IMG/VR virus record: IMGVR_UViG_3300022752_000048
Coordinates: 15,377-79,376 of that record
From: a virus
Reading direction: 5' to 3' (one strand)
DNA: 64,000 nt
Shown: piece by piece, positions 1-64,000 of the stretch
How positions within the stretch are numbered: position 1 is the first letter of the stretch
How the letters are laid out: the number at the start of each line of letters is the position of its first letter
Position numbers and translations under genes: made by a program
The notes under the pieces: model-generated
Told to the model about the DNA's origin: nothing
The model's input: the letters and a program-made list of their open reading frames with translations, nothing else
Database searches by the model: none

Positions 1-2
1 AT

Positions 3-2768
3 TTGTATTAAACCGGCAGCAGTGATAGTAACGCTAAATCCAAGCGGCGGAACATCACCCATAGTTTGGTATGAAATGTTATAGTCAGTCCCGGCGCCGT
101 TTTTAGCAAACTGGGCTTGAACATAAAAACGATAATCGGTAGTTGCGTCAATAGTTACCCAGCCAGTTAATTCGCCGGCATCGTAAGCAGAGGCCACTTG
201 GATTGTTGTTATTGCATTATTAGATAAAGAAATCTGCGTTCTGGCATTAGCGCCACCAACAACTGAACCGCGCATGTTGAAAAATTCAAACGCAGTTGTA
301 GAGCGTGCAACACCAAGAGGTTTAGATACTTGGCCAACCACTGTAGGATCTGATGTAGTAATTTTACCGGCAGTTGTTGGTGAAAGGAAATATGTTTCTC
401 CAGCAGTTAAAGCGGGCGGTGCAGAAACAAAAACTTCTGCTGTTAAAGTAGACCCCGACAAAAATGGAGTCCATGAGGTTCCGTTACTACTAGATAATCC
501 CCGGGAATTAGCTGGAATCCCTGCGGTTTGATTGTCCCAAAACAATCTAAATTGTCCTGCGCCTGATACAACATTATAGACAATAATTCCATAATATCTA
601 CCTGCAACAAGGCTGGCGGTTGTTGTAAAATTTAAAGAAACAATACTGACTACACTCTGAACTAACGTTGAAACATTAAGCGATTGTGTAACTGCAATAG
701 GCGAACCTGTTGGAACACCCGTTCCGGTTTGATTTGTTAGCTCGTAAATTTGAACAACAGCAGTTCCGGTTATAGCTCCTGCAATTGCTTGGCACCTTAA
801 ATTAATTGAACTTGCATTGCCACCTACTGATGTTACAAAGGTAGAACCTGAATAAGTAGATGCTTGTCCAACCGTCCATGGATTTGTAAATGCATAGCCA
901 GAAACAGCACTTCCGGCGCCTTCAATTAAATTCGCTCCAACTGAGGCAACTTCGCCGCTTAAACAAATTAAGAATGTATTTGTGTCTACGATTTTGTATA
1001 TTAATCCAGCCACTTCGGCTGTATTTGTGGCATTGGCAATTGCATATGTATATGTAGATCCGTTTAAATATAACGGTCTACCAATATCTGCAGTGGTGAA
1101 TCCATGTGAATTTTGAGTAACTTCTACAATTGTGTTGGTGGCCTCTGCCCATCGCAGTGTACCTGAACCATTTGTAATTAATGCTTGGCCATTTGTTCCA
1201 TCTGCTGACGGCAATGTCCATGTAACATTTGCGGCGATAGAATCTGCAGCTTTAAACGCAACTGAGTTTGTACCATTTGCTGCCAGCTCTCTAAATCTAA
1301 GCTCGCCACCATTTCCTGTTAATGTTCCGGTAGGACCAAGAATCAAAGAGGTTTCCGCAATACCGGGAAATCTATAAAGATGGCCAGAATCGCCTAGTAC
1401 AAATTGATTATTAGCTGTAGCGTAAGAACCACCACCGGCTGCTGTTTTTCCGATGGTAACTGTACCGCTTAAAACAGAACCTGGAGTTAATGCTCCACCT
1501 GTATTGATGCAGACGTTGTTATTACTATAACCGCCTAATAAAAGACCGGCACCAGAACCAATTGCAACGTTGCCAAATCCATCTGTAACGTTTCTTAAAG
1601 AAAAATAACCAACCGCAGTATTATCTGTTCCGGTTGTCATTAATTCGGAAGATTGGTTACCAACCGCTGTATTGCTGTAGCCACTAGTAACAAGCCGCAT
1701 CGAGCGCCAGCCGATTGCGGTATTGTCGGCTCCATCAGTAAGAGTGATAAGTGAGTTATAACCAACTGCTGTATTGTTTGATCCGGTTGTTAATGCAGTT
1801 AATGCATTAGTACCAAATGCTGTGTTTTGTACACCCAAAGTTACTGAATCTAACGATGCAACACCGATAGCTGTATTGTTTGTGCCAGTCATTGATGCAT
1901 TAAACGCACCGGTCTCAAATGTTGATCCAGTAGTAGGGTGTGCAATATCACCAATTTTCTTTTCAACTGCGGCAGAGCTTAGATAGTAAAGCGAGCCATC
2001 GGATTTAAAATAAATTCGTGTGTAGCCGGAAAGCGGAGACGAGGGTGTTACCGATTCATTTAAAAAATCAAAATATGCGGTGCCCGCAACGCCTGTGCCT
2101 TTTAATGTAAGAAAAGTGAATGCACCAGAGCTTGCAGTGGTTGCACCAATCGAAGATGAGTTGATAGTTTTATTTGTTAAGTTTTCTGCACCGGCTAGAG
2201 TAGCTAATGTGCCAGAGGTGGGCAGAGTTAGACTTGTTGAAGCGGTTGTCGTTAATGTTATGTTATTAGAGCCATAACTGAATAAACCCGTATTGCTAGC
2301 GCCTGTACCACCTCTTGTCGGCGATAGTTGGGCTTCACTTGTTAACGTATTAGTATTACTCCAATATGCAACATAATTAGACGTTCCTGTCCCTAACGTA
2401 ACAGAGCCGTCTGCATTTGGAATAGTTAATGTTCTGGAAGTATTTCCGCTAATACCAGATAGTTGAAAATATAATTTTTTAGTCGGATCAGTTTCATCTG
2501 CAAAATAAACAGTGCTGTCTTGTAGAGCTGTAGATGTTAATGTTCCGCCTGTACCGGTTGTTAATGTTGGCGCCCATGCAGATGCGCCCGCGCCGTATTT
2601 AACGTAAAGCGTGCCGTTTGATCTTAAATATAAGGAGCCAAGCGGAGAGCTTAGTGACAACGTTGTAGGATCTGCAGATCCAGTTTCAATATACGCGGCT
2701 TCGCCAAGTTTTAACTTAGATTTTAACGCCTTGACATAATCGCCATTAAATATAACAGCGCCGCTCAT
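3..2768 (-). CDS. Long tail fibre protein A (3'-truncated by window edge, >920 aa)
   Basis: Absent from the ORF track because no stop falls in the window. ATG at 2768 reads MSGAVIFNGDYVKALKSKLKLGEAAYIETGSADPTT, paralogous to 7874..9718. Contains N(T/V)A(I/V)G head repeats. The same frame at the window edge reads DYNISYQTMGDVPPLGFSVTITAAGLIQ, matching 3990..6413. Confidence 0.85.
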   Translation of the reverse strand, partial: MSGAVIFNGDYVKALKSKLKLGEAAYIETGSADPTTLSLSSPLGSLYLRSNGTLYVKYGAGASAWAPTLTTGTGGTLTSTALQDSTVYFADETDPTKKLYFQLSGISGNTSRTLTIPNADGSVTLGTGTSNYVAYWSNTNTLTSEAQLSPTRGGTGASNTGLFSYGSNNITLTTTASTSLTLPTSGTLATLAGAENLTNKTINSSSIGATTASSGAFTFLTLKGTGVAGTAYFDFLNESVTPSSPLSGYTRIYFKSDGSLYYLSSAAVEKKIGDIAHPTTGSTFETGAFNASMTGTNNTAIGVASLDSVTLGVQNTAFGTNALTALTTGSNNTAVGYNSLITLTDGADNTAIGWRSMRLVTSGYSNTAVGNQSSELMTTGTDNTAVGYFSLRNVTDGFGNVAIGSGAGLLLGGYSNNNVCINTGGALTPGSVLSGTVTIGKTAAGGGSYATANNQFVLGDSGHLYRFPGIAETSLILGPTGTLTGNGGELRFRELAANGTNSVAFKAADSIAANVTWTLPSADGTNGQALITNGSGTLRWAEATNTIVEVTQNSHGFTTADIGRPLYLNGSTYTYAIANATNTAEVAGLIYKIVDTNTFLICLSGEVASVGANLIEGAGSAVSGYAFTNPWTVGQASTYSGSTFVTSVGGNASSINLRCQAIAGAITGTAVVQIYELTNQTGTGVPTGSPIAVTQSLNVSTLVQSVVSIVSLNFTTTASLVAGRYYGIIVYNVVSGAGQFRLFWDNQTAGIPANSRGLSSSNGTSWTPFLSGSTLTAEVFVSAPPALTAGETYFLSPTTAGKITTSDPTVVGQVSKPLGVARSTTAFEFFNMRGSVVGGANARTQISLSNNAITTIQVASAYDAGELTGWVTIDATTDYRFYVQAQFAKNGAGTDYNISYQTMGDVPPLGFSVTITAAGLIQ

Positions 2769-2794
2769 AATGATTGCCCTTAGTTATTTTTAAA

Positions 2795-2831
2795 GTGGCT
2801 TTCGCCAGTAATTGCTATTAAATTGTAGCAC
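2795..2831 (-). promoter_or_regulatory. Candidate late promoter (TGC-TACAAT) plus short GAAA-loop hairpin upstream of fibre A
   Basis: Minus strand reads GTGCTACAATTTAAT-N7-ACTGGCGAAAGCCAC. A near-identical element with the same spacing lies upstream of the paralogue (9788..9824). Confidence 0.6.
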
Positions 2832-2834
2832 ACG

Positions 2835-3071
2835 TTATGTGGCTATGTGCACCCATCCATTTTGGATCGCAAGATCGACCATAGCTTCTTTTGATTGTGG
2901 AATTTGCATTGATTGTTCTAGACATTTAGAAACACAGATTTGAACAATTTCGTCAATTGCAATACGCGCCCTATTTTTAATTGCATTATCTGCCCATTCC
3001 TGTGGAGATGCGCAAACCGTTTGTAACGCCTTTTGTTCAGTTTCTGTGATCTCAATTGTAATATTTGGCAT
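2835..3071 (-). CDS. Small hypothetical protein following C1q-like tip gene (possible fibre chaperone/partner)
   Basis: 78-aa ORF, tightly packed in the tail-fibre operon. Confidence 0.6.
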   Translation of the reverse strand: MPNITIEITETEQKALQTVCASPQEWADNAIKNRARIAIDEIVQICVSKCLEQSMQIPQSKEAMVDLAIQNGWVHIAT

Positions 3072-3077
3072 ATTATT

Positions 3078-3626
3078 TTATCCTAAAAAAGTTATTGATA
3101 CTAGTAAGTTTGCAGAACTATCTGGGTAAGAAGATACTGGTCTATATACGTCTGGTTCTAAATAATCATTTTGCGCTAAATACAAAATTTGCGAAATAGT
3201 ATATGCTTCTTCACTGAAATCGGGTCGTCTTAAATCTAAAATTTCACTTCCGGGGACAATTGGATTATTTGTTGAAAATGATCCATACATACTTATTAAT
3301 AAAGTTTGAGCAGACGATACAGAAATTGCTGAAATATTTACTAAATACATTCCTGAATATGGAGCTGTAAATCTTACGACATTTCCAGTAACACCGGCAG
3401 CTGGTGAAGTATAAGTAGATGCGTTGTTTCCGATATTGCGAAAAATTGTTACGGTCCTAGATAATGAACAGGTAGTTTTCCATGTTGCTGTTGGACGATT
3501 TGGGGTTAATATCTGTCCATTAAATGTTTTATCGCCCCCAAAAGTTTGTGCTCCAGTTCCAACCAATCCTGATTGTGTATCCGTTGCAAGTCCCGTCAAT
3601 TGTTGGCTAATTATTGATGATGGCAT
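3078..3626 (-). CDS. Short fibre/tip protein with C1q/TNF-like domain
   Basis: Fibre-type N-terminus (GAQTFGGDKTF) plus C1q-like motifs RFTAPYSGMYLV and LYLAQNDYLE. Confidence 0.65.
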   Translation of the reverse strand: MPSSIISQQLTGLATDTQSGLVGTGAQTFGGDKTFNGQILTPNRPTATWKTTCSLSRTVTIFRNIGNNASTYTSPAAGVTGNVVRFTAPYSGMYLVNISAISVSSAQTLLISMYGSFSTNNPIVPGSEILDLRRPDFSEEAYTISQILYLAQNDYLEPDVYRPVSSYPDSSANLLVSITFLG

Positions 3627-3636
3627 AAATTAATTC

Positions 3637-3975
3637 CTATACTGCAGACCAACTGCCCCAAGTTGTTCCTGATGTACTTACTCGTTTTTGAAACTGACCA
3701 TCGGCCAAAAATGCTAATTGCCACACCGGTCCGCCAGAAAAATCAGTAGTTGTACCGTATGATCTAAAAGTCATCAACCCTACGTAACCAGTTCCGGGCG
3801 CCCCTGTGATACCAACAACTGTTCCTGTTTTAAAATCAAAAGTAACGCCTGGAATATAATCTTGTGGATTTGTATTTACGTTACGTGTATCTGGAGACGC
3901 CACACGTCTTACCGTGCCATCTGCAGCAAGATTTTCAATCGTGCCTTGGTTTACTATTAAAGGTACATTTGCCAT
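3637..3975 (-). CDS. Small tail-fibre knob-like protein
   Basis: Ends WQLAF..DG.FQKR...TTWGSWSAV, typical of phage/pyocin fibre knob repeats. RBS GAGGA upstream. Confidence 0.55.
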   Translation of the reverse strand: MANVPLIVNQGTIENLAADGTVRRVASPDTRNVNTNPQDYIPGVTFDFKTGTVVGITGAPGTGYVGLMTFRSYGTTTDFSGGPVWQLAFLADGQFQKRVSTSGTTWGSWSAV

Positions 3976-3989
3976 GATTTATCCTCTTA

Positions 3990-6413
3990 TCAGTCCGTAT
4001 AATAAGCGCCGGAAATATGAACATTCAGAGCGGCGTTCGTAACCGGCACTGTTCCTGCCGTCCCACCGCCCGTTGGCATTGTATGACCGTATAAATAATT
4101 TGATGGATTAATTAGCCAGCCGGAACAGTAATGCCCCGCAGTCCATGTTAAATTATTACCATAGGCCATTGTAAATGCTGAATATGTTGCATTCCATGCA
4201 TTGCCGGCATTTCCCGTTGCCCTTGGATATGGGAGATTACCAATTCGCAATTCTCCGGCTGCTCCTGACATTGTGCCGTTAAGATTAATAAATAAATAGA
4301 CAAGTTTTCCAATTTTAATATAATATCCACCGGTTTGCGTTGCGTTTGGGGTCCAAGTTCCGGCTGTTGATGAACCATAAAAAGTTGGAGAAAAGCTACC
4401 TTCTTTATAATCGTCTAAATTGTTTGGATCAGAACTAGCAATCATTGTTGCTGGGAATTGAATTCCAGCATTTAGTGTTAATAAACTAGATTGAATTTGT
4501 AAGGGTAGTGATGCGCCAACAGCTGGTCCATTTAATGCAAATTGTGCAATTGCACTACTAAATCCAGTCACAGATGGTAATGTTACTTGAACCAATCCGC
4601 CAGTTGTTACTGAAATATTAAATCCAGTTGGTGGCGTATCACCAGATGTTTGATAGCTAATCAGATAATCTGTGGCATCGCCTTTCTTAGTTACCTGCGC
4701 TTTAAAAGTAAAGCGATATGGCGTTGTTGCATTTATATAAATGAATCCAGTTAATTCAACAGCGTTATACGCGGACGCGTTTTGAATTGTAGTTGTTGCA
4801 GCGTTTGTTAACGAAATCTGCGTATAAACATTAGATCCACCAACCGAGCTACCGCGCATATTATAGAAATCTAATACAGTAGTTGTTCTGGCAATACCAA
4901 TTGGTTTAGAAATTTGTCCAACAATAGATGGTGCGGTTGCAGTTATTTTTCCGGCAGTTGTTGTAGAAAGAAAATAGACTGTTCCTGCAACTAAAGATCC
5001 ACCGCCTTCAAGTGTATTTGCACCAATTGAAGTAGTTTCGCCGCCTAAACAAATTTGAAAGGTATTTGTATCAATAATATTGTATATAAGCCCAGCTACT
5101 TCGGCTGTGGCTTCCACGTCTGCTCTGGCATATGTATATGTTGATCCATTTAGATATAAAGGTCTGCCAATATCTGCGGCAACAAATCCGTGTGAGTTTT
5201 GAGTTACTAAAACAATAGTGTTTCCAGCAGCGGCCCAACTTAATGTGCCAGAACCATTGGTAATCAGTGCTTGGCCATTCGTTCCATCTGCAGCAGGCAA
5301 AGTCCATGTAACATCAGCCGTAATATTGTCTGCAGCTCTTAATCCAACTGAGTTAGTACCGTTTGCAGCAAGCTCTCTAAACCTAACAACTCCAGTATTG
5401 CCTGTGGCGGTTCCTGTTGGGCCAAGAACTAAAGATGTTTGTACAACACCTGGAAACCTATAAAGATGATTGGATGTTCCAAGAACAAATTGATTATCTG
5501 CGGTTGCAGTAGCTGACACAACAGTACTGTCCATGCCAATTGCAACAACGCCTGTTAATGTAGCACCAAAAGCAGTACCGGTGGCGTTAATAAATGTATT
5601 ATTATTTCCTGAATTATATTGCCCCGCGGCAGAGCCAACAGCAACATTTCGGCTGCCAGCAGAGTTGAGTTGTAATGCATTAGAACCAATTGCTGTATTA
5701 TCTTGTAAAAAAATGCTTGAGGCTGATGCATTTGCACCAATTGCTACGTTATTGCTTCCGATCGTATGTTGATACGATGCATTATAACCGATGAAAGTAT
5801 TATTTACACCACTAGTAATTGCTGCACCGGCAGCAATACCAATACCCGTATTATACTGGCCTGTCATTGATAGATTATAGCTATCAACCTCAAAAGTTGA
5901 TCCGGTTGTTGGATGGTCTAATCCACCACCAACTTTCTTTTCGGAACCTGCAGAATCTTTTGTATAAAGTTTTCCATCTGATTTTGCATAAAGCCTCAGT
6001 GTACTTGACGCCGGAGATGATGGAGAAGTTATATACGGATAATCAGTATAACTATTAGTTATAAGTGCTAGTATTCCAGGTGCATTAACAATCCAAGATC
6101 CCGCTGATGCATTCCATGTAAATTCAATCCATATTTCATTTGCATCTAGAATGAGCGGTTCGTTTGTTGCTAAATTATTAATTTTTTGTCCAGATGCCGG
6201 ATTAACAGTTACATTGTTCGTTAAAAACGTGCCCTTAGCATCTGAAATACGGATTGTTGTTCCGTCAATACCGATTGGAAGGTTTACAGTGATTGTGTTT
6301 AATGTTGTATCAAGAATATAGTGATAACGGCTTTGTGCAGAAATAGGTCCAGAAGATGCGTAAACAGACGCTAATCCTGGGACTTGTACTGTTTTATTAG
6401 ACCATAAAGCCAT
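3990..6413 (-). CDS. Long tail fibre protein B
   Basis: 807 aa, G/T/S/N-rich. Has NTAIG/NVAIG head repeats, LPAADGTNGQALITNGSGTLSW, and the C-terminal module NNLDDYKEGSFSP...YIKIGKLVY...NLPY. Confidence 0.85.
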   Translation of the reverse strand: MALWSNKTVQVPGLASVYASSGPISAQSRYHYILDTTLNTITVNLPIGIDGTTIRISDAKGTFLTNNVTVNPASGQKINNLATNEPLILDANEIWIEFTWNASAGSWIVNAPGILALITNSYTDYPYITSPSSPASSTLRLYAKSDGKLYTKDSAGSEKKVGGGLDHPTTGSTFEVDSYNLSMTGQYNTGIGIAAGAAITSGVNNTFIGYNASYQHTIGSNNVAIGANASASSIFLQDNTAIGSNALQLNSAGSRNVAVGSAAGQYNSGNNNTFINATGTAFGATLTGVVAIGMDSTVVSATATADNQFVLGTSNHLYRFPGVVQTSLVLGPTGTATGNTGVVRFRELAANGTNSVGLRAADNITADVTWTLPAADGTNGQALITNGSGTLSWAAAGNTIVLVTQNSHGFVAADIGRPLYLNGSTYTYARADVEATAEVAGLIYNIIDTNTFQICLGGETTSIGANTLEGGGSLVAGTVYFLSTTTAGKITATAPSIVGQISKPIGIARTTTVLDFYNMRGSSVGGSNVYTQISLTNAATTTIQNASAYNAVELTGFIYINATTPYRFTFKAQVTKKGDATDYLISYQTSGDTPPTGFNISVTTGGLVQVTLPSVTGFSSAIAQFALNGPAVGASLPLQIQSSLLTLNAGIQFPATMIASSDPNNLDDYKEGSFSPTFYGSSTAGTWTPNATQTGGYYIKIGKLVYLFINLNGTMSGAAGELRIGNLPYPRATGNAGNAWNATYSAFTMAYGNNLTWTAGHYCSGWLINPSNYLYGHTMPTGGGTAGTVPVTNAALNVHISGAYYTD

Positions 6414-6424
6414 TACTAAACCCT

Positions 6425-7144
6425 TTACTCATCGATAGATGGTATACCACATTTATTATATTTTGCATTAAATCCAGAATAAAACCAAGTCACACCCATA
6501 GTTCTAGGCGTTTCTTTTGTGCATGCAAAATCAACAGCGGTATGCCAATAATTAGATGGAAACATAATTGCAGTGTTATATGAATAATAAAAATCTTTAT
6601 AGATTTTCCACTGTTTTGGATCTTTTTGTTTTTCTAAATTTGCGGGGGTATCTGCTCTGATATATCGCTCTCCGCTTTCATGTTCGCAAAAACAAAATCT
6701 TGCAGATTTTTCTTGCGGTGTAAAATCAAAAATAAATGCCCAATAAGTGTAACGGGCGTATATATTTCTTCCTTGTTTATCAAAGTCATATTCTGGCAAA
6801 CGATCAACGTGCGCTATTAATTCAGAAGAGCGAGGTTCTTCCAGTCTTCTAAATGACATAACTGGTTTATGTGTCCATACATAATCATTTAAAATATTTG
6901 AACCCGTATCTAAAATATATTCTAAAGTTTTATCTTTAAAAAATTTGGGAACAATAACATTATCACCCACCCAATATCCTGATGATTTATCATATTCTGC
7001 CTGCAAAACCATTTGACGATAAACTTCTGGATTTGGCAAAAAATCTTTAATAATAAAAAATGGAAAATTAACAGATGTATCTCTAGTAACAATCATAAAG
7101 ATCTTTCTTATTAAATTGTTAATTAAAGATACTAGTGTTTTCAT
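6425..7144 (-). CDS. 2OG-Fe(II) oxygenase-like protein (DUF6445-like)
   Basis: IIKDFLPNP N-terminus, H-x-D (AHVD), YNTAIMFPSNYWH distal His and downstream Arg (PRTMGVTW), i.e. the facial-triad pattern. Confidence 0.65.
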   Translation of the reverse strand: MKTLVSLINNLIRKIFMIVTRDTSVNFPFFIIKDFLPNPEVYRQMVLQAEYDKSSGYWVGDNVIVPKFFKDKTLEYILDTGSNILNDYVWTHKPVMSFRRLEEPRSSELIAHVDRLPEYDFDKQGRNIYARYTYWAFIFDFTPQEKSARFCFCEHESGERYIRADTPANLEKQKDPKQWKIYKDFYYSYNTAIMFPSNYWHTAVDFACTKETPRTMGVTWFYSGFNAKYNKCGIPSIDE

Positions 7145-7872
7145 AGTTTGATAATATAATTTACCGCTAAAAATGCGGGTGTTGTTTCGGTATCCCCTGA
7201 AATTGTAGGCGCTGCAGCGGTTGCGGTTAATGCACTTGAATTAAGTGAAACTGAAGATACAGAACCAGTGGCGTTAAATGTACTGTCATAACTTATGCTA
7301 TGGCTGTGATCAGTATTAACACTTGCTGCAGATGTCAGAGCGCCCGAGCCGGCATCTTCCCAACACGGACCATATGCGCCAGCAGCATAATTAAGTCCTG
7401 AACGTCTTACGTTTCCAATAGAATGGCCATGGCTCGCATTTGCTGACATACCGGTAGAAGTGCGATCAAATTGAGATCGATTTCCAGAAACAGATAATGC
7501 TATGTTTGAGGCAAGTGTTTGCCCTGCGGCTGTACCAGAAACTGTATTTGAACCACTATTTGCCAAACCATTCTTTGCAGTCTTTTGCCCGCCTTTAGTA
7601 GCTAAAGCACCCGCTGCTGGCGTGTGGCCAGTAACTCCACCATAGTTTGCCGTGCCATTTGTTCCAGCACCACGAGGATAAACACCACGTAAATCTGGTA
7701 TGTTAAATGTTAAAGCGCCATCACCGTTACCGTATGTAGTAGAAATTGCAGCAAACAGGCGAGCATAAGTCGTTCTGCTTACTGCAGAACCGTCACATAA
7801 TAACCAGCCGTCTGGTGCTGTTGATCCGGCAAACGTTAATAACGTTCCTGACGGAAATGGTAAGTACGCCAT
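7141..7872 (-). CDS. Phage tail collar domain protein / short fibre
   Basis: Collar consensus PSGTLLTFAGSTAPDGWLLCDGSAVSRTTYARLF...TFNIPDLRG, HGH/HSH motifs, C-terminal PAFLAVNYIIK. Confidence 0.9.
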   Translation of the reverse strand: MAYLPFPSGTLLTFAGSTAPDGWLLCDGSAVSRTTYARLFAAISTTYGNGDGALTFNIPDLRGVYPRGAGTNGTANYGGVTGHTPAAGALATKGGQKTAKNGLANSGSNTVSGTAAGQTLASNIALSVSGNRSQFDRTSTGMSANASHGHSIGNVRRSGLNYAAGAYGPCWEDAGSGALTSAASVNTDHSHSISYDSTFNATGSVSSVSLNSSALTATAAAPTISGDTETTPAFLAVNYIIKL

Positions 7873-7873
7873 A

Positions 7874-9718
7874 TCAGAAAATACTCCAATCAGAAGAACC
7901 GCGCCAAACTAATTTAACTGATTCATAATTTGATGTTAATGGCCATGAGTTTGCGCCATCAATTGTTATGCCGGCACCAGGATCAATTGTGACAATTCCG
8001 GCAGCAGAGACGCGTTTAATATAAACAGTAAACCCTACATCGCTCGCTGTTAATGTTGGCAGATTTAAAGTGATTGCTGCGGTTGCAATAACAAAATGAT
8101 TAGCTTTTGTCAAATTTGTATTTGACGAGTAGGCGTTGTAGGCTGCTTTAAATCCACCGTTAATATCTAACAACGCTTGTGGAGAAGTCGTACCAATTCC
8201 AACATTTCCGGTTGTATCAATTTTTAATCTAGTGGAATTATTAGTTTCAAACAATAGGGAGAAATTGTCATTTGTACCAATAACTAAATCAGTGCTAAGA
8301 GTATTTCCTGTATGAGTTACAAAACCAAATGGTGTAGTTCCGTATGAGAGCGACCCTGTTACAACCCATGAAGAAGATGTAGAATCCCAAGAAAGTTCAA
8401 TCCACGAACCATTAATGTCCATGATTAACGATTCATTTATTGCCAAATTATCAATTTTTTGTCCAGAGGCGGGATTAATGATTAAATTATTAAGACCCCA
8501 TTTTTCTTTTACATCTGCAAATCTAATTCTTGCGTTTATAAATCCAGATGGCAAAGTTGCTGTTACTGCACCAAAAGTTGTATCAACAAAATAATTCACA
8601 TTGTTAGCGGCTGTAAAAGAGGCGCTTTGATATATTGAATTTGCATATTGAGCAATGGTATTCCAATTTGTGCCATCAGAAAAATATAAAAAACCGCTTG
8701 AATATTTAATTGCGCCGCTGCCGGCAGTTGCAGCCGATGAAGTTACGTTGCCAACTTGCAAACCACCAGTAATTGCCAAGCTTACTACGTTTGCCGTACT
8801 TAGAGAGAGTATGCCTGTGAACGTTTGATTTCCGTCTAATGTTGCAATTGTAGACGATCTATCTGGCACTGTTAATGTTTTAGATGTTGTTAGTCCAGAA
8901 TAATCTAGCGCAAATATATAGTTTGATGCATTTTTTAAATTTAAAACATTAGGAGTTGAATAAAGTCTTGTATATCCAACGGTTGGAGATGTTGGTGCGG
9001 ATGACTCATTTAATAAATCAATGTAGGTAGTTCCGGCAGAACCAGTCCCCTTTACCGTTAAATAAGTGAAGGCGCCTGAGCTGGCTGTCGTCGAACCAAT
9101 CGATGAAGAGTTAATGGTTTTATTGCTTAAATTTTCTGCACCAGATAATGTCGCCAATGTTCCGACGGTTGGGAGTGTGAGGCTTGTCGTACCTAATGTG
9201 GTAAACGTAATATTATTAGAGCCATACGTAAGAGTACCCGCATTATTAACCCCCGTACCGCCTCTTGTAGAAGATAATTGAGCCTCGCCAGTTAGTGTAT
9301 TAGTGGCGCTCCAATATGTTACGTATCCCGTTGTGCTAGCGCCTAGCGGAATAGTGCCGCTTGTGTTTGGAATTGTTAAGGTTATTGAAGTATTATTAGT
9401 AATACCAGAAAGCTGGAAATATAGTTTTTTAGTCGGATCTATTTCATCGACAAAATAAACAGTGCTATCTTGCAAAGCAGTGCTTGTTAATGAACCGCCT
9501 GTACCGGTGATTAATGCTGGAGCCCACGAGGAGGGACTTGCGGCATATTTAACATAAAGTGTACCGTTTGATCTTAAATAAAGAGATCCGGTTGGGGAAG
9601 TTAACGATAGAGTCGTTGGATCTGCAGATCCAGTCTCAATATAAGCAGCTTCGCTTAGTTTTAACTTAGGCTTTAAGGCTTTTAAATAATCGCCATTAAA
9701 TATAACAGCGCCGCTCAT
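7874..9718 (-). CDS. Tail fibre protein C
   Basis: 614 aa. N-terminal ~250 aa paralogous to fibre A; GNVGIGTTSP repeat; two gp34-like VDTT/TLNLP modules. Confidence 0.85.
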   Translation of the reverse strand: MSGAVIFNGDYLKALKPKLKLSEAAYIETGSADPTTLSLTSPTGSLYLRSNGTLYVKYAASPSSWAPALITGTGGSLTSTALQDSTVYFVDEIDPTKKLYFQLSGITNNTSITLTIPNTSGTIPLGASTTGYVTYWSATNTLTGEAQLSSTRGGTGVNNAGTLTYGSNNITFTTLGTTSLTLPTVGTLATLSGAENLSNKTINSSSIGSTTASSGAFTYLTVKGTGSAGTTYIDLLNESSAPTSPTVGYTRLYSTPNVLNLKNASNYIFALDYSGLTTSKTLTVPDRSSTIATLDGNQTFTGILSLSTANVVSLAITGGLQVGNVTSSAATAGSGAIKYSSGFLYFSDGTNWNTIAQYANSIYQSASFTAANNVNYFVDTTFGAVTATLPSGFINARIRFADVKEKWGLNNLIINPASGQKIDNLAINESLIMDINGSWIELSWDSTSSSWVVTGSLSYGTTPFGFVTHTGNTLSTDLVIGTNDNFSLLFETNNSTRLKIDTTGNVGIGTTSPQALLDINGGFKAAYNAYSSNTNLTKANHFVIATAAITLNLPTLTASDVGFTVYIKRVSAAGIVTIDPGAGITIDGANSWPLTSNYESVKLVWRGSSDWSIF

Positions 9719-9787
9719 ACGTAATACCTTTGTTAATTTCTGGCTAGAAATTACGCCTGAGCACTAATTGCTGGCCAGAATCTATGT

Positions 9788-9824
9788 GTGGCTTATGCCA
9801 GTGACCGCAATTAAATTGTAACAC
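9788..9824 (-). promoter_or_regulatory. Candidate late promoter (TGT-TACAAT) plus short hairpin upstream of fibre C
   Basis: Minus strand reads GTGTTACAATTTAAT-N7-ACTGGCATAAGCCAC, conserved with 2795..2831. Confidence 0.6.
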
Positions 9825-9843
9825 GACAGTTTTTAAATATTTT

Positions 9844-10221
9844 TTAATTGAAAAAGTTGATGATTAACTCGCTGTTAGCGCCCGGAACAACAGATTCTGG
9901 CCTATAACAAATGCGTGTTGATGCATCAATTTGAATCAATCCGTAGCCACCGCCACCGGGAATAATTCTAAAAAGAACCGTTTCAGATCCTGATGCTCCG
10001 GTTGCTAATACTTCTACTTCACCACTAGAGCTGAATACTTCAATCATCGTGACTTTAGCTGCAGAAGAACTGAAAAGCTCAAGCCACGCCGATGTGCTTA
10101 CCGTTACAGATGTTGGTGTGCCTAGATCTTTATATAATTGCGCAGAGCCGCCGCCTTGATGAACAAGACGAATCGAAGATAATGCTTTTTTCTTTCCGCG
10201 TTCTGTTCCTGAATATGCCAT
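9844..10221 (-). CDS. Hypothetical virion protein (beta-rich)
   Basis: 125-aa ORF with GGAGA RBS, in the structural operon. Confidence 0.6.
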   Translation of the reverse strand: MAYSGTERGKKKALSSIRLVHQGGGSAQLYKDLGTPTSVTVSTSAWLELFSSSAAKVTMIEVFSSSGEVEVLATGASGSETVLFRIIPGGGGYGLIQIDASTRICYRPESVVPGANSELIINFFN

Positions 10222-10236
10222 TTTATCTATCTCCGA

Positions 10237-13200
10237 TTAAATAATATACCAACGGCTTGTACCGTCGCTTTGTAATGTAACGGATTCTCCGTCTCTTTCA
10301 ATAACAAATGGAACGTTTATGGTGTTAAATTCTACGTATTCATTAGAAGCAGGGGCAAGCTGAATAGATCTTCCGGTTGTTGATGCGTTATTTCCAATGT
10401 CTTTTATAACCAAAATACGTTTTGTGGCGGCTAAGGGTAGCGTAATTGTACATCCAGACACTGTAGTATTCACATTAAGAATTACATCAGTTGGTTGTAC
10501 TGTGTATGTTGCAGAAGAGATGCTTGTTGAATTTACAGAAACCGCGCCAAGCAATTTAACCGCAGTTGAAGACAATTCAAGAACGGCGGTTGATGTGCCA
10601 TTGCCAACATTTGAATATGTGTTTGCGCCAAATTGTAAAATATCAGTAAATTCAAATTTATTAACAACAGGGGTATTAAGATCAACGTAATCATAGATTT
10701 TAAAACATAGATCCGCCGCCGGGCTTATTAGCTGCCAACCAGATAATGCGTCGTAAAAATACGCTCTACCACCACCGTATGATGTATCGGCTTTTGAAAC
10801 AATTTTTACGCAATTATCTAGATATGATGGAGATGAAGGGGGTAATAATCCAGCAATTGGAACAACTTCTGCAGCAAGAAGGTAGGTTCCTGCGGCGAGT
10901 GTTTGCAATTCATAAAAATTAAAATCAGTGAAAGAAGTTTGGAATCCGATAGGAAATCCTAACAAATTCAATGGCGCTGATGTTGCAATTGGTGTTGATT
11001 GAACAACACCGCCAATGACTTGATACAGGGCCACTGTCATAGTTCCAGATAAATTAGGAACGAGTGTTGGCGCAACGGTTGATAGCTGTAAACTAATTTT
11101 CTGAAAATTGGTTGTAGAAGACAAAATAAAAGTTTGACCAATACGCCTATTAGTTGAATTGAATGAAACAGAAGTTACTTCTGCCGGTTCTGGACCGTTT
11201 TGTATAGAAGTGGTTACATTAAATAATGTCTCTTTAGTTCTTAACGCAATTGCAGAATTATTTTGACTATTTCTTATTCTAAATGAATCAGATTGATATT
11301 TTTTAATATCTAAAACATACGGCCCATCGTTTTGGCCTAAATTAAGTCGTTTATAGTTATTTTCCCAGAAAAAATTGCTATTATTTTGTGCCGCTTTAAA
11401 TGTACTATCAATAAATAATACTGATCCGGCTTGAAATGTAGGAAACGAGATAGAGGTGATATATGCGGTGTTCCAGGGATACGTTTCTGAACCGAGATTA
11501 TAATTATTTGATGATGGAACTAGACTTGTGCTAAATTTACCATTTGCGTTAATTGTAGTTGTTGAATCAACACCTAAATTAATAGTTCCATTTGCCTCCA
11601 AAGAAGATGAAAAAATGGCATTTTGAGCATACAAATAGGCCCAAGGATTTGCTAATGAACCTAAATTTTTACCGGAATTAGGAATGATGTTTGAATTTAC
11701 ATTTCCGACAAACGAGCTTGTTGCATTAATTGTAAGAATATCAGATGATGCATCTCCAATAACTGCATCGCCGTAAGTTGTTAGATTATTTAAAAAAGCA
11801 TTCCATAATTTTGATGATGAACCCAATGCTGTATTTGAAGTCTCTGGTAAAAGACCTGTAGCTACTACTGATATACCAGATGATGTTGCTTTTAACTCAA
11901 CATTTGCGCCGGTGTTACTAATTTTAAAATAATTTAAGGAATTAGAAGGAGAATAAATCTCCCATCCTAATCTATCGGATGAAATTAAAATTTTACCGGA
12001 AATAGTTGGGTTAGTTGTTGTACCAAAATTCGTTTCATTAAATGCCGCGCTATTTACAGCTGTATTTTGTATCTCAAAATACGAATTAGTTAAAATACCA
12101 GTTACTGTGAATTGGCCATTGTTTTGACTAAAAGAAAATCCAGATATTAAAATGACAGAACCGATTTCGATATTTCCGGTATTAACCGCTGAATATCTAA
12201 CAGTATTACCATTTTGCCAGGTTGGATTAGAAATTGTAAGAAAAGAACTGCTAGCTTCTTCAACAAGAATACCGCTATTTTGTGCGGTACCATTAAGTCC
12301 GCCGACATTTAATGAAAGAGTTTTGTCTGTAACAAAAGATTGTATAGTTTGGGTTGTTGTTACTGTACCATTAATATTGATAATATCAGAAGATCCGCCA
12401 ATATTAATGGTGGTTTTTCCGGTGCCCGTACCAATATTAATTGTTTTTGTTAAAGAACCTGTACCAATATTAACAAATTGTGTTGCGGAATCAATTCCAA
12501 TATTAAGTTCATTTGCAGTATTGCCGGATTCAACCGAACCCTTTATTGATGCAACGGATTCAACTTGCAATCCAGTACCAGAAGATTTGCTGAAATATGC
12601 AACGTCAGAAAAAACAGAAGTTCCGTTTACGTTAAAATTTTCAGATAAAGAAGCAGATGTGTTAATTCCAATTCTTCCGGATGTATCTATTTTTATACCA
12701 TTGTTTGAACCAGTTGTTACCTGCAACGGAATGGCGGAAGAAGTATTAAGGACTGCAACTCCAGAATTAAAAAATAAAGAAACTTTATTTGTATCTGTAG
12801 TATCGTTTCTAACAACAACGCCAGACGGTCCAGTGTGCAATTGCTTCCATCTATAACTCAATGTTCCTAAGTCGTAAAAATTATCTACAGATGGGTTAAT
12901 AGGCGAAGCAAAACCTGCATTAATGGTCACAGTATCGGATGGAGAATCGCCAAGAATTGTATTACCATCTACTTGAAGATTAGTGCCAAGCCATAAAGAA
13001 GCCCATCTTTGGGATAAACTTCCTAAATTATTTAAATTGTCTGACGAAGGAACAACCGAAGTTGATATTCTAGCATTTACTGCTAAAATATCGGCACTTG
13101 TATCACCAAGCACTGTGTTGCCATCTACTTGAAGATTAGTGCCCAACCATAAAGAGGCCCATTTAAATAATGAAGAGCCTAAATCAAATGAATTATTTGT

Positions 13201-13941
13201 TGATGGAATAACTGGTGTTGAAACTCTTGCATTTACTGCTAAAATATCGGCACTTGTATCACCAAGCACTGTGTTGCCATCTACTTGAAGATTAGTGCCC
13301 AACCATAAAGATTTCCATCTTAATCCAGATGATCCAAAATCATAAAAATTATCTGTCGATGGAATAACAGAAGAAGCAACTCTTGCATTTAAAGTTAATG
13401 AATCGCTAGTTGCATCGCCAAGAATGATGTTTCCATTTACTTGTAAATCACCAGAAAAAAGTCCGTCAACTGAAGTTAGCTTAACACTGAGCCATAAATT
13501 TTGCCACCTTAAACTATCCTGACCTAAGCTATATAAATTTGTAATAGATGGATCAAAATTACTGGCAATTCTAGCAGTGAATGTGGCTGTGTCTGATGTT
13601 TGGTTACCAACAACTAAAGAATTATCAATTACTAAAGATCCATTTGTTTTTAATGTGCTAATATCAGATCTATATAAATTAACGTCTGGTACATTACCAC
13701 CTCCCAATCCCCATTCAATTAATCCATCGCGTTTAATTGCAAAAAGAGCATTGGTATCGCCCGAAATCCTGCTTTCATAAATTGATGTATTAGCAGGTAA
13801 TTGAGAAGATATTAAAGAATTGACAGTTGTTTGACCAATAACGTAAAGCGTTGAATCAAAATTAACGGCGCCACCAACATCTAAATAGAGCGGTGATGAC
13901 GGTGGAATTTTACCTATGCCAACTCTAGATACAATATGCAT
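10237..13941 (-). CDS. Large tail fibre protein D with 52-aa tandem repeats
   Basis: 1234 aa. Repeats of P...N.YDLGS...RW..LWL.NLQVDGN; C-terminal gp34-like module (TITLPLA...IKDIG...SVTLQSDGTSRWYII). Confidence 0.85.
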   Translation of the reverse strand: MHIVSRVGIGKIPPSSPLYLDVGGAVNFDSTLYVIGQTTVNSLISSQLPANTSIYESRISGDTNALFAIKRDGLIEWGLGGGNVPDVNLYRSDISTLKTNGSLVIDNSLVVGNQTSDTATFTARIASNFDPSITNLYSLGQDSLRWQNLWLSVKLTSVDGLFSGDLQVNGNIILGDATSDSLTLNARVASSVIPSTDNFYDFGSSGLRWKSLWLGTNLQVDGNTVLGDTSADILAVNARVSTPVIPSTNNSFDLGSSLFKWASLWLGTNLQVDGNTVLGDTSADILAVNARISTSVVPSSDNLNNLGSLSQRWASLWLGTNLQVDGNTILGDSPSDTVTINAGFASPINPSVDNFYDLGTLSYRWKQLHTGPSGVVVRNDTTDTNKVSLFFNSGVAVLNTSSAIPLQVTTGSNNGIKIDTSGRIGINTSASLSENFNVNGTSVFSDVAYFSKSSGTGLQVESVASIKGSVESGNTANELNIGIDSATQFVNIGTGSLTKTINIGTGTGKTTINIGGSSDIININGTVTTTQTIQSFVTDKTLSLNVGGLNGTAQNSGILVEEASSSFLTISNPTWQNGNTVRYSAVNTGNIEIGSVILISGFSFSQNNGQFTVTGILTNSYFEIQNTAVNSAAFNETNFGTTTNPTISGKILISSDRLGWEIYSPSNSLNYFKISNTGANVELKATSSGISVVATGLLPETSNTALGSSSKLWNAFLNNLTTYGDAVIGDASSDILTINATSSFVGNVNSNIIPNSGKNLGSLANPWAYLYAQNAIFSSSLEANGTINLGVDSTTTINANGKFSTSLVPSSNNYNLGSETYPWNTAYITSISFPTFQAGSVLFIDSTFKAAQNNSNFFWENNYKRLNLGQNDGPYVLDIKKYQSDSFRIRNSQNNSAIALRTKETLFNVTTSIQNGPEPAEVTSVSFNSTNRRIGQTFILSSTTNFQKISLQLSTVAPTLVPNLSGTMTVALYQVIGGVVQSTPIATSAPLNLLGFPIGFQTSFTDFNFYELQTLAAGTYLLAAEVVPIAGLLPPSSPSYLDNCVKIVSKADTSYGGGRAYFYDALSGWQLISPAADLCFKIYDYVDLNTPVVNKFEFTDILQFGANTYSNVGNGTSTAVLELSSTAVKLLGAVSVNSTSISSATYTVQPTDVILNVNTTVSGCTITLPLAATKRILVIKDIGNNASTTGRSIQLAPASNEYVEFNTINVPFVIERDGESVTLQSDGTSRWYII
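12840..13620 (-). repeat. Intragenic tandem repeat, 156-bp (52-aa) period, about 5 units
   Basis: An 83-bp block is identical at 13073..13155 and 13229..13311 (offset 156); more diverged copies flank it. Confidence 0.9.
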
Positions 13942-13956
13942 TGTAATTATCCATAA

Positions 13957-14211
13957 TTAAACGTTTAATGGAATTTTTTGTCCAACTTTATTTTCCATAT
14001 TTTTTTGCATTGCTAAAACCCAATCAATACCTAGGAAAATTTCGCATTCATCCCATTTTACAATTTCTTTTAAAGAGCCGTCTTCAAAGTATAAAACCAT
14101 TTTACCAGAATCTTTATCAATAGCGTGGCCAATCACCTTATATTTTTTGCAAAAAGAAAAAATATTTAAAAATAAATGCCGGCGATATTTAAAAATATAT
14201 GGATGATTCAT
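13957..14211 (-). CDS. Hypothetical protein
   Basis: 84-aa ORF, TAATG-coupled to the upstream fibre gene; possible fibre assembly factor. Confidence 0.55.
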   Translation of the reverse strand: MNHPYIFKYRRHLFLNIFSFCKKYKVIGHAIDKDSGKMVLYFEDGSLKEIVKWDECEIFLGIDWVLAMQKNMENKVGQKIPLNV

Positions 14212-15698
14212 TATTTAATCCTCATTACATATACAGTAGAAATGTATTTAGGGCGAGAATCATATGAAGACGTCGAACCTGTATTTCCGCTGTTGCCACT
14301 CATATCTGTTGTATAAGTGGTATGTGCATGGTTTAGATCACCACCATCAGAATATTGTTGCCAATATGTAGTAAGATCGTGATCGTGATCCGTATTTACA
14401 TACCCATGGTCATAAAGTCCGCCTTCTCCTTCTACCGCCGACATTGTATTAAGATCAGAACCTAAACCGGAATTAGAAGCAAATCCGGCACCCCAAAATC
14501 CACCTCCGCCTCTTGCCTCCTGAAATTGCTGTCTCCATCTATGCCTATGAAATGAATTAGCTTTTCTTTGTGGTAAAGAATCGTCAGTAGCGTGAGAATG
14601 GCGAGCATTAAATGCGGATGAACCCGACTGTGAGTGCCCATGAGTAATTGTGTGATTATGAGAGGGTATGTTTGCTGTTGAAAGCGTTGTAATATTTGTA
14701 CCACCAGTACTGCCCGCAGTAACATTACCCATCAAAAATACATCATTATTTATTCTTGGAATTGATTGTCCATTTAATGGACTGGTTGCATCGTTTATAA
14801 TCTGATTACCAGATTGTCCGTTGAATCCGCATAATACAAATCCATAGCTGTCTGCAACTGTTGTAGCAGAACAAACATATGCACCAGAAAGATTTGATGC
14901 TAGGGCAATAATTCCACCTACAGGAATAAAACCTACGCCAACTGCGGTGCCCGAAATAGTAAAAGTTCCGGTAACAATTGTGTTATTTAGCGTTTTGTTA
15001 TTTATAGTCTGAGAATTATTTGTGCCAACAAATATATCTGTATTATCTGGAAGAGTCCATACACGATCTGCAGAAGCTTGAGAAAGGATTTTATGAGTAA
15101 ATGCAGAACTGCCAGGTTCTAAAGAAATTATTCCAGATTTATTAGGAGTTTTAAGCAGCCATTCATTTCTGTTTGAAGATGTTTTTACGTATGAAACTAT
15201 TACATTATTTTCTTCAATTTCAAATCCTGCACCAGACGCAGAAGAAGCTGTTCCGTTTTTATTAACCGTAAACAATTTATCAAATACTTGAAGATCGGTT
15301 GATTGTATTTTATTAAAAATGCCAAAAATATTAACAGTAGAATTATTATTTCCAATATTAATCGTGGTCGCAGAAACTGTACCAATATTTATAATTGCGC
15401 CATCAGATTCAACAGAACCTGCATTTTTTATAACTAAATTCTGTGTGTAGGTATTGCTCCAAAATAAAGAAGAAGAGCCGAAATTTCTTGAAAGAGTCGT
15501 AGAAGGCTCAACGTTTGTATCAATTCGTCCATTTACAGAAATTAAATCAGCTGTTGTATCGCCTAACTCTACACCGGCATTAAAAAATGCAGTATTTTGA
15601 AAAAATACTTGAGAATCAAAATTAGAAGATCCAGAAACATCTAAATGATAAACTGATCCAGGATCTTTACCTATGCCGACTCTACTAATAATTCTCAT
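14211..15698 (-). CDS. Tail fibre protein E with His-x-His metal-binding needle tip
   Basis: Collar-like segment (PVGGIIA...GFVLC), six HxH motifs and C-terminal RPKYISTVYVMRIK, as in T4 gp12/gp37-type tips. Confidence 0.8.
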   Translation of the reverse strand: MRIISRVGIGKDPGSVYHLDVSGSSNFDSQVFFQNTAFFNAGVELGDTTADLISVNGRIDTNVEPSTTLSRNFGSSSLFWSNTYTQNLVIKNAGSVESDGAIINIGTVSATTINIGNNNSTVNIFGIFNKIQSTDLQVFDKLFTVNKNGTASSASGAGFEIEENNVIVSYVKTSSNRNEWLLKTPNKSGIISLEPGSSAFTHKILSQASADRVWTLPDNTDIFVGTNNSQTINNKTLNNTIVTGTFTISGTAVGVGFIPVGGIIALASNLSGAYVCSATTVADSYGFVLCGFNGQSGNQIINDATSPLNGQSIPRINNDVFLMGNVTAGSTGGTNITTLSTANIPSHNHTITHGHSQSGSSAFNARHSHATDDSLPQRKANSFHRHRWRQQFQEARGGGGFWGAGFASNSGLGSDLNTMSAVEGEGGLYDHGYVNTDHDHDLTTYWQQYSDGGDLNHAHTTYTTDMSGNSGNTGSTSSYDSRPKYISTVYVMRIK

Positions 15699-15702
15699 TT
15701 TA

Positions 15703-17985
15703 TCACCTTAGATGCCTTGTAAACATTACTGTCAAAGACTGAGCGCCATCTGGCGTTGGTGCTAGAGTCACTCCAGTACTAGATTGTGTTCCACCAATCC
15801 ACACGTTTTGCCCAGTAGATGTAATTCGTGCGTTCCACATAAAATCAGAAGTCAACCTTAAAAATCCATGATTGACAACGGTTGTCGCAGAAGTGCTTGT
15901 CGTCACTCCTGTAATAATTTTAGTTAAATCACGTTGTAATGCAAGTCCTTCGATTTGGACTACTGAACCATCAAAGAACTGGAGGCTTACAACACCATTA
16001 ACGGTCGTTCTTCTAGCAATTAGCAGAACGTTTTTATTGCGAAGATCTCGACGCGGGTTTTGCGATGCTGGTAAAACTTGGTAAGTATTATCAGCGGCTC
16101 CGGGCTTATAATAATCTACTATGCCGGATGAAAGCGTCACTGGAGTGGATGTGGTCGTATCATCTAATCGTACCCATAATCCATCGCCATCATTAGAGAA
16201 CAATAAAGAAACAGATGAAATATTAAATGTCTGCCAAGCGTCGGCGTTATTTAAACCAACTTCTACTAAGTTGGAAGTACGGCGTTTTTGAATAGTTAAA
16301 ACATCAGTATTCAACGAGGATAGCGCTCCAGCCCCATCCATTTGAATACCATAATTTAATTTAAGAAATAAGTTTGGAATGCTACGAATCGGCGAAGAAT
16401 CCGCATCTTCCATAAGGGGGACTTCTTCACCCGGTTGCATAACACCATAGTTACGCAATTGAAACAAGTCGCCTTTTCGTCGACCGAGGAAATATAAGTT
16501 AATATCATCAACAGGGAGAATCAATGGGGAGACGTCTACACTCTGTACTTTTAGCCCTTGGGCATCAGATGTTACGAACAAGTCGGATAATTGATATCTA
16601 GACCTAAACCACCTGAATGGTTCCGTTGTGGGTGTATCGATGGGAAACTCAACAATCAATGCAGTTGTAATTGCAGTAGACACACGACCAGTGGTGCTAT
16701 AAACAATTCCGCCTTCTACCAGGCCAACTACTCGATTATATTGATAATAATCTTCACCAAGCTTGCGAATATAATCGCCAATTGCCACACCAGTGAAATC
16801 ACCTTCTTGGCCGGAAACAGTATATTCTTGGAGCGGTGGCGTAGGAATGAGAAGTGTTTCGACACCCCATTTAACGCTATTTCCGCTAGAATCTACTGGA
16901 ATTTTTTCACGATCTAGTTTTACAAAAAACGCAGCATTGTCCGGAATTGACGCAGTAAAATCTGTGCTTGTAAACACTCTATTAGTAAATGCGTTTACAA
17001 AAGAGCCGCCAATTTCCCATTTTACAGGGCCGTAGTTCATGGCAAGACCAAGAGGGCTTGACGAGCCACTTAAAGAACCGCTTTTAAGTTGAGTTCCAGT
17101 CCACGATAAAGTACGACCATCAATTGATGGCATAAAAGATGTTGCGTTAGGATTCAAAAACAAAAGGTTTGGAATGGTTTTTCCAGCGATTGGTGTGTAC
17201 CAACTTGCAGAACCTTTCATTTCTGCAATAATAGTCATTGTAGCATCCATCCAATCTTTAAGATTGGTCAGAGCCTTATCATTAATAATACCGTTTGCGT
17301 CTTGAGTATAATATGGATTTTGTGGCGTAAATTGATTCAAATAAATTGCTTGAGCCGGGAGAGCGTTTTCTACACGAGTAGAAGACCATGCATATTTTTT
17401 GTATGGACTTGGAAGTGCTCCGCCAGATCCTAATCGGAAAAATAGGTCGCGAGCATCCGAAATATCAATAACGCCGGCACTGCCAGTCCTCAAAATTGCA
17501 AGAGGAATCGCATCTACTGAAAATCCTTCGGTGTTATATCTAAGTTGCAATTTTACAATCGATTGAAAATCAACGGACGCATTAAACTCTTGCCCTGCTG
17601 GGTTTTGATCATTTGTATTACTAGGGTCGAAAAATGCGGCAGTAACGGGAGTTTCTGTAACTCTCTCTAGAAATGCTTCCAAAAATACTTTTTCTGTGCT
17701 AGGCGGAACGTTAATAATTTCGTCTGATGCGTCAGCCAATCCATAATAAAAACATGCTTCATTATCTAGAGGAAAAAGAATAATAGAATTAGCAACTTTT
17801 ACAGTTACGGTAAAACCGTTTAGTGCTGTGATTTCTAAACCACGAACCACATAGTTTTTTTCAAGACCGTTTAAAATATATGAAAAAGCGCGTAAATCAA
17901 AGGCGTTAAATGAATCTGTGGCAATGACATGTTGCAAATCTAATCTTTGTTGAGAAAGATAATTCACTCTGCTTAAAATTGCCAT
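15703..17985 (-). CDS. Baseplate/tail-fibre attachment protein (putative)
   Basis: 760 aa, beta-rich, located between wedge and fibre genes; N-terminus RVNYLSQQRLD...NYVVRGLEI. Confidence 0.5.
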   Translation of the reverse strand: MAILSRVNYLSQQRLDLQHVIATDSFNAFDLRAFSYILNGLEKNYVVRGLEITALNGFTVTVKVANSIILFPLDNEACFYYGLADASDEIINVPPSTEKVFLEAFLERVTETPVTAAFFDPSNTNDQNPAGQEFNASVDFQSIVKLQLRYNTEGFSVDAIPLAILRTGSAGVIDISDARDLFFRLGSGGALPSPYKKYAWSSTRVENALPAQAIYLNQFTPQNPYYTQDANGIINDKALTNLKDWMDATMTIIAEMKGSASWYTPIAGKTIPNLLFLNPNATSFMPSIDGRTLSWTGTQLKSGSLSGSSSPLGLAMNYGPVKWEIGGSFVNAFTNRVFTSTDFTASIPDNAAFFVKLDREKIPVDSSGNSVKWGVETLLIPTPPLQEYTVSGQEGDFTGVAIGDYIRKLGEDYYQYNRVVGLVEGGIVYSTTGRVSTAITTALIVEFPIDTPTTEPFRWFRSRYQLSDLFVTSDAQGLKVQSVDVSPLILPVDDINLYFLGRRKGDLFQLRNYGVMQPGEEVPLMEDADSSPIRSIPNLFLKLNYGIQMDGAGALSSLNTDVLTIQKRRTSNLVEVGLNNADAWQTFNISSVSLLFSNDGDGLWVRLDDTTTSTPVTLSSGIVDYYKPGAADNTYQVLPASQNPRRDLRNKNVLLIARRTTVNGVVSLQFFDGSVVQIEGLALQRDLTKIITGVTTSTSATTVVNHGFLRLTSDFMWNARITSTGQNVWIGGTQSSTGVTLAPTPDGAQSLTVMFTRHLR

Positions 17986-17995
17986 TATTTATCAC

Positions 17996-20900
17996 CTATG
18001 CTTGAAACGGCGCAATTCCTGAATCATCATATTTTAGATCTGGTAATTGGACCTGTATATTTAATTTTACCCCAACACTTACAAGCTGCTCTAGAGTCTT
18101 TTGAAGAGTAACGCGCACTTGGGTTGCACCGGTAATATACACGGGATATTCCTTTCCTGCAATTCCGATAGTGGGTGCTGATGTTTGACTAATAACTCTG
18201 ACAACTGAATTATTTTCATGCGATTGCTTAAAGATATAAGCTGGATCGATTTTTAATTGAGTAGGAGAGCCGTCAATAACTAAATCATATTTAATAGGCC
18301 CTTCTTGCCGTGAATTTCCGTAATTGATCATAACGAACCCAGAAGAAGGGAGGTTGCCTATTCCGTCTATAAGAATAATTCCTGGAGATTCAAACGCCAC
18401 AATAGGCTGTTCAAGCCTACAAAATTTATCTGAAATAACATACGGAGAATACGTACCTACTGGATCATATAAATAAGAACCTACAATGTACTCATTTTCA
18501 GGGACGTTTGCAGAAACTAAATACAATTTTGAATTTTTAAAGAATGTTTCCTTGTTCCATTCAGAAAGTGGTTTCTGCATGTAGTATTTAAACTCTGTAC
18601 CGCCAAATTCTCCAGATCGTTTACATTTACCGTCACGAATAATCACCCATGTATTTGGAATAAAGGGGTTGTAATCTAATGGAATACCAATATTGGATTT
18701 AAAATAAACATATTTACCTTCTTGGCTGTGAACCTGCAGATAAATTGTTTTTAAATAGGTTGCAATACCATATCTAGATTCTGGAATAAAACCAAAGTCT
18801 AATAGTTTAACAGTTGAGCCTTCTTGAAAATTTGCATATCCACGAGAAATACGATCCGGGAACTCAAACGCAATATCAGTTTTCCGTATTGGATCTGGTC
18901 TAAATATTACGTTAAATCCATAAATCCACGCGCCATCGTATTTAATAGGAGCGCCAAGAGGCGCATCATTTGCTGAAGGCGAGGCGACTTTATAAACTGC
19001 TGGAGTCGAAATACTCGGATAAAAACCGCTTTTAAGACGAAGTTTTGTATTAGAAACAATAGATGCTACTTCGCGATTTTGTCCCGTTGCTAATACCAAC
19101 AAATCACCCGGTTGGACTTGTGTTAAAAACTGAGTGCCAACACCAGCTACGTTTTTGCCAATAGTTGTAATAGTTCCAGAGCCATAGGGCGCAGGGCCAG
19201 TTCCTAAAATTTCAAAAATAAATTTTTGTTGACTGTCAACTCGTTTAATTTTATGGGCTTTATCAATATCTGCTCTTAGTAGTTTTCCGTTAACAGATTC
19301 AACGGGATTAAAATAACTTGCCATCAAAAAAACATCTACACGCAAATCTTCAGTAGTGTTCATGTATTTTAATTGGAATTGAGTATCGCTTTGGATTCCA
19401 TTAATATCTGTAAAAAATATGCGGGGGCCTTCAAATATAGAATTTGGCAAAAGACCCATATTATTAGCCGGATCTTGCCTGATTCGTATTTCGGTAATCA
19501 GATTAGTAGAAAACAAATTATGTATAACCGTGATGCTATTTTCGCTCAGAGGGGAGGCTGGCAAAAGAATGTTTATAGCCACGGCTCGTGTGAAATTTTG
19601 AAACACATGTTGATAATCTAAAACGTATGTATTAACATTTGTTAAAGATTGGTGTGGGGCAGAAATAAATTTTACATTATTTGGGTCATCTACTATTCTA
19701 ATCCCGTGCAAATTTGAGTTAATATCCGCATCTGACATCATAAAGGATGTGAATTGTGTATTGAAATTATGCGTATAAGTGGTTTGTGTATCTACATTAG
19801 GATATGAATTAGGGCCAATTGATAGTGTGACTTCACCAGGCGTAACCGCTGGATTCATTGAGCACATGATAGCTCTTACGAATCGTTCATCTGGCATTGG
19901 AATGCATTTTAAAATAGTGCTATTATCTGCATCTTCAGGATCTGGTTCATAATTAAAATAATATTTTTCATTAGTAGATTCATCCGCAAATTGGATATAA
20001 AGAAGTTGAGTATCCATTCCGTTTTCAAACGAAACTTCATCTGTATTTGGCGGAATCCTGATATTTTTTACTGTTTTATGTTTAAAAATAGGTTGGTCAA
20101 GATTTGTGTCTTGAAAGACAACTTCTTCAATATTTTCTAAATTATGCCGCAATCCCGGCGTATGGACAAATAATTCAGAATTATCTACTAATCCTCCAAC
20201 GGGATTAGTCATTTCTATAGCCTCAAAAGCAATTTGGCACTCAACGGGGGATAAAAATGGAGTACTATTCTGTATAGAACCATCTATAGATAATGCCTGT
20301 GTGCCACCTGATGGTTGTTCTTTATTTGTATAATAAAAATATTTTTCTATGAATCCATTTAAAAATTTTGCCGATTCAAACGCAACTACTCCAGATTCTG
20401 GAAATGAGTTTGGATACGGAATAATAAGTTTGTTAGATTCAATATCGAGCAATTGAACTGATTGACTTCTAAACCTAGAAACACCTTCTTGGTTTTTTCT
20501 AATAATTGGCGGAATTACCGGAATACTAATATCTACGGTGCCTGCACTTGCTTCGGTAATATATGCATACTGATCATTAGTGAAAATTGTTTTAAACTCT
20601 TGGCTAGTAACTGCAAAATTATTACTGGATTCTTGTGTCCACAAAACATTTGTATAGGGAAATTCGAAAGAATTTATTTCAAAATAATCATAACCACAAT
20701 CTATAACTTCAAATGTTCCGTTTAGTTTTGAAAATAGAATTGTAGATGTGTCTTGTAGATTATATATAGATATAAAGTCGCCAGTATTAATAGACGCTAA
20801 GTTAGGATTTGAACCCCCAACCCAAGTAAACCTAATTGTTTTTGAATATGTTGCATCGGAAAAATGGGAGATATTCCATTCAGTTCCAGCTAAATTACAC

Positions 20901-21544
20901 GCGTCTTTATAGCCCTGAAATTTAAGTTTATTTTGTACTGCGCCACCAATAACTCTGATTTTTGCGGCGATGCCAAATTCCCTACTAACGACACGAACAC
21001 TACTGCGTCGAGTGTTTTTATCAGTAACTATATCTGCGTATAATTCTGGAACCTGAGCGTTGATTGTACTGGCAATTTGTGATGCAGAAAGATTTGTTAT
21101 ATCGGGAAAGCGCTCTGCTAAAAACAAAACACTAAAAACGCCAGACTCGGTTTCAATTATTAAAGTGTCACCATTTTGAAGGCCGTACGGTTCGGATACT
21201 GTGCTTGATACAACCGGATGAAGAACAGCCGTGCCGTAAAATACTTCAATAATTTTATTGAATGTAGGAATTGATTGTTTAGGAGCGAATATAGCTGGTA
21301 ATGCTAATTGGCGAAAAGAGTTTTGATCTAAGCCTGAATTTGGAGGAACAGAAAAATTATACCTGTTAGCCAAACTAGTTAAAAATCCGCCTTCGGCAGT
21401 AGTTAAGAATAACTGCCTTCTGGCTTGAGATAATAATTCAATAACAAATGTGTCACCAGTAGCAATAGCTTCTAGCAAGCCTTTTAAAACTATTTGCTCT
21501 TCTTTAAGAAAAGAATCTGGCAAAAAATCAAAAAGAGAACTCAC
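17996..21544 (-). CDS. Baseplate wedge subunit (P2 gpI/T4 gp7-like position), extended
   Basis: 1182 aa immediately after baseplate J. Has LFLTTAEG.FL..LA near the N-terminus and LEQLVSVGVKLNI at the C-terminus, typical of gpI-like wedge proteins. Confidence 0.6.
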   Translation of the reverse strand: MSSLFDFLPDSFLKEEQIVLKGLLEAIATGDTFVIELLSQARRQLFLTTAEGGFLTSLANRYNFSVPPNSGLDQNSFRQLALPAIFAPKQSIPTFNKIIEVFYGTAVLHPVVSSTVSEPYGLQNGDTLIIETESGVFSVLFLAERFPDITNLSASQIASTINAQVPELYADIVTDKNTRRSSVRVVSREFGIAAKIRVIGGAVQNKLKFQGYKDACNLAGTEWNISHFSDATYSKTIRFTWVGGSNPNLASINTGDFISIYNLQDTSTILFSKLNGTFEVIDCGYDYFEINSFEFPYTNVLWTQESSNNFAVTSQEFKTIFTNDQYAYITEASAGTVDISIPVIPPIIRKNQEGVSRFRSQSVQLLDIESNKLIIPYPNSFPESGVVAFESAKFLNGFIEKYFYYTNKEQPSGGTQALSIDGSIQNSTPFLSPVECQIAFEAIEMTNPVGGLVDNSELFVHTPGLRHNLENIEEVVFQDTNLDQPIFKHKTVKNIRIPPNTDEVSFENGMDTQLLYIQFADESTNEKYYFNYEPDPEDADNSTILKCIPMPDERFVRAIMCSMNPAVTPGEVTLSIGPNSYPNVDTQTTYTHNFNTQFTSFMMSDADINSNLHGIRIVDDPNNVKFISAPHQSLTNVNTYVLDYQHVFQNFTRAVAINILLPASPLSENSITVIHNLFSTNLITEIRIRQDPANNMGLLPNSIFEGPRIFFTDINGIQSDTQFQLKYMNTTEDLRVDVFLMASYFNPVESVNGKLLRADIDKAHKIKRVDSQQKFIFEILGTGPAPYGSGTITTIGKNVAGVGTQFLTQVQPGDLLVLATGQNREVASIVSNTKLRLKSGFYPSISTPAVYKVASPSANDAPLGAPIKYDGAWIYGFNVIFRPDPIRKTDIAFEFPDRISRGYANFQEGSTVKLLDFGFIPESRYGIATYLKTIYLQVHSQEGKYVYFKSNIGIPLDYNPFIPNTWVIIRDGKCKRSGEFGGTEFKYYMQKPLSEWNKETFFKNSKLYLVSANVPENEYIVGSYLYDPVGTYSPYVISDKFCRLEQPIVAFESPGIILIDGIGNLPSSGFVMINYGNSRQEGPIKYDLVIDGSPTQLKIDPAYIFKQSHENNSVVRVISQTSAPTIGIAGKEYPVYITGATQVRVTLQKTLEQLVSVGVKLNIQVQLPDLKYDDSGIAPFQA

Positions 21545-24500
21545 AGTAAGATATCCTCTGGTTTAGAAATACGTGGTACTTCAAAACTTCCGACTTTAAT
21601 AACACCCTCATTTGCTATTGGCAGGGTGTATGTAATTTGGACGCTTTTAACACCAGGTACTTCTTGAATATGCTTTATAACTTGGCTAATTACAACTTCT
21701 TTACCAACGCCCAATGAGTTGATATATGTTGTGATTGAAGATTTAATTGGATTTTTAATTGTATTTAGAGAAATACCATCACTCGACTCTACGGAAACGC
21801 CAATCTGAATGCTCTTAATCAGAGGTGCAAGAACTTCGATTGAGGTACCCGCAGCTCTAACACCGGGATAAGCAATAGTGTTGGAGGGCAAGCCATCAAG
21901 CACCTTGTGAGCTTCTGCAATTAATTCAGAATAGTAATTATATGCATCAACCCCAACGGTTGTTGAAGAATCAAAATTAAGTTTATGCAAACATTTAATT
22001 TGAGTGTTAAAGGCCGGACTTAATTTATACGCCGAAACTTGGGGCATTAAATATAATTCTGCATCGGTTTGAATTGTATTATGATGCGCATAACCAGATA
22101 CCCATCTATAGCCTTTATAGGGAACTGCTTCTTCAAAAGTAATTGCATTTTTTGAGTTTGCCAAAACAACTTGTTTTGAAACGCTTGTTGCATTAACAAT
22201 ATCGGCTTCAACAAAAATATCAAATTCGCTGTTAACACCAATTTTAGTGATTGGCCATTTTCCGATTAAAGACGTATCAAACCAGGTTGTTGTACCGACA
22301 TTTGGAGTTTTAACAATCAAATAATCATTTTCAAATACAGAATCAATATCCCATATTCTCACATGGCGCTTGTCTTGTGTGTTAATTGTGTGTGTGTCCC
22401 CAATTGGCCCTACTTGCCAGTTTGAGCTTCCTATTGTGTTATCTGAATTAATAACATCTTCTTTGAAAGAAAGAACTTCTTCAACGGCTTCATCATTTTT
22501 AATAATGAATGCATTCTTACCATTATGGGCAATAATTTTGAATCGACCGCGATTCGCAACCGCAAAGGCATCGGAAAATGAAATTAAATCATCAGAACTT
22601 ACTGATAAGTCATGTAACTGCATATCGTCATGTGAATCAAATGCAAAATCGACATAAACAAACCCGTTTCCTAACGGTTTAATTCGGTAATAAACTGACT
22701 CATCTGAAGATATCTTCCACGAAGAAAGATCTTTAGGCGCACCAGATTTATAGTTTGTTTTAACATTTTTCTCATTTTTAAGCATCGAAACAAACATAAA
22801 TTCTGTTGTTTCGCGAATAATACCAATGCCATCTCTATTTGATTCGTTTTCCGTATCATTTAATCTGGCTGTTGTTACATAAATATTCGAAGCATCTTTG
22901 CCTATAATCCTAGATCTTGTGTTGTTTAAATCATTTGTGAACCCAGAAATAGTTACCGTATCGCCTACATAAAAATTGGCAATGTTAACCAACGGACCAA
23001 TTTTTACAGAACCGGTATATATACCAACACTTTGATAAATTGCAGACATTTCATTAGAATCTGTAGTTTTTCTAGCATAGACTGTTTCTGGAACAATGTT
23101 TGGAGCAATCACGTAAATAACTTTTTCGTCTTCAATATGAACAACTGGATAGCCAATATATTGATCTGTTAAGTCTTCTGTTGGCGTAACACATTGGTTG
23201 TTAACATTAAATAATGATGTGTAATTAACGGGATATGGGGAAGATATATTTTTTGATCCTCTAAGGATCAACATATCTCCAACTTTTGTATTAAAGGTAC
23301 CAGTTCCCGAAATGATTGCTATTTTTGCAATTGAACTTGTTGGTTTTGTGATTTCAACAGTTTCATCGCCAACTAATCCGCTAAGAGATTTTCTAAATAC
23401 AAAACGGCCTTTATTTGGTGAAGGTCTTGTGTATGAAACAACAGTTGAGATTTTAAACCAGGTTTCAATATCAGATGAATTTGTTGCAGTAATTTTTGAA
23501 TCTGTAGGCAATGCACTTGGTTGTGTACGATATGCTCTGTAAATGGGGGCGGTGATTGAGTTATATACTTCTACAAAAGATCCACGGGCAAATGACTGAG
23601 CTAGAGGAAAGTCTGTTCTGATTTTAACCGATGTACCTTGTTTAGAAGCAGCATTTTTTGCTTTTGCCGTTACTGTGTTTGCAGTTACACCGGTAATCTT
23701 AACAGCTCCAGCAGCTCCTAAGTGTAATGAATTTATTTGAATGTTTTTCTCATCGGTGATACGAGAAACCTCGGCTTGAATATTAAGCGGGCTGATGGCT
23801 GTGAATTTTAACCATTTTTCTAAAGCTTTTGCTGAAGCAGGAATCAAAACACATTCTTGGTCAGAATAAACAGAGCTAAATCCAGTATTTAAAATTTTTG
23901 ATGATTCTGGCAACACGGAATCATCGGACTGAACGAGAGCGATGATTTTATTATCAATTGGAGAATATGTATGAATATGCGCAACACAGCCAAAAGGTGC
24001 CCGCGCAGAATGATAATAATTACTTTCTGTAAGAGTTGTGAAATCGGTTCTCGGAACTATATTTCCGTGAGTGTGATACGTTGGAAATTTAATTGGAGAA
24101 CCAGTATTAGTTGTTGGTGTAGCTTCAATTGTAAACACTGGATTATTTGTATAATATTCGCCAGCTTTAGCAATTACGTCTTGGATAGACTTTTGTAGTG
24201 TAGTGAACGACTGGATAGGAGCGTAATCGGAAATGTAACTAACTGGTGTATACGTAGTTTGGCGAACACCGGGAGCAGAAACAACAATTGTGTTAGGATC
24301 TGGAGTTTCGATAATTAAAAATGAGCCTGAATATGTTTGAGAACCGCCGATATTTAAAATATCGCCAATTAAGAACGCTCCAGATAGGTTAATAGAAAGA
24401 GCACTAATTGTCAGTTTAACAATTTCTGCGCCAGTAGGACTGGTGTAATCAGATGGCGTAATTGTATAAGAACCGGTATATTGGGTACCTAAAACAGTCG

Positions 24501-27500
24501 CACCTGAACAAAGAGTACAGTTTACGACTAAAACAGAGCGATCTTCTTCTTGAAAAGATTCATGCGTGAATTGAATTTGCGACGAATTTGGATGTAATGG
24601 ATAAGAAAAATTAAATCTAAAATCATGCACTGGGCCATATTGAGTAGACCTAATAACTAATGCGTCTGATGGATTTCCACCGAACGGCAAAGTTGGATAT
24701 ATTGTATGAATAATTGTTGGTTTAAACAAAATATTAAAATCGGTAAAATCAAACGAACGATATGGGCTGTTAGGTTCAAAAAATGGACGTGGTTCATCCG
24801 TAATTAATTTATCTTCTGGATCTTTTAGCGTAAAAATAAGTTGATTTCCTGGCCCCGCTCCAAACGGCTGAACAACTTCGGTTAATGCCTTTTTATACAT
24901 TGGTATATTAGTTGTTTTGTTAGTTGAGTCTAAATCCATTTGCACAACTAGACGATCAACTGGAGTTAATGGAATATCGTTTAGTCTTAAAGATAGATTT
25001 GACCTTGTTGCATTTGAGCCATAAACGGTTTGAGGCAGAGGAGGAATTGTGTCTACTCCGCGTGCAAAACCACCAAATGGAGCAGTTGAATCGTTATTAT
25101 AAATACGAGAAATAATATTCTCATTGCGACCAGTGATAAAAGCTTCTTGTAAACCTTTTGGATAATGAATGATATTTGCAGATGCGACAATTGCTGGATC
25201 TGCAACATCGTTTAAAACTTCAGTTTCCGTTGTTAGAAAACCTAAATAACCACGAGTGTTGTAAAAATCTTTTGGTAAAGTAGGATCACCGGTATTAGTA
25301 ATATACGGAGCGCCGCTTCCAACAAAACCACTTTTCTTTGCAGCGATATGCGGCTGAATACTATCAGCAATCATTTGACTGAATAAATTTGTAGCCGATG
25401 AAATAGAAGCTAAAATGGCTATTGTAGATTTGTTTTGATCAAAATTATTTGATCTAATAGCAATTTGTCGAGGAGATAGTTTATATGCAGTTGCACCGAT
25501 TAATTGTTTGTTAATTTCTGTTACAAGAACATCAGCTGTTTGATAATCCGAAACTGGAATGTTTATGATTTGAGGAACAGCATTGTCTATTTTAAATGCA
25601 GAAAGCATCCCAGAAGTTAAGTCAAAAGATGATGGAGTCAAAGGAGCATATCCATCAATTGTGGTGTCACCAGAACCAGAAGAAGCGACAGCAGATACTG
25701 GAAGATCTACATAGAATGTGTCCGTGGTTGGCGCGGGGGACGATTTAACAACGGCTGTAACTGGGAATGATAATCCTGGGAAAATAGATTGTGTTAACGC
25801 ACTTGCGCCTGTAATTTGAAATGAATCTAGTTGTAAAAATCCATGATTTGGAAGAATCACTTTGATTGTCGGAGAACCAAGGGTCGATTCAATTAAAGTC
25901 TCGGAGAAAATACCAAAGAAAGCTTCTCGTTCAACTTTTGAAGTTTCAATATCAATAAATGTATCTTTAGAAACAGAAAAGTTAATAGTATTAGGAGCAA
26001 AAACTGCGGTAACACCAGCAATTTGTTTTTTGAATTTAAAAACAGTACTGCTATCTACAGCAGAAACTACATGGGTTCCAATAATTGCTGAATCTAAAAA
26101 GCTTGTACCAACAGCTAGGCTGGCTGCTGTAATTTCGAACGACTGCCCTACAACAAATTTATGATCTTCTGTTGTAGTGACCGTAAATGTTACATTGCCA
26201 TTTACGTCAGTGGTTGAATATTGAGTTGGCACTAAGTTAAAATTTTGATCTGCGCTTCTTGTGCAAAGTCCTTTTTTCAGAACTTTCATTACACTATTAG
26301 TACGACCGGGTAGTCTATTTGCTACGGCGGAGTCACTATTTAAATAAATATAATCACCTAATTCGATACTAGAATATAACGCTATATCAGAACTGTGTAG
26401 TCTAACTACTGTAGAATTAGGCGATACGATTTCTGGAGTAAGAGAGCTAGCACCTGTAAGTCCAAGTGTTCTTAATTCAAATTGTCCGTCGACACCAACA
26501 ATAATTCTTGGAGTGCCAAGATTTGTGTTACCTGCCGAAAATAAACCGCTCGGTGCTGACTTTGATTGAATTTCTGCACGAGTAAATTTTGATGAAACGG
26601 TAATATTATCATTTAGTTGTGGCTCGTTAAGAAGTTTAATTTCGCCGCTGATTCTGTTAATTTCAAAATCCGGTGTTGCACCAACGCTTTCTAATACGTG
26701 TGAAGATTTAAATATTTTATTTACGCCAATCCACGTTGCTGGTGCGCCTGTGGAAGTTGTCGATTCGATTTTAATTGAACCAAAAGGGCTCAACGATTGC
26801 CATGAAGCAAAGGCGAGTTTAGAACCAACTTGATAAACATTAACACCCGCAACTTTTTTCTTAAATACTGTGATCCAATCGGTTAACTGCGCAGATGCAA
26901 CGGTGCGACCAAGAGCAAGCATATCATTATTATCGATAGTGAATGTTTGGGTTACACCATCAACTGTCATTCTGACATTCTGTAAATCTAAATCAGTTAG
27001 CGACAGCCAAGGAAAATCTGCTGAGTAAACTACTGCAGATAAACCTTTGAATGACAAAAGCTTATTATTTTTGTAAACGTAAATTGGTCTAATCTGATGA
27101 GTGGGAAGTCCTAAAATAGCTTGAAGTTTACTCGGTAAAATCTGTAAAGTTTCTGCACGACCAGAAATATCAAATACAGAAAACGTAGTTCCGTCGTTAG
27201 CAGTTCTGAATCCTAATGCTGAAGAGCCACTAAGAATAACGCCGTTAAAAGCTCGCACGATTTCGGATGGTGAAACTGAAGAGAGGTTTGTATATTCGGA
27301 TTGATTAATTTCAAATCGAGTAGGCACACCATCAAGAATGATGTCCAAATACATGCCATCTTGCAATACATATGGAGCAGGCTCAACTCCAACAGCAACA
27401 CAGGGTGTGATTGGTTTATTAGAAGTTTTTAAGAAGATTTCTTGCCCACTAGAATTCACCAACAACTGTTCAAAATCTTGCCCTTTATACGAGGGCTCTA

Positions 27501-28518
27501 ATCCTGAACCATCATCAATATAAATTTTCGTCGAATCAATTCTATTTGTAGGTTCGACAATATTTAGCGATGTGATAGTTTTGCCGCTAATGGGATCTCG
27601 TAGTCCTTGTAAAGAACTCGAAATGGATTGTTTTGTACCTCGGCTGAGTGACGCAATATAGTTTGCAATACGAAGCCTTAAAGCTTCGTCACCTTCTGCG
27701 CTAGCACCATTTGTGATTGAAGATGGGTTAGTAACAATTGCGCCAGTAAATGGTGGCGTTAAAAATTGTTTAATTGCCCCAACTGACGCATTTCCAGTTT
27801 CGCCAAATGAGCTACAAGAGACAGACACTGTGATAGTGTCTTCACCATCGGGGAGAGTGAAAGTTCCATCTACAGTATATTGAACGGGCACATTACCGCT
27901 AGATCCTGGCGCAACGACTACCGTCCCTGCAGAAATTTGCCTTGTACCACCCTGCGACAAAATAGCTGTTTCGCCATATGCGTGGTTATTGACCAAAGGG
28001 GTTGACGTATTTAAATTTAAAGTCCAATAAGTATTGTTATTTTCAATACTTGTATATTGAATCGGCCCTTCTTCATTTGCGGTTCCGCGACCTAAATAAA
28101 ATGCACCTGCAGATGGCCATCCAATACAGTCTTGCAGATAAACTTTAATACTGCCAGCATATGGTGTTGGTTTACCGATATATACCAAAGTGGATTTTTT
28201 AGTGAATGGAGAAGAAATACGTACTTGACCATTAGCTCTTTTTGCAGGAAATCGACCGAATCCGCCAACTCCATTAGGGATTTGCGCCTCGATAGCTTTT
28301 TCATCTAGCTCACTACCGACCAAAGTCTGTAAATTTGAGCTTTCCAATACCTTAAGAACACCAATTTGATTTTGATAATCTTGTAACGCAGCAGCTTCAA
28401 GGATTGTGGAGGTGATACTACCTTCGCTGACATCTGTAATGTCAGTATTGGCAGTTAGCTTTCTGATCATGTCAGCTAAAATCGATTGAACGCTTTTAAC
28501 TGTAATTGCCATTATCAA
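21541..28518 (-). CDS. Giant baseplate J/gp6-like wedge protein
   Basis: N-terminal baseplate-J motifs (TDVSEGSITSTILEA, GETGNASVGAI, VTNPSSITNGASAEGDEALRLR) and C-terminal YINSLGVGKEVVISQVI...VPGVKSV, separated by a ~1900-aa insert. Confidence 0.85.
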   Translation of the reverse strand: MIMAITVKSVQSILADMIRKLTANTDITDVSEGSITSTILEAAALQDYQNQIGVLKVLESSNLQTLVGSELDEKAIEAQIPNGVGGFGRFPAKRANGQVRISSPFTKKSTLVYIGKPTPYAGSIKVYLQDCIGWPSAGAFYLGRGTANEEGPIQYTSIENNNTYWTLNLNTSTPLVNNHAYGETAILSQGGTRQISAGTVVVAPGSSGNVPVQYTVDGTFTLPDGEDTITVSVSCSSFGETGNASVGAIKQFLTPPFTGAIVTNPSSITNGASAEGDEALRLRIANYIASLSRGTKQSISSSLQGLRDPISGKTITSLNIVEPTNRIDSTKIYIDDGSGLEPSYKGQDFEQLLVNSSGQEIFLKTSNKPITPCVAVGVEPAPYVLQDGMYLDIILDGVPTRFEINQSEYTNLSSVSPSEIVRAFNGVILSGSSALGFRTANDGTTFSVFDISGRAETLQILPSKLQAILGLPTHQIRPIYVYKNNKLLSFKGLSAVVYSADFPWLSLTDLDLQNVRMTVDGVTQTFTIDNNDMLALGRTVASAQLTDWITVFKKKVAGVNVYQVGSKLAFASWQSLSPFGSIKIESTTSTGAPATWIGVNKIFKSSHVLESVGATPDFEINRISGEIKLLNEPQLNDNITVSSKFTRAEIQSKSAPSGLFSAGNTNLGTPRIIVGVDGQFELRTLGLTGASSLTPEIVSPNSTVVRLHSSDIALYSSIELGDYIYLNSDSAVANRLPGRTNSVMKVLKKGLCTRSADQNFNLVPTQYSTTDVNGNVTFTVTTTEDHKFVVGQSFEITAASLAVGTSFLDSAIIGTHVVSAVDSSTVFKFKKQIAGVTAVFAPNTINFSVSKDTFIDIETSKVEREAFFGIFSETLIESTLGSPTIKVILPNHGFLQLDSFQITGASALTQSIFPGLSFPVTAVVKSSPAPTTDTFYVDLPVSAVASSGSGDTTIDGYAPLTPSSFDLTSGMLSAFKIDNAVPQIINIPVSDYQTADVLVTEINKQLIGATAYKLSPRQIAIRSNNFDQNKSTIAILASISSATNLFSQMIADSIQPHIAAKKSGFVGSGAPYITNTGDPTLPKDFYNTRGYLGFLTTETEVLNDVADPAIVASANIIHYPKGLQEAFITGRNENIISRIYNNDSTAPFGGFARGVDTIPPLPQTVYGSNATRSNLSLRLNDIPLTPVDRLVVQMDLDSTNKTTNIPMYKKALTEVVQPFGAGPGNQLIFTLKDPEDKLITDEPRPFFEPNSPYRSFDFTDFNILFKPTIIHTIYPTLPFGGNPSDALVIRSTQYGPVHDFRFNFSYPLHPNSSQIQFTHESFQEEDRSVLVVNCTLCSGATVLGTQYTGSYTITPSDYTSPTGAEIVKLTISALSINLSGAFLIGDILNIGGSQTYSGSFLIIETPDPNTIVVSAPGVRQTTYTPVSYISDYAPIQSFTTLQKSIQDVIAKAGEYYTNNPVFTIEATPTTNTGSPIKFPTYHTHGNIVPRTDFTTLTESNYYHSARAPFGCVAHIHTYSPIDNKIIALVQSDDSVLPESSKILNTGFSSVYSDQECVLIPASAKALEKWLKFTAISPLNIQAEVSRITDEKNIQINSLHLGAAGAVKITGVTANTVTAKAKNAASKQGTSVKIRTDFPLAQSFARGSFVEVYNSITAPIYRAYRTQPSALPTDSKITATNSSDIETWFKISTVVSYTRPSPNKGRFVFRKSLSGLVGDETVEITKPTSSIAKIAIISGTGTFNTKVGDMLILRGSKNISSPYPVNYTSLFNVNNQCVTPTEDLTDQYIGYPVVHIEDEKVIYVIAPNIVPETVYARKTTDSNEMSAIYQSVGIYTGSVKIGPLVNIANFYVGDTVTISGFTNDLNNTRSRIIGKDASNIYVTTARLNDTENESNRDGIGIIRETTEFMFVSMLKNEKNVKTNYKSGAPKDLSSWKISSDESVYYRIKPLGNGFVYVDFAFDSHDDMQLHDLSVSSDDLISFSDAFAVANRGRFKIIAHNGKNAFIIKNDEAVEEVLSFKEDVINSDNTIGSSNWQVGPIGDTHTINTQDKRHVRIWDIDSVFENDYLIVKTPNVGTTTWFDTSLIGKWPITKIGVNSEFDIFVEADIVNATSVSKQVVLANSKNAITFEEAVPYKGYRWVSGYAHHNTIQTDAELYLMPQVSAYKLSPAFNTQIKCLHKLNFDSSTTVGVDAYNYYSELIAEAHKVLDGLPSNTIAYPGVRAAGTSIEVLAPLIKSIQIGVSVESSDGISLNTIKNPIKSSITTYINSLGVGKEVVISQVIKHIQEVPGVKSVQITYTLPIANEGVIKVGSFEVPRISKPEDILL

Positions 28519-28524
28519 TCTCCA

Positions 28525-30075
28525 TCAAATCACAAAGGCTAATGGTATCAACTGACTAGATCCAGCTATTGTAACAAGAACAGTCATGCCGATTTTGTTA
28601 TCCGCCGATATTTGTATATCCTTTAGTGTAACAGATGTAAAACGTAAATCTCGTTTTAAAGTTTGCTCTATTACAGATGCTATTTTCGTAGAAGTTGTCG
28701 ATCCTTGCAAGGCAAAACCAATGTTATTTGCCAGACCATATTGCTGATGTAGAGGTAATTGTCCATGCTCTGTTTTTAGGGCAGAAATAATTGTTTGCCT
28801 TAAATTATTTATTCCAAATTGATACTTTAAATCACCGTCTGTACCAAGCAGCAGATCGCCAGATATATCATCTACAGCAATGTCTACTCCGAAAGAAAGC
28901 AAGGCTTTATCGAGCCTTTTGAGTTCACCTTCAGAGGGCTCCGGAATGTTTGTGTTCGCTGCCGTAAGCGATAGAGGAATTTTTACTAGAGAAAAGTCGG
29001 AAAGAGTTTCTGGCGCATAAACTCTTATATATGCGACGTGACTAGTTAAAAGTTTTGAAAGATCTTGTTTTCCACTAAGATGTACTGTGGCAGAGCCATC
29101 GCGGTTGTCATTTACTCGCTCTACTTTTCTAACTTCTTCGGGTACTAAACGACTACCAATTTTGATAGAAGAGTTGATTCGGAATTTGTCTTGTTGAGAA
29201 ATTGGAACCCTTACAGTCGAAGCGCTGCCGCTTTCTAACAAAAGAATTTTTTCACCATAAAGATCAACATAAGGTGCTTTCAAATTATTGACAGTGACTA
29301 GTTCGTACCATCTATCTGAACTGCCAAGATAATCTTGGGCCATTTGCTGCAAACTTTTTTCAAACGGAACTACTCGATAACTGCGATAAATATCTAAAAC
29401 CCTAACTTCTGAGCCACCTTCGATCAATTTTGAATTAGCAAACGATAAAAGGTTCGGGGCGATATTTTTTTTGTATTTGAACTGTAAAATTATTCCTTCG
29501 ATATATTTTTCTAACTCTATAGTATTATTCAAAAAAACTAAGTCAGAAATAAAATAATCTCGTTGTTTTGGAGAGCTTTTTCGCCCTCTAAGACTATCAT
29601 AATATGGATCGCCGAGTCCAATAAAGTCAAAAGCAATTTCTCTTTGGCTCTTCAAAAACCGAAGCATAGCTTTGAAATTTTCAACGTCAAACTGGGCAAC
29701 TCGTTGTTTTTCTTCTTTTATATATTGAGTTTCGGGATCAGTCAGGTCCAGTGAATTAGCTTCAATTAGCTCAAGAAGCTCTGACATTTCTGCAAAAATA
29801 TTCAAATCTGTAAACGGGTTTACGTCGGCTCCATTTTGGTAACTTTCAACGTAGTCATGAAACTCGAGAATCTTTCTAGTTAAAAATTCGTCCCCGTTTG
29901 CGTACTTTTCAAAACTCTGAGCAATAGCACTCGCGTTCTTAACAAACCAGGGCCATCTATCTGCTGTGAGTTTGGGGAGAAGATTTAATGTTATCTTTCC
30001 CCCATCCCTCTCCCGTAGATAAAGTGACAAGTCTATTTGTATAGAGAATCTGTCTGTGTATTGTTTTTGCGCCAT
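28525..30075 (-). CDS. Baseplate protein with LysM-like and gp25/GPW-like domains
   Basis: LQQMAQDYLGSSDRWYELVTVNNLKAPY (LysM/gp53-like); C-terminal GINNLRQTIISALKTEHGQLPLHQQYG...LKRDLRF (gp25-like). Confidence 0.75.
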   Translation of the reverse strand: MAQKQYTDRFSIQIDLSLYLRERDGGKITLNLLPKLTADRWPWFVKNASAIAQSFEKYANGDEFLTRKILEFHDYVESYQNGADVNPFTDLNIFAEMSELLELIEANSLDLTDPETQYIKEEKQRVAQFDVENFKAMLRFLKSQREIAFDFIGLGDPYYDSLRGRKSSPKQRDYFISDLVFLNNTIELEKYIEGIILQFKYKKNIAPNLLSFANSKLIEGGSEVRVLDIYRSYRVVPFEKSLQQMAQDYLGSSDRWYELVTVNNLKAPYVDLYGEKILLLESGSASTVRVPISQQDKFRINSSIKIGSRLVPEEVRKVERVNDNRDGSATVHLSGKQDLSKLLTSHVAYIRVYAPETLSDFSLVKIPLSLTAANTNIPEPSEGELKRLDKALLSFGVDIAVDDISGDLLLGTDGDLKYQFGINNLRQTIISALKTEHGQLPLHQQYGLANNIGFALQGSTTSTKIASVIEQTLKRDLRFTSVTLKDIQISADNKIGMTVLVTIAGSSQLIPLAFVI

Positions 30076-30152
30076 GAGTTTCCCCTTCCTATAATATTAC
30101 CCCATATTTATATAAAGCCAACTGTCGGACAATACCAATAAAATAAAATAAT

Positions 30153-30181
30153 AAGTCAGCAATTAACTCAAGTGTTAGTAT
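30153..30181 (+). promoter_or_regulatory. Candidate sigma70-like promoter for the dnaE-N operon
   Basis: AAGTCA-17 nt-TAGTAT with TG extension, A-tract upstream and GGAGG RBS downstream. Confidence 0.45.
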
Positions 30182-30200
30182 CCAACCACTGGAGGCTCTA

Positions 30201-30464
30201 ATGAAAAATTTAAACGGAGAGCTAATATCTTTTCTACAAAAAATCACTGAAGAGGAAGACTTAATGGAGATAAGCCACCAGCTTCTAGCAAGAAACTACC
30301 GGTCAATGCGGCTAATCGAGAACACCCAATCAAAGACAAACTTTTATAATACCGATTTTTTATTCAATAATCAGCAGTACAAATTAGTGGTAACCAGAAA
30401 ACTGCCGTTATTTCATAATTCCGAAGACGAAACTGAAGAAGAGCAAGAAGAGTACGAAGAATGA
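30201..30464 (+). CDS. Hypothetical protein
   Basis: GGAGG RBS, 87 aa, acidic tail. Confidence 0.65.
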   Translation: MKNLNGELISFLQKITEEEDLMEISHQLLARNYRSMRLIENTQSKTNFYNTDFLFNNQQYKLVVTRKLPLFHNSEDETEEEQEEYEE

Positions 30465-30721
30465 TATACCTCTATGAATTAGTAAATCCTTTATATCGCG
30501 ACATTTCTATCGAAGATCACGGTCACCCGTTTTTTATTATAGATCGTGATCTTCATAAAACAGAAGACTTAAAACATCCAACAGCACCACAAATCAAATT
30601 TCAGCGACTAATATCGAAATTTAATACTATAGATGAATTAGCCGATTATGTTATTTCTTGGGATCAAAATATCGAACCGTATAAAACTGCATTGTTAAAC
30701 CAATTAACAAAAGAAGTATAA
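30461..30721 (+). CDS. Hypothetical protein
   Basis: ATGA-coupled to the previous ORF; 86 aa; directly precedes dnaE-N. Confidence 0.6.
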   Translation: MIYLYELVNPLYRDISIEDHGHPFFIIDRDLHKTEDLKHPTAPQIKFQRLISKFNTIDELADYVISWDQNIEPYKTALLNQLTKEV

Positions 30722-30722
30722 A

Positions 30723-33671
30723 ATGTCGCACTTTAAATTGTTTGATTTTGTTGACCAACATCCCGAAGAAAAACGTCCATGGAATAACCATTGGAAGAAC
30801 AAAAAAATCTGTACAAATATGCACTGCCATTCACACTTCTCATTAGATGGTGGTTCAACCGTTCAGACTATGGTTGAACGAGCTGTGGAATTGGAATACA
30901 CACACTTTACTCTTTCCGAGCACGGCAACGTAAACAGCGCCGTTGCTTTGTATCGAGAGGCTGAAAAGATTAATAAGAAAGAAAAGAAAATTAAGTTGTT
31001 TCATTCTGTCGAAGCTTATATTCGTCACCCTAAAGATGAAAAATCTACCCATATTACTATCGGATTTAAAACACAGGCCGCGTTTCAAAAATATTGTGAG
31101 CTCACCCACACACTTTACGATGAAAAACACATGGAAGTCAAATGGGGTGATGTTAAACCGGTAATGACTACCGAACACTTAGAAGAACTGGCAGCTCATG
31201 GAATTGTCATAGGGACTGGCTGTATTGGTTCATTCTTTAACTATCCTATCTATAAGCACGGTAACGTTAAAGAATCACGCGACCGCCTTGAATGGGTTAT
31301 GGGTCTAGTTGGCAAAGACAACATTTACGATGAATGGATTGTCGATGACCTTAGTAAATACTATGCGCCTGCAAAAGTTGAAGAAGGTAAAATTATTAAA
31401 GAGGCGGCGTTGGAACTTAACGAATGCTCACCACATTTATTGCAATACGGACAAAACACTCCAAACATTGGTAAAGCTGTAAATAATGTTCGCCGCCAGT
31501 ACGTTACTGGCCCACTAAACGTTAAACCTATTGTTTCGCTCGACTCCCATTATGCCCGTAAGAAAGATAAAGTAATTCAAGATTCTAAGAATTATGGTTC
31601 AGACTGGATTATGTCGAATTTTCAACATATGCGCGGTGCAGAAGAATATGCATATGAGGCTAAAAAATACGGTGATCTAGACGATAAATTTATTGAAGAG
31701 CTAATCGATAACACCGAAGACTATGCCGAACAGTTTAATAGTTATGAGTTTGGTCCATCAAAAGAATGGATCATGCCTAATTATGAAGACTCCAACCTAA
31801 AATGGATTGTCGACAAGATTAAATCTGAAAAACGAATTAACTTGGAAAGTAAAGATTACGCTGAGCGCCTCAATTATGAAATTAAAGTGCTTGGCAATAA
31901 TGGCGTATTTGACGGTCTAGCATATCTAAGAACGGTTAGCGAAATTTGCGACGAGGCGGAAAAACGCAATATTTTGGTTAATACACGTGGTTCAGCTGGT
32001 GGTAGCCTTTCGTATTTTGCTGTGGGTGCATCCGTTACTGATCCAATTAAATATGATCTTCAGTTTGAACGTCATATTACTCTTGGCCGTATTAAGTCTG
32101 GATCTTTGCCAGACTGTGATTTGGACTTTGACGTAAAAGACGAAGCCCTAAAAATGATCTACGAAATGTATCCTGACCGAGTTTTGCCCATTTCAGTAAA
32201 CCAAAACCTTAAACCTCGCTCGGCAATTAAAGATGCAGAACGTTTTATTCTCGGATCTGTACGGCAGGAAACGGAAATCCTAACTAAGTCAATGCCAATT
32301 GTTCCACAAGGTAAAGACGAGACTGAATGGTTGTTTGGTTACGAAGATCATGAAACTGGTGAGCACGTCCAAGGCTATTTTGAGACTTCCCCAGAGCTTC
32401 GCACCTATGCAGAAAAGAATCCAGAAATTTGGATGATGGTAGAACAAATGTGTGGTGTTATGCGGCAAAAATCTTCACACCCGTGCGGGCTTATTATTAC
32501 ACCGTCCGATAGCAAGAAATGGCTGCCAGTTTGTCGCGTAGGTGGAAAGAATGGCGCACTTGTTACAGCGTGGTGCCCAAAAGATTTGGAATGGTATCGT
32601 GCAGTAAAGTTTGACGTGCTTGGTGTTAAAAAGATGCAAACAATCAAGAAAACATTCGAGCTGATTAAACAACGCCATGGAATTGATTTAAAATGGGGTG
32701 AGTTTGATCATAATGATCAAGTGTTTGAGAATATTTATCACGCAGGTAAAACCGATGCCACGTTCCAAACAAATACTTCCGGTATTCGTTCGTTGTGTGT
32801 AAGAACTAAACCAAAAAACATTGTTGATATTTCCAACCTAATTGCTTTGTATCGTCCATCTACAATTGACTGGCAGATGCATTTGCAGGCATCTGAAGAG
32901 CGACCAAGCGGATTTCACGGCAACGCTATGGAATTTTATGTGCAATGCTCTGCCGGCAATCAGAAACCGTATTATATTCATCCCTCGCTCGAACCTATTT
33001 TTGGTTCGACGTTCGGAGTACCATTGTTTCAAGAACAGATCCTAAAGCTTGCTCGAGAAGTCGGCGGCTATTCATTTGAAGAAGCAGAAAACCTTCGTCG
33101 CGGTATTGGTAAAAAAGATAAAAAGCTTATTAACGAAATTCTAGATGATATGGAAAAACGAATTATTGCCAAAGACTCTTCCTGGACCAAAAGCCAATTG
33201 CACGAATTGCGGGAAATGGTTATTGCATCTGCACGTTATGGATTCAATTGTGCCCATAGTACATCTTATGGAATTGTTTCTTACGCTACGGCATGGCTTA
33301 AAAATAATTATCCGTTGGAATTCTGGACGGCAGAGTTGAGCGTTGAATATGGCGATGAAGACAAACTCCGGGAATATTCACAATTAATTTCTGATAAACT
33401 ACTTCAGCCATCCGTCCTGCATTCCGACACTACAGACTTTGTCATTGAAGGAGGCAAGATTCGCGTCCCCTTATGTGTTTTAAAGGGAGTTGGAGAAGAA
33501 GCTGCAAAAGCGGTCAAAAAACTCATGCATAATAGTTTAGAGGAGATCGGTTTAACCAAAAAGCCACAAGTGGTCAAAAACCCGAAAGAATCCACTAAAC
33601 GTGCAAAAGTACTTAGTGACCAAAAACCGGATGATAATTTGCTGTCGCTCAGGCAAGGGCAGGAAACCTAA
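30723..33671 (+). CDS. dnaE: DNA polymerase III alpha-like (DnaE), N-terminal fragment: PHP + polymerase + first HhH
   Basis: PHP HCHSHFSLDG/SEHGN/LDSHY; RGSAGGS; PDCDLDF; KFDVLG; ALYRP; YGFNCAHSTSY. Homology stops after LKGVGEEAAKAV, and there is no OB fold. Confidence 0.95.
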   Translation: MSHFKLFDFVDQHPEEKRPWNNHWKNKKICTNMHCHSHFSLDGGSTVQTMVERAVELEYTHFTLSEHGNVNSAVALYREAEKINKKEKKIKLFHSVEAYIRHPKDEKSTHITIGFKTQAAFQKYCELTHTLYDEKHMEVKWGDVKPVMTTEHLEELAAHGIVIGTGCIGSFFNYPIYKHGNVKESRDRLEWVMGLVGKDNIYDEWIVDDLSKYYAPAKVEEGKIIKEAALELNECSPHLLQYGQNTPNIGKAVNNVRRQYVTGPLNVKPIVSLDSHYARKKDKVIQDSKNYGSDWIMSNFQHMRGAEEYAYEAKKYGDLDDKFIEELIDNTEDYAEQFNSYEFGPSKEWIMPNYEDSNLKWIVDKIKSEKRINLESKDYAERLNYEIKVLGNNGVFDGLAYLRTVSEICDEAEKRNILVNTRGSAGGSLSYFAVGASVTDPIKYDLQFERHITLGRIKSGSLPDCDLDFDVKDEALKMIYEMYPDRVLPISVNQNLKPRSAIKDAERFILGSVRQETEILTKSMPIVPQGKDETEWLFGYEDHETGEHVQGYFETSPELRTYAEKNPEIWMMVEQMCGVMRQKSSHPCGLIITPSDSKKWLPVCRVGGKNGALVTAWCPKDLEWYRAVKFDVLGVKKMQTIKKTFELIKQRHGIDLKWGEFDHNDQVFENIYHAGKTDATFQTNTSGIRSLCVRTKPKNIVDISNLIALYRPSTIDWQMHLQASEERPSGFHGNAMEFYVQCSAGNQKPYYIHPSLEPIFGSTFGVPLFQEQILKLAREVGGYSFEEAENLRRGIGKKDKKLINEILDDMEKRIIAKDSSWTKSQLHELREMVIASARYGFNCAHSTSYGIVSYATAWLKNNYPLEFWTAELSVEYGDEDKLREYSQLISDKLLQPSVLHSDTTDFVIEGGKIRVPLCVLKGVGEEAAKAVKKLMHNSLEEIGLTKKPQVVKNPKESTKRAKVLSDQKPDDNLLSLRQGQET

Positions 33672-33763
33672 AACCTACTTTTTATGGTGGCGTGCGAATT
33701 TCCCAAGCTGGAAAACAATCATTAAATATAAAATGCCAACAAGAATAAATAAAAAAACAATAT

Positions 33764-33796
33764 ATCATGGCGGTTTAGGACTGCCGCGATTTTTTT
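33764..33796 (+). terminator. Probable rho-independent terminator after dnaE-N
   Basis: Imperfect stem ATCATGGCGGT-TTAGG-ACTGCCGCGAT followed by a T-run. Confidence 0.55.
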
Positions 33797-33942
33797 GGGT
33801 TATGTTAACTGACACTAAAGGGCAAACAATAACTTATGACGAGGTAAAAAAAGAATCTATTTTTGAAACAAGTTCAAAGATAGATCTTCTAGAATTTTTA
33901 GCAGATAATAAATTCCCATCACAAATATTAGATGTTTTTATG

Positions 33943-34497
33943 TCAAAACTCTAATTTAAAGCCGAATCCTAAGCTTTTATCTTTAAATTCATATCCAGTT
34001 TCTAGCCAAAGCGGGCCGTATAATCGAAACCCAAGATTTAATTCAATGTTTAATTCTTCGGTTGGTTTTGTCGTTAACAATTTATCAATAGATTTTTCAG
34101 CCATTAATCCGGCAGAATATTTAGATAAATTTTGTTTTTGAACTATTTCTGTTTCTTTCTTTACGCTTTCTTTTTCTTTTGTTTCTTTAGAATTCTTGGA
34201 ATCTTTGTCTACAACTTCCGAATTGCTTTCCTCGGTTTTGCTTTCTTCTTTAGTAGTTTCAATAACTTCGCCATTTGGTTTAGTTATTTTTTTAGTAATT
34301 TTTTTCTCTGTTTTTTTAGATTGATATTCTTTTTCAAGGCGTTCGCGCTCTTCTGCAATTACTTTTTCTGTTTTTTCTTTATCTACAACAAGAACTTCTT
34401 TGATTTGAATATCTGGTGCTGGGCGATTACCATAGCCAATGGCATAACCGCCTACTAAACATAATGCTGCCGCAATTATATATTTTTTATCAAGCAT
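33943..34497 (-). CDS. Spanin-position membrane protein (N-terminal TM, charged linker, C-terminal OM beta strands)
   Basis: Overlaps the endolysin stop. Hydrophobic N-terminus YIIAAALCLVGGYAIGYG, K/E-rich middle, amphipathic strands ending LGFGFKLEF. Confidence 0.6.
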   Translation of the reverse strand: MLDKKYIIAAALCLVGGYAIGYGNRPAPDIQIKEVLVVDKEKTEKVIAEERERLEKEYQSKKTEKKITKKITKPNGEVIETTKEESKTEESNSEVVDKDSKNSKETKEKESVKKETEIVQKQNLSKYSAGLMAEKSIDKLLTTKPTEELNIELNLGFRLYGPLWLETGYEFKDKSLGFGFKLEF

Positions 34498-34936
34498 AAG
34501 GATTTTTCTTTTGCAGATCTTTCCAAGTTAAATCTTGGGGATTGTATTCAAAATGAGCCGTCTCTTTAAATTTTTTCCAATTACCAGCCCATCGTAAACC
34601 CTTTGGCTCTAGTATTGGTTTGATTAAAGTCCAAATTTTTTTGTAAAGTTTTTCATCCCAAACAATATCGCCCTTTTTATCTACAAAATGGAAATCGCCG
34701 GCTAGTCTATAATTGTGAGTTGATTGTCCGCCTTTGGCGTTTGTAACAATCTTTCCGGCTTCGGAACGGCCAAGCGCGTAGAGTTTATCTTGATCTTCGG
34801 GAGATCTATAGCCAGAATGGCATTGCATATTTAGCCCATTGGCATATGCAATTTCTAACATTCGATTCATTACTTCTTGCGCGGGTGGGATTAACTCAGC
34901 TACTAGCTTTTTTGTTCTTTGATCCATTTCCAGCAT
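34490..34936 (-). CDS. Endolysin, M15 family L-Ala-D-Glu peptidase
   Basis: SGYRS..Q..LY..GR...VTNAKGGQSTHNYRLAGDF and ETAHFE Zn-peptidase motifs. Confidence 0.9.
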   Translation of the reverse strand: MLEMDQRTKKLVAELIPPAQEVMNRMLEIAYANGLNMQCHSGYRSPEDQDKLYALGRSEAGKIVTNAKGGQSTHNYRLAGDFHFVDKKGDIVWDEKLYKKIWTLIKPILEPKGLRWAGNWKKFKETAHFEYNPQDLTWKDLQKKNPYA

Positions 34937-35138
34937 TTTCAGATTCCTCTTTCTTTTGCATGCGAGGTTCTTTATATGCCTTTTCTACACCATTCACAGC
35001 AGCTAGCGCAATGGCTACTGATGCAATAGAATTTGCAACGTCTACATTATGGGTATAGCCCAAAATGGCTAGTAATGTGATTGTATAAAAAGCAATTGCC
35101 GTACGTCTGCAGCCATTGAATGGTTTTAGCAACATCAT
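34896..35138 (-). CDS. Putative holin
   Basis: 80 aa with two hydrophobic segments and a charged C-tail, directly upstream of and overlapping the endolysin. Confidence 0.6.
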   Translation of the reverse strand: MMLLKPFNGCRRTAIAFYTITLLAILGYTHNVDVANSIASVAIALAAVNGVEKAYKEPRMQKKEESENAGNGSKNKKASS

Positions 35139-36841
35139 TTATACTTCTTTTTTAATAAAGAATGCGCCTTTTTAAGGATCTCTACGCTTCCAAACCCTTG
35201 TTTTTTTACTGGTTTGTCATTTACAGATTGTTGTTCGCCCATTCTTTTAGAATAATCACCAACAATATCAGATTCTGGGATTTCTCCCGCCACAGCACCC
35301 TCTTTCGGCTTGCTTGGAAATGCTGGATTTTTAGCCTGCTCGGCAGATTTGTACATAGACTTGGCAGCTTCTCCGTTGCCAGACCCTTGTTTTTGTTTCA
35401 TCTTTCTTTCAATTTCTGCTTTTGGCATAGCTATAAACCCTTCATTTGCCGAAGGGATTTCTTCCGGTTTTTGAGTTTCTGTCTTTTGCTTTTGAGCAGC
35501 TTCCTGTCTGGCCTTTAGTTCTGCGATTCTAGCAGCATATTCTGCAGCGCCGCCACCAGCGACCATTGAGCTGCCGCCTTTTTTGGGCTTTGTTTTTGCT
35601 CTGAATTCACCAGAACCCGGCGAATAATTTTCTTGTGAAACAATTCCTTGCGCCTCTTTGGTAGCGCCTTCTGTTGCGTCACCAATATCGCGTTCTGTCG
35701 CTCCTTGTGGTCTTAAACCTGAACCGCCTTTGGCTCCTTGTCGAGCTAAAAACCAATCCATGTGCTCGGCCTGAGCCTGTGCACTTGGGCCGTATTTAGA
35801 ACTACGACCCGGCACGCCTCTTGATCCAGGGCCAGTAAGTTGTGTTAAAGAACCGCGTGAATCTGGGGAATAGTTTCTTGAATATAAATTTTGATCTGCG
35901 CTTCCCTGGTATTGGCGTTTTGTTTCAAAACCAGGAACTCGCCTAGTTTCTTCTTGTTCCATAAATTCTTTTGGCATTTCTTCAGAAGCAGGTTTTTGTT
36001 CAGCACGAAATTGCTCTGCAGCCATAGAAACTTTTGGATCATAAAGAGCGCTCTTTGTATCAGGATCTTCGAAATCGGGATCATAATTGGGAGACTGAGG
36101 ATCACCAAGACCAAGAGCAGCCGCGCCAAATTTTTGTTTTGCGCTCAAGATTTGCTCATTAAGCTCTTTCATTCTTTTTAATCTTTGAGGTGCAAGTTTT
36201 GGATCTTGAGCGTTTTTAATTTCTTCTTCGGTTTTTGGCTTTGCAAGTGACCTGAGTTCTTCTTGCAAGGGAGCAATATCTTGCTCAAATTGTCGACGTA
36301 CTTCGGTGTCACGGCCAACTTTCCTTGGTACTGAGACTGTTTCAGTTTTTGGAACTTGAACATCAACAGGTTTGCCTGTGTATTCTTGTTCGGCATGTTT
36401 ATTGTGATATTTCAAAGCAGTTTTGTAGTGCGCTTGAGCTGCTTTTGCATCTCCACTTCGCTCTGCATCTTCGCCCATATCTTGAGCTAATTTAGCTACT
36501 TCTCTGTACCTTTTTTGACGTTTTAGGTCTTTCATTGCATCTGTAAGTGCAGCATCGTCGTTTTCTTCGTCAGCCTTCATCATTGCCGTTTGAGAAGAAG
36601 TTTGTACCATTCCGGGGCTCATCTCCCCTGCTGGACGCGACCCACCCATTGGCATTGCCTGTTTTTGCAGTTCCGTAGCTTTTTCCATTCTGAGTTTGTT
36701 AAATACATCAGAGCGATCTTCTGGAGCAACCTTTGGCATTACTTCATTGACTTTAGCGGGGCCTTTAATTTCTTTCACTGCTTGGTCAACGGACATAGCT
36801 TTGCACATTTTATGCATTTTTTTAAGATGCTGGATGCTCAT
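35135..36841 (-). CDS. Large low-complexity charged protein, probable head/internal virion protein
   Basis: 568 aa, K/E/Q/G-rich, with several (L/M)xK(S/A) motifs; GGAG RBS; late-type promoter upstream. Confidence 0.55.
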   Translation of the reverse strand: MSIQHLKKMHKMCKAMSVDQAVKEIKGPAKVNEVMPKVAPEDRSDVFNKLRMEKATELQKQAMPMGGSRPAGEMSPGMVQTSSQTAMMKADEENDDAALTDAMKDLKRQKRYREVAKLAQDMGEDAERSGDAKAAQAHYKTALKYHNKHAEQEYTGKPVDVQVPKTETVSVPRKVGRDTEVRRQFEQDIAPLQEELRSLAKPKTEEEIKNAQDPKLAPQRLKRMKELNEQILSAKQKFGAAALGLGDPQSPNYDPDFEDPDTKSALYDPKVSMAAEQFRAEQKPASEEMPKEFMEQEETRRVPGFETKRQYQGSADQNLYSRNYSPDSRGSLTQLTGPGSRGVPGRSSKYGPSAQAQAEHMDWFLARQGAKGGSGLRPQGATERDIGDATEGATKEAQGIVSQENYSPGSGEFRAKTKPKKGGSSMVAGGGAAEYAARIAELKARQEAAQKQKTETQKPEEIPSANEGFIAMPKAEIERKMKQKQGSGNGEAAKSMYKSAEQAKNPAFPSKPKEGAVAGEIPESDIVGDYSKRMGEQQSVNDKPVKKQGFGSVEILKKAHSLLKKKYK

Positions 36842-36859
36842 TTTTTTACTCCAAAAACC

Positions 36860-36924
36860 TTGACTTTTATTGAAATTAATGCCATTGTCTTATATTAGCA
36901 AATCGCTAATATAAATTATACACT
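36860..36924. promoter_or_regulatory. Overlapping face-to-face promoters with 10-bp inverted repeat
   Basis: Plus strand TTGACT-17-CATTGT (36860..36888); minus strand AGTGTATAATTT (36913..36924); perfect inverted repeat TTATATTAGC-AAATC-GCTAATATAA (36890..36914). Confidence 0.55.
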
Positions 36925-36935
36925 TGGAGTCGTCT

Positions 36936-37859
36936 ATGGCAATTGATTTAAGTAAGATGACATTTGGCGCTGAGTTAGAACTGGGTGATGTTGATACAAA
37001 AATTGTTTTACCGCCCGGAAATAGATGGTGCGATAAAGACGGATCTATCTGTAATTCCAACGGAACTGCAAACGATCCCAAAAAAATCTTCAATCGATAT
37101 GGCGGCGAAATCCAAATGAAACCGGAAAACACACCGGAAGAATTGCTTCGTGCTACGAAGGAGATTTACGACCTTCTCCCTAAAAAACATTTTAACTTTA
37201 CAACTAATTTACACGTTCATATTCGTATCCCCGGCCTTAAAGACGATTTAGAGGCCCTAAAGAAAATTGTCACGTATCTTCGAAAATATGATGAAGAAAT
37301 CTATGAACTTATAGATCCAAACCCATTTCCAGAGCGTCAGCTAAAGTTTTCAAATCCAGATTTTTATAATGGTGCAGTCTCAAGATGGCGTCGAAGGAAT
37401 AAATCCCATAGATACCGGGTTACAGAAAAAGTTTATAAACTTATGATGAATGCCAAATCTCCACGCGAATTTTACGAGGCACACGCCCCCAAGAATCGTT
37501 TTGGACAACCTATGTGGCATGTTGTTGTTAGGGCTGGTGTTAACCTAAAACAAATATTCGAAGATACGGAAACTATTGAGTTTCGGCATTTCACGATGTC
37601 GCCAGATTTAAACAAAATGCTTTCCGCCTATAAATGGCCAAAGCTTTTGATGGAAGCTATTTTTGTTACTGGTCATACACCAAAACAAATTTTAGAAAAC
37701 AATCCAGATCTGGTATTTCAAAACTTTCATCCGTATGACCACGGGCTAGACAAAATTTTTAGGCAGACTAATGTTTATCATAACAAACGTTCAGAAGTAC
37801 GAGAGAATTACAAGCGTTTAATCGAACAAGGTTTGATAAACGAACAGTCCTTATATTGA
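36936..37859 (+). CDS. Amidoligase (COOH-NH2 ligase, Amidoligase_2-like)
   Basis: TFGAELE, W.DKDGSI, GGEI, LHVHI and TETIEFRHF motifs. Start moved to ATG 36936, which follows a GGAG RBS. Confidence 0.8.
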   Translation: MAIDLSKMTFGAELELGDVDTKIVLPPGNRWCDKDGSICNSNGTANDPKKIFNRYGGEIQMKPENTPEELLRATKEIYDLLPKKHFNFTTNLHVHIRIPGLKDDLEALKKIVTYLRKYDEEIYELIDPNPFPERQLKFSNPDFYNGAVSRWRRRNKSHRYRVTEKVYKLMMNAKSPREFYEAHAPKNRFGQPMWHVVVRAGVNLKQIFEDTETIEFRHFTMSPDLNKMLSAYKWPKLLMEAIFVTGHTPKQILENNPDLVFQNFHPYDHGLDKIFRQTNVYHNKRSEVRENYKRLIEQGLINEQSLY

Positions 37860-37866
37860 GGAATAT

Positions 37867-38319
37867 ATGAAAATTTTATTTATCTGTACTGGCAATAAAT
37901 TCCGCAGTCCAACTGCGGAGCATATTATGAAATGCCTAGCGCCGCATTTAGAAGTTAAATCCGCTGGAACCGCAGAAGGAGCTGATAAAAACTATTTAAT
38001 GGCTAAAAAAATGCGTCGTTGTTTAGTGGAATTAGGTTATCCCGAGCCTAAAATTCGGTCGCAGCATGTTACGGATGATCTTATGAATTGGGCTGATGTA
38101 GTTTTTTATATGGCACCAATTCATGGTAAATATTTGTTTGAAAACCATTACCCGTTTATTAATAAAACCCAAGGTTTATACAGTTGGCTTCCAGAAGAAA
38201 GTTTAAAAAGGATTGAAGACCCCGCCTTTATTAAAAATCACGAAGATGTAATGGAAATTACTAAATTAATTGAAAAAGCTGTAAAATCAATTCTGGCACA
38301 ACAAGCTAAGCGTATTTAA
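37867..38319 (+). CDS. Low-molecular-weight phosphatase (LMW-PTP/ArsC fold)
   Basis: ILFICTGNKFRS P-loop, SAGT, WADVVFYM and IEDP general acid. Confidence 0.9.
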   Translation: MKILFICTGNKFRSPTAEHIMKCLAPHLEVKSAGTAEGADKNYLMAKKMRRCLVELGYPEPKIRSQHVTDDLMNWADVVFYMAPIHGKYLFENHYPFINKTQGLYSWLPEESLKRIEDPAFIKNHEDVMEITKLIEKAVKSILAQQAKRI

Positions 38320-38549
38320 ATTTCAGAATTGCTGATTTTGTTTTTTTGACGAGAGCCTGTTGGGATAGAGGTACCCGGAAGTTTAGGAGCTTCCGGCATT
38401 TTTATTTCTGGAGCTTTAAATGTAGTTTTCTTGGAAATAGAAGATACAGTGCCGTCCAGAATTTTATACATTCTGTCTTGGACAGTTTCGGCAGGGGTGG
38501 ATTTAGCCATTTTCTTGCATAGTTCGACTATTTCTAATAGCTTGTTCAA
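38316..38549 (-). CDS. Small K/P-rich protein, probable virion protein
   Basis: TTG start with GAGG RBS, MAKS motif, and TGGTAAAAT upstream (38600..38608). Confidence 0.5.
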   Translation of the reverse strand: MNKLLEIVELCKKMAKSTPAETVQDRMYKILDGTVSSISKKTTFKAPEIKMPEAPKLPGTSIPTGSRQKNKISNSEI

Positions 38550-39039
38550 GTTCGGCCTCTGTTACAATCCAAGGTGGTACGCAAACCATTTTATGCTCTA
38601 TTTTACCATATTGGATATTGGATAAAAAAGGCTTCATGAGTTCTTGTTCATCTTGGTGGCGATTTTCTTTAATATAACCGATACTATTGATATTTTTATC
38701 AAGTAGTTTAGACATACAAGCCATGCAGGGCTGGATACTCACAATAAATTGATATTTATGAATATTCATTGTTTCTGTCATCTTTTCAATAAGATCTGCC
38801 TCGGCATGACGAACTAAGAATTTTTTGGCAGGATTTTTGTCGATTGCAAGTTCAGCAAGAGCCTTTGAACTTTTTTCAAAAGCAGAAATTATCTTATTAA
38901 CGCCGTAGGCAACAACCGAATTTGTTGAAGGGTCTATGGCAATTGAAACTACCTGAACTAGTGGATCGCTACTTCGTTTTTTAAGAACGTCAAATAGGAT
39001 CTCGGTGCTAACTACAGGATAGGTGCCGTAGACAAACAT
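38503..39039 (-). CDS. dCMP/cytidine deaminase-like protein
   Basis: SSDP.VQV, HAE and PCMAC zinc motifs. Confidence 0.8.
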   Translation of the reverse strand: MFVYGTYPVVSTEILFDVLKKRSSDPLVQVVSIAIDPSTNSVVAYGVNKIISAFEKSSKALAELAIDKNPAKKFLVRHAEADLIEKMTETMNIHKYQFIVSIQPCMACMSKLLDKNINSIGYIKENRHQDEQELMKPFLSNIQYGKIEHKMVCVPPWIVTEAELEQAIRNSRTMQENG

Positions 39040-39650
39040 TCTTTAATTCCTTGCTGTAGCTTTTGCACTACTTGTTCGGGTGAATCTTCAAAATCTACTT
39101 TTACTAGAGTAACAGGGGCGCGGCATAAATCCAAGAAATATCCTACGCACATCTTTGCTCTATCTGTAAATACCTGAACATTATTAAATGTTAAATCAGG
39201 AAGTCGTTCTTCGACAATTCCGGCATTTTTTCTGCGGAGCGAAAGGCGTTCTCTGATTTTTTCTACTGCAAAGTCGTAATGAACTACTACAACACGAATA
39301 TCTTGTTTATGGCGATATTCGTTCACCATTTCAACCCAACGTGAGGTCGACATAACGCCATCGATAATAACTGTATCTGATAGCTCTAGAGCATCGAAAA
39401 AACCAGTTCTAACTAAGGATGGTGTGGTTATAGAATCCGTGCCAGAATTTTTATTACCAACCAAAACACAATTATCATATTGAACAATACTATATTTTTG
39501 CTCAATCGTAGCACCTCTATTTGGCATCCGCTTTTTAATGAATTTACCCATCTTAGAAATTTCTTTGCCGGCCCCCTGGCAAAAAGTGTTTCTAGTGGTA
39601 GTTTTACCTGTTGCGCCTGCGCCCATAAGGAAAATTGCTAGCTTAGTCAT
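39012..39650 (-). CDS. P-loop kinase, type associated with DNA base-modification clusters
   Basis: Walker A GAGATGKTT, LVG...SGTDSI, VIIDG and lid RERLSLRR. Confidence 0.7.
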   Translation of the reverse strand: MTKLAIFLMGAGATGKTTTRNTFCQGAGKEISKMGKFIKKRMPNRGATIEQKYSIVQYDNCVLVGNKNSGTDSITTPSLVRTGFFDALELSDTVIIDGVMSTSRWVEMVNEYRHKQDIRVVVVHYDFAVEKIRERLSLRRKNAGIVEERLPDLTFNNVQVFTDRAKMCVGYFLDLCRAPVTLVKVDFEDSPEQVVQKLQQGIKECLSTAPIL

Positions 39651-40017
39651 GGAAACCCTCTATGTACTCCTGATTAGTTTTATGGCATTTAACGCAAATT
39701 CTATTTCCGTGTGGCGAAAAGAAAACAGTATTACACTTCAAACAATTTCTGTTTTTTGGCTCTGCAGATCCATGTTCCAAAAAGAACTTTTCGTCTGCCT
39801 TCCGCAGTTCTTCCATAAGCTGTTTATGCCTCTGTTTACGTCTATTTGACGTTTTTTCTCTATTCTTTTTAACTTTTTCTGTCAAATCATTCCAGCTCAA
39901 ATTATGATGTTCGACATAATTTTTCATGAAAGATTCATGATTATCTGTAACAGGAACTGGAATGTTAAGAGTTTTGCAAAACACCTTTAGTGTAATTTTG
40001 ATTTCATTAACAATCAT
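39643..40017 (-). CDS. Hypothetical protein with C-terminal Zn ribbon
   Basis: CLKC...RICVKC; coupled to the kinase gene. Confidence 0.65.
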   Translation of the reverse strand: MIVNEIKITLKVFCKTLNIPVPVTDNHESFMKNYVEHHNLSWNDLTEKVKKNREKTSNRRKQRHKQLMEELRKADEKFFLEHGSAEPKNRNCLKCNTVFFSPHGNRICVKCHKTNQEYIEGFHD

Positions 40018-40027
40018 TGTTTTGCCT

Positions 40028-40357
40028 TTACTCTAATTCTGCACCCATATCGACGATCCCCTCCTTTTGAAGGAGCGAAAGGGCAAATACTCTTTTAGAA
40101 TCTGCAAAGTTTTTAGTTTCGTTAAACGCACTTCTAAAAGTTTGTAAAATTTCTTGTGCAGCCTTGAATTCTGGATTAGCTTCCATTTCCTTCTTAGCTT
40201 TAAGTACGTGCGCATTTTGTTCTGCAATAATCTGTTTTAGTTTATCTACATTATAAGTTTTAAGCATTTGCAATTCATCATAAGAATAGTTTTTTACAAA
40301 CGCTTTTTCAATGTCACTCAAATGGCTATATTTATTTGACTTACTCTTCTTTCTCAT
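40028..40357 (-). CDS. Hypothetical helical protein
   Basis: 109 aa, GGAGG RBS, ATGA-coupled to the ADDT gene. Confidence 0.65.
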   Translation of the reverse strand: MRKKSKSNKYSHLSDIEKAFVKNYSYDELQMLKTYNVDKLKQIIAEQNAHVLKAKKEMEANPEFKAAQEILQTFRSAFNETKNFADSKRVFALSLLQKEGIVDMGAELE

Positions 40358-41217
40358 ACGACATCCTCCACAAAAAGTAATTGCTGGTTTTTAATATATG
40401 CAGTTTTTTCTTTTACTGAAAAATGGTGTTGAAGAAATTTATGATCAAATCCGCATTCATCAATTAAATTCCAAAATACGTCATCTGTATAAATTTCTGG
40501 CTTTTTAAGAACTAAAAACTCATTGATATCATGTCCAACTACATAACTCCCCTTATGCAATATTTTAGGTACTTTACACAAACAACTTTCGACTTGACCA
40601 ATTGGCGCATTCCACACTCTAGATAAGTTCCAACCTAGAGCTTCCCATTCTGGAATTATGTCTTTTGTAAATTTTTGGTTAATTCCATATAGGTAGCGAA
40701 GCCCAAACACCGGCCCAGTGTTTTTATTAGGGTCAGCATTCTCGATTCCTAATCCATTAATGCGAAGGCTGTTATATCTCAGTGTTTGATCCATAAGCTC
40801 ACAGGTTTTATAGCAAGCCCAGTCCCCAAAATATGGGATCGTTTTAAACAGTTCTCGTCCGCTATTAAAATCTAGAGGTTTTGTTTTGAGTGTAGTTTCG
40901 ACTTTTGTCCATTTATCAAAAGCTTTTTCAAAATTTTCAATACGACGAACTTGCGGAGTTCTACCCCGTTCCATACCAAAGCGGCTGATTTTTTCAAACA
41001 TTTGTGTAGGACTTTTTCCATCAGAAAGTCCACGCATAAACAAGATCATGCTTTCGATAGAATAATAATAAACGTACATAAAAATTGCGGTTTCCGGATC
41101 AAATTTTTCATGTTTAATAATTGATTTTAGGAGAGGATAAACAGGATCAACGTCTTTGGTATGGATTAAGGCTAGGCTTGCCTTCTCGAAATCGGAAAAA
41201 TTAAATAGATGTTGCAT
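40354..41217 (-). CDS. Amino acid:DNA transferase (ADDT / aGPT-Pplase2 family, HhH-glycosylase fold)
   Basis: DVDPVY, ERGR, YFGDWACYKTCE, GP..GL, VESCLCK and GSYVVGHDINE match the motif series I recall for phage thymidine-hypermodification transferases. Confidence 0.75.
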   Translation of the reverse strand: MQHLFNFSDFEKASLALIHTKDVDPVYPLLKSIIKHEKFDPETAIFMYVYYYSIESMILFMRGLSDGKSPTQMFEKISRFGMERGRTPQVRRIENFEKAFDKWTKVETTLKTKPLDFNSGRELFKTIPYFGDWACYKTCELMDQTLRYNSLRINGLGIENADPNKNTGPVFGLRYLYGINQKFTKDIIPEWEALGWNLSRVWNAPIGQVESCLCKVPKILHKGSYVVGHDINEFLVLKKPEIYTDDVFWNLIDECGFDHKFLQHHFSVKEKTAYIKNQQLLFVEDVV

Positions 41218-42106
41218 ACAAATACTCTTGAACTGCGTCGGCTAGTTCTTTAATATATGTTGGTGCATGGCGTAAACCATTTGCGGACTTTGGTGTCACA
41301 TACATCGAAGCACCTTCTTGAATAAACGCATGTGAATAGTCTTCCATATAAGCCGGCCTCCACCCTGTTTTAGGATCACCGGTAACTTGGATGCCTACCT
41401 TCCCATCGGTTACTTTAGAAATATGTTCAATAATTTTTTCAATTTTATCTTTAATTTCTAGATCTTTTTGTTCTTTTTGATAAATAAAATGAGTACCTAG
41501 ATAATAGGTGTCTGTAGTTGGCCTTGGATATAAATAGGCGTTAATAAAACGGCCTTCTTTAGCATTTAAACAAAACCTTGGATAACGATCAAATACTTCT
41601 CCACTTGGTTTGCATTCTACTGACCAACCCCAACGATAATCCGTTGGTTTGTATTTGTGAAAACCATTTGCATGGATAACAAGTCGATTGGTTGGTGTTT
41701 TGTCTACGCGGCTAGAAAAGAAAAATTCTTGAGTAAATTGTACAAATGCCTGTACATTAACATGCATTGATTGTTTATTTAAAATTTTAATATTTCCGAC
41801 AGTTTCAACAAATTTTAGTTCTTTGGAATTATTATGATGCGGAATGCTTTTCTGTGTATACCCATAAGGAACAGCTTCGGAAAACAAAATAATCGGGCGA
41901 CGATCTGCTTGGCCAAATGATTGCAGCCATAAGTTATAGTTAACTTCGTCTAGCTCCTCACCGGACGGATAAATACACCCAGTGCTGGCTTTCCATGCAC
42001 CGGGTGAATCATTGTCTTCCCACGAAAACATAATTTTTCTATTTGTTAATTCCCAAGCAAGGAGCGAGCCAATTAATCCAAAGCCCTTAATATGTACTGT
42101 AGACAT
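41201..42106 (-). CDS. FAD-dependent oxidoreductase (DAO/glycine-oxidase-like)
   Basis: VHIKGFGLIGSLLAWEL Rossmann motif, A..ASTG, TGWRP and ANGL..AP. Confidence 0.8.
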   Translation of the reverse strand: MSTVHIKGFGLIGSLLAWELTNRKIMFSWEDNDSPGAWKASTGCIYPSGEELDEVNYNLWLQSFGQADRRPIILFSEAVPYGYTQKSIPHHNNSKELKFVETVGNIKILNKQSMHVNVQAFVQFTQEFFFSSRVDKTPTNRLVIHANGFHKYKPTDYRWGWSVECKPSGEVFDRYPRFCLNAKEGRFINAYLYPRPTTDTYYLGTHFIYQKEQKDLEIKDKIEKIIEHISKVTDGKVGIQVTGDPKTGWRPAYMEDYSHAFIQEGASMYVTPKSANGLRHAPTYIKELADAVQEYLYATSI

Positions 42107-42122
42107 TTTTTAATTCCCGATT

Positions 42123-42620
42123 TTAATATGGACCAAAGGCTCCACTTCCGCGCCGGCGTGACGGAATTGCATTCTGGCGCTGTTGTTCTTCCCATTCCTT
42201 CTGTAGCTCCTCCTGTGTTGCTGTGATTACTGGCGACGGTGTGCGTGGGCTTGCTGTCGTCGCCAATGTCCCGTTTCCCACAGGAGTTTGCTGTTTTGGT
42301 GCGGGAGAAGAAAGATTTTGGTTAATACGTTGCAAGACTTCTACCACAGGATTGCTGGAAATTTCTTTAAACAAAGCTGCTAGTTTAGTTGCTTTTTCTT
42401 CTACCTCGGAAACAGCCTTAACAGTTTCTGGATTATTATTTTCCAGCAGCTGTTCTAGCACAGTGTTTAAACTTTTTTGAATATGTCCCCAAAGAAATTC
42501 TCCGCTTGGCAAAGACAAAATACCTTCTTTTAGAACTTCGTTCTCTAGGGCAGATTGAACGTCACTAAGTAATTTAATTTTCTCTTTCTTGTCCATATTA
42601 TCCCTCGTAAATATCGGCAT
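42123..42620 (-). CDS. Hypothetical protein
   Basis: Helical ORF in the operon; the real start is probably the internal Met (MDKKEK) after GAGGG. Confidence 0.6.
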   Translation of the reverse strand: MPIFTRDNMDKKEKIKLLSDVQSALENEVLKEGILSLPSGEFLWGHIQKSLNTVLEQLLENNNPETVKAVSEVEEKATKLAALFKEISSNPVVEVLQRINQNLSSPAPKQQTPVGNGTLATTASPRTPSPVITATQEELQKEWEEQQRQNAIPSRRRGSGAFGPY

Positions 42621-43686
42621 TCATGGCAATGCCCATGTTCTTAGAAGTAAACACTTCTTGTTTGATTTTGGCGTACAGGTTTTCATCCATTTTGACCAAA
42701 TCAACAAACTTGGACATATTGCCTGCCTTAATTCCAAGCTCTTCTGGGCCAAAGTAAATGGTGTTGCCAGTTTCTTTCTTATGGAGTACGCCAAGATTTA
42801 GCGCTAGCTCTACAAGCTCTTCATACTGGTTAGCCAGTTCACCGCTTTCCATGTTTAGCCAGAATTCAGCAGCCTTGCCCTCGACAGTAAGACGAGTCTT
42901 ATTAACTTTGCAGCGAACCTTGGAACCGACCGCAATATTCTTGCCTTGGCCGTCTTTGGATTCGGAAACCAGCTTGTCCTTCATGCCAGTTGCCTTTTCC
43001 AAGAAAATAATAGTGGAGCACAAGTGTTTTAGCCGTTGACCACCAGTAAGCACCCATGGATAGTATTTAGCCATGCGAGTATCAAGGTTGGCCATAGCGT
43101 GGTTAGTAAGGACTACTAGCACTTCGCACTCGTTAGCAATACGATTTAGTACGTTTAGCGCTGGATTGATGCTCTTAGAAATGCCACCGTAACCATTTGC
43201 AGCACCACTAACATCGCCTTCTTCCATCGCACCTTGTTCACCAAGCGCAGTAAGGGCCTTAACGGAATCGAGTACAATTGCGCAGCAGTCCTTGTTCTTC
43301 TTGATTTCCTCTTCAGCCTTAGCTAGGGGCTTAATAGCGCCTTCAAATGTATTTGACTGGATAACTACCAGACGGTCGAGATCAACACCCAAGCTGGCTG
43401 CCCGTTCAGGGTTAAACGCATATTCTGTGTCAATAAAGATGCCGTACTTGGTTGGGTTCATTCGTTGCTCTTGTGCCAGCAACTTTAAAGCCATAAGGCT
43501 TTTACCAGAACCAGGCGATCCCCATAGCATAACCAATTCACCTACTGGAATACCGCCACCAACAGCCCAGTCAAAAGAAACTGAACCGGTGCTCCTGACT
43601 TGTTTTTGTTTATTAGAAAATTCTTTGGCTACGGCAACTCGTTCCATTTTTAGCATTGACGACAAATAGCTTGGTAGTTTTGACAT
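42598..43686 (-). CDS. recA: RecA/UvsX-like recombinase
   Basis: STGS..FD.A.GGGIP.G, WGSPGSGKS, FIDTEYA, LGVDLDRL, IVLDSV, TGGQRLKH and KVNKTR. Confidence 0.95.
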   Translation of the reverse strand: MSKLPSYLSSMLKMERVAVAKEFSNKQKQVRSTGSVSFDWAVGGGIPVGELVMLWGSPGSGKSLMALKLLAQEQRMNPTKYGIFIDTEYAFNPERAASLGVDLDRLVVIQSNTFEGAIKPLAKAEEEIKKNKDCCAIVLDSVKALTALGEQGAMEEGDVSGAANGYGGISKSINPALNVLNRIANECEVLVVLTNHAMANLDTRMAKYYPWVLTGGQRLKHLCSTIIFLEKATGMKDKLVSESKDGQGKNIAVGSKVRCKVNKTRLTVEGKAAEFWLNMESGELANQYEELVELALNLGVLHKKETGNTIYFGPEELGIKAGNMSKFVDLVKMDENLYAKIKQEVFTSKNMGIAMNADIYEG

Positions 43687-43694
43687 TTATTACC

Positions 43695-44165
43695 TCATGC
43701 ACGGATGTGAATATTGTTGAAATTAGTACGGCCATAGATATTTTTCTTAACATCATCTATTGAAATTGATAGCACCGAACGAACAGATGATAAATAGGAA
43801 TAAACGCTATCCCAATAGGCTTCGTCTTCTTGGGCTATTTGATATTCTGGTTGAATACAAATAAACGCCTGTTTGTCTTTTTCGGTAGGTTTTTGGATAT
43901 TTTTCTCCGCCGCCCACTCTGGAAATTTTTCTATTCGAAGAACTGATTCTACTCGCTCCTTTTCAATCTTTGCTTTTGATAACGAATATTGCGCTTTTGT
44001 CATTAATTCGGAAATAGCTAGCAATCCTTCGCGCATGGATTGTAGAAACACCGGTGCATCGTGTTCAGTTACACTTACTGACTGCTTGCTCTTGGCAATA
44101 AAGGGGGCGAGCTGGTTGGCAATCATGTTCATTTGATCACGTTTTGAAATAATTTCTGTACCCAT
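43695..44165 (-). CDS. UvsY-like recombination mediator (putative)
   Basis: Helical 156-aa protein between SSB and RecA, with a KPTEKDKQAFI...PEYQ pattern. Confidence 0.5.
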   Translation of the reverse strand: MGTEIISKRDQMNMIANQLAPFIAKSKQSVSVTEHDAPVFLQSMREGLLAISELMTKAQYSLSKAKIEKERVESVLRIEKFPEWAAEKNIQKPTEKDKQAFICIQPEYQIAQEDEAYWDSVYSYLSSVRSVLSISIDDVKKNIYGRTNFNNIHIRA

Positions 44166-44182
44166 GTTTCCGCCTTAAATAT

Positions 44183-44210
44183 AAAAAAAACCGACCAAAT
44201 ACATGGTCGG
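44183..44210 (-). terminator. Rho-independent terminator after SSB gene
   Basis: Minus strand CCGACCA-TGTATT-TGGTCGG followed by T8. Confidence 0.85.
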
Positions 44211-44234
44211 CCAAAAACAATTTAATGAGTACTA

Positions 44235-45149
44235 TTAAAACGGATTCCAATTTTCTTCATCTGCACCGCCAAAGTCAACAGAAGCAGAACTGGCAGCCGA
44301 CTTTTTATCTTCCGCAGAACCTTCGCCTTGGTTTCTAATTAAGCGAGAAGGAAGTTCGGTACCGCCAGATGCTACGAATGCTGCCATTTCATCTTCACTC
44401 CAAAGACGAGATGCAAACATCTGCACCAAGTCGATCATCTTTTCAGGATCTTTAAGACGATCTTTAACTGAATTAGGGAGTTGTTGTTCAAACAGCATTT
44501 CTGTTTTTTGACGTCCAACCATTTTTGATTCAACGCAAAGATCCGCAGAGTAGCGAGTATCCAATTTTTCGCCAGTTTTATTTAGTATCATCCAACCAGT
44601 GGGCTCAGATGGGTTGTAAACCTGGGCATTGTAATCTTTGAACTTATGCACTACACCACTGATTTTTTTGCTGGCATCACCAAACATTGCTTTAATCAAA
44701 GATGTTTTTGCGTCAAGAACAGAGATCTTATCGTCACCGCGAAGAACGACTAGGACGGAAAACCTACGCTTCTGTTCAAAAGCCTTAGAAAGAGTTGAAT
44801 GCTCAAGATATTTTTCATGCATTTTATGTGCGGGCGCTTTTGCTCCAAGTTCTTCTAGCTTAGCAGCTTCATCACGATGCTTCCAATGAGCATCACAAAT
44901 AGAACAGGTCTTTCCAACAGAACGAGGACAAGGAATACGCATGTATTCGCCATTTAGCGTATATTCATGAAAATGGTTTTCTGTGTATGGACGAGGCTTA
45001 CCAACGTGTTGATTAACGACTACGCGTAATGTAAGTGGCCATGTAGTGTTTTTTGCACCACCAACGTAATTGATCTTTTCACGTTGCTCTTTTTGTTTAC
45101 CAACAGAGAAATCTTCGTTTTCGAGTAGAGAATAATCAAAATTTTCCAT
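44235..45149 (-). CDS. gp32-like single-stranded DNA-binding protein
   Basis: HFH...CP....TCSIC zinc site, KTGEKLDTRY, acidic tail ending EENWNPF. Confidence 0.8.
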   Translation of the reverse strand: MENFDYSLLENEDFSVGKQKEQREKINYVGGAKNTTWPLTLRVVVNQHVGKPRPYTENHFHEYTLNGEYMRIPCPRSVGKTCSICDAHWKHRDEAAKLEELGAKAPAHKMHEKYLEHSTLSKAFEQKRRFSVLVVLRGDDKISVLDAKTSLIKAMFGDASKKISGVVHKFKDYNAQVYNPSEPTGWMILNKTGEKLDTRYSADLCVESKMVGRQKTEMLFEQQLPNSVKDRLKDPEKMIDLVQMFASRLWSEDEMAAFVASGGTELPSRLIRNQGEGSAEDKKSAASSASVDFGGADEENWNPF

Positions 45150-45162
45150 TTTACGGCTCCTT

Positions 45163-45789
45163 TTAACGGTATTGGAATTTAGCTAGCGACGGATTCATAG
45201 AATTATTAGCAGCGGCGGTTACTCTTGATAACTCGATACCTTCTTCAATGGCCTTGAGTACAGTTACAACTTTTTCTTCTTGGGATTTCTTTCCACCTCC
45301 TTTGGGCACGGCAACTACGGTTCTTGACAAACGACTATTAAGCGGCGAACGACGATAGGTGTAAAAAACATTTGATTGTAATTCACCGGTTTTAAAAATT
45401 TGCGAAACGCTGATATTATCTTGCTGCAATGTTAGGTCGTCGACAATTCGTACAAAATCACGAATACTTTCAATCTTTTTTAACACTCGACTAGTATCAG
45501 GAGTCCTACGAATAGCGGTTGTGCCTGAAAACAATTTAAGGCAGTTAGCAAACAAAACATTTGCCTCTGTTGCAGAAATTTCAAAGGGCATTTCTCTGCT
45601 AAGAGATGCGGCATAACCTTTAGCCTTCATTTCTTCGGCTACTTGAATTGCATAGTCAGACACATATCCAAGCTGGACTGGCGCATATTTTTCAATACCT
45701 TGGAGGATCACTTGTGCTTCGTCTTCTTTAAGGTCTGATAAATCGATAATTACTGGAATTGAATATGAACGGTCGTACATAACGGTCAT
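45163..45789 (-). CDS. Hypothetical protein
   Basis: 208-aa ORF with AGGAG RBS, coupled in the replication operon. Confidence 0.65.
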   Translation of the reverse strand: MTVMYDRSYSIPVIIDLSDLKEDEAQVILQGIEKYAPVQLGYVSDYAIQVAEEMKAKGYAASLSREMPFEISATEANVLFANCLKLFSGTTAIRRTPDTSRVLKKIESIRDFVRIVDDLTLQQDNISVSQIFKTGELQSNVFYTYRRSPLNSRLSRTVVAVPKGGGKKSQEEKVVTVLKAIEEGIELSRVTAAANNSMNPSLAKFQYR

Positions 45790-46241
45790 TTTTTTCTCCT
45801 AGACGGTTTTTTGATTTTTCTTCTAGCTTTATTTTCAACAATACTTTTTTGTTTGTGACAAGGAATGCACTTAACGGTTAGTTTTGATAATATATTTTGT
45901 TTCATTTCATCGGTTATGTTTTCCTCATCAAAAAAATCTACGCCAACAAACATCCTGTCAACATATGTGTTCCAGTCTTTCCAACCAGATATGTCAATAA
46001 CAGGATCTTCATGGTCGACCTGAATTTCTTTATAATCAAAAATTTTGTTGCAGGCACAACATTTGTATTTAACACGTCTAGCTTTACTTTCTGTACCATC
46101 TTTTTTTGAAGCTTTGTATGGAATTTTGGCATTTTCTAAAACAAGTTTTTTGATTGGACTAATAGAAAATAACCGGCGAATCGCTGAAATAAGCGATGCT
46201 CTTAACACCCATTTGCGTTTCTTTTTAGATTTCTTTGCCAT
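45786..46241 (-). CDS. HNH endonuclease-like protein
   Basis: YKCCAC, IQVDHEDPV and CIPCH..KS..E. Confidence 0.8.
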   Translation of the reverse strand: MAKKSKKKRKWVLRASLISAIRRLFSISPIKKLVLENAKIPYKASKKDGTESKARRVKYKCCACNKIFDYKEIQVDHEDPVIDISGWKDWNTYVDRMFVGVDFFDEENITDEMKQNILSKLTVKCIPCHKQKSIVENKARRKIKKPSRRKK

Positions 46242-46259
46242 CTATCGATGGTAATAAAT

Positions 46260-47063
46260 TTAAATTGAAAAGTCGATGATATCTTGCAAATTAAAATAAG
46301 GCTTTTTAGTAAAGCTACTCACACCGACTTTTCCGACAAAAAGGCATAGCTTGTGGCGGTATGATCCAAGCTTTTTATTTATCTTAGGATCGTATTCAAA
46401 TACTTTTTTCTTTATTCCACTCACGGGATCATCAACTAATCTTTCTTTAGGCCACATGCGCACGCGAACATCATCACTTCCATCAAAGATGGAAACTTCT
46501 ATAAACTCTTTTCCGTCATATTTTTTAGTAGCATATCCATTAAAATAACCAAAAAAAGCCTTACGCCACATTCCTGTTTTTACGGAAAAATCTGATATTG
46601 TACCCTTATAATTTTTAGCAATCGCCACGCGATCTTCTATTTTGTTTCCGTTTTGATCAATTGTGAATTGGCGGGCAAAAGGAAATACTTCTGTAAACTC
46701 TTCTTTGGTAGTCTTAAACCCGAGCTGCTGTAATGCGGATTGGTAAACATTGCAGAAGCTAATAGAAAAAATAGGATTAAAATCAGCTAGCCATAATTGC
46801 CGATCAAAATCGGACGTAATTTTCTCCATTGGAATACGCTGTTCTTTGATTTTTGGAAACCCGGCAGTAGATTTGCAAGCTTTTTTAAGCTGCTCGATGG
46901 CCACAAACCGTTGTTCTACTGTTAACGGATCTGGAAAACAGTCATCAAATGCACCGCTCATGATCATAGTTATGATTGGCGAAACCATAATTTTAATTTC
47001 GCCAGTTTCGTAATTTTGTTTTACGTCTTTGACTTTGACCAAAAAATCTTCCCACTTACTCAA
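46260..47063 (-). CDS. dnaE: DNA polymerase III alpha-like (DnaE), C-terminal fragment: second HhH + OB fold
   Basis: KWEDF...ITMIMSGAFD resembles the DnaE LIxxGAFD motif. KKYDGKEFIEVSIFDGSDDVRVRMW and LCLFVGKV resemble the DnaE OB fold. Likely TTG start at 47063 after a GAGG RBS, overlapping the sbcC stop. Confidence 0.75.
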   Translation of the reverse strand: MSKWEDFLVKVKDVKQNYETGEIKIMVSPIITMIMSGAFDDCFPDPLTVEQRFVAIEQLKKACKSTAGFPKIKEQRIPMEKITSDFDRQLWLADFNPIFSISFCNVYQSALQQLGFKTTKEEFTEVFPFARQFTIDQNGNKIEDRVAIAKNYKGTISDFSVKTGMWRKAFFGYFNGYATKKYDGKEFIEVSIFDGSDDVRVRMWPKERLVDDPVSGIKKKVFEYDPKINKKLGSYRHKLCLFVGKVGVSSFTKKPYFNLQDIIDFSI

Positions 47064-49053
47064 TGTAAATAACCTCATCAAAGAAGTAATCTTGTGTATG
47101 ATGCTCAATCATCAAAACAAGTTTACGGTCTGAAATTTCCTTAATTGCACTAATACAGATTTCCTGGGTCGCAATATCACACCCCTGTAGGCTCTCGTCA
47201 AGCATCAAAATGGGGCTATTGTACATATCGGACAACGCTAGTTGGAACGCTAGAACTAAACGGCTAAACTGACCACCTGACAAATCATCTTCATTCAGAG
47301 TGTCTAGCACTTGGCCATCACAGGTTAATTCCAAGTTTATTGCAGAGATCTCTTTGTCTTTAGACTTTAGCTTGCGAGTTGTTTTAAGTTCAGCCTTAAC
47401 ACGACCGTCCAATAGGAGATCAAGCCAATATGTTGCGCGAAAGTTAATTTCATCAATGATGCTTTCTAGCGACTCCAACATTGACTTTTGCCAAATATCA
47501 TTAATTTCTGAACAGCCGGAATATAAATCTTTGGCGTCTTGTTTTTGTGTGGCGATTTCTTCCAAAGATTCTGTTAGAGCATTAAGCTTTTGCTCATATT
47601 GGTCGATTTTAGTCTTGATTTCGGCGTTTTTATTTAATTGGTGTAGTTTGGACTGATATTCTGATTTTTTATTAGCCTCTTCATTCAATTCATTTGAGTG
47701 GAGCTCAATTGCTGAATAAATAGTTTGAATTTTATTTTCCAGCTCTGTGATAGGAATCAAATTATTATTTGTGCTAATAATTTGGTCCGCCTTGAGCTTT
47801 TTCTTTTCAAGAGTAGCTGTGTTTGTTTCCACATCGTCTAAAAGAACTTTTTGTTTTCGCATATCTCTTAGATAAACACTCAATTCATTAGCCGCGTGTT
47901 CAAACTTTTCAATCTTTTGCTTACCAGCTTTAATTTTTGTATTAATTTCCGACTCAAAATTAGTTACAGAAATTGATTCTACGGCGTCGTGGTAACCTAG
48001 AAACTCTTCACACATCATCTTTAAATCTAGAACTTTATCTACAATTTCAGGCTCGCCGTATAATTCAATATTTTGCGTAAGATTTAATATCTTGCTTAAA
48101 GATAGTTGTTTTTGCTCTTGATGTCTTTCTAAGTTTTGCATCTGCGAAAGCAGCCATTCCATTTTATTAAGATCTTGTTTGAGCGTTTTAACTTCGGAAT
48201 TATATTCATTTATTTGCCGCTCAACAGCCTGTTCTTTAAAATCTTTTAATTTTTGTTGATACTCTTTTTGACGTGACTGCAGTTCACCCAAACTTTCTTC
48301 GTATTTTGATAAGAAATCTGAGGCCGTTTGGAAAACGGCGCGAGCTGGATGGTTTTTATTTTCGGTAAGACTAGTTCGATCTGTTTTGAGTTCATTAATT
48401 TTTGCTGTTAATGCAACAATATTCTTTTCGGTTGCTGCGATTTTGCGCTGCAAATCGACTGGAGAGCCTTTAACGTCAAACATTGTTTCGCTTAAAGACT
48501 TAATTGTGTTTTTAATTTCTTTGATTTTATCTTGAGTATTTTGCTCTTTATGTTCTAATTGATTAAGCAGATTGCCAACTTCTTTGATCTTTTCTGCAAT
48601 TTCTTCTTTTTGTTTAAATGGGTCAGAACCTTTAAACGCAAGCTTGTTAATCAACTCCATTTGCTCTGATGGTGACAAATTAATCAAACTGTTTTTTTGA
48701 TTTTGAGCAACATAAGAACAAATATCAAATTCTGTTTTATTCATGCGCAAAATGTTTTCGATTTCATTTTGTGCCGTAGAAGAACTAAGCCCGTTTACTT
48801 TGAGAATATTTGGACCGCGACCTCTAGTGATCGAAAGATCAAAGCCATCGAATTGAACTACTGTAGAATCTTCGTTCCAAGTAGTAATTTTGTTCTGCTT
48901 GCCATAAAAGGCATAACTGACTGCCTTAAAGATAGATGACTTTCCAACTCCGCTGCGACCATGGATTCGCACCATTCCTGTTTCTGGCAGAGAAAAAGAA
49001 ACGTCACTATGATTACGGAAGTTTGTCAAAGATAAATTGATACGATTTTTCAA
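47056..49053 (-). CDS. sbcC: SbcC/Rad50/gp46-like ATPase
   Basis: LTNFRNH, GRSGVGKSS, Q-loop YVAQ, coiled coil, LSGGQ, LMLDE and IEH. Confidence 0.95.
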   Translation of the reverse strand: MKNRINLSLTNFRNHSDVSFSLPETGMVRIHGRSGVGKSSIFKAVSYAFYGKQNKITTWNEDSTVVQFDGFDLSITRGRGPNILKVNGLSSSTAQNEIENILRMNKTEFDICSYVAQNQKNSLINLSPSEQMELINKLAFKGSDPFKQKEEIAEKIKEVGNLLNQLEHKEQNTQDKIKEIKNTIKSLSETMFDVKGSPVDLQRKIAATEKNIVALTAKINELKTDRTSLTENKNHPARAVFQTASDFLSKYEESLGELQSRQKEYQQKLKDFKEQAVERQINEYNSEVKTLKQDLNKMEWLLSQMQNLERHQEQKQLSLSKILNLTQNIELYGEPEIVDKVLDLKMMCEEFLGYHDAVESISVTNFESEINTKIKAGKQKIEKFEHAANELSVYLRDMRKQKVLLDDVETNTATLEKKKLKADQIISTNNNLIPITELENKIQTIYSAIELHSNELNEEANKKSEYQSKLHQLNKNAEIKTKIDQYEQKLNALTESLEEIATQKQDAKDLYSGCSEINDIWQKSMLESLESIIDEINFRATYWLDLLLDGRVKAELKTTRKLKSKDKEISAINLELTCDGQVLDTLNEDDLSGGQFSRLVLAFQLALSDMYNSPILMLDESLQGCDIATQEICISAIKEISDRKLVLMIEHHTQDYFFDEVIYIE

Positions 49054-49990
49054 GTTTGCGTTCCTTCACATAGTCGGAAAAACGTTCTGAAAAGCTTTTT
49101 GTGTTTGTTTGTAACTTTCGTTGTGTTTTTTCTTGATGATCTTCTGCAATAAACTTAAACTTAACTTGTTTGGCGAGTTTTTTATATTCTTTTGTTTTCT
49201 TAAACGCAATAATGTTGAATGGCGTATCTTTGATAACAATGCGATATTCGTTTACAGGATCAATCTCAAACTTGCTTAGATCTTGAATTTTCACTTCGCG
49301 TGTAACAAACTTTGGCATTTGCAAGTCAATCGGTTTAACAATCTTATAGCTACCGTTTTGTATATCAATTAAATAAACAAACTTTTCTTCGTCTTCGCTA
49401 AATCGATGCTGGCATGGCGTCCCAGGATACCAAACTAAATCGCCTACTGTGTGTTCGCCGTGGATATGCCCACTGATCACCTTACACAATGGAAGTTCAT
49501 CGCCATGTTCGCTTTTTAAGCCTGCTTCCATTAAACAGCCTTTGAACTCTTGATGAGCAAACAGCAAGGATTCTTTGCCAGACAACATTTCTGTTGCTTT
49601 ATGAAATGTTCCCGGAGGGCAGTAAGGCACATAACCGACATGTGTGCCGTCAACGAACTCGTGGGTAGGATTATCGACCGCAACATAGTTTGGAGTGTTT
49701 TTAAACGGCGCCAGAGCGTGAAATCTAGGCAAAAACGTTTTGCTGTCATTCATTTCGTGGTTGCCAAGAATATGAACAATTTTTACATGACTATTTGCGC
49801 TCAAAAACTCAGAAAAGATAGTTAAACAATCATTGCGAACAATATCGTGCTCGTCAAACACATCACCGAGTAAAATAACCATGTTGGGTTTAACTGAAGA
49901 TATAGTTTCAGTTAACCGAGATAACAGCAATTCTGAACGTTTTAATCTGCGATGTGTTAAGTGAATGTCGCCAACTACTAAACAGTTCAT
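49013..49990 (-). CDS. sbcD: SbcD/Mre11/gp47-like nuclease
   Basis: GDIH, LGDVFD, GNHE, AHQE, SGHIH and YPGTP metallophosphoesterase motifs. Confidence 0.95.
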   Translation of the reverse strand: MNCLVVGDIHLTHRRLKRSELLLSRLTETISSVKPNMVILLGDVFDEHDIVRNDCLTIFSEFLSANSHVKIVHILGNHEMNDSKTFLPRFHALAPFKNTPNYVAVDNPTHEFVDGTHVGYVPYCPPGTFHKATEMLSGKESLLFAHQEFKGCLMEAGLKSEHGDELPLCKVISGHIHGEHTVGDLVWYPGTPCQHRFSEDEEKFVYLIDIQNGSYKIVKPIDLQMPKFVTREVKIQDLSKFEIDPVNEYRIVIKDTPFNIIAFKKTKEYKKLAKQVKFKFIAEDHQEKTQRKLQTNTKSFSERFSDYVKERKLEKSYQFIFDKLP

Positions 49991-50125
49991 AGAACCTCAC
50001 TTTTGGTTAGCGTACCAGAATTAATAAAATTGAAAACAAAAAAGTTGGATTGTCATTCCGTGGGCGTTTTCTTATTCCTATAGTTGTGTTTTTATTAAAA
50101 TGTAAAACCTAAAAAAGAAGATGCT

Positions 50126-52051
50126 ATGGCAAAGGCGCAAAATATCTATTTTCCGTTCTTTGTAAGAAGACGGTGGGAAAAAGATACACAAATCATTCCT
50201 TATTTTAAAATCAATAACCTTTTCCTTGATCAAAACAAAGATAAGGATAAAAAGTATCTAGTTTTCTATAATAAGAAAAACGTTGAAAGAATCAAGCAGA
50301 TAAAAACTAATCGGTATATTCCGTTTGTACAACCCACTAATGATTTCTTGGCTCAAACTACATTTGTGATTGATTTTGATCTAAAAGAAAATTTGCCAGA
50401 AGTTACTGAAAAAATTGTTGATGGATTTTCAAAACTAAGTTCTGTTTTGAACGGTAAATGTCTTTTAGTAAAAAGCTCTAGCGGGCTTGGCTGGCATATT
50501 ATTTTTGTAGCAAACGGAAACATAGAACCTAAAAATTATCAACAGCTTCAAAAAGATATCATCCAAAGTCTTTTCTTAGAAATTCAAGACTATATTGATT
50601 TTAATGCATCACTATCCAAAAAACAGGGATTTTATCATCTCGCGTATTTTCCAGAATGGATACAAAAAGGATACATAAACGCTACAAAACGAGAGCAGGG
50701 CAAAAATCGCAGTTTTTGGACTTCTAAAATTGCATTAGATTCGTTTGAAATCCACTTTTTACAAGATAATTTAGTTCCGTTTGAAAATCGCGATTTTTAC
50801 CGTCTAGATAATGATTTAAAAAAGACAGTGGAGTTTATTGATCGCGCAGCGGCATTTAATAATCAGTCAATTAAAATTCAGTATATAAATAGGTTTATCA
50901 ATATTGTTGGCTCTATTTGTGAATCTTCTAATTTTCAGATTAGATCATTGCTGAGTAAATATAGCGTAGAAAATATTAATAAAACACATACACTTGCGGC
51001 TCAGTTTTTAGCTTCCGACGCCTTAAATATTTCTAAATATTCTCACTATTACAGAGCATTTGATAATTTTATCAACCCAGTCGAACAGTCAGAACCTGTT
51101 GAAGATTTCAACAGATTTATTCTGTTATCCAGACAAATTAATTTTAATAAAATTGTGAATAGATATTTCACCTCTGGAAAAACAGATAAAGCTTCGTATT
51201 TTGAAGCTGAAATCAAAACATTAGACAATTTATTTTCAGATTGTTTGCAAATTTCATTAGTTAAAAATCCAGAAAAATGTGTACAAGCATTAGATAAAAA
51301 CATTGAACTGATTGACGAAAAGACGATAATCGGCGAAGCAAAGGCAATCAAAAGATTTATTAAATTTGTTTTTGAAATTAAACAGCTTGAAAGAAAAATA
51401 AACACGCAAAAAAGCAACTTTATTTTAAATGATGTTTTTGCAGATAATTTTTTAAAAACTACGTTTGAGTCAGATTATACAGATTTAATGATCTCTAAAC
51501 AAAATGAACAAACCTTGAAGAAAATATGGCGAGAAGAAAAAGAATGGCTAGTAACCGGATTTAAACAACTACTAGTCTTTATTTTGCATTTGAAAATAGC
51601 GGAAAATAATGTCTTTATAGATATTGGTCTTGAAGATTTCAAGCAATTTTGGAACACGCACGAAAGGAAGGCCACTGCGCTAAGGCAATTGATCATGCCA
51701 AGTCTTTCAAAAAATATTAACGAATACAAGCCTCATTGGAAGCGCCGTGGGTTTATGATCGATTGGAAACTTATTGATAATTTCTGTTCTACCAGATTTG
51801 TATTCACACCTCAATACTTAGCTACTCGAATGGGTAATGGCAATACATGGAGTATTATCCGCGTTTATGCTAAACCTTTAGTTATCAATCACGGATTATA
51901 TGAAGCTTGCAAAATATTTAATGAGGCTATATGGTTATCTGAGGCAAAGAACAAAAAACAGCGAATCCGGGAGTTTGCTCTTTTCGCTAGAAAAATATCT
52001 AGACAAATACAGGAACAAAAATGCAAATTACAAGCTCAGATGGCAGAATAG
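50126..52051 (+). CDS. AEP (primase-polymerase) superfamily-like replication protein
   Basis: VIDFD (motif I), KSSSGLGWHIIF (motif II) and a downstream YID. Confidence 0.6.
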   Translation: MAKAQNIYFPFFVRRRWEKDTQIIPYFKINNLFLDQNKDKDKKYLVFYNKKNVERIKQIKTNRYIPFVQPTNDFLAQTTFVIDFDLKENLPEVTEKIVDGFSKLSSVLNGKCLLVKSSSGLGWHIIFVANGNIEPKNYQQLQKDIIQSLFLEIQDYIDFNASLSKKQGFYHLAYFPEWIQKGYINATKREQGKNRSFWTSKIALDSFEIHFLQDNLVPFENRDFYRLDNDLKKTVEFIDRAAAFNNQSIKIQYINRFINIVGSICESSNFQIRSLLSKYSVENINKTHTLAAQFLASDALNISKYSHYYRAFDNFINPVEQSEPVEDFNRFILLSRQINFNKIVNRYFTSGKTDKASYFEAEIKTLDNLFSDCLQISLVKNPEKCVQALDKNIELIDEKTIIGEAKAIKRFIKFVFEIKQLERKINTQKSNFILNDVFADNFLKTTFESDYTDLMISKQNEQTLKKIWREEKEWLVTGFKQLLVFILHLKIAENNVFIDIGLEDFKQFWNTHERKATALRQLIMPSLSKNINEYKPHWKRRGFMIDWKLIDNFCSTRFVFTPQYLATRMGNGNTWSIIRVYAKPLVINHGLYEACKIFNEAIWLSEAKNKKQRIREFALFARKISRQIQEQKCKLQAQMAE

Positions 52052-52719
52052 TAATAATGGTCACTGACGATATTTACAATAAAAGTATCTATCCACAGTG
52101 TGATTTTAGCATTGTTGAGCTGCCCCTAGAAGCTAAAGACGCTAAAAAAATGTACCAGCAGCTCTATAAAACTCAAAAAAATAATCATATTTCTTTACAA
52201 TATAGTCGTTTACCAAAAAAACTTCGGCTAAAAGCCATGAGCAACGTCTATCTAGGAGATGAGATTGGTTTTAAGTTTTATGATTATGTAACAGTCGTTT
52301 CACAACAACCCTGCCGACAGCCTCCAAATCATCTGTCTCCTCTAGGGGAAGTTGGTATTTTGTTTACAAAAAACGAAGAACCCAATATTAAAACCACTCA
52401 TTGGTTCAATCCAGAAATTGGAGATTGTACTAACGTTTGGGATGTCGGATTTCAACCAAAAGAAGGAAATGGGCAAACAATATCTAAAAAATTTGCATGG
52501 GAGATAGGATATCTTTTGGCAAATTTAGCAAGTCCACTCATCTGCAGAAAGTTCTTAGTGTTGGGGCTGCCTGAGTTGTCAATGGCAAAATTTGCATTAC
52601 ATTCAAACTTACAAATGTATGCAATAACTTCAGATGAATTTACTGCCAACAAAATTATTAAAGATTACGACAAAACGTACAAAAACGAGGTAGAAGATAA
52701 GTCATGGCAAAAGAAATAA
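52021..52719 (+). CDS. Degenerate beta-class N4C/N6A DNA methyltransferase-like protein
   Basis: Scaffold motifs occur in beta-class order (CDFSIVELP, GFKFYD, EVGILFTK, TNVWDV, KKFAWEI..L, AITSD), but DPPY/SPPY and FxGxG are missing. Confidence 0.55.
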   Translation: MQITSSDGRIVIMVTDDIYNKSIYPQCDFSIVELPLEAKDAKKMYQQLYKTQKNNHISLQYSRLPKKLRLKAMSNVYLGDEIGFKFYDYVTVVSQQPCRQPPNHLSPLGEVGILFTKNEEPNIKTTHWFNPEIGDCTNVWDVGFQPKEGNGQTISKKFAWEIGYLLANLASPLICRKFLVLGLPELSMAKFALHSNLQMYAITSDEFTANKIIKDYDKTYKNEVEDKSWQKK

Positions 52720-54314
52720 AGTACGGCGTTGAAGCTCGAGAAAAAGCTGTAAAAGCGTTGGAAGAAATTTCTCATATTGTTGGTAGTACTCTTGGGCCGG
52801 GCGGTAAAACTGTTCTTTTGAGTCGTCGTAATTCTGCCGACGAAATTTCTGTTTCTCACACCAAAGACGGATTTAACGTTCTTAACAGCCTTCGCTATAC
52901 CGACCCCGTATTTGATGCTGTGCATAAACTTTGCTTACAAGCCAGTGCAAACTCAGTTGTTTCATCGGGTGACGGAACTACCTCAACTATTGTTATGGCA
53001 GCAGCCTTTGCTAAGGCTTTAGTCAAAAATGGAAACAACCCGCAAGCTGCGGCTCGCAGGTTTCGTAAAGAAATTCAAAACGCTATCGAGGCGATTAAAC
53101 AAGAATCGGTGGCTAGCGATGAGGCTGTATATAAAGTGGCGTTAACAAGTGCTAACGGCGATGAAGAACTCACCAAGTTTGTTATGGATGCAGTTTCCCA
53201 AAGCTCTGCTTATGGAACTGTCATCGTAGAAAAAAATCCTATGTCTAAAGATCCGTACAAAGTCGACAAGGAATATGGATATCAAGCCGGCACAGGGTAC
53301 AGCTATTATCTGCCATTTGCGCAAAGCATTCGTCCAAATTTGGCAAATAATGCTGAATTCACAATCAAGCAATCCCATGTTTTGCCTTATAACGGCGACC
53401 TAATGATGATGTCGCAGGTAAAACCGATGCTCGAATGCATGGCAAAAAACACTATCGGGGGCTGGAGTCTGCTGATTGTGTGCCATCAAATTGCTGAAGA
53501 TTTAGCTGCAAATTTGGCGTTTTTTAATCGTCAAAATCCTAACGCAAAAGTGTTTGTAGTAAGGACTACTCCCTCTGCAGAACTAAATGGGCAGGTTCAG
53601 CAGCTTAATGATATTGCATCTTATACCGGTGCAAAAGTTATGGACGGTGGAAGCCTTACTCACCTTACTATGGAAGACTTTGGCGACTGTAAATCAGTAA
53701 GAATTGGGCCTCACAAAACTTTCATTTTAGGTAAATCCGAACGTAATTGGATTATCGAGCGAGCGGAGCAAAACGAAGAATCGGCTCGTTTGGCGCCAAG
53801 TCAGATGGACCGCGATATCATCAACTCCCGTAATGCATCTTTGACTGGCGGTTGCGTGAAGCTAATTATTGGTGGTTCATTGATGAGTGATTTACAAGAA
53901 CGCGCTGACCGTGCTGATGACGCTATTAAAGCTTCGCAAGCTTGTTCACGCTCAGGAGCTCTGCCGGGCTGCGGTGCATCGTACATGCGAGCGGGGCAGC
54001 AAGCTAAGGTTTCTGAATCCGTACAGACAGCGCTTGCAAGCATTCATAATGTGATTATGACAAATTTTGGTGAAACGCCCATGAAGCATTTTGATAAAAA
54101 TGAAACGTATTATATTACAGATAATGATATTAAAAGAGTAGAAAATTTTTTAGAACACGGAGTTGCCGATAGTTTTGAAACTATTCGGGCGGTTATCACA
54201 AACGCATTTGAACTAGGTTTATTGGTGACAAACTTAGGCGGTTATAGCCTTGAAGCTGATTTAGATCAGATGGAGCAGGCGGCTAGGGCTAAAGAAATTC
54301 TAAGAGGCGTATAG
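52704..54314 (+). CDS. groEL: Phage chaperonin (GroEL-like)
   Basis: MAKEIKYG.EAR, STLGPGG, TKDG, GDGTTS, ER.DRADDAIKA and GALPGCG. Confidence 0.92.
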   Translation: MAKEIKYGVEAREKAVKALEEISHIVGSTLGPGGKTVLLSRRNSADEISVSHTKDGFNVLNSLRYTDPVFDAVHKLCLQASANSVVSSGDGTTSTIVMAAAFAKALVKNGNNPQAAARRFRKEIQNAIEAIKQESVASDEAVYKVALTSANGDEELTKFVMDAVSQSSAYGTVIVEKNPMSKDPYKVDKEYGYQAGTGYSYYLPFAQSIRPNLANNAEFTIKQSHVLPYNGDLMMMSQVKPMLECMAKNTIGGWSLLIVCHQIAEDLAANLAFFNRQNPNAKVFVVRTTPSAELNGQVQQLNDIASYTGAKVMDGGSLTHLTMEDFGDCKSVRIGPHKTFILGKSERNWIIERAEQNEESARLAPSQMDRDIINSRNASLTGGCVKLIIGGSLMSDLQERADRADDAIKASQACSRSGALPGCGASYMRAGQQAKVSESVQTALASIHNVIMTNFGETPMKHFDKNETYYITDNDIKRVENFLEHGVADSFETIRAVITNAFELGLLVTNLGGYSLEADLDQMEQAARAKEILRGV

Positions 54315-54321
54315 TATTATA

Positions 54322-54573
54322 ATGAAAAAGAAATTTTCTGCAAAAATTGAGTTTTTGTTACCGGATGATTTTCAAGGTTCGTACCTTGAAGCGCTAAAAG
54401 AATATGTTGGATATTTAGAAAAAAATGGGTCAGAGGAGACAAATATTCCACAATTTCTGCCGGAAGATTGGCATTTTGCATTTTCGTTAGGGCAGGGAAA
54501 AAGGTCTTGCCACAGTTATTCAATAGAATTATTTGGAGTAGATATTCAGGAATTAGAAGAATATCTCGATTGA
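54322..54573 (+). CDS. Hypothetical protein
   Basis: 83-aa ORF after the chaperonin; no GroES motifs. Confidence 0.5.
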   Translation: MKKKFSAKIEFLLPDDFQGSYLEALKEYVGYLEKNGSEETNIPQFLPEDWHFAFSLGQGKRSCHSYSIELFGVDIQELEEYLD

Positions 54574-54586
54574 TTAATAAAAAGAT

Positions 54587-54598
54587 GTGATATACTTT
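54587..54598 (+). promoter_or_regulatory. Candidate late promoter TGA-TATACT
   Basis: GTGATATACTTT upstream of an AGGAG RBS and a structural gene; resembles the motifs at 2820, 9813, 36913 and 57184. Confidence 0.45.
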
Positions 54599-54634
54599 TA
54601 AAGTGTTTTTTCTATACAAAAGGAGTGTTTTGTT

Positions 54635-56440
54635 ATGCAGATTAAAAAGAAGTTTATTAAGAATAATGCAGTTGATGGTGCAAAACTGTTGCTTCTTAAT
54701 GACCAGTCCGTTCGTGCCCTAGACGCAAGCGATAACGTGGTTGAGCTAATGAAGCTCGATGTTTCTGGCGACCTTCGCATGTTGGTTTTACCAAAAGCAT
54801 CGGTTGACCCTACACACGCTGAACATCTTGCTCGTAAGAGTTATGTTGATGCTGAAGTTGCAGGTGCATTAAGCTCTGCCAATAGCTACACCGACTCACA
54901 AATTGCGGCTACTGTTGGTGCTGCTCCAGAACTTCTTAATACCTTGCAAGAACTATCTGCTGCTCTTGGGGATGATGCCAATTTTGCAACAACAATTGCA
55001 AATCAAATCAGCAGTCTTGATGGCAGACTAGATACTTTAGAGGGTGCCGAAGGAGTTGCTGGCTCTGTTAAGCAGAATATAACTGATCGTCTAGCCCCTT
55101 CTATCGCTAGAAGGCAGATTTATGTTGACCTAGCTGCAAAAGGTGGATGGCATTTACCAAGCGAAACACCTGATTATGTTGCAGACGGTTCAATCTATAG
55201 ACCTTTCAGCACTATCCAGGCAGCTATTAATCATGGATATACATCATTAGATGACCTTACCTATGGTCTTCCAAATGCTGACCATGATTTTGTGGTTATT
55301 GTAAAATCTTCCGGTAATATGCAAACAGGTAATAATGCTAATCCTGTGAATATTATTATCGATCCAAGCGCTATTCGCGTTGCTGCTGGCAAACCAGCTC
55401 TTTCTGCTCCAGGTGGAAAGATGACCCTTATGTTTGAAGAAGGGCTAATTGGCGGGATCGTCCCACTAAAATTAGTTGGTACTATTACAATTAGTGGTGC
55501 TAATACCACTCGTATTAAATTGAAGAATATTTACATTGAAGCACCAAACTTCTCTTCTTCAAATCCTCCAACAGTGTTGACTATTAATGGAACTGCTGGA
55601 CGCCATTATTTTGATAACTGTACTCTAAACGGTAAAACTGTGTTCCAAGGCGCATGGGCACGCTGGCATGAATTCAACAATGGTGCTAACTACGGTTACC
55701 AATTGGGCGGAAGCTCCACTGGTAGTGTAACCTCACAAAATACTATTTGTGATGCAGTCACTACGGTTAACACCGGTTTAATGTACTTTTTGAATTCTGA
55801 TAGAATTCACTCAGTTGTGCATAATGCTGGCTCTTTAATGATGACAAGAAGTGCATTAGGAAATTCCGCTGGCGTAGTTTCTTCAGCTTCTGCTCCGGGT
55901 GTTTTGTTTTTAAGAGACGTAAACTTCTTTACTGGTGCTGCTTACGCCGCATTTTCAAAAACTGGATCGGCGCCTTATTATTTAAATAATGTAATGCGCT
56001 CTTCTGCTAGCGATGCGCTCAGCGGAACAAGAATTGCTTGGGGTGCAACAAGCAGCGATGCTAAATTCGTTGCGGCACAAGCTGGCGATTGGTCTAGTTT
56101 AGTTGGTGGAGAAACTTCAGTAAAAGTTGCTCTTGATGAACTAAAGGCTAACGTTAAATCTTTGAACGGTGGCTTATCAGCAATCGGCGCCGGAAAAGAA
56201 TCTTTTATTTTATCTGCATCAGATATTTCTAATGGTTACATTGATTTATCTGTAGCGGCTATTATGGCACATTCTCTTAATGCATGGGTTGATCGTCTAG
56301 GCATTTTTGAAGGTTCAGATTATAGTTTAACAAACACGGGCTCTGCCGTCAGATTAGTTTTTGCTGGAAGCCTTCTTCCAGGCGCAGACGAGGCATTAGC
56401 GGAGGGAGATGTAATCCGTGTAAGTTACATCGTTTCTTAA
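54635..56440 (+). CDS. Virion fibre/appendage protein
   Basis: ARKSYVD and APELLNTLQELSAALGDDANFATT fibre motifs, RPFSTIQAAIN preceding a beta-helix-like region, and C-terminal EGSDY...EGDVIRVSY. Confidence 0.75.
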   Translation: MQIKKKFIKNNAVDGAKLLLLNDQSVRALDASDNVVELMKLDVSGDLRMLVLPKASVDPTHAEHLARKSYVDAEVAGALSSANSYTDSQIAATVGAAPELLNTLQELSAALGDDANFATTIANQISSLDGRLDTLEGAEGVAGSVKQNITDRLAPSIARRQIYVDLAAKGGWHLPSETPDYVADGSIYRPFSTIQAAINHGYTSLDDLTYGLPNADHDFVVIVKSSGNMQTGNNANPVNIIIDPSAIRVAAGKPALSAPGGKMTLMFEEGLIGGIVPLKLVGTITISGANTTRIKLKNIYIEAPNFSSSNPPTVLTINGTAGRHYFDNCTLNGKTVFQGAWARWHEFNNGANYGYQLGGSSTGSVTSQNTICDAVTTVNTGLMYFLNSDRIHSVVHNAGSLMMTRSALGNSAGVVSSASAPGVLFLRDVNFFTGAAYAAFSKTGSAPYYLNNVMRSSASDALSGTRIAWGATSSDAKFVAAQAGDWSSLVGGETSVKVALDELKANVKSLNGGLSAIGAGKESFILSASDISNGYIDLSVAAIMAHSLNAWVDRLGIFEGSDYSLTNTGSAVRLVFAGSLLPGADEALAEGDVIRVSYIVS

Positions 56441-56460
56441 TAAGAAATTAAGAATTTTTA

Positions 56461-56490
56461 AAGGTCAGGCGTTGGGCCTGACCTTTTTTT
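56461..56490 (+). terminator. Rho-independent terminator
   Basis: AAGGTCAGGC-GTTGG-GCCTGACCTT followed by a T-run. Confidence 0.9.
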
Positions 56491-56502
56491 ATGCACAAAA
56501 TA

Positions 56503-56703
56503 TTAATAATTAGCCAACTTTTTTTTTCCCAAAACAAATAGAGAATCTGGTTGAATAACCGCATCGCTACCAGAGTTTTGGCTTCTTATCTGAATTGCAA
56601 CAGTCCCACTAGATGTAATTCTAAAATGGCCTTGGCCAAGACGCACAAAATTTGTATGTCAAAACACCTAATTTATTTGCGGCAATTTTTTTAAAAAACT
56701 CAT
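56503..56703 (-). pseudogene. Probable remnant of a structural gene
   Basis: AAGAGGT RBS plus ATG, two in-frame stops, then the protein-like frame NFVRLGQGHFRITSSGTVAIQIRSQNSGSDAVIQPDSLFVL. Confidence 0.4.
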
Positions 56704-56780
56704 GGCAACCTCTTATCATATAATAATAAACAAATATCATAAATATGTTATCATTAAATAACAAAAAAGGATTTATTGAT

Positions 56781-57185
56781 ATGTTTGGAATTCAACCAAT
56801 AGAATATTATAACAATATAAATGACTTCACTCCAATTAAAAGCTGGGACATAGCTAGTGGTAGTCCAGTCACACTATATTTTATATTAACAAAAACTGAT
56901 GGTTTAGGGAACAGAAGATTTATTATTGATAATTCTACCACTGTGAATATAGCATTTTTACGTTCTAGACCGGCAAAAAGCGGCGAAATTGCAAAAACTA
57001 TCTCAAAAACAGCAACAACGGTTTCTCCTAATGACAAATCGTTGTTCCAAATAACTTTATCCGCAGAGGACGCTGCGACTATTCTTTCGGGTTCTATTCA
57101 ATTAATAGTAACTATTAGCGGTTCTCAAAATAAAAGCAGCATACCGTATATTGTCAAAAAGAACATTTCTTCCCCGGGATTTTAG
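56781..57185 (+). CDS. Hypothetical Ig-like/BppU-like structural protein
   Basis: Beta-rich with FQITLSAEDA; the ATG at 56781 follows AAAGGA. Confidence 0.5.
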   Translation: MFGIQPIEYYNNINDFTPIKSWDIASGSPVTLYFILTKTDGLGNRRFIIDNSTTVNIAFLRSRPAKSGEIAKTISKTATTVSPNDKSLFQITLSAEDAATILSGSIQLIVTISGSQNKSSIPYIVKKNISSPGF

Positions 57186-57195
57186 TGTATAATTT
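57184..57195 (+). promoter_or_regulatory. Candidate late promoter AGTGTATAATTT
   Basis: The identical 12-mer occurs at 36913..36924 (minus); both copies precede probable virion genes. Confidence 0.55.
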
Positions 57196-57235
57196 TTTAT
57201 AGTTTTAACACTCTTTCTTTACAGAGGTATTTATT

Positions 57236-57763
57236 ATGGCTAGTCCACGTTTTTCTAAAGTTGCTAAACAGCTCGAAGATAACCTAAAGAATCTTGGTTA
57301 TTCAAAAGCAAAGGCAAAGGTTGTTTCTCTTGATTCAGCTGGTAACGTTATTGCTTGGCTAAACGTTTCTTCTGCTGGTTCAGCTGCTGGCGATCTTCAA
57401 TGTTTCCTTCGTTTTAAAGCGTGGGAAGTTGCTGGTCTTCAGTTTCCAGATTCAATGAAAACTCAACTTCACGCAGCCGGGCAATTTGCTGAAGGCGCCG
57501 CTCTTGTTGAGCTCATCGTTGAATCGCCCGCTGCAACTCCTGCTGCTGGTGGACTTCATAAATTTCTTCCAGATGTTCTTCATGTTTTACGCGGCCAAAA
57601 TGGCGCAGTTGTTAAGCTAAAACAAACTGCTGCTGGAACTGCACCTGCTCTCGCTCCAGGTGGGGTCCTTGCAACTTCTGCAGCTGCATGGGATGCTGCA
57701 GGTGTTGAGGTCGGTGTGCTTATGCCTTACGGTCGTGGCACTGCTCCTGGTTCTTTGGCCTAA
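57236..57763 (+). CDS. Highly expressed virion protein (possible capsid decoration)
   Basis: GAGGT RBS, strong GCT/GTT/CTT codon bias, own promoter and terminator. Confidence 0.55.
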   Translation: MASPRFSKVAKQLEDNLKNLGYSKAKAKVVSLDSAGNVIAWLNVSSAGSAAGDLQCFLRFKAWEVAGLQFPDSMKTQLHAAGQFAEGAALVELIVESPAATPAAGGLHKFLPDVLHVLRGQNGAVVKLKQTAAGTAPALAPGGVLATSAAAWDAAGVEVGVLMPYGRGTAPGSLA

Positions 57764-57767
57764 TTTA

Positions 57768-57793
57768 GTGGGCCGAAAGGCCCATTTATTTTT
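57768..57793 (+). terminator. Terminator/attenuator with GAAA tetraloop
   Basis: TGGGCC-GAAA-GGCCCA followed by TTTATTTTT. Confidence 0.7.
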
Positions 57794-57813
57794 AAACATG
57801 AGGTAAAACAAGC

Positions 57814-58080
57814 ATGGCTCTTTTAACCCCTGAAGTAAAAAAACTTCTAAATGATTTTTCAAAATCACAGCCTGCACTTAATCTACCCGGTCTTCCTGCG
57901 GATAAATCAGGCATCAAGCTTGGTGATCTAATTGAAGCTGCTGCGGCTGGTGAAGTGGCAGATCAATCTGCGGCAATTGCGGCTCTTCAAGCGGCAGTTC
58001 TCGCTTTACAAGGCGCTGTTACTACCCTTCAAGGTCAAGTTGCTAACCACGAAGCTCGTATTTCAGCTCTAGAACCGTAA
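57814..58080 (+). CDS. Small coiled-coil virion protein
   Basis: Heptads IAALQAAVLALQGAVTTLQGQV..HEARISALE; GAGGT RBS. Confidence 0.65.
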   Translation: MALLTPEVKKLLNDFSKSQPALNLPGLPADKSGIKLGDLIEAAAAGEVADQSAAIAALQAAVLALQGAVTTLQGQVANHEARISALEP

Positions 58081-58093
58081 GAAGAGGTGTTAG

Positions 58094-59071
58094 ATGAAAA
58101 AAAGCGAACTATTTCAGAACATCGATACACTGATGACTGAAGTTTTAGATCTCAAGAAATCTTGGGATTCTAAGATGGAAAAGGCTGAAGATGAACCAAG
58201 CGATGCGCAAGAAGATGCAATTCATATGGCTGATCACGGAGAAAGTGAAGAAGGTTTAGCTGAATATGCTAAAAAACTTTCTGACAAAGAACTTCATGAA
58301 CTAATCTCTTCGCTTGTTGAAGAAGCTGAAGGCCGTAGTGGCGAAGAAAATGGCGAAGAGCCAGCTGAAAAGCCAGAAATGGAAGAGGCTGAGGAAGAAA
58401 AGCCTGCCGAAGGAGCGGAAGAGCAGGGCGAAGATGCAGAAGATGAAGAAGAGGCACCAGAGTCTGAAGAATCCGAAGGCGGAGATCTTGACTCTAAAGT
58501 TGCTGAACTTTCTGACGAAGAAATCCATACTTTAATGGCAGCTGTTCAGGCTGAACTGGCAAAACGTGGAGGCGATTCTTCCGAAAAACCAGAAAGCCTA
58601 GAAATGTCTATGGATTGGAAGAAAGTAAAGGCTGACCCAAAAGCTCCTTCGGAAGAGCAAAGCAAGAAGCACGAAGAGTGGCTAGCTAGCAAAAAGAAGG
58701 AAGAGGATGGGTCTTCTGAAAAGATGGAGAAAAGCTTAAAGGCTGCTCTTAAGAAGATTGATGATCTAACTGCTCAGGTTGCTGCTCTTAAGAAGAGCAG
58801 TGCAAAAAAGATTGAGCATGGAACTTCTGTTCCTGTTCAAAAATATGCAGATCCAAAAATTACTGTACTTGAAAAATCCTCATCAGATTCTTCAAAGGAG
58901 GTAATGACTGGTGTAACTTTGGCTAACTGGCTCATCAGCGAGCAGGCTTCTGGCAACAAGAAGGTCAACTCTGATCTAGTTACTAAGGCAAATCTTGCTA
59001 AGTCTGTTGAAGACGCTAGCGAATTTTACAAAGAACTAGAAAGAATCGGTATTAAAGCTCCTCGTTCATAA
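58094..59071 (+). CDS. Acidic scaffold-like head protein
   Basis: Very E/D-rich, duplicated LSD(K/E)E(L/I)H helix, many (L/M)xK(S/A) motifs. Confidence 0.6.
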   Translation: MKKSELFQNIDTLMTEVLDLKKSWDSKMEKAEDEPSDAQEDAIHMADHGESEEGLAEYAKKLSDKELHELISSLVEEAEGRSGEENGEEPAEKPEMEEAEEEKPAEGAEEQGEDAEDEEEAPESEESEGGDLDSKVAELSDEEIHTLMAAVQAELAKRGGDSSEKPESLEMSMDWKKVKADPKAPSEEQSKKHEEWLASKKKEEDGSSEKMEKSLKAALKKIDDLTAQVAALKKSSAKKIEHGTSVPVQKYADPKITVLEKSSSDSSKEVMTGVTLANWLISEQASGNKKVNSDLVTKANLAKSVEDASEFYKELERIGIKAPRS

Positions 59072-59104
59072 CCCTATCCCTCCCCTATGAACTAGGAATT
59101 TCGC

Positions 59105-59137
59105 CCCCCAAGATTTTTCTTGGGGGTTTTCTTTTTT
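59105..59137 (+). terminator. Rho-independent terminator
   Basis: CCCCCAAGA-TTTT-TCTTGGGGG followed by TTTTCTTTTTT. Confidence 0.9.
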
Positions 59138-59172
59138 ATTAAATCCGCTTACCATTACTGGCAGAGGTACTT

Positions 59173-59445
59173 ATGGAACCAAAGCTGATACGTCTATTGT
59201 GTAAATCCTGTCGACATACTTTGCTTTGCTGGGAAGACAAAAAACCTGCTAATTGTACAAAATGCCATTCGACAGAATTAAAGCTTGTTGTTTCTGCGGC
59301 TACTGTGCCGGTTACAACGGGTCACATGGTGGAATACCAATATGACAATGTAGATACTATAGACTCATTTATTTCCGAGCAGGCTAGTATCGAAGAACAA
59401 GAACGCGATCTAGAAAAATTAGGCAAAGGACGCAGGAATACATGA
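59173..59445 (+). CDS. Zn-ribbon protein
   Basis: CKSC...CTKC; ATGA-coupled to the helicase gene. Confidence 0.7.
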   Translation: MEPKLIRLLCKSCRHTLLCWEDKKPANCTKCHSTELKLVVSAATVPVTTGHMVEYQYDNVDTIDSFISEQASIEEQERDLEKLGKGRRNT

Positions 59446-60806
59446 GCTCTGAAATTAAAGATAATATTGTTAATTTTGACGCTAGGTTTCTTAAGGGCGC
59501 TATCCTTCGTCTAGTCTTACAACCTGCCATGATTGACAAATATCGTGAATATTTGTATCCGGAAATGTTTGATATTGGTGACGAACACCAATCTCTGTTT
59601 CGGATTGCGAAGGTACTCTTAGATCGTTCTAAGAATGAACCGGTATCGATGGAAACCTTGCTTGGGTGGTTGAATCTGCAGCCGTCCGGTGAAGGTCGAG
59701 ATGCTAGTATGCAAATGGCAGAGAAAATGCGTTTGGATACAGATCTGTATAAGTTTGCGCAGAATGACGGCTACTTTGCCGAGTTCTTGCGATACCTCAA
59801 AGCTCAAACTTTTATTAACTCGCATAAGTCGGTTACTAAAAAATTCAAGAACACCGATTTTGATTCTGCCTATCGTGATCTAGAAGTTACACTTAGCAAA
59901 ATTAAATCAATTGGTACCGAGGAAGAAGAAACTGTAAACTGGGAAACTGCTCATAAGTTTTTGGAAGAAAACTCTCAAAAACGTTACAAACGCTTTAAGA
60001 TTGGTATCGCTGATTTTGATACTATGGCTGGATTTGAAGAACAGTCAATGAACTTATTTATTTCCACTTCTGGTGGCGGCAAGAGTATGATGTCCATCCA
60101 TCTTATTGTTCAAGCCGTACGCCAGCAAAAGCACGTACATGCAATATTTGTGGAAGACCGTCAGCCCACGATACTTCGCCGTTTGTATGCCAATATGACC
60201 GGCATCCCAATTAATGAATTGTCTAAATATACGGACTTATCTCAAGATAAAAAGAATGCAATTCGTGCCGCATCTTTAGAAATGCAAAAATATGTAACAA
60301 TCGATTTTGTGTATCAGAATCCGCCATCATCTATTTTGCAAAAAATTTCAGAAAAGAACCGCGAACGAAGAAACCAAGGTTTGCCGGAAAACAAAGTTGT
60401 AATCATTGACTATATTCAGCATATTGGGCATATGGCTCCCGGAGATAGTATGCATGAAAAACTGCATCGAGCCATGGCGGACTTTAAAGATTTTTGTTTA
60501 AAACATCACATGATTGGTTTTACGCATTTCCAAGTAAACCGTTCGGGCGCTGCGATGCTACGCAATAACGATGAAAACCAACTAATTGACATGAGCATGA
60601 TTTCTGGATCATATAATGCTTGCTTTGTGGCGGATAATATTATTTCTATTAATAGAACTCCACAGATGCGAATTGATAACGAAGCTGTTTTATACGTTAT
60701 CAAAGGGCGAGAAGGGTGTAATGAAAATAAATACAAAGTTAAAACGGATTTCGCGTATGGTGTCTATCGAATGGAAACGGCAGAAAAACTTGAAGATGTT
60801 CTCTGA
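59442..60806 (+). CDS. dnaB: DnaB-like replicative helicase
   Basis: STSGGGKS Walker A, FVED, IIDYIQ, QVNRSG, ADNIISIN and KGREG. Confidence 0.9.
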   Translation: MSSEIKDNIVNFDARFLKGAILRLVLQPAMIDKYREYLYPEMFDIGDEHQSLFRIAKVLLDRSKNEPVSMETLLGWLNLQPSGEGRDASMQMAEKMRLDTDLYKFAQNDGYFAEFLRYLKAQTFINSHKSVTKKFKNTDFDSAYRDLEVTLSKIKSIGTEEEETVNWETAHKFLEENSQKRYKRFKIGIADFDTMAGFEEQSMNLFISTSGGGKSMMSIHLIVQAVRQQKHVHAIFVEDRQPTILRRLYANMTGIPINELSKYTDLSQDKKNAIRAASLEMQKYVTIDFVYQNPPSSILQKISEKNRERRNQGLPENKVVIIDYIQHIGHMAPGDSMHEKLHRAMADFKDFCLKHHMIGFTHFQVNRSGAAMLRNNDENQLIDMSMISGSYNACFVADNIISINRTPQMRIDNEAVLYVIKGREGCNENKYKVKTDFAYGVYRMETAEKLEDVL

Positions 60807-60916
60807 AGTGTATTTGCATAATCAAAACAATGTTTTAAATATTTAATACCCAAATTTTTAAATACCCAAGCGACAATAGAACTCTAGTCTAGACTTCTAA
60901 TGGGAGCATTTTTTCG

Positions 60917-61897
60917 ATGCAAGCTTTGCCAAAAATTTTGCAGAAACGCACCAATTTTAGACCATTCGTGTATCCAACTGCATTTGATATTTTTGAAAAA
61001 CAGCAGAAAGCTCATTGGACTCCTTCCGAAGTTGAGATGGACGCAGATGTTCATCAATATCACACAGAATTTTCTGAAAAAGAAAAACATGCAATCACAA
61101 CAATTCTAAAAATTTTCACGCAAACAGAAAACATTGTTGCCGATTATTGGACAAACGTAGTGGCAAAATGGTTTGTACAACCAGAAATTTGTATGATGGC
61201 AAACACGTTTGCTTCATTCGAAGCAATTCACGCACAAGCATATGACAAACTCAACACTGCTCTTGGATTAGATACAAAAGAATTTTATTTGTCATTTCTT
61301 GATGACGAAAATTTAAAACACAAAACTGAATTTATTGAATCCAAAATGAAGATCAACGATGTAAGCAGCCTGCCGTTATCCCTTGCCGTTTTTTCTGGAT
61401 TTACAGAAGGTGTTTCGTTGTTTAGCTCGTTTGCAATTCTATTAAATTTTCAACGTTTTAATAAACTAAAAGACGTGGCAAATATTATTAGCTGGTCTAT
61501 TCGTGATGAAAGTTTACATTCGTCTGCAGGATGCTGGTTGTTTAGAACGCTTATTGCTGAAATGGATTATTCTAAAGAGCAAATAGCTGTTCTTGAAGAA
61601 CAAGTCAAAACAGCTGCAGAGCATATCCATGATATGGAAATGATTTATATCGATAAAATCTTCTTGGAAGATGATCTTGAAGGACTGAAGAAAGACGATA
61701 TGAAAAATTTTATCAAGCACCGAATTAATCAAAAAATGCGTGATCTAGGATTTAGTGATATTTATGCTAACCTTCCAACAGATAAAGTCGGTTCGTGGTT
61801 TAATCCTCTAAACCAAGCCGTAGAATTTGTGGACTTCTTTGAAGCACGATCTACAAATTATGTCAAAGGTTGGAATTTCGGCAACATTGGCTGGTAA
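60917..61897 (+). CDS. nrdB: Ribonucleotide reductase class I beta subunit
   Basis: HWTPSEV, EAIHAQAY, EGVSLFSSF, RDESLH and DFFEARSTNY. Confidence 0.97.
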   Translation: MQALPKILQKRTNFRPFVYPTAFDIFEKQQKAHWTPSEVEMDADVHQYHTEFSEKEKHAITTILKIFTQTENIVADYWTNVVAKWFVQPEICMMANTFASFEAIHAQAYDKLNTALGLDTKEFYLSFLDDENLKHKTEFIESKMKINDVSSLPLSLAVFSGFTEGVSLFSSFAILLNFQRFNKLKDVANIISWSIRDESLHSSAGCWLFRTLIAEMDYSKEQIAVLEEQVKTAAEHIHDMEMIYIDKIFLEDDLEGLKKDDMKNFIKHRINQKMRDLGFSDIYANLPTDKVGSWFNPLNQAVEFVDFFEARSTNYVKGWNFGNIGW

Positions 61898-61928
61898 GAA
61901 TTTAATCTTCTACAAGAGAATAAAATCT

Positions 61929-63596
61929 ATGAAATTAAAAGAACTGAAGTCTTCTTTCGAAGCACCCCAATGGCTCACTGAAGAAGGATTTATTACCCTC
62001 TCAAAGGGATATTTACTCCCTGGAGAAACCCCCAAGGGTATGTACAGGCGTGTTGCTAAGGCTGCTGCTTCGTATTTGCCAAATGATCAAAAGAAATGGG
62101 AAGAAGATTTCTTTAATATTATTTGGAGCAACTGGCTTTGCCTTGCCACTCCAATTGCTTCAAACTTTGGTGCTGATCGTGGTCTACCTATTAGCTGTTT
62201 TGGTAGTTATGTTGACGACAGTATCTATTCTATCTTTGATAAGAACCTTGAAGTTGCAGTTCTTAGCAAGCACGGCGGTGGTACTTCGAGTTTCCTTGGT
62301 GATGTGCGCGGACGTGGCTCTCTGATTAATGGTGGTGGCTCTAGCAACGGTACTACTAGTTGGGTCGAAGTATTGCGTACAACCGTTAACCAGGTATCAC
62401 AAAACGGTATTCGCCGTGGCCAACACGCTACATATATTCCAATCGATCACGGTGATTTTGATGAATTTGTTGATGTAAGAAAACATTTAGATGGTATCCA
62501 TCTTGGCGTAACTGTTAGTGATGCTTTCTTACAAAAATGTGAAAACGGAGACCAAGAAGCACTGCGCCGTTGGTTCAAATTGCTCAAAGCAAGAATGGAA
62601 ACCGGCGAACCATACATTCTTTTTATCGACAGAGTCAACAAACAAAATCCGCCAATGTACAAAGCAAATGATTTAAGCGTTAAGGCTAGTAATCTTTGTT
62701 CGGAAATTGTTTTGCATTCCGACGCTGATCATTCTTTTGTTTGCTGTTTGTCGTCTATGAACTTGGCAAAATGGGATGAATGGAAAGACACAAACGCTGT
62801 ATTTGTTGCGACCGTGTTTCTTGATTGCGTAATGGAAGAATTTATTCGCAAGGCATTTAAAATTCGCGGAATTGAAGCCGCTGTGCGTTTTGCGCAAAAG
62901 TCAAGAGCACTTGGACTAGGTGTATTGGGATACCATACGTATTTACAACATAATATGATTCCGTTTGATAGCCTTCAGGCAAGAATCTTCAATCATACTT
63001 GGGCCAAATACATCAAAAACGAAGCACAAAAGGCAACCGAGTGGATGGCGATGGAGCTTGGCGAACCCGAGTGGTGCAAAGGATTCGGTGTTCGCAACAC
63101 GCACTTGCTTGCAGTTGCTCCTACCACATCTAATGCGATTATTTCAGGCGGCGTTTCGCAGGGAATAGAACCGATTGTAGCTAACGCTTATGTGCAAAAA
63201 ACAGCTAAAGGTACTTTCATTAGGAAAAACCCTACTCTCGAGCAATATCTAGATAAACTAGGTTTAAATACTGACGATATTTGGGAAAAAATTATCGATA
63301 ATAACGGTAGTGTTTCGGATATCATTGGTATTAGCGAAGAAGCCAAAGAAGTATTTAAAACTGCTTATGAAATTAACCAAAAAGAAATTATTTTTCAGGC
63401 TAACCAACGACAGAAATACATTTGCCAAGCACAATCGCTAAATTTGTTTTTTGACGCAAATGAAAGTCCTGAGTGGATTCACAAAATTCACAAAGAAGCT
63501 GCTATGATGCCAAACATTAAGTCTTTGTATTATGTAAGATCGATGGCCGGTATCAAAGCTGAAAAAGCTGAGGGTTGTAAAAGCTGCGAAGGTTAG
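61929..63596 (+). CDS. nrdA: Ribonucleotide reductase class I alpha subunit (no ATP cone)
   Basis: LATP, PISCF, GGGTS, GEPYILF.D, SNLCSEI, APTTS, QAQSLN, KSLYY and C-terminal CKSCEG. Start taken at ATG 61929. Confidence 0.97.
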   Translation: MKLKELKSSFEAPQWLTEEGFITLSKGYLLPGETPKGMYRRVAKAAASYLPNDQKKWEEDFFNIIWSNWLCLATPIASNFGADRGLPISCFGSYVDDSIYSIFDKNLEVAVLSKHGGGTSSFLGDVRGRGSLINGGGSSNGTTSWVEVLRTTVNQVSQNGIRRGQHATYIPIDHGDFDEFVDVRKHLDGIHLGVTVSDAFLQKCENGDQEALRRWFKLLKARMETGEPYILFIDRVNKQNPPMYKANDLSVKASNLCSEIVLHSDADHSFVCCLSSMNLAKWDEWKDTNAVFVATVFLDCVMEEFIRKAFKIRGIEAAVRFAQKSRALGLGVLGYHTYLQHNMIPFDSLQARIFNHTWAKYIKNEAQKATEWMAMELGEPEWCKGFGVRNTHLLAVAPTTSNAIISGGVSQGIEPIVANAYVQKTAKGTFIRKNPTLEQYLDKLGLNTDDIWEKIIDNNGSVSDIIGISEEAKEVFKTAYEINQKEIIFQANQRQKYICQAQSLNLFFDANESPEWIHKIHKEAAMMPNIKSLYYVRSMAGIKAEKAEGCKSCEG

Positions 63597-63622
63597 TCAT
63601 AATATTCTCAATTTGGCATTAT
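63594..63622 (+). promoter_or_regulatory. Candidate sigma70-like promoter
   Basis: TAGTCA-17 nt-CATTAT with TG extension, upstream of a GGAGG RBS. Confidence 0.4.
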
Positions 63623-63637
63623 TGTCGTGGAGGGTGT

Positions 63638-64000
63638 ATGAATTTATTTGTTATTGGTAACCAAAAAGAAAGCGCTCAAGCTCTTGATGACCGTCGTTTG
63701 GTAAAAATGACGGTTGAAACTTTACAGTTGTTTGCATATGCCATGAACAACTTGGAAATTCCCGACTCGTTTTATCCAATTTCAAAAGAAACTGGCCTAC
63801 CTTACAAGTCGAAAAACTCACATACTAAGCATCCAGTAACCTTGTGGCTACAAAAATCGGTTGGAAATTTTGACTGGATGTTTATTTATCTGCAAGAAAT
63901 GATGGCAGAGTATGAACATCGTTTCAATAAACCTTCATTTGTTGACCCAATTAATCTAGAACGCATTCAATCTGCTAGAAACTTGTGGCCAATTGGTGAA
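63638..64000 (+). CDS. Pyrimidine-dimer DNA glycosylase / endonuclease V-like (truncated by window edge)
   Basis: Manual translation MNLFVIG..KESAQALDDRRLVKMTVETLQL...HTKHPVTLW...GNFDW...EYEHRF. Confidence 0.8.
   Translation, partial: MNLFVIGNQKESAQALDDRRLVKMTVETLQLFAYAMNNLEIPDSFYPISKETGLPYKSKNSHTKHPVTLWLQKSVGNFDWMFIYLQEMMAEYEHRFNKPSFVDPINLERIQSARNLWPIGE

Follow-up and report, generated by a model that had tools for sequence, protein, structure and literature searches.

Organization of the split dnaE locus

The window (the whole stretch of 64,000 nucleotides that was analysed) carries a phage DnaE-type (C-family) polymerase gene that is truly split into two genes. As listed below, the N-fragment and C-fragment genes lie on opposite strands with a gap of 12.6 kb between them, and the latter sits in an operon that runs from an sbcD-like to an SSB-like gene.

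30723..33671, + strand: dnaE N-fragment gene, 982 aa (Pfam, PDB alignment, identity to the unsplit phage DnaE P0079)
33768..33796, + strand: terminator-like hairpin (33768-33786) and T run, 97 nt past the N-fragment stop (consensus match only)
42598..43686, - strand: UvsX/RecA-like recombinase gene (PHROG 97, E 4e-47; synteny)
44212-44189, - strand: strong terminator-like hairpin after the SSB-like gene (terminator scan)
44235..45149, - strand: SSB-like gene, last of the operon (PHROG 1607, E 7e-5; synteny)
45786..46241, - strand: HNH-like nuclease gene, directly downstream of the C-fragment gene (PHROG 1985, E 2.6e-12)
46260..47078, - strand: dnaE C-fragment gene, 272 aa from ATG 47078; alternative TTG start at 47063
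47056..49053, - strand: sbcC-like ATPase gene; the start of the C-fragment gene overlaps its stop codon (PHROG 77; Pfam AAA_23 and SMC_N)
49013..49990, - strand: sbcD-like metallophosphoesterase gene, first of the operon (Pfam Metallophos; syntenic in relatives)

A preliminary description of this DNA had placed a terminator behind the N-fragment gene. The hairpin with its T run is indeed present, but the terminator scan as a whole did not rise above chance (22 found versus 17.8 expected from shuffles). The UvsX/RecA-like gene belongs to a conserved replication-recombination module.

The N-fragment contains every catalytic part

The 982-aa product carries a PHP domain with nine metal-ligand positions, the Asp triad, the fingers and the first helix-hairpin-helix (HhH-1), and hence every catalytic part of the polymerase. 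Pfam located the PHP domain at residues 33-202 (PF02811, E 9e-23), the DNA_pol3_alpha palm at residues 374-634 (PF07733, E 5e-38) and the finger domain at residues 638-816 (PF17657, E 7e-35). In the clade alignment, the nine PHP ligand positions (H34, H36, D42, H67, E97, H110, C167, D274 and H276) were invariant, and so were D464, D466 and D631 of the palm, which we take to be the catalytic Asp triad of DnaE. Judging from the sequence, the PHP domain is probably an active exonuclease.

The claim that DnaE homology stops right after the first HhH hairpin was borne out. Only positions 4-42 of the 90 of HHH_6 were matched, at residues 893-932, and the alignments to PDB chains end close by, having covered residues 386-907 of 1220 in T. 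aquaticus Pol III alpha and 314-849 of 1160 in E. coli alpha. Identity to unsplit phage relatives is 35-38%, with 38% to P0079 across residues 27-931. What follows HhH-1 is a poorly conserved, Lys-rich tail of about 50 residues (933-982) without Cys, which is less constrained than the core (dN/dS of about 0.3 versus 0.02-0.03). No leftover C-terminal coding remnant was found after 33671, and the window has exactly one copy of the C-fragment.

The remaining (HhH)2 part and the OB fold lie in the C-fragment

The frame of the C-fragment gene is open across 46260..47108 on the - strand. The start proposed earlier, TTG at 47063, does sit 9 nt after a GAGG, but the in-frame ATG at 47078 is equally conserved and is the one chosen by gene callers in all close homologues (272 aa). 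Because ATG, GAGG and TTG are all kept in three relatives, both starts stay candidates. The overlap with the sbcC-like stop codon (47056-47058) amounts to 8 nt from the TTG or 23 nt from the ATG.

Taken alone, the protein gave no match in Pfam (E<=1), in PHROGs (E<=10) or, by phmmer, in PDB (E<=10), and tblastn found nothing in 50,697 phage records. The HMM comparison with DnaE suggested earlier thus failed for the single sequence, but it succeeded with a profile of its family, which consists of metagenomic proteins of about 250 aa in 52 representative clusters. This profile matched residues 934-1192 of a fused 1197-aa DnaE from the same phage clade (E 3.7e-37) and residues 942-1200 of a fused 1205-aa DnaE (E 8e-36). 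In bacterial-type DnaEs the match consisted of two colinear segments, one on the second HhH and the other on the OB fold; against PDB the profile gave one chance match only. When the C-fragment was compared with residues 934-1115 of unsplit P0079, in which Pfam finds HHH_6 positions 4-83 plus an OB fold, hhalign returned a probability of 94.9%.

The OB fold that the preliminary description had read from a sequence pattern was confirmed. Of 54 family members, 8 matched PF01336 (best E 5.6e-6), and the AF2 model of the C-fragment (pLDDT 92.6) shows a helical part followed by an OB fold at residues 134-272. The depth of the input mattered, as a shallow alignment of 5 sequences gave a pLDDT of 43 and the 54-sequence alignment was needed to reach 92.6. 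The parts, in order, are the connector helix, the second HhH (HhH-2), a helical linker region and the C-terminal OB fold, at which the modelled chain ends with no apparent tau-binding domain. In structure searches with Foldseek and VIA-align, the OB fold matched many SSB, RPA and tRNA-synthetase OB folds at Z 7-9. As these matches are generic, they do not single out DnaE; only M. tuberculosis DnaE1 (7pu7_A, residues 885-1099; Z 7.2, 177 residues, rmsd 5.5) covered both parts, and it was the sole near-full-length match. No clamp-binding motif could be called by eye between HhH-2 and the OB fold.

The two products are complementary

Pairwise BLAST against the unsplit DnaE of relative G011 (the 1197-aa ORF in L018) aligned residues 25-940 of the N-fragment to residues 11-927 and residues 8-109 of the C-fragment to residues 934-1035. 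At the junction about 6 residues are unaccounted for and none is duplicated, in agreement with the earlier view that the two ORFs are complementary and together make up one DnaE. The break is located within the (HhH)2 domain, in the loop that links HhH-1 to the connector helix; the 272-aa product supplies the remainder of that domain, the helical linker region and the OB fold. A complete (HhH)2 domain is therefore absent from the polymerase chain and, by homology to fused relatives, is complete only across the two chains.

Distribution, selection and co-divergence

All nine records with a truncated DnaE (the window, G001, G002, G003, G004, G005, G009, G012 and G014) also carry the C-fragment gene, while no free-standing copy was found in any record with a fused DnaE. 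The same split point was expected in related phages, and three other IMG/VR records from other samples do have this arrangement; one of them is rated 100% complete. About 40 clusters of truncated DnaE are known alongside the 52 clusters of the C-fragment family. P0065 (1085 aa) was considered as a fused form and rejected, as it is a truncated DnaE with an intein.

Between the window and G001, the C-fragment gene has a pN of 0.03 and a pS of 0.74, and 120 of its 140 nucleotide differences are at third codon positions. Purifying selection on both genes is strong. The distances of the N-fragment and the C-fragment co-vary across 8 genomes (Mantel r 0.98), a correlation driven largely by shared ancestry.

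Pfam searches of four complete relatives gave no match to PolA, PolB, beta-clamp or DnaQ, and family B polymerase (PF00136) was not matched in the window's own record either. The split DnaE, which is of the bacterial type, is the phage's only detectable DNA polymerase.

History of the split

The tree and synteny place the origin of the split within a clade of uncultured phages that are large (about 155-190 kb). Unsplit relatives already carry the undivided dnaE gene directly behind sbcD-sbcC, and split-adjacent relatives have the order sbcC-dnaE_N-dnaE_C-HNH-...-SSB. By tblastn, the HNH-like gene lies downstream of the C-fragment gene in L075, L016, L042, L104 and L105; it is syntenic in every split genome examined. 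The ancestral order is sbcD-sbcC-dnaE-HNH-...-SSB-...-UvsX. The fused gene first became two adjacent genes in different frames, and relocation of the N gene followed later in the sub-clade to which the window belongs. Since fused and split-adjacent relatives keep the sbcC-dnaE order, it was the catalytic gene that moved, while the C gene kept the old dnaE locus directly behind sbcC. All three stages, fused, split-adjacent and split-scattered, survive in related phages. The coupling to sbcC noted in the preliminary description is thus real as an overlap, but it arose on removal of the N gene and is not evidence of a new link to recombination.

A probable two-chain polymerase and the alternatives

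We consider a non-covalently assembled two-chain polymerase to be the best and most economical reading, and a fairly probable one. The two products would be made separately and would reassemble without a covalent bond, the small chain contributing the connector helix and HhH-2 on which HhH-1 of the large chain would pack. Such packing would rebuild the duplex-DNA-binding (HhH)2 module and bring the OB fold to the single-stranded template, the position that it has in single-chain Pol III alpha. The complex would serve as the phage replicase and would proofread through its own PHP domain.

There is a minor but real chance that the split is genuine and the functions have diverged, so that the 982-aa core is self-sufficient and the 272-aa OB-fold protein is an independent ssDNA-binding accessory of the sbcCD/SSB/UvsX module. 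By position, the C gene is co-transcribed with the sbcD, sbcC, HNH-like and SSB-like genes, and the N gene now belongs to a different transcription unit. The C-fragment is confidently predicted by AF2 to fold alone, so it need not be an obligate partner. E. coli alpha 1-917, a crystallised, C-terminally truncated construct, reportedly retains polymerase activity. Certain DnaE3 proteins of bacteria are naturally devoid of the OB and C-terminal domains (PMC3919608), so a core without the C-piece could work. However, the undivided dnaE gene already occupied this operon position in the ancestor, so the position says nothing specific about the C-piece. The C-piece also retains a (HhH)2 half whose only known context is packing on HhH-1. 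Its co-occurrence with truncated DnaE is strict, and it diverges in step with the N-piece. It is quite unlikely that the C-fragment entered the recombination operon by recruitment and acts as a separately dosed subunit that couples the replicase to recombination-dependent replication, a coupling that had been suggested at first. The overlap of its start with the sbcC stop codon and the UvsX-like and SSB-like genes in the same module would fit such a recruitment, but the synteny of fused and split-adjacent relatives speaks against it: dnaE already stood behind sbcC, and the gene that moved was the N gene.

Covalent joining of the products by a split intein or RNA trans-splicing is very improbable. 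In this DnaE clade inteins are frequent, several members having a PF14890 match, and relative G005 has a split intein elsewhere in its N-fragment gene. Yet PF14890 gave no match at E<=1 in either fragment of the window, although the same model does find both intein halves in G005 as a positive control, and the preliminary description was right in seeing no intein halves here. The short, Cys-free tail of the N-fragment is poorly conserved; homology of the C-fragment to fused DnaE begins at residue 8, so that the 7 preceding residues leave no room for an IntC. No intron family was found within 29000-51000, and the C gene is flanked on its 5' side by coding sequence of sbcC. The window does belong to a viral contig of metagenomic origin with a completeness rating of about 48%, but an artefact, whether misassembly, frameshifted pseudogene or dead remnant, is hardly conceivable: the architecture recurs in independent records from other samples, complete ones included, both fragment families are populated by many clusters, and selection on both genes is strong.

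It is unlikely, in our view, that the split has made the (HhH)2-OB module an exchangeable, separately dosed subunit. The catalytic core would then bind it reversibly, and the phage could use its only polymerase for processive fork synthesis at one time and, together with the sbcCD/SSB/UvsX module, for recombination- or repair-primed synthesis at another. Reversible binding would perhaps be helped by the new Lys-rich linker and by the acidic-hydrophobic tip in which many N-fragments end (...DDNLLSL... in the window; ...LFDEYD and ...DAVE in others).

Comparison with known systems

Studies of Pol III alpha, the main replicase of bacteria, have dealt with it as a single long chain. To our knowledge, the only well-known natural DnaE split is one repaired by an intein. 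Compared with single-chain enzymes (T. aquaticus 2HPI/3E0D, E. coli 2HNH/5FKU, M. tuberculosis DnaE1 5LEW/7PU7, and the unsplit phage P0079, L018 and L012 ORFs), the phage polymerase keeps the domain order PHP, palm, fingers, (HhH)2, OB and the catalytic and PHP ligand positions. It differs in having its chain interrupted between HhH-1 and the connector helix, with the two parts encoded by distant genes on opposite strands. Unlike single-chain Pol III alpha, it appears to have no tau-binding C-terminal domain, and no phage beta-clamp or epsilon subunit was detected.

The 'fractured genes' among environmental phage genes are split inteins with a free-standing endonuclease ORF between the halves. 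This architecture occurs in the N-fragment gene of G005, for which a group I intron was considered and rejected; in contrast, the split of the window at the HhH site has neither intein halves nor an intervening ORF. In cyanobacterial dnaE-n / dnaE-c (cited in PMC3919608, its ref. 38), the break lies between the two halves of the DnaE split intein, and protein trans-splicing rejoins the products into a single chain. Both systems build a C-family replicative polymerase from two distant genes, whereas the phage split lacks intein halves and has its break at a different place. The group 2.2 jumbo phages, which are likewise large, have a predicted intein-less two-protein Pol III alpha whose genes lie far apart (Iyer et al. 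2021, PMC7824862). Their enzyme is a minimal catalytic module without other Pol III domains, which is cut between the NTP-binding and Mg/template-binding subdomains and accompanies a family B polymerase; the DnaE described here, in contrast, is full-size with PHP and fingers and is cut in (HhH)2, with no PolB found. Literature searches returned no description of this particular DnaE split.

A whole clade of large phages apparently makes its only detectable polymerase as two polypeptides, with the break inside a small DNA-binding domain. It offers a natural experiment on the contribution of the (HhH)2-OB module to a C-family polymerase, and a worked example of an essential gene that was fissioned and then dispersed. 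It also provides a natural break point at which a C-family polymerase appears to tolerate cutting and which protein engineers could try. The C-fragment family, with its 52 representative clusters, can now be annotated. In public sources its members are unnamed or, in one case, misnamed GroES.

Two complementary parts of one DnaE

The record containing the window (79,376 bases, IMG/VR virus, rated about 48% complete) encodes, window included, tail and baseplate proteins, a lysis cassette, sbcCD-like proteins, a UvsX-like recombinase, GroEL, DnaB and ribonucleotide reductase. The genes considered here are:

30723..33671, + strand, dnaE N-fragment, a 982-aa DnaE
46260..47108, - strand, open frame of the dnaE C-fragment

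As judged by Pfam, the N-fragment carries a PHP domain (residues 33-202), DNA_pol3_alpha (374-634) and the finger domain (638-816), followed by HHH_6 at residues 893-932, which covers only model positions 4-42 of 90. Its match to PHROG 405 is limited to positions 40-888 of 1190, and the match to solved Pol III alpha chains ends at residue 907 of 1220 in T. aquaticus and 849 of 1160 in E. coli. The protein ends with ...LKGVGEEAAKAV and then a Lys-rich tail of roughly 50 residues.

The C-fragment alone gave no match in Pfam, PHROGs, PDB or 50,697 phage records. An exhaustive profile search recovered its homologues as stand-alone proteins of ~250 aa, forming 52 representative clusters at 50% identity with no long protein among them; they are metagenomic only, unnamed or misnamed, and cultured-phage records gave no match. 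Of the 54 members in the family alignment, eight reached PF01336, the OB-fold model marking the DnaE C-terminus. The AlphaFold2 model built on this alignment (pLDDT 92.6) consists of a helical region (9-130) and a five-stranded OB fold (134-272), and the OB fold proposed in the preliminary description is thus supported. Structure searches with the model returned many generic OB folds (Z 7-9). The sole match across both parts was M. tuberculosis DnaE1 885-1099 (Z 7.2, 177 aligned, rmsd 5.5). These structural matches are consistent with the predicted DnaE identity without discriminating it, and what decides the question is sequence homology with unsplit relatives.

Searching with the N-fragment revealed a clade of ~40 clusters of 930-1000-aa DnaEs (longer where inteins are present), all devoid of the OB fold, and unsplit DnaEs as well. 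The unsplit P0079 (1131 aa) shares 38% identity with the N-fragment (27-931 versus P0079 6-914), and in Pfam it carries HHH_6 positions 4-83 at residues 876-952 and an OB fold at 1067-1130. Its residues 934-1115 aligned with the C-fragment family profile at an hhalign probability of 94.9% (E 4.6e-8). In whole viral records, the same profile matched two fused DnaE ORFs in their C-terminal part (1197 aa, E 3.7e-37; 1205 aa, E 8e-36) and, more weakly, other fused phage DnaEs. Several bacterial-type DnaEs were matched over two colinear segments, profile positions 26-66 (second HhH) and 165-253 (OB fold). It matched none of the truncated DnaEs. An HMM search of the C-fragment had been expected to hit DnaE; this failed for the protein alone and held for its family profile.

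When both are placed on the fused 1197-aa protein, the N-fragment spans 11-927, and C-fragment residues 8-109 span 934-1035 (E 2e-9). Hence the window ORFs are complementary to within about six residues, as had been claimed. The break lies past the second helix of the first HhH and ahead of the connector helix. The window contains neither a further copy nor a remnant of the C-part.

The C-fragment could begin at either of two codons. The TTG at 47063, chosen in the preliminary description, is preceded by GAGG at 9-nt spacing, and all close homologues have been called from the in-frame ATG at 47078 (272 aa). Since ATG, TTG and GAGG are all conserved in relatives, either start is possible; from both, the C-fragment overlaps the sbcC-like stop codon at 47056-47058.

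Conservation of the split

The arrangement of the window, with N on the + strand and C on the - strand 13-15 kb apart, recurs in three records from other samples (84-95% protein identity), one of which, 169 kb long, has a completeness rating of 100%. This speaks against a misassembly. The C gene was present in 9/9 records with truncated DnaE, and no free-standing C gene occurred in records with fused DnaE. Between the window and the relative G001, the C gene differs at 140 nucleotides, of which 120 fall on third codon positions, with 95% amino-acid identity. By the Nei-Gojobori method, dN/dS was about 0.01-0.05 in the C gene and 0.02-0.03 in the N core, values that are approximate because synonymous sites are near saturation. 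Across eight genomes, the pairwise distances of N- and C-fragments co-varied (Mantel r 0.98, p 2e-4), a correlation that mainly reflects co-inheritance without swapping. As PolA and PolB, together with beta-clamp and DnaQ-type exonuclease, gave no Pfam match in four complete relatives, DnaE is the only detectable polymerase there.

Between window and G001 (L002, L020), pS was 0.65-0.74 despite 95% protein identity, and that of the N tail was far lower (0.25), which hints at mosaic ancestry or intragenic recombination.

Inteins, introns and the mode of assembly

Neither fragment matched an intein even at E<=1. The N-fragment tail is not long enough for an IntN, contains no Cys and evolves under weak constraint (dN/dS ~0.3), and in the C-fragment the homologous part starts after just seven residues; the absence of intein halves noted earlier is therefore borne out. 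RNA trans-splicing also found no support, as no Rfam intron family occurs within 29000-51000 and the 5' flank of the C gene is sbcC coding sequence.

One relative, G005 (IMGVR_UViG_3300045919_000425), has an N-fragment gene interrupted at the conserved ...KYGFNRSHS motif:

L010 2944-7223 (likewise L106), fractured N-fragment gene with intein-like halves and an ORF between them

Its first piece closes with ~108 IntN-like residues, which match Intein_splicing positions 9-81. The piece that follows, a 168-aa ORF, begins with 38 IntC-like residues matching positions 122-155 and ending ...HN|C, and continues with the remaining fingers and the first HhH. Between these halves lies a 341-aa ORF in another frame, without a Pfam match. 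The arrangement resembles a split intein that has a free-standing ORF between its halves, and if so, the G005 DnaE would be a three-gene enzyme. Recognition of these halves indicates that split-intein halves can be detected in the clade where they exist; none occurs at the HhH break, including that of G005.

Taken together, these data show that the gene has truly been split, the cut lying in a defined loop of the (HhH)2 domain, with both halves conserved and co-inherited and no signal for covalent rejoining. The two chains probably come together again by fragment complementation and so rebuild the five-helix (HhH)2 module, to which the large chain would contribute two helices and the small chain three; the rebuilt module would restore duplex binding and position the OB fold at the template strand. 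The main alternative, rather unlikely in our estimate, is that the core is self-sufficient and the OB protein has turned into an independent ssDNA-binding accessory, a reading favored by the prediction that the C-fragment folds alone and by the bacterial truncated DnaE variants that lack the OB fold (PMC3919608).

The absence of intein halves sets the phage DnaE apart from the cyanobacterial split DnaE, which is rejoined by a split intein (as cited in PMC3919608). For group 2.2 jumbo phages, Iyer et al. 2021 (PMC7824862) predicted a minimal Pol III alpha that is split without an intein; that protein is cut within the catalytic module, lacks PHP and accompanies PolB, and is thus a different enzyme with a different break. 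We found no description of the present (HhH)2-site split in the literature.

All nine PHP ligand positions are invariant across the clade, which suggests that the phage enzyme may proofread its own products, as M. tuberculosis DnaE1 does.

Among the C-termini of the truncated DnaEs (P0058-P0100; window 33519-33668), many have a semi-conserved L..L...SLE.LGL segment that follows the first HhH and precedes the Lys-rich linker. Many N-fragments end in an acidic-hydrophobic tip such as ...LFDEYD, ...IFDDFD or ...DAVE (...DDNLLSL... in the window), which recalls SSB-type interaction tails. Speculatively, linker and tip could act as a tether.

Evolutionary history and gene order

In a FastTree phylogeny of 64 DnaE cores, the 41 truncated ones fell almost into a single clade embedded among fused phage DnaEs, with the fused P0079/L011 pair as sister. 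Inside the split clade (support 80) lies another fused pair, G006/G011 (L012 2956-6570, 1205 aa; L018 2971-6561, 1197 aa), whose C-terminal part is the nearest match to the free-standing family (E ~1e-36). Thus, a minimum of two changes is required: the gene was either split twice independently, or split once and later re-fused in this pair.

In G009, G012 and G014, both dnaE genes are adjacent on one strand in different frames, with junctions comprising a 14-nt overlap (L016 6353-6366), an overlap (L042 ~5900-6039) and a 53-nt gap (L075 5877-5931). The gene order is sbcD-sbcC-dnaE in fused relatives, sbcC-...-dnaE_N-dnaE_C-HNH-like-...-SSB-like in split-adjacent ones, and sbcD-sbcC-dnaE_C-HNH-like-orf-SSB-like-orf-UvsX-like in the window and G004. 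This synteny places the C-fragment at the ancestral dnaE site, from which the N gene has moved; the latter now adjoins a baseplate gene (window, G005) or the GroEL block (G004). The split itself, as first described, therefore stands, and its interpretation does in part, without recruitment of the C-fragment into the recombination operon. A strong terminator-like hairpin (44212-44189) marks the end of the operon sbcD-sbcC-dnaE_C-HNH-orf-SSB.

Every split genome examined has the HNH-like nuclease gene (window 45786-46241, - strand, PHROG 1985, no Pfam match) as the next gene downstream of the C-fragment, with 31-38% identity. In G011 and G006, no such gene was seen behind the fused dnaE, where a P-loop/DnaB_C-like 343-aa ORF follows instead. 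The window also encodes a GroEL-like chaperonin (52704-54314, + strand, PHROG 5725, E 1e-71), and the block orf50126-orf52021-GroEL is kept beside the N gene in G004.

Follow-up and report, generated by a model that had tools for sequence, protein, structure and literature searches.

In every spanin described so far the route to the outer membrane is a lipoprotein, and a lipobox is a requirement of the spanin finders in current use (PMC12596118, PMC6139136). Of the 677 phage genomes surveyed by Kongari et al., 91 yielded no spanin, and the same 2018 study raised the idea that "an OMP could act as an o-spanin" (PMC6139136). The protein considered here, termed X, has 184 residues and is encoded on the minus strand at 33943..34497 of the window, by which we mean the whole 64,000-nucleotide stretch of viral DNA that was analysed. 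It occupies the slot of a spanin gene. An earlier note on this DNA had described X as the third gene of an overlapping lysis cassette and had proposed that it joins the two membranes in an inverted, lipid-free topology or, if its N-terminal helix is cleaved, forms an outer-membrane pore; the observation is confirmed and the interpretation is partly supported.

Like gp11 of phage T1 (PMC6139136), X is a single, partner-free polypeptide encoded after the endolysin of its cassette and is rich in β-structure rather than coiled coil, and both proteins are proposed to hold the two membranes across the periplasm. Their polarity is opposite, however, since gp11 has its lipoprotein signal for the outer membrane at the N-terminus and its helix for the inner membrane at the C-terminus, whereas X has neither a conserved lipobox Cys nor a C-terminal helix and would use a domain with a β-signal in place of the lipid. 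With lambda Rz/Rz1 (PF03245, PF06085) X shares the gene slot directly after the endolysin, and with Rz itself an N-terminal hydrophobic helix (N-in/C-out, as predicted for X) that leads into a periplasmic region of charged, partly helical character. In contrast to this pair, X has no o-spanin gene embedded in it, overlapping it or adjacent to it, has no periplasmic Cys, matches neither PF03245 nor phrog_312, and carries a presumptive outer-membrane module of its own. The membrane anchors of trimeric autotransporters (YadA; 2lme) and other barrels of four-strand protomers resemble X in having four C-terminal amphipathic strands with an aromatic β-signal that make a barrel only by oligomerising, as would those of X, but X has no pore-filling helix ahead of the strands and the rest of the chain is predicted to stay in the periplasm rather than to be exported. 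In TonB and TolA too, an inner-membrane anchor at the N-terminus is followed by a long charged linker across the periplasm, and a small C-terminal domain containing β-structure acts at the outer membrane; unlike X, they are host energy transducers and not lysis-cassette genes, the C-terminal domain of each is soluble with no terminal β-signal, and they have no sequence match to X.

Gene order and the search for a lipoprotein

X belongs to a minus-strand unit of four genes that is preceded by a σ70-like promoter (TTGCCA-16-TATAAT, minus strand, 36915..36942), identified by its match to the consensus only (11/12); among the public runs no RNA holder was listed. The first gene of the unit (35135..36841, minus strand) encodes a 568-residue protein rich in K, E, Q and A and without a family match, whose counterparts in the related contigs L001 and L002 differ in length (180 and 715 residues, respectively). 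The next gene (34896..35138, minus strand) encodes an 80-residue protein in which two hydrophobic helices precede a charged C-terminal tail; without a match in Pfam or PHROG, it is a putative holin as judged by its build and position, and is also kept in L001 and L002. It overlaps by 41 nucleotides the gene for a 148-residue M15 endolysin (34490..34936, minus strand), a single domain of the VanY or L-Ala-D-Glu peptidase type. This protein matches Pfam PF13539 at 1.6e-10 and PF02557 at 1.5e-8, PHROG endolysin families at 1.7e-24, and phage endolysins by tblastn, and consists of the bare catalytic domain without a wall-binding module. The start of X overlaps the endolysin stop by 8 nucleotides, and the stop codon of X lies at 33943-33945. 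X is in this way the third gene of an overlapping holin-endolysin-X cassette, just as had been described from the sequence, with the first of the three holin-like by its build. A small ORF that converges on X overlaps its 3' end.

The order of holin-like gene, endolysin and X recurs in two related viral contigs, with X proteins 81% and 61% identical to that of the window, and the 8-nucleotide overlap between X and the endolysin is preserved among relatives whose X is 61–100% identical. Endolysin synteny, which the earlier note had put forward as a check on its proposal, holds for the homologues in these two contigs but not in L031, the one distant relative whose context was read, which has only the N-terminal module in common with X, a different C-terminal domain and no endolysin neighbour. 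The L031 gene sits between a ClpP-like gene and genes without a Pfam match, and none of three endolysin families was found in its 85-kb, half-complete contig. The synteny of X with an endolysin is seen within one phage lineage only. As the last gene of its cassette, and with no partner gene, X fits the gene position by which a unimolecular spanin of the T1 gp11 type is recognised.

No lipoprotein ORF was found within X or adjoining it, which agrees with the earlier statement that the cassette holds no lipoprotein gene; in the alternate frames, where a short embedded lipoprotein had to be looked for, none of the minus-strand ORFs of at least 20 residues inside X contains a Cys. The only Cys of X itself, Cys 13 in the sequence AALC, is replaced by Ala in three of 11 close homologues, so that AALC is not a conserved lipobox and the N-terminal helix lacks a canonical one, as had been noted. 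Among 64 family members a lipobox-like pattern is confined to a scattered minority and the Cys is not conserved. Elsewhere in the 79-kb contig lipobox ORFs occur only in antisense frames, and as candidate o-spanins they were rejected as antisense artefacts. In a related 169-kb genome, rated 100% complete, the lipoprotein-like ORFs number only two, each at a distance of more than 70 kb; these resemble HExxH proteases and were likewise rejected, and nothing else in that genome was seen as a candidate for disrupting the outer membrane. Neither PF03245 nor phrog_312 has a match in G000, G001 or G002. A few members of the family, X not among them, weakly match Rz-like spanin PHROGs, with a best value of 1.6e-5.

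A viral protein family and its distribution

A profile built from the last 67 residues of X found 69 representatives at E≤1e-3 among 1.8 billion proteins. Nearly all of them are 126–217 residues long, the remainder being five shorter pieces and two long repeat-like matches, and in nearly all the β domain stands at the exact C-terminus. The ESM Atlas clusters nearest to X are 95–100% viral. Judged by these sequences, X is a member of a viral protein family that carries no name. Its members have in common a basic N-terminus, a hydrophobic helix ending in a small-xxx-Gly motif and aromatic residues, a charged linker with a KPDGT hairpin, and four dyad-amphipathic strands that end in the core of a β-signal.

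Neither a Pfam nor a PHROG family matches X, the 64 members examined have no Pfam match at E≤0.01, and a sequence profile search of the PDB gave nothing credible. DUF6808, which the ESM Atlas suggests for a minority of the neighbouring clusters, was rejected for X, as it has no match in the window. A tblastn search with X and two distant members against 50,697 cultured-phage records produced no match, and the β domain is absent from Myxococcus phage Mx1, Flavobacterium phage fF4 and Elizabethkingia phage TCUEAP1. Scans of IMG/VR with single members or sub-alignments returned only the three known contigs and L031, and a metagenome scan returned the same contigs. No match was obtained when GTDB genomes were scanned with the endolysin alignment and with the motif GPLWLE, and a short degenerate DNA pattern of the family recovered only the known relatives and six chance matches.

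Predicted domains of X

The chain begins with the basic sequence MLDKK, followed by a hydrophobic helix at residues 6–23 (34429..34482, minus strand); in the AlphaFold model residues 4–23 are helical with a pLDDT of 88. The helix ends in GGYAIGYG, which combines a GxxxG motif with aromatic residues and which, extended to GGYAIGYGN(K/R)P, is almost invariant among close homologues. Across the family the uncharged N-terminal stretch has a median length of 18 residues. At the end of this stretch GxxxG is found in 29 of 65 members where 6 would be expected, an enrichment of about five-fold, and aromatic residues occur there in 61 of 65. Many members have an additional amphipathic leader (LLxKxWK) ahead of the helix and an aromatic residue at position −3 relative to the conserved Gly, and in most at least one possible small −3/−1 cleavage site can be found. 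The favoured reading of the helix is an inner-membrane signal-anchor, the other being a signal peptide.

Between the helix and the β domain lie a predicted charged helix at residues 40–61 and a conserved KPNGE/KPDGT β-hairpin at residues 65–85 (together residues 40–85; 34243..34380, minus strand), and then a segment rich in K, E, S and T (residues 86–124; 34126..34242, minus strand). This region, described in the earlier note as a K/E-rich linker of about 100 residues, is not featureless, given the predicted helix and the hairpin. AlphaFold predicts residues 86–124 as disordered or strand and not as helix; pLDDT is below 50 at residues 84–98 and rises toward the β domain, with residues 115–121 predicted as a strand. 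The N-terminal module of L031 aligns with residues 40–85 of X at 97% in hhalign. In some family members the linker has only 46–60 residues, which is short for crossing the periplasm.

The C-terminal domain comprises residues 125–184 (33946..34125, minus strand) and ends in GFKLEF. AlphaFold2, run on a 64-sequence alignment, places strands at residues 127–134, 150–160, 163–170 and 175–182 with a pLDDT of 90–97, and these coincide with the four amphipathic strands that had been picked out in the earlier note. The final GFGFKLEF of X contains the core of a BAM β-signal at the exact C-terminus. The pattern G(−6), hydrophobic(−3) and hydrophobic(−1) stands at that position in 73 of 81 members but in 1% of 8-mers, and Phe is the final residue of 71 of the 81; terminal Phe and alternating hydrophobic residues are kept over about 80 relatives of about 25% identity, far above chance. 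The family motif agrees with the published consensus, in which the last strand reads polar-x-G-x-x-aromatic/hydrophobic-x-aromatic/hydrophobic (PMC10945584). Counted per column over 70 sequences, one face of all four strands is 87–100% hydrophobic at nearly every position and carries aromatic residues at both ends. The opposite face is polar, with a stripe of Gly at positions 130, 156, 168 and 179 and the conserved residues Arg 158, Glu 166 and Glu 183. Outer-membrane barrels typically combine such a β-signal core with aromatic girdles and an inner face that is polar and rich in Gly, and the X family has the dyad-repeat strands, hydrophobic face and girdles by which barrel proteins are recognised.

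Four strands alone cannot close a barrel. Each chain of X has only four, and closed barrels need eight or more. A basic residue is found either at position 128 in strand 1 or at position 181 in strand 4 but never at both (0/21/27/6; Fisher 1e-9), and this exclusivity suggests that strand 1 pairs with strand 4 between subunits, a reading that presumes the strand order of the AlphaFold model. Swaps in opposite directions at the two positions were found in six of seven path-disjoint pairs. The covariation test (p 0.03) depends on a 65-column tree with weak support. The Gly stripe carries on from strand 4 to strand 1 in the register set by 128 and 181. The covariation fits closure by oligomerisation. 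Comparisons of the fold gave only generic β-meander matches, the best Foldseek E against the PDB being 0.9. The best match in a wide VIA-align search (Z 6.1) is a designed soluble barrel, and the rows for KdgM, OprF, OmpA, LptD, FhaC and a designed transmembrane barrel, at Z 4.1–4.8, are within noise. Because these matches are generic, a soluble oligomeric barrel or sandwich in which the hydrophobic face is buried is also a possible fold. No kinship with trimeric-autotransporter anchors was found: none of the 64 members matches Pfam YadA_anchor, Foldseek aligns 2lme at E 2.9 with a TM score of 0.2–0.3, and the top VIA rows for X do not include the YadA_anchor family.

A candidate spanin analogue and its alternatives

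We tentatively regard X as a single-chain, lipoprotein-free spanin analogue that serves as the outer-membrane-disruption component of the lysis cassette, and would put the chance of this at somewhat under even. The N-terminal helix would remain in the inner membrane with its N-terminus in and C-terminus out, and would self-associate through the small-xxx-Gly motif, while the charged linker of about 100 residues, with its helix, KPNGE hairpin and disordered K/E/T stretch, would pass through the peptidoglycan meshwork. BAM would recognise the terminal β-signal of the four-strand unit, and several copies of X would build a small outer-membrane barrel in which strand 4 of one copy pairs with strand 1 of the next. 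Such tethers could build up harmlessly during late expression until removal of the wall by the holin and the M15 endolysin frees them to move and collapse, which would draw the membranes together and break or fuse the outer membrane, as has been proposed for Rz/Rz1 and T1 gp11. A lysis function is suggested by gene position, as observed in a single phage lineage only.

With a shade less assurance, X and its roughly 80 relatives may form a third architectural class of spanin, namely a single chain of inverted polarity that ends, with no lipid, in a BAM-inserted homo-oligomeric barrel of four-strand protomers. In a bolder variant, the four-strand unit on its tether might become stalled at BamA, with the host machine itself serving as the outer anchor. 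If this is true, lipid-free disruption of the outer membrane would be a mode not yet described, and a β-signal module in place of the lipid would account for part of the 91-in-677 gap. Many uncultured phages of diderm bacteria that now appear spanin-less would gain a recognisable gene for outer-membrane disruption, with a signature for annotators composed of a small-xxx-Gly anchor at the N-terminus, the KPDGT hairpin and a C-terminal four-strand domain ending in G-x-x-hydrophobic-E-F. The family would also offer a minimal natural system for the handling by BAM of barrels made from several short chains.

The β-signal and strand evidence would fit equally well a protein whose N-terminal helix is a cleaved signal peptide, leaving an oligomeric barrel in the outer membrane only, with a long periplasmic tail, that perforates or weakens this membrane without bridging. 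An n-h-c layout can be made out in X (basic MLDKK, about ten hydrophobic residues, a GG break and AIG/YG), and the small −3/−1 sites present in most members point the same way, but the end of the hydrophobic segment, with its enriched GxxxG and near-universal aromatic residues, is conserved well beyond what is usual for signal peptides. As the aromatic residue at −3 of the conserved Gly in many members is also poor for signal peptidase I, and the LLxKxWK leader precedes the helix in many, we consider cleavage unlikely. It is less probable again that X is Rz-like, with an inner-membrane anchor, and that its β domain, rather than being a barrel, docks by strand addition on a host outer-membrane component (BamA or BamD by mimicry of the β-signal, or a different host barrel) or jams BAM. 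Such a protein would have the N-terminal anchor and charged periplasmic region of X and no phage-encoded partner, a four-strand unit is unable to close alone, a few members weakly match Rz-like PHROGs, and β-signal peptides are established as ligands and inhibitors of BAM (PMC10945584). The hydrophobic outer face and aromatic girdles nevertheless span all four strands and not only the last, the covariation of positions 128 and 181 favours self-pairing of strand 1 with strand 4, and there is no evidence for any host partner.

Slightly more doubtful still is a role for X outside lysis, as an envelope protein for superinfection exclusion, receptor masking or envelope remodelling carried as a passenger at the end of a late operon. 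Gene position by itself is weak evidence, and in L031 the shared N-terminal module is encoded among replication-type genes with no endolysin found; on the other hand, the L031 protein has a different C-terminal domain and may not have the same function, the overlap with the endolysin gene is kept across relatives with 61–100% identical X, and nothing else that might disrupt the outer membrane was seen in the complete 169-kb relative. We think it very improbable that the host lacks an outer membrane and that the β domain binds the wall or the cytoplasmic membrane instead. The Shine-Dalgarno sites of the genome, with motifs ahead of 41 of 75 genes, are used by monoderm hosts too, and the relatives of the DnaE and M15 proteins include many phages of Gram-positive bacteria. 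A terminal Phe β-signal and aromatic girdles, however, have no known role in monoderms, the endolysin has no wall-binding module, and segments of the tail fibre match only phages of diderm hosts, while the baseplate protein matches Myxococcus phage Mx1. The phage for which X is proposed as a spanin analogue is likely to have a diderm host. A host among the Bacteroidota was rejected in view of the Shine-Dalgarno motifs and of the σ70-type promoter before the operon, and no tRNA genes were found that could give a hint of the host. The source phage is of freshwater origin.

The lysis operon

The 184-aa protein X is encoded by the last gene (33943–34497, minus strand) of a four-gene unit on the minus strand, which is preceded by a sigma-70-like promoter (36915–36942, minus strand) matching the consensus at 11 of 12 positions. 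The first gene of the operon (35135–36841, minus strand) specifies a 568-aa K/E/Q/A-rich protein that matches no family. It is followed by the gene for an 80-aa protein (34896–35138, minus strand) whose build (a pair of hydrophobic helices and a charged tail) is holin-like, and by that for a 148-aa M15 peptidase (34490–34936, minus strand), which matches Pfam Peptidase_M15_4 (1.6e-10), VanY (1.5e-8) and PHROG endolysin families (1.7e-24) and consists of the catalytic domain alone, without a wall-binding domain. The holin-like and peptidase genes overlap by 41 nt, and X overlaps the peptidase stop by 8 nt (ATGCTTGA). The same trio with the same overlaps is found in two further IMG/VR contigs of 104,757 and 169,059 bp, in which X is 81% and 61% identical, so that the overlapping holin-endolysin-X cassette proposed in the earlier note, with X as its third gene, is borne out.

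The window lies within a viral source contig (79,376 bp, 38% G+C, rated about half complete) that was assembled from freshwater and lake metagenomes and has turned up in several studies. The gene preceding the trio keeps its ends, but its product differs greatly in length: 568 aa here, against 180 aa for L001 and, with a 791-aa neighbour, 715 aa for L002, the two related loci carrying the trio. A small ORF convergent to X (33802–33954, plus strand, inside a longer ORF at 33601–33954) overlaps the 3' end of X by 12 nt and comes after a terminator-like hairpin (33768–33786) that itself lies behind a DnaE gene. Its product is conserved in both loci (…FFWVMLTD.KGQ…SKIDLLE.LA..FP…SKL) and gave no match in a PHROG comparison; translation probably begins at the ATG at 33802, for a product of about 50 aa.

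Absence of a lipoprotein spanin and the family of X

The N-terminal helix of X had been described as lacking a canonical lipobox, in agreement with which Cys 13 of the AALC motif is replaced by Ala in 3 of 11 close homologues. A search of alternate frames for a short embedded lipoprotein, suggested in the same note, found no Cys in any minus-strand ORF of 20 aa or more inside X, and the statement that no lipoprotein gene is evident in the cassette also held: when the full 79-kb contig was scanned for lipoprotein signals, the only candidates were antisense artefacts. Neither Pfam Phage_lysis (Rz) nor the largest Rz-like PHROG matched in any of the three genomes (the source contig and its two relatives). 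In the 169-kb relative, rated 100% complete, the scan returned two credible lipoproteins with lipoboxes TASC and LIGC (101287–101757 and 122806–123375, plus strand; 1787–2257 in L027 and 3406–3975 in L028, the loci of these genes), which were rejected as o-spanin partners as both are metalloprotease-like and separated from the lysis genes by over 70 kb. The two look paralogous, and each carries an HExxH motif (HELMH, HELGH) and lacks a firm match in Pfam; probably they are zinc metalloproteases, either secreted or anchored by a lipid.

A word-based search with X retrieved only eleven proteins, all metagenomic, exactly 184 aa long and 55–100% identical. A profile of its last 67 residues, run against 1.84 billion representatives, found 69 proteins at E≤1e-3, of 126–217 aa apart from five that are shorter pieces and two that are long and repeat-like, and in nearly all of them the match reaches the very last residue. 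No Pfam or PHROG family common to 64 members was found; a few weakly match Rz-like spanin PHROGs (best 1.6e-5), and the closest ESM Atlas clusters are unnamed and 95–100% viral. Despite a mean identity of about 25%, the members share three modules. In the first, a basic N-terminus (often LLxKxWK) leads into an uncharged stretch (median 18 residues) that ends in GxxxG in 29 of 65 members (6 expected from shuffles), in [GAS]xxxG in 51 and with an aromatic residue in 61, the next residue usually being Lys or Arg. The second is a linker rich in K/E/T/V (median 85 residues, range 46–132), and the third is the C-terminal β domain. The earlier note's K/E-rich linker of about 100 residues is thus recognizable, but it is not featureless, since it contains a conserved β-hairpin, KPDGT in the family and KPNGE in X.

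The C-terminal domain and its possible oligomerization

AlphaFold2 with a 64-sequence alignment predicts residues 125–184 at pLDDT 90–97 with strands at 127–134, 150–160, 163–170 and 175–182, and with 11 sequences the same strands at pLDDT of about 70. Together with a strict two-residue repeat in per-column statistics over 70 sequences, this prediction matches the four amphipathic strands noted earlier. One face is 87–100% hydrophobic at nearly every position (exceptions are V157, 76%, and 167, small), comprising Y127, L129, V131 and A133; Y151, V153, A155, V157 and V159; L163, L165, Y169 and F171; and V176, L178, I180, Y182 and F184, with aromatics gathered at both strand ends and aliphatics between them. 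The opposite face is polar, with near-invariant or frequent glycines at 130, 156, 168 and 179 and conserved R158, W164, E/D166 and E183. Both chain ends lie on the linker side, and the connections are long at 135–148 (with a short amphipathic helix), a tight turn at 161–162 (GP) and short at 172–175; as modelled, these loops fit the outer-membrane rule.

The terminal BAM β-signal claimed for X was also recovered, its last eight residues agreeing with the published consensus, polar-x-G-x-x-aromatic/hydrophobic-x-aromatic/hydrophobic (PMC10945584). In 73 of 81 family members the chain ends exactly on this pattern, with Gly at −6 and hydrophobic residues at −3 and −1, against 1% of 8-mers from window ORFs, and Phe is the last residue in 71. 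We are aware of nothing that would make a soluble domain retain Phe as its very last residue through so much divergence, and regard this conservation as the strongest single argument for an outer-membrane destination.

Covariation was examined because four strands cannot close a barrel. Positions 128 (strand 1) and 181 (strand 4) are among the top MI-APC pairs. Lys or Arg occupies 128 in 21 sequences and 181 in 27; 6 sequences have it at neither position, and no sequence has it at both (Fisher 1e-9). On a weakly supported maximum-likelihood tree of the domain, built without these two columns, the charge trait changes at least 7–9 times, and charge shifts in opposite directions in six of seven path-disjoint sequence pairs and in the same direction in none (sign test 0.03). 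Strand registers deduced from side-chain parity make R158–E166 and E166–181 cross-strand neighbours and place the four glycines in one stripe, and the 128/181 pairing is the exact register that carries this stripe on from strand 4 to strand 1. Fold-search alignments of the model, which match four consecutive strands of meander barrels over 48–57 residues, support a plain up-down meander. Such a meander leaves strands 1 and 4 as its free edges, so the coupling is best explained by pairing between copies; this is suggestive, not decisive, of a closed homo-oligomeric barrel.

Interpretation and host

Spanin surveys treat the lipobox as the defining feature of o- and u-spanins (PMC6139136; PMC12596118), and X, which has none, therefore falls outside every described spanin family. 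Kongari et al. expressly left room for an outer-membrane protein serving as o-spanin (PMC6139136); no published account of one was found. Our leading reading, held at somewhat under even confidence, is a single-chain, lipoprotein-free spanin analogue, in which the N-terminal helix would be an inner-membrane signal-anchor, the linker would thread the periplasm and the C-terminal domain would be a BAM-inserted oligomeric barrel, acting once the endolysin has cleared the wall.

It is unlikely that X is instead an outer-membrane-only barrel following signal-peptide cleavage, and distinctly unlikely that it is an anchored protein that docks onto BAM or another host component of the outer membrane. 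Structure comparison cannot separate a membrane-barrel segment from a soluble one here, as all scores lie within the stated noise and the fold amounts to a generic curved meander: Foldseek against the PDB reached E 0.9 at best, with an EspP-BAM intermediate, a TamAB hybrid barrel, TOC75 and the YadA anchor 2lme (E 2.9) among its weak rows, and VIA-align against 48,161 chains placed a designed soluble barrel first (Z 6.1), with several outer-membrane barrels and many unrelated sheets at Z 4.1–4.8. In these comparisons the analogy to trimeric autotransporters drawn previously gained no backing from sequence or fold, and X is not predicted to have their pore-filling helix.

An envelope protein with a non-lysis function ranks after docking and is doubtful too. 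The link between X and an endolysin is demonstrated for the close lineage only (X 61–81% identical); it did not extend to L031, the one distant relative whose neighbourhood was read, where endolysins of the M15, lysozyme and amidase types were sought without success in the searched DNA of an 85-kb IMG/VR contig rated 51% complete. The gene for this 209-aa protein (4968–5597, plus strand) follows those for a DnaB-like helicase and a ClpP-like protease, with genes lacking Pfam matches on the other side. It matches the family profile (hhalign, 97% probability) in the N-terminal helix, linker and hairpin only, its β-rich C-terminal domain, also ending in Phe, being not detectably related to that of X. 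The N-terminal module thus travels with different C-terminal β domains, which suggests that it may combine with varied domains of outer-membrane type.

A monoderm host is very improbable, and a diderm one likely. The endolysin carries no wall-binding domain. For the tail-fibre segments, all matches are to phages infecting aquatic or enteric diderms (Synechococcus, Serratia, Pelagibacter, Methylophilales and Roseobacter), and the baseplate protein (28525–30075), across 79% of its length, shares 29% identity with its counterpart in Myxococcus phage Mx1, whose genome is 169.6 kb, the related genome rated complete being 169.1 kb. A Shine-Dalgarno core precedes 41 of 75 contig genes (7% of random windows), with G enriched at −11 to −8; this usage and the sigma-70-type promoter argue against a Bacteroidota host. 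The phage also encodes a GroEL-type chaperonin (PHROG, 1e-71) and the large subunit of a class I ribonucleotide reductase (3e-155), from genes at 52704–54314 and 61827–63596, both on the plus strand.

Follow-up and report, generated by a model that had tools for sequence, protein, structure and literature searches.

The nine-gene cluster at positions 36,936 to 42,106 of the window (the whole 64,000-nt stretch of viral DNA analysed here) most likely serves to rebuild a pyrimidine of the phage's own DNA into an acylated aminomethyl base. With a probability of about 0.55, it encodes a post-replicative base hypermodification pathway of the class built around an amino-acid:DNA transferase (ADDT), of a subtype termed "oxidase plus amidoligase/phosphatase", operating by a five-step route in which a ligase and its partner phosphatase would do the work that falls to an acetyltransferase in the one characterised pathway. 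An ADDT-type pathway was proposed in an initial annotation of this DNA, and is supported both by the enzyme families present and by the recurrence of the gene set. The source phage is uncultured and known only from assembled freshwater-metagenome contigs. The cluster is present as annotated, with all open reading frames (ORFs) found where they had been placed:

41201–42106, minus strand: ORF of the FAD enzyme
40354–41217, minus strand: ADDT-like ORF, sharing 17 nt with the FAD enzyme gene
40028–40357, minus strand: orf109, a small conserved protein
39643–40017, minus strand: orf124, a small conserved protein with a C-terminal CxxC...CxxC pair
39012–39650, minus strand: P-loop kinase, assigned by profile
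38503–39039, minus strand: CDA-fold deaminase, assigned by Pfam, sharing 28 nt with the kinase gene
38316–38549, minus strand: orf77, a further small conserved protein, whose gene closes the leftward operon
36936–37859, plus strand: amidoligase, start ATG at 36936 in an ORF that opens at TTG 36924
37867–38319, plus strand: LMW phosphatase, its stop sharing 4 nt with the orf77 stop
38375–38396, plus strand: terminator-like hairpin with a 9-bp stem (5 G-C pairs) and a T-run, a consensus match only

The minus-strand genes converge with the plus-strand amidoligase and LMW phosphatase pair, and the hairpin lies 56 nt past the phosphatase stop, within orf77 on the opposite strand. The nine ORFs are considered real genes because they are conserved as proteins in the relatives L003, L004/5 and L006 (89%, 75% and 48% identity in the ADDT, respectively). 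In a direct Pfam search, only LMWPc receives strong support; the deaminase is barely above its cut-off, the ADDT and Amidoligase_2 matches are sub-threshold, and the kinase and flavoenzyme have no significant match. It is mainly profiles, folds and the conservation of catalytic residues, not direct Pfam matches, that bear out the calls of the initial annotation (ADDT, DAO-fold flavoenzyme, P-loop kinase, deaminase, amidoligase and LMW phosphatase). The several sub-threshold scores could be taken to indicate unrelated nucleotide-metabolism or accessory genes lying side by side, with no hypermodified base. This is highly improbable, however, given that all five enzymes have kept their catalytic residues and that the same gene set recurs, with fusions, in very distant viral contigs of differing G+C content.

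Comparisons can be made most directly with Pseudomonas phage PaMx11, which makes 5-acetylaminomethyl-dU using a glycinyltransferase (gp46, PUGT), a glycinylthymidine oxidase (gp47, NGTO) and an acetyltransferase (gp48), and which also encodes a 5-HMUDK (gp49) and a dUMP hydroxymethylase (gp51) (PMC8989533, PMC11472151). A P-loop DNA kinase is common to both phages. The 212-aa P-loop protein of the window, with the Walker A motif GAGATGKT, is a candidate 5-hydroxymethylpyrimidine DNA kinase (5-HMUDK-like) without the helical domain. Its best Pfam match is not significant (E 0.057); by hhalign, its family aligns over 176 columns (95.2% probability) with a 5-HMUDK-type set that includes PaMx11 gp49 and the kinase of locus L010 (Ploopntkinase3, E 1e-30). 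In the first step of the proposed route, this enzyme, placed in its family by profile, would phosphorylate a 5-hydroxymethylpyrimidine in DNA, the predicted substrate being most likely 5-hmdU. The helical domain of 5-hmdU kinases, which the initial annotation proposed to look for elsewhere in the genome, is found in a complete relative as an HMUDK_hel protein (E 1.6e-24).

The 287-aa protein is assigned to the amino-acid:DNA transferases (ADDT/AADT, aGPT-Pplase2 family). The window's own copy scores below the Pfam ADDT cut-off (E 0.036, 14.2 bits against 26.2). Among members of its family, 10 of 15 match PF18724 (best E 1.6e-13), and the family profile matches the solved AADT 25qc (E 5e-8) and PaMx11 gp46 (8z2m, E 4e-6), with an hhalign probability of 93.7% against gp46. 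As in PaMx11, the essential Glu/Cys pair is present, E210 and C214 aligning with gp46 E243/C247, and W133 and K137 correspond by motif to gp46 W146 and K150 (PMC8989533, PMC11472151). In the second step, this Cys/Glu pair would swap the phosphate for glycine, the amino acid being suggested by the partner oxidase.

The overlap between the ADDT and flavoenzyme genes, claimed initially, is confirmed, and adjoining, overlapping genes for these two proteins are likewise a feature of PaMx11. The 301-aa flavoenzyme is predicted to be an FAD-dependent amine oxidase (DAO, glycine oxidase, MnmC-oxidase fold) and is a candidate glycinyl-base oxidase/lyase. It has no Pfam match, DAO included, and carries an N-terminal GxGxxG motif (G8, G10, G13). 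Its AF2 model (pLDDT 84; Foldseek E 5.7e-13) gives VIA Z scores of 22.8 to D-amino-acid oxidase and 20.2 to both the MnmC FAD domain (3awi) and ThiO (1ng3). It has the fold (Z 20–23 over 280 residues) and the FAD motif of the MnmC oxidase domain, which turns tRNA cmnm5U into nm5U, and of the oxidases of glycine, sarcosine and D-amino acids, and its proposed reaction is likewise the N-Cα oxidation of an N-substituted glycine; it is only 11–15% identical to them, however, and would act on a base of double-stranded DNA. The flavoenzyme occupies the position of PaMx11 gp47, as had been suggested, and in the outgroup loci L007 and L013–L017, which retain the PaMx11 gene order (ADDT, oxidase, GNAT, kinase) exactly, its homologues fill the oxidase position. 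At the sequence level, however, it is not a member of the gp47 family, hhalign matching 33 N-terminal residues alone, at the Rossmann motif (20% probability). In the third step, the enzyme would oxidise the N-Cα bond and release glyoxylate to leave a 5-aminomethyl base, an activity consistent with its fold and gene position and modelled on PaMx11 gp47 and MnmC.

Where PaMx11 has a GNAT, this cluster has an amidoligase and LMW phosphatase. The 307-aa protein is predicted to be a GS/GCL-fold carboxylate-amine ligase and is the proposed capping enzyme. It falls under the 22-bit cut-off of Pfam Amidoligase_2 (E 1e-3, 19.3 bits), which is exceeded by its homologues P0047, P0052 and L010:2751-3617. 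Its AF2 model (pLDDT 94.3) most resembles, by VIA, the YbdK-type ligases 1tt4/1r8g (Z 10.0), followed by GCL, GS and PafA/Dop; the homologues begin MAIDL, and E17, E19, H97, H99, R203, N207, E219 and R221 are invariant. With YbdK, gamma-glutamylcysteine ligase, glutamine synthetase and PafA/Dop it has in common the fold (Z 8.4–10) and conserved Glu, His and Arg in the active site, and it is likewise expected to work through an acyl phosphate. The amidoligase differs in being much smaller (~300 aa), in belonging to the distinct family Amidoligase_2, in having a DNA base as its predicted amine, and in its obligate-looking LMW phosphatase, a partner that none of the others has.

In the fourth step, the amidoligase would use ATP to form the acyl phosphate of a free carboxylic acid and join it to the amine, yielding an N-acyl-5-aminomethyl base; a guess from the habit of the superfamily is that glutamate supplies the acid, through its gamma-carboxyl. 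The initial proposal that the ligase caps 5-aminomethyl-dU is the best reading because of two arrangements: L006, with the same gene order, carries an opposite-strand GNAT (Pfam E 3e-11) at the site of the amidoligase and phosphatase, and elsewhere the ligase lies directly downstream of gp47-like oxidases. Most likely, then, the ligase and phosphatase together stand in for the GNAT acetyltransferase that pathways of the PaMx11 type use. Consistent with the initial annotation, GNAT and radical-SAM genes have no match in the contig or in the complete 169-kb relative, and neither does GATase_6.

The 150-aa LMW phosphatase matches Pfam LMWPc (E 4.6e-15, 56.5 bits), its best PDB sequence matches being LMW-PTPs and the YwlE arginine phosphatase, and 18 homologues all keep C7, N10, R13 and S14 of its CX5RS loop and D118 of its DP motif. 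Among 55 IMG/VR amidoligase loci, dereplicated at 90% identity, it is present in 42 (once fused to the ligase) and lies directly downstream of the amidoligase (≤300 nt) in 37. It is an obligate-looking partner of the amidoligase. The suggestion that it erases unused 5-phosphomethyl marks does not survive this comparison, as it tracks the ligase rather than the kinase, is fused to the ligase in L089 (559 aa), and is absent from all ADDT-plus-kinase loci that lack the ligase. In the fifth step, phosphatase and ligase would instead act together, on a co-substrate, an intermediate or a product that carries phosphate. Conceivably, a pair so tightly coupled, and usually encoded upstream of ADDT and kinase, could act on the metabolite pool rather than on DNA, supplying the ADDT with its nucleophile, for instance one made by joining two small molecules and then removing a phosphate; the known substrates of LMW phosphatases and YbdK-type ligases are small molecules or proteins, not DNA. 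This appears distinctly unlikely in light of P0051 (536 aa), a natural fusion of the amidoligase with Ploopntkinase1, a 5-HMUDK-type DNA kinase, and of the GNAT swap and the adjacency of ligase to oxidase.

The association of ligase and ADDT also bears out: within 5 kb of the amidoligase, an ADDT is found in 50 of the 55 loci and a kinase in 45. The flavoenzyme occurs in 16 clusters, the window's own clade included, and a class-II glutamine amidotransferase (GATase-II) in 27, the two never together (hypergeometric P 1e-6, relatedness ignored), a pattern in keeping with two alternative ways of making the same amine. The ligase of the other FAD-type cassettes has a gp47-like oxidase (E 1e-39 to 1e-76) or an L010-type DAO enzyme at most ~3 kb away; the oxidase abuts or overlaps the ligase start in L064, L106, L114, L116 and L128, and the L010 row reads ParB_N, ADDT, amidoligase, LMWP, DAO, kinase, Tet_JBP. 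The pairing of ligase with GATase-II, a classical ammonia donor, in 27 cassettes without oxidase raises a different role for a fold whose members activate a carboxylate: the amidoligase might amidate the carboxylate of the ADDT-attached amino acid (glycinyl-T to a glycinamide-type base or amine conjugate), with the oxidase acting on another intermediate. We regard this as doubtful, as the oxidase, where present, would strip that carboxylate as glyoxylate (PMC8989533), the GNAT-for-ligase swap indicates an amine as the common target, and GATase and oxidase are mutually exclusive rather than additive. Acylation of an aminomethyl base is preferred here, although most cassettes (27 of 55) lack an oxidase and their ligase may act on a non-aminomethyl target.

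Uncharacterised metagenomic 5-HMUDK and aGPT-Pplase2 clusters with an amidoligase or glutamine amidotransferase have been mentioned in print (Lee et al. 2021, PMC8989533; O'Toole et al. 2026, PMC13229309), the amidoligase genes being noted with no function assigned (PMC8989533). The enzyme set can therefore no longer be called unusual, as it was at first: at least 16 dereplicated cassettes from metagenomes have it, and its amidoligase association was on record (PMC8989533). None of the published accounts found assigns the ligase a function or mentions the phosphatase. The metagenomic clusters share with this one the amidoligase family (30–52% identity), partner phosphatase, ADDT and kinase, and their oxidase subtype (16/55) has the same five activities. 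They are, however, compact and on one strand, in the order (oxidase or GATase)-ligase-phosphatase-ADDT-kinase, beside an Asn-type thymidylate synthase (TS) or Tet_JBP gene, whereas the ligase pair of this phage runs convergently towards a PaMx11-like operon, and the source of the hydroxymethyl group is a different one.

That source was initially placed outside the window, in a dUMP hydroxymethylase completing a route from dCMP through dUMP to 5-hmdU. A TS homologue, the only one in the genome, does lie beyond the window, at genome positions 5131–5865, ~46 kb from the cluster among tail genes, but its residues do not support that route. In this protein and in that of the complete relative G002, the position of E. 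coli N177 and T4 D179 holds the cytosine-specifying Asp found in T4 gp42, CC31 gp42 and MilA (dCMP and CMP hydroxymethylases), rather than the Asn of five verified dUMP hydroxymethylases and of 15/15 TS genes beside other amidoligase cassettes; unlike PaMx11, the phage thus has no Asn-type dUMP hydroxymethylase. T4 gp42 is the best PDB match (E 2e-18) and is similarly short (~245 aa), with the same catalytic Cys, but is 29% identical; comparison with T4 found neither a glucosyltransferase nor a T4 gp56-like dCTPase.

The same enzymology might accordingly operate on cytosine, from 5-hm-dCMP made by the gp42-like enzyme through 5-hmC in DNA to an acylated 5-aminomethyl-cytosine, the deaminase only feeding dUMP/dTMP synthesis. 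Two further complete ADDT-plus-kinase contigs, G006 and G008, also have Asp-type TS genes only and no Tet_JBP, and the kinase and ADDT have diverged so far that they fall short of the Pfam models of 5-hmdU enzymes. Yet every characterised ADDT pathway begins at 5-hmdU (PMC8989533), the Asp-type gene is distant from the cluster, and the operon-embedded deaminase, kept within the cluster in L006, would have no role. The uniformly Asn-type TS genes beside other amidoligase cassettes also speak for thymine, as does the Tet_JBP gene in the L010 row. Moreover, the complete relative has genes for a dUTPase, a thymidylate-kinase-like protein and the HMUDK_hel protein, and Tet_JBP dioxygenases are present in every one of the nearest outgroup cassettes, whose oxidases are of this family, in some adjoining a ParB-like gene, a context linked to T-dioxygenases (PMC13229309). 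A cytosine target is therefore unlikely, and the modified pyrimidine is probably thymine. The hydroxymethyl base could arise within such a cytosine-based pathway, by deamination of hm-dCMP, or from a 2OG-Fe(II) oxygenase. For a thymine target, the gp42-like Asp-type enzyme would supply hm-dCMP for conversion to hm-dUMP by the in-cluster deaminase, or the oxygenase of the complete relative would act; this candidate adjoins the 5-hmdU-kinase helical-domain gene, matches Tet_JBP weakly (E 5e-4, below cut-off), and is seen only in the relative, in a part of the genome missing from this contig.

The 178-aa deaminase scores 26.4 bits (E 6.6e-6) with Pfam dCMP_cyt_deam_1, for which the cut-off is 25, and is a CDA-fold zinc deaminase with HAE and PCxxC motifs. 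Among its PDB matches are the nucleoside deaminase 6l2m and, from human, the dCMP deaminase 2w4l. Elsewhere in its genome, the complete relative has another dCMP deaminase, of more canonical type. PaMx11 also has a CDA-fold deaminase in its genome, but here the operon itself holds the deaminase together with three extra small conserved ORFs. For these, orf77 has no Pfam or PHROG match, orf124 no family match and orf109 no significant family match. All are conserved, orf77 in L003, L004/5 and L006 and both orf124 and orf109 across L003–L006, with orf109 47% identical in L006.

An ORF map of the window bears out the gene layout read in the initial annotation, with a leftward run of genes facing a convergent ligase-phosphatase pair:

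41201-42106, minus strand: flavoenzyme with FAD/GxGxxG motif, 301 aa
40354-41217, minus strand: ADDT-like protein, 287 aa; 17-nt overlap with the flavoenzyme gene
between the ADDT and orf124 genes, minus strand: orf109
between the orf109 and P-loop kinase genes, minus strand: orf124
39012-39650, minus strand: P-loop kinase, 212 aa
38503-39039, minus strand: deaminase, 178 aa; 28-nt overlap with the kinase gene
38316-38549, minus strand: orf77, last of the leftward run
37867-38319, plus strand: low-molecular-weight (LMW) phosphatase, convergent with the leftward run
36936 (ATG) to 37859, plus strand: amidoligase, convergent with the leftward run

All nine genes (9/9) are kept as proteins in the syntenic viral loci L003, L004/5 and L006, where ADDT identity is 89%, 75% and 48%, respectively. 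The cluster is thus genuine and conserved, belongs to a known class of DNA hypermodification clusters, and differs by its proposed ligase-phosphatase cap. The window covers bases 15377-79376 of a 79,376-bp contig that is rated 48% complete in IMG/VR, and its syntenic relative G002, at 169 kb, is rated 100% complete; the full phage would thus measure ~165 kb, with half of it absent from the present contig. Near-identical copies of the stretch occur only in Logan contigs, all of them from metagenomes of freshwater or lakes, and a nucleotide search against 50,697 phage records gave no matches. Just upstream of the cluster resides a gene for a 362-aa protein (42598-43686, minus strand) that is by far the most conserved of the region, with 96-99% identity to its relatives versus 69-91% for its neighbours, and that by eye looks RecA/UvsX-like.

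The assignment of the 287-aa protein as an ADDT, or amino-acid:DNA transferase, is sustained by homology to solved members and by its catalytic residues, although its own score against PF18724 (14.2 bits, E 0.036) lies below the curated cut-off of 26.2. Within its family, 10 of 15 members hit PF18724 with E-values of at most 0.01 (lowest 1.6e-13), and the family profile finds both the AADT domain protein of PDB 25qc (E 5e-8, residues 9-236) and the PaMx11 glycinyltransferase gp46 of PDB 8z2m (E 4e-6), the latter being aligned by hhalign at 93.7% probability. Invariant across 15 sequences are E210 and C214, which align with the gp46 "vEtiLCK" motif, and the DxDP and WxxxK motifs. The Cys and neighbouring Glu (C247 and E243 in gp46) are essential in the ADDT family, as shown by inactive mutants of M6 gp51 and ViI gp247 (PMC8989533, PMC11472151). 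A tblastn search with the window ADDT retrieves just weak actinophage matches, including the Tonitrus "aGPT-Pplase2".

The P-loop protein likewise retains its assignment as a 5-HMUDK-type kinase (Ploopntkinase1/3) through profile-profile homology and a Walker A motif, although the protein itself has no match in Pfam. In hhalign, its family aligns over 176 columns (95.2% probability, E 2.5e-8) with a 5-HMUDK-type set that includes PaMx11 gp49 and the kinase of viral locus L010 (PF18751, E 1e-30). The helical domain PF18723 (HMUDK_hel) is found neither in the 212-aa kinase nor elsewhere in the 79-kb contig; G002 encodes it as a separate 307-aa protein (E 1.6e-24) in a region missing from the present contig.

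The flavoenzyme shares fold class and ADDT-adjacent position with the PaMx11 oxidase gp47 (NGTO) but differs from it in sequence beyond the Rossmann motif. Since the oxidase-family profile finds nothing significant among PDB sequences, a fold search was needed, and the AF2 model (pLDDT 84) gives VIA Z-scores of 22.8 to DAAO, 20.2 to glycine oxidase and 20.2 to the oxidase domain of MnmC. All members of the family keep the GxGxxG motif. Similarity to gp47 in BLASTP and hhalign is confined to the N-terminal Rossmann motif (E 0.002, 20% probability), and membership of the gp47/NGTO family at the sequence level is rejected on that basis. What stands of the DAO-type designation is the DAO-superfamily FAD fold, the motif and the gene overlap with ADDT, which place a gp47-like fold and position in the window, although the protein has no Pfam match. 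In a 327-kb jumbo phage and several high-G+C contigs, homologues of this oxidase fill the gp47 slot of the order ADDT, oxidase, GNAT, kinase, and in the PaMx11-like outgroup cassette L007 one lies between ADDT and GNAT.

The amidoligase has a GS/GCL fold and conserved acidic, His and Arg residues (E17, E19, H97, H99, R203, E219 and R221 are invariant), and to this extent its identification holds, but the window protein scores 19.3 bits against PF12224 (Amidoligase_2), under the cut-off of 22. The Amidoligase_2 domain is carried by its homologues L010:2751-3617 (23.2 bits) and the database proteins P0047 and P0052. The leading Foldseek and VIA matches of its model (pLDDT 94) are all to YbdK, GCL, GS and PafA/Dop, with VIA Z-scores of up to 10.0 (YbdK) over 226 residues. 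By its sequence, the phosphatase is a clear LMWPc member (PF01451, 56.5 bits), in which C7, R13 and S14 of the CX5RS loop and D118 of the DP general acid are invariant in 18 sequences. The deaminase (PF00383, 26.4 bits; cut-off 25) carries the zinc motifs HAE and PCMAC (PCxxC) and belongs to the dCMP/cytidine deaminase family, with dCMP or hm-dCMP as candidate substrates.

Similar cassettes are found in many viruses. A search of IMG/VR with an amidoligase profile yielded 72 loci, which together with five other amidoligase-bearing loci form 55 clusters at 90% identity. In this check of ligase/ADDT co-occurrence, which the initial annotation had suggested, ADDT lies within 5 kb in 50/55 clusters; a P-loop kinase does so in 45/55. 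LMW phosphatase is present in 42/55 and follows the ligase within 300 nt in 37/55, mostly with a 4-nt overlap. Ligase and phosphatase are fused in one ORF (L089, 559 aa), and the database protein P0051 joins an amidoligase to a Ploopntkinase1 domain. One subtype, comprising 27/55 clusters, contains a class-II glutamine amidotransferase, in most cases alongside Tet_JBP; the other (16/55) contains a flavoenzyme, usually with an Asn-type thymidylate synthase (TS) homologue. These 16 flavoenzymes are gp47-like (E 1e-39 to 1e-76), of the L010 DAO type, or of the window's own family. No cluster has both amidotransferase and flavoenzyme (P 1e-6, a statistic that ignores relatedness). The high-G+C locus L010 displays the row ParB_N, ADDT, amidoligase, LMW phosphatase, DAO, Ploopntkinase3 and Tet_JBP. 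O'Toole et al. 2026 list GATases, kinases and AADTs as neighbours of ParB-dependent T-dioxygenases (PMC13229309). In L006, the window's operon order is kept, and a GNAT gene on the opposite strand resides exactly at the ligase-phosphatase site. A glycosyltransferase (Glycos_transf_1-like or TET-associated GT) often lies between amidotransferase and ligase (L070, L080, L087, L118 and others), which hints at still more elaborate bases in the amidotransferase-type cassettes.

Hypermodified bases are a main means by which phages escape restriction and some CRISPR nucleases, and the pathways that make them are a source of enzymes for DNA labelling. To our knowledge, very few pathways of thymidine hypermodification have been worked out, and we know of no product assigned to the amidoligase-containing clusters that are numerous in viromes. 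The window and its relatives offer a concrete, testable scheme, in which the ligase-phosphatase pair and the acetyltransferase would be interchangeable capping modules, and oxidase and glutamine amidotransferase would be alternative ways to the same amine. The PaMx11 pathway has been reconstituted by Lee et al. 2021 (PMC8989533). No product is assigned to the ligase in PMC8989533, PMC13229309, PMC11472151 or PMC13458397, and the two of these papers checked for "phosphatase" describe no such phosphatase gene.

The patterns of co-occurrence, mutual exclusivity and GNAT replacement in L006 fit a five-step pathway. The kinase would phosphorylate the hydroxymethyl base, ADDT would add glycine, and the oxidase would trim the glycinyl group back to an aminomethyl base, the amine of which would be acylated by a capping enzyme: GNAT in PaMx11-type clusters, the ATP-dependent ligase in the window. 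In the fifth step, the phosphatase would partner the ligase. The central idea of the initial annotation, that the ligase caps an aminomethyl base, thereby survives with comparative support from gene content. By analogy with what GS, GCL and PafA activate, our guess for the acyl donor is glutamate. That amidotransferase and oxidase never share a cluster points to two routes towards one amine, either direct ammonia transfer or glycine addition followed by oxidative cleavage. The phosphatase had been tentatively cast as an eraser of unused phosphomethyl marks, a role that now ranks low: the gene follows the ligase and occurs in 0/10 ADDT+kinase loci (6 lineages) that lack one. Its strict linkage to the ligase speaks for a part in the ligase step itself, with a phosphorylated co-substrate, intermediate or product as its possible target in place of leftover phosphomethyl marks.

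Where the hydroxymethyl base comes from has to be reconsidered. A nucleotide-pool route from dCMP through dUMP to 5-hmdU had been proposed, and it does not hold: the only TS-family gene of the contig is cytosine-type, and complete G002, which has a 77% identical copy in the same place, contains no further TS gene. This gene (genome 5131-5865, L001:1291-2025, plus strand, 244 aa) is isolated among tail-like genes of the opposite, minus strand, 9.5 kb before the window start and ~46 kb away from the modification cluster. The best PDB match of its product is T4 dCMP hydroxymethylase, and it reads RSWDIFLGVPYD, with Asp at the specificity position (E. coli ThyA N177, T4 gp42 D179). Asp is also found here in T4 gp42, CC31 gp42 and MilA; Asn occupies the position in five verified dUMP hydroxymethylases (PaMx11, M6, SPO1, ViI and PhiW-14) and in 15/15 TS genes adjoining other amidoligase cassettes. 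The gene is therefore not assigned as a uracil-specific dUMP hydroxymethylase. ADDT phages exist in which a cytosine-type enzyme is the only C5-hydroxymethylase, which puts the origin of the substrate base in question.

Three origins can be considered. As a tentative possibility, the operon's own deaminase could turn hm-dCMP into hm-dUMP; a second, canonical dCMP deaminase is encoded in G002 (124040-124552, L043). Two other complete ADDT+kinase contigs, G006 and G008 (L019, L020, L048, L049), have only Asp-type TS homologues, with a long C-terminal extension and a CDA deaminase 0.5-0.7 kb downstream, and neither has a Tet_JBP match. A literature search gave no account of hmU DNA arising through deamination of hm-dCMP; if true, this origin would be an unreported way into thymidine hypermodification, common to G006 and G008.

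An equally tentative proposal is that thymine is oxidised within DNA. At G002:79205-80699 (L132, L036), beside portal and structural genes and in a region missing from the present contig, a 217-aa 2OG-FeII_Oxy_3 protein with a marginal match to the Tet_JBP profile adjoins the stand-alone HMUDK_hel protein. Tet_JBP is present in all outgroup cassettes having the window's oxidase family, and HMUDK_hel genes of other viral loci lie directly upstream of a dUMP hydroxymethylase. Finally, and rather improbably, the pathway might act on cytosine, with the gp42-like enzyme supplying 5-hmC and the divergent kinase, ADDT, oxidase and ligase yielding an acylated 5-aminomethyl-cytosine derived from an amino acid; if true, no earlier case of ADDT-type hypermodification of C would precede it.

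Other genes deserve mention. In G002, a dUTPase, a thymidylate-kinase-like P-loop protein and a 287-aa gene lie in a row (132950-134860, L043); for the last, neither Pfam nor PDB gives a match, and there is just a weak one to the PHROG "endonuclease V". The window contains a gene for a 982-aa PHP/DnaE-like polymerase (30723-33671, plus strand) and, 13 kb away, a 665-aa gene (47056-49053, minus strand). Several adjacent genes for proteins of ~244-267 aa, at genome positions 10145-14257 ahead of the window and at 7141-7872 within it, all match one 234-aa G002 protein, and by this similarity the array is putatively a fibre or tip gene that has expanded locally. G002 also encodes a Mom-family protein (115262-115906, L042:15262-15906; Pfam E 3e-32), and adenine may perhaps be modified in this lineage too, beside the pyrimidine pathway.
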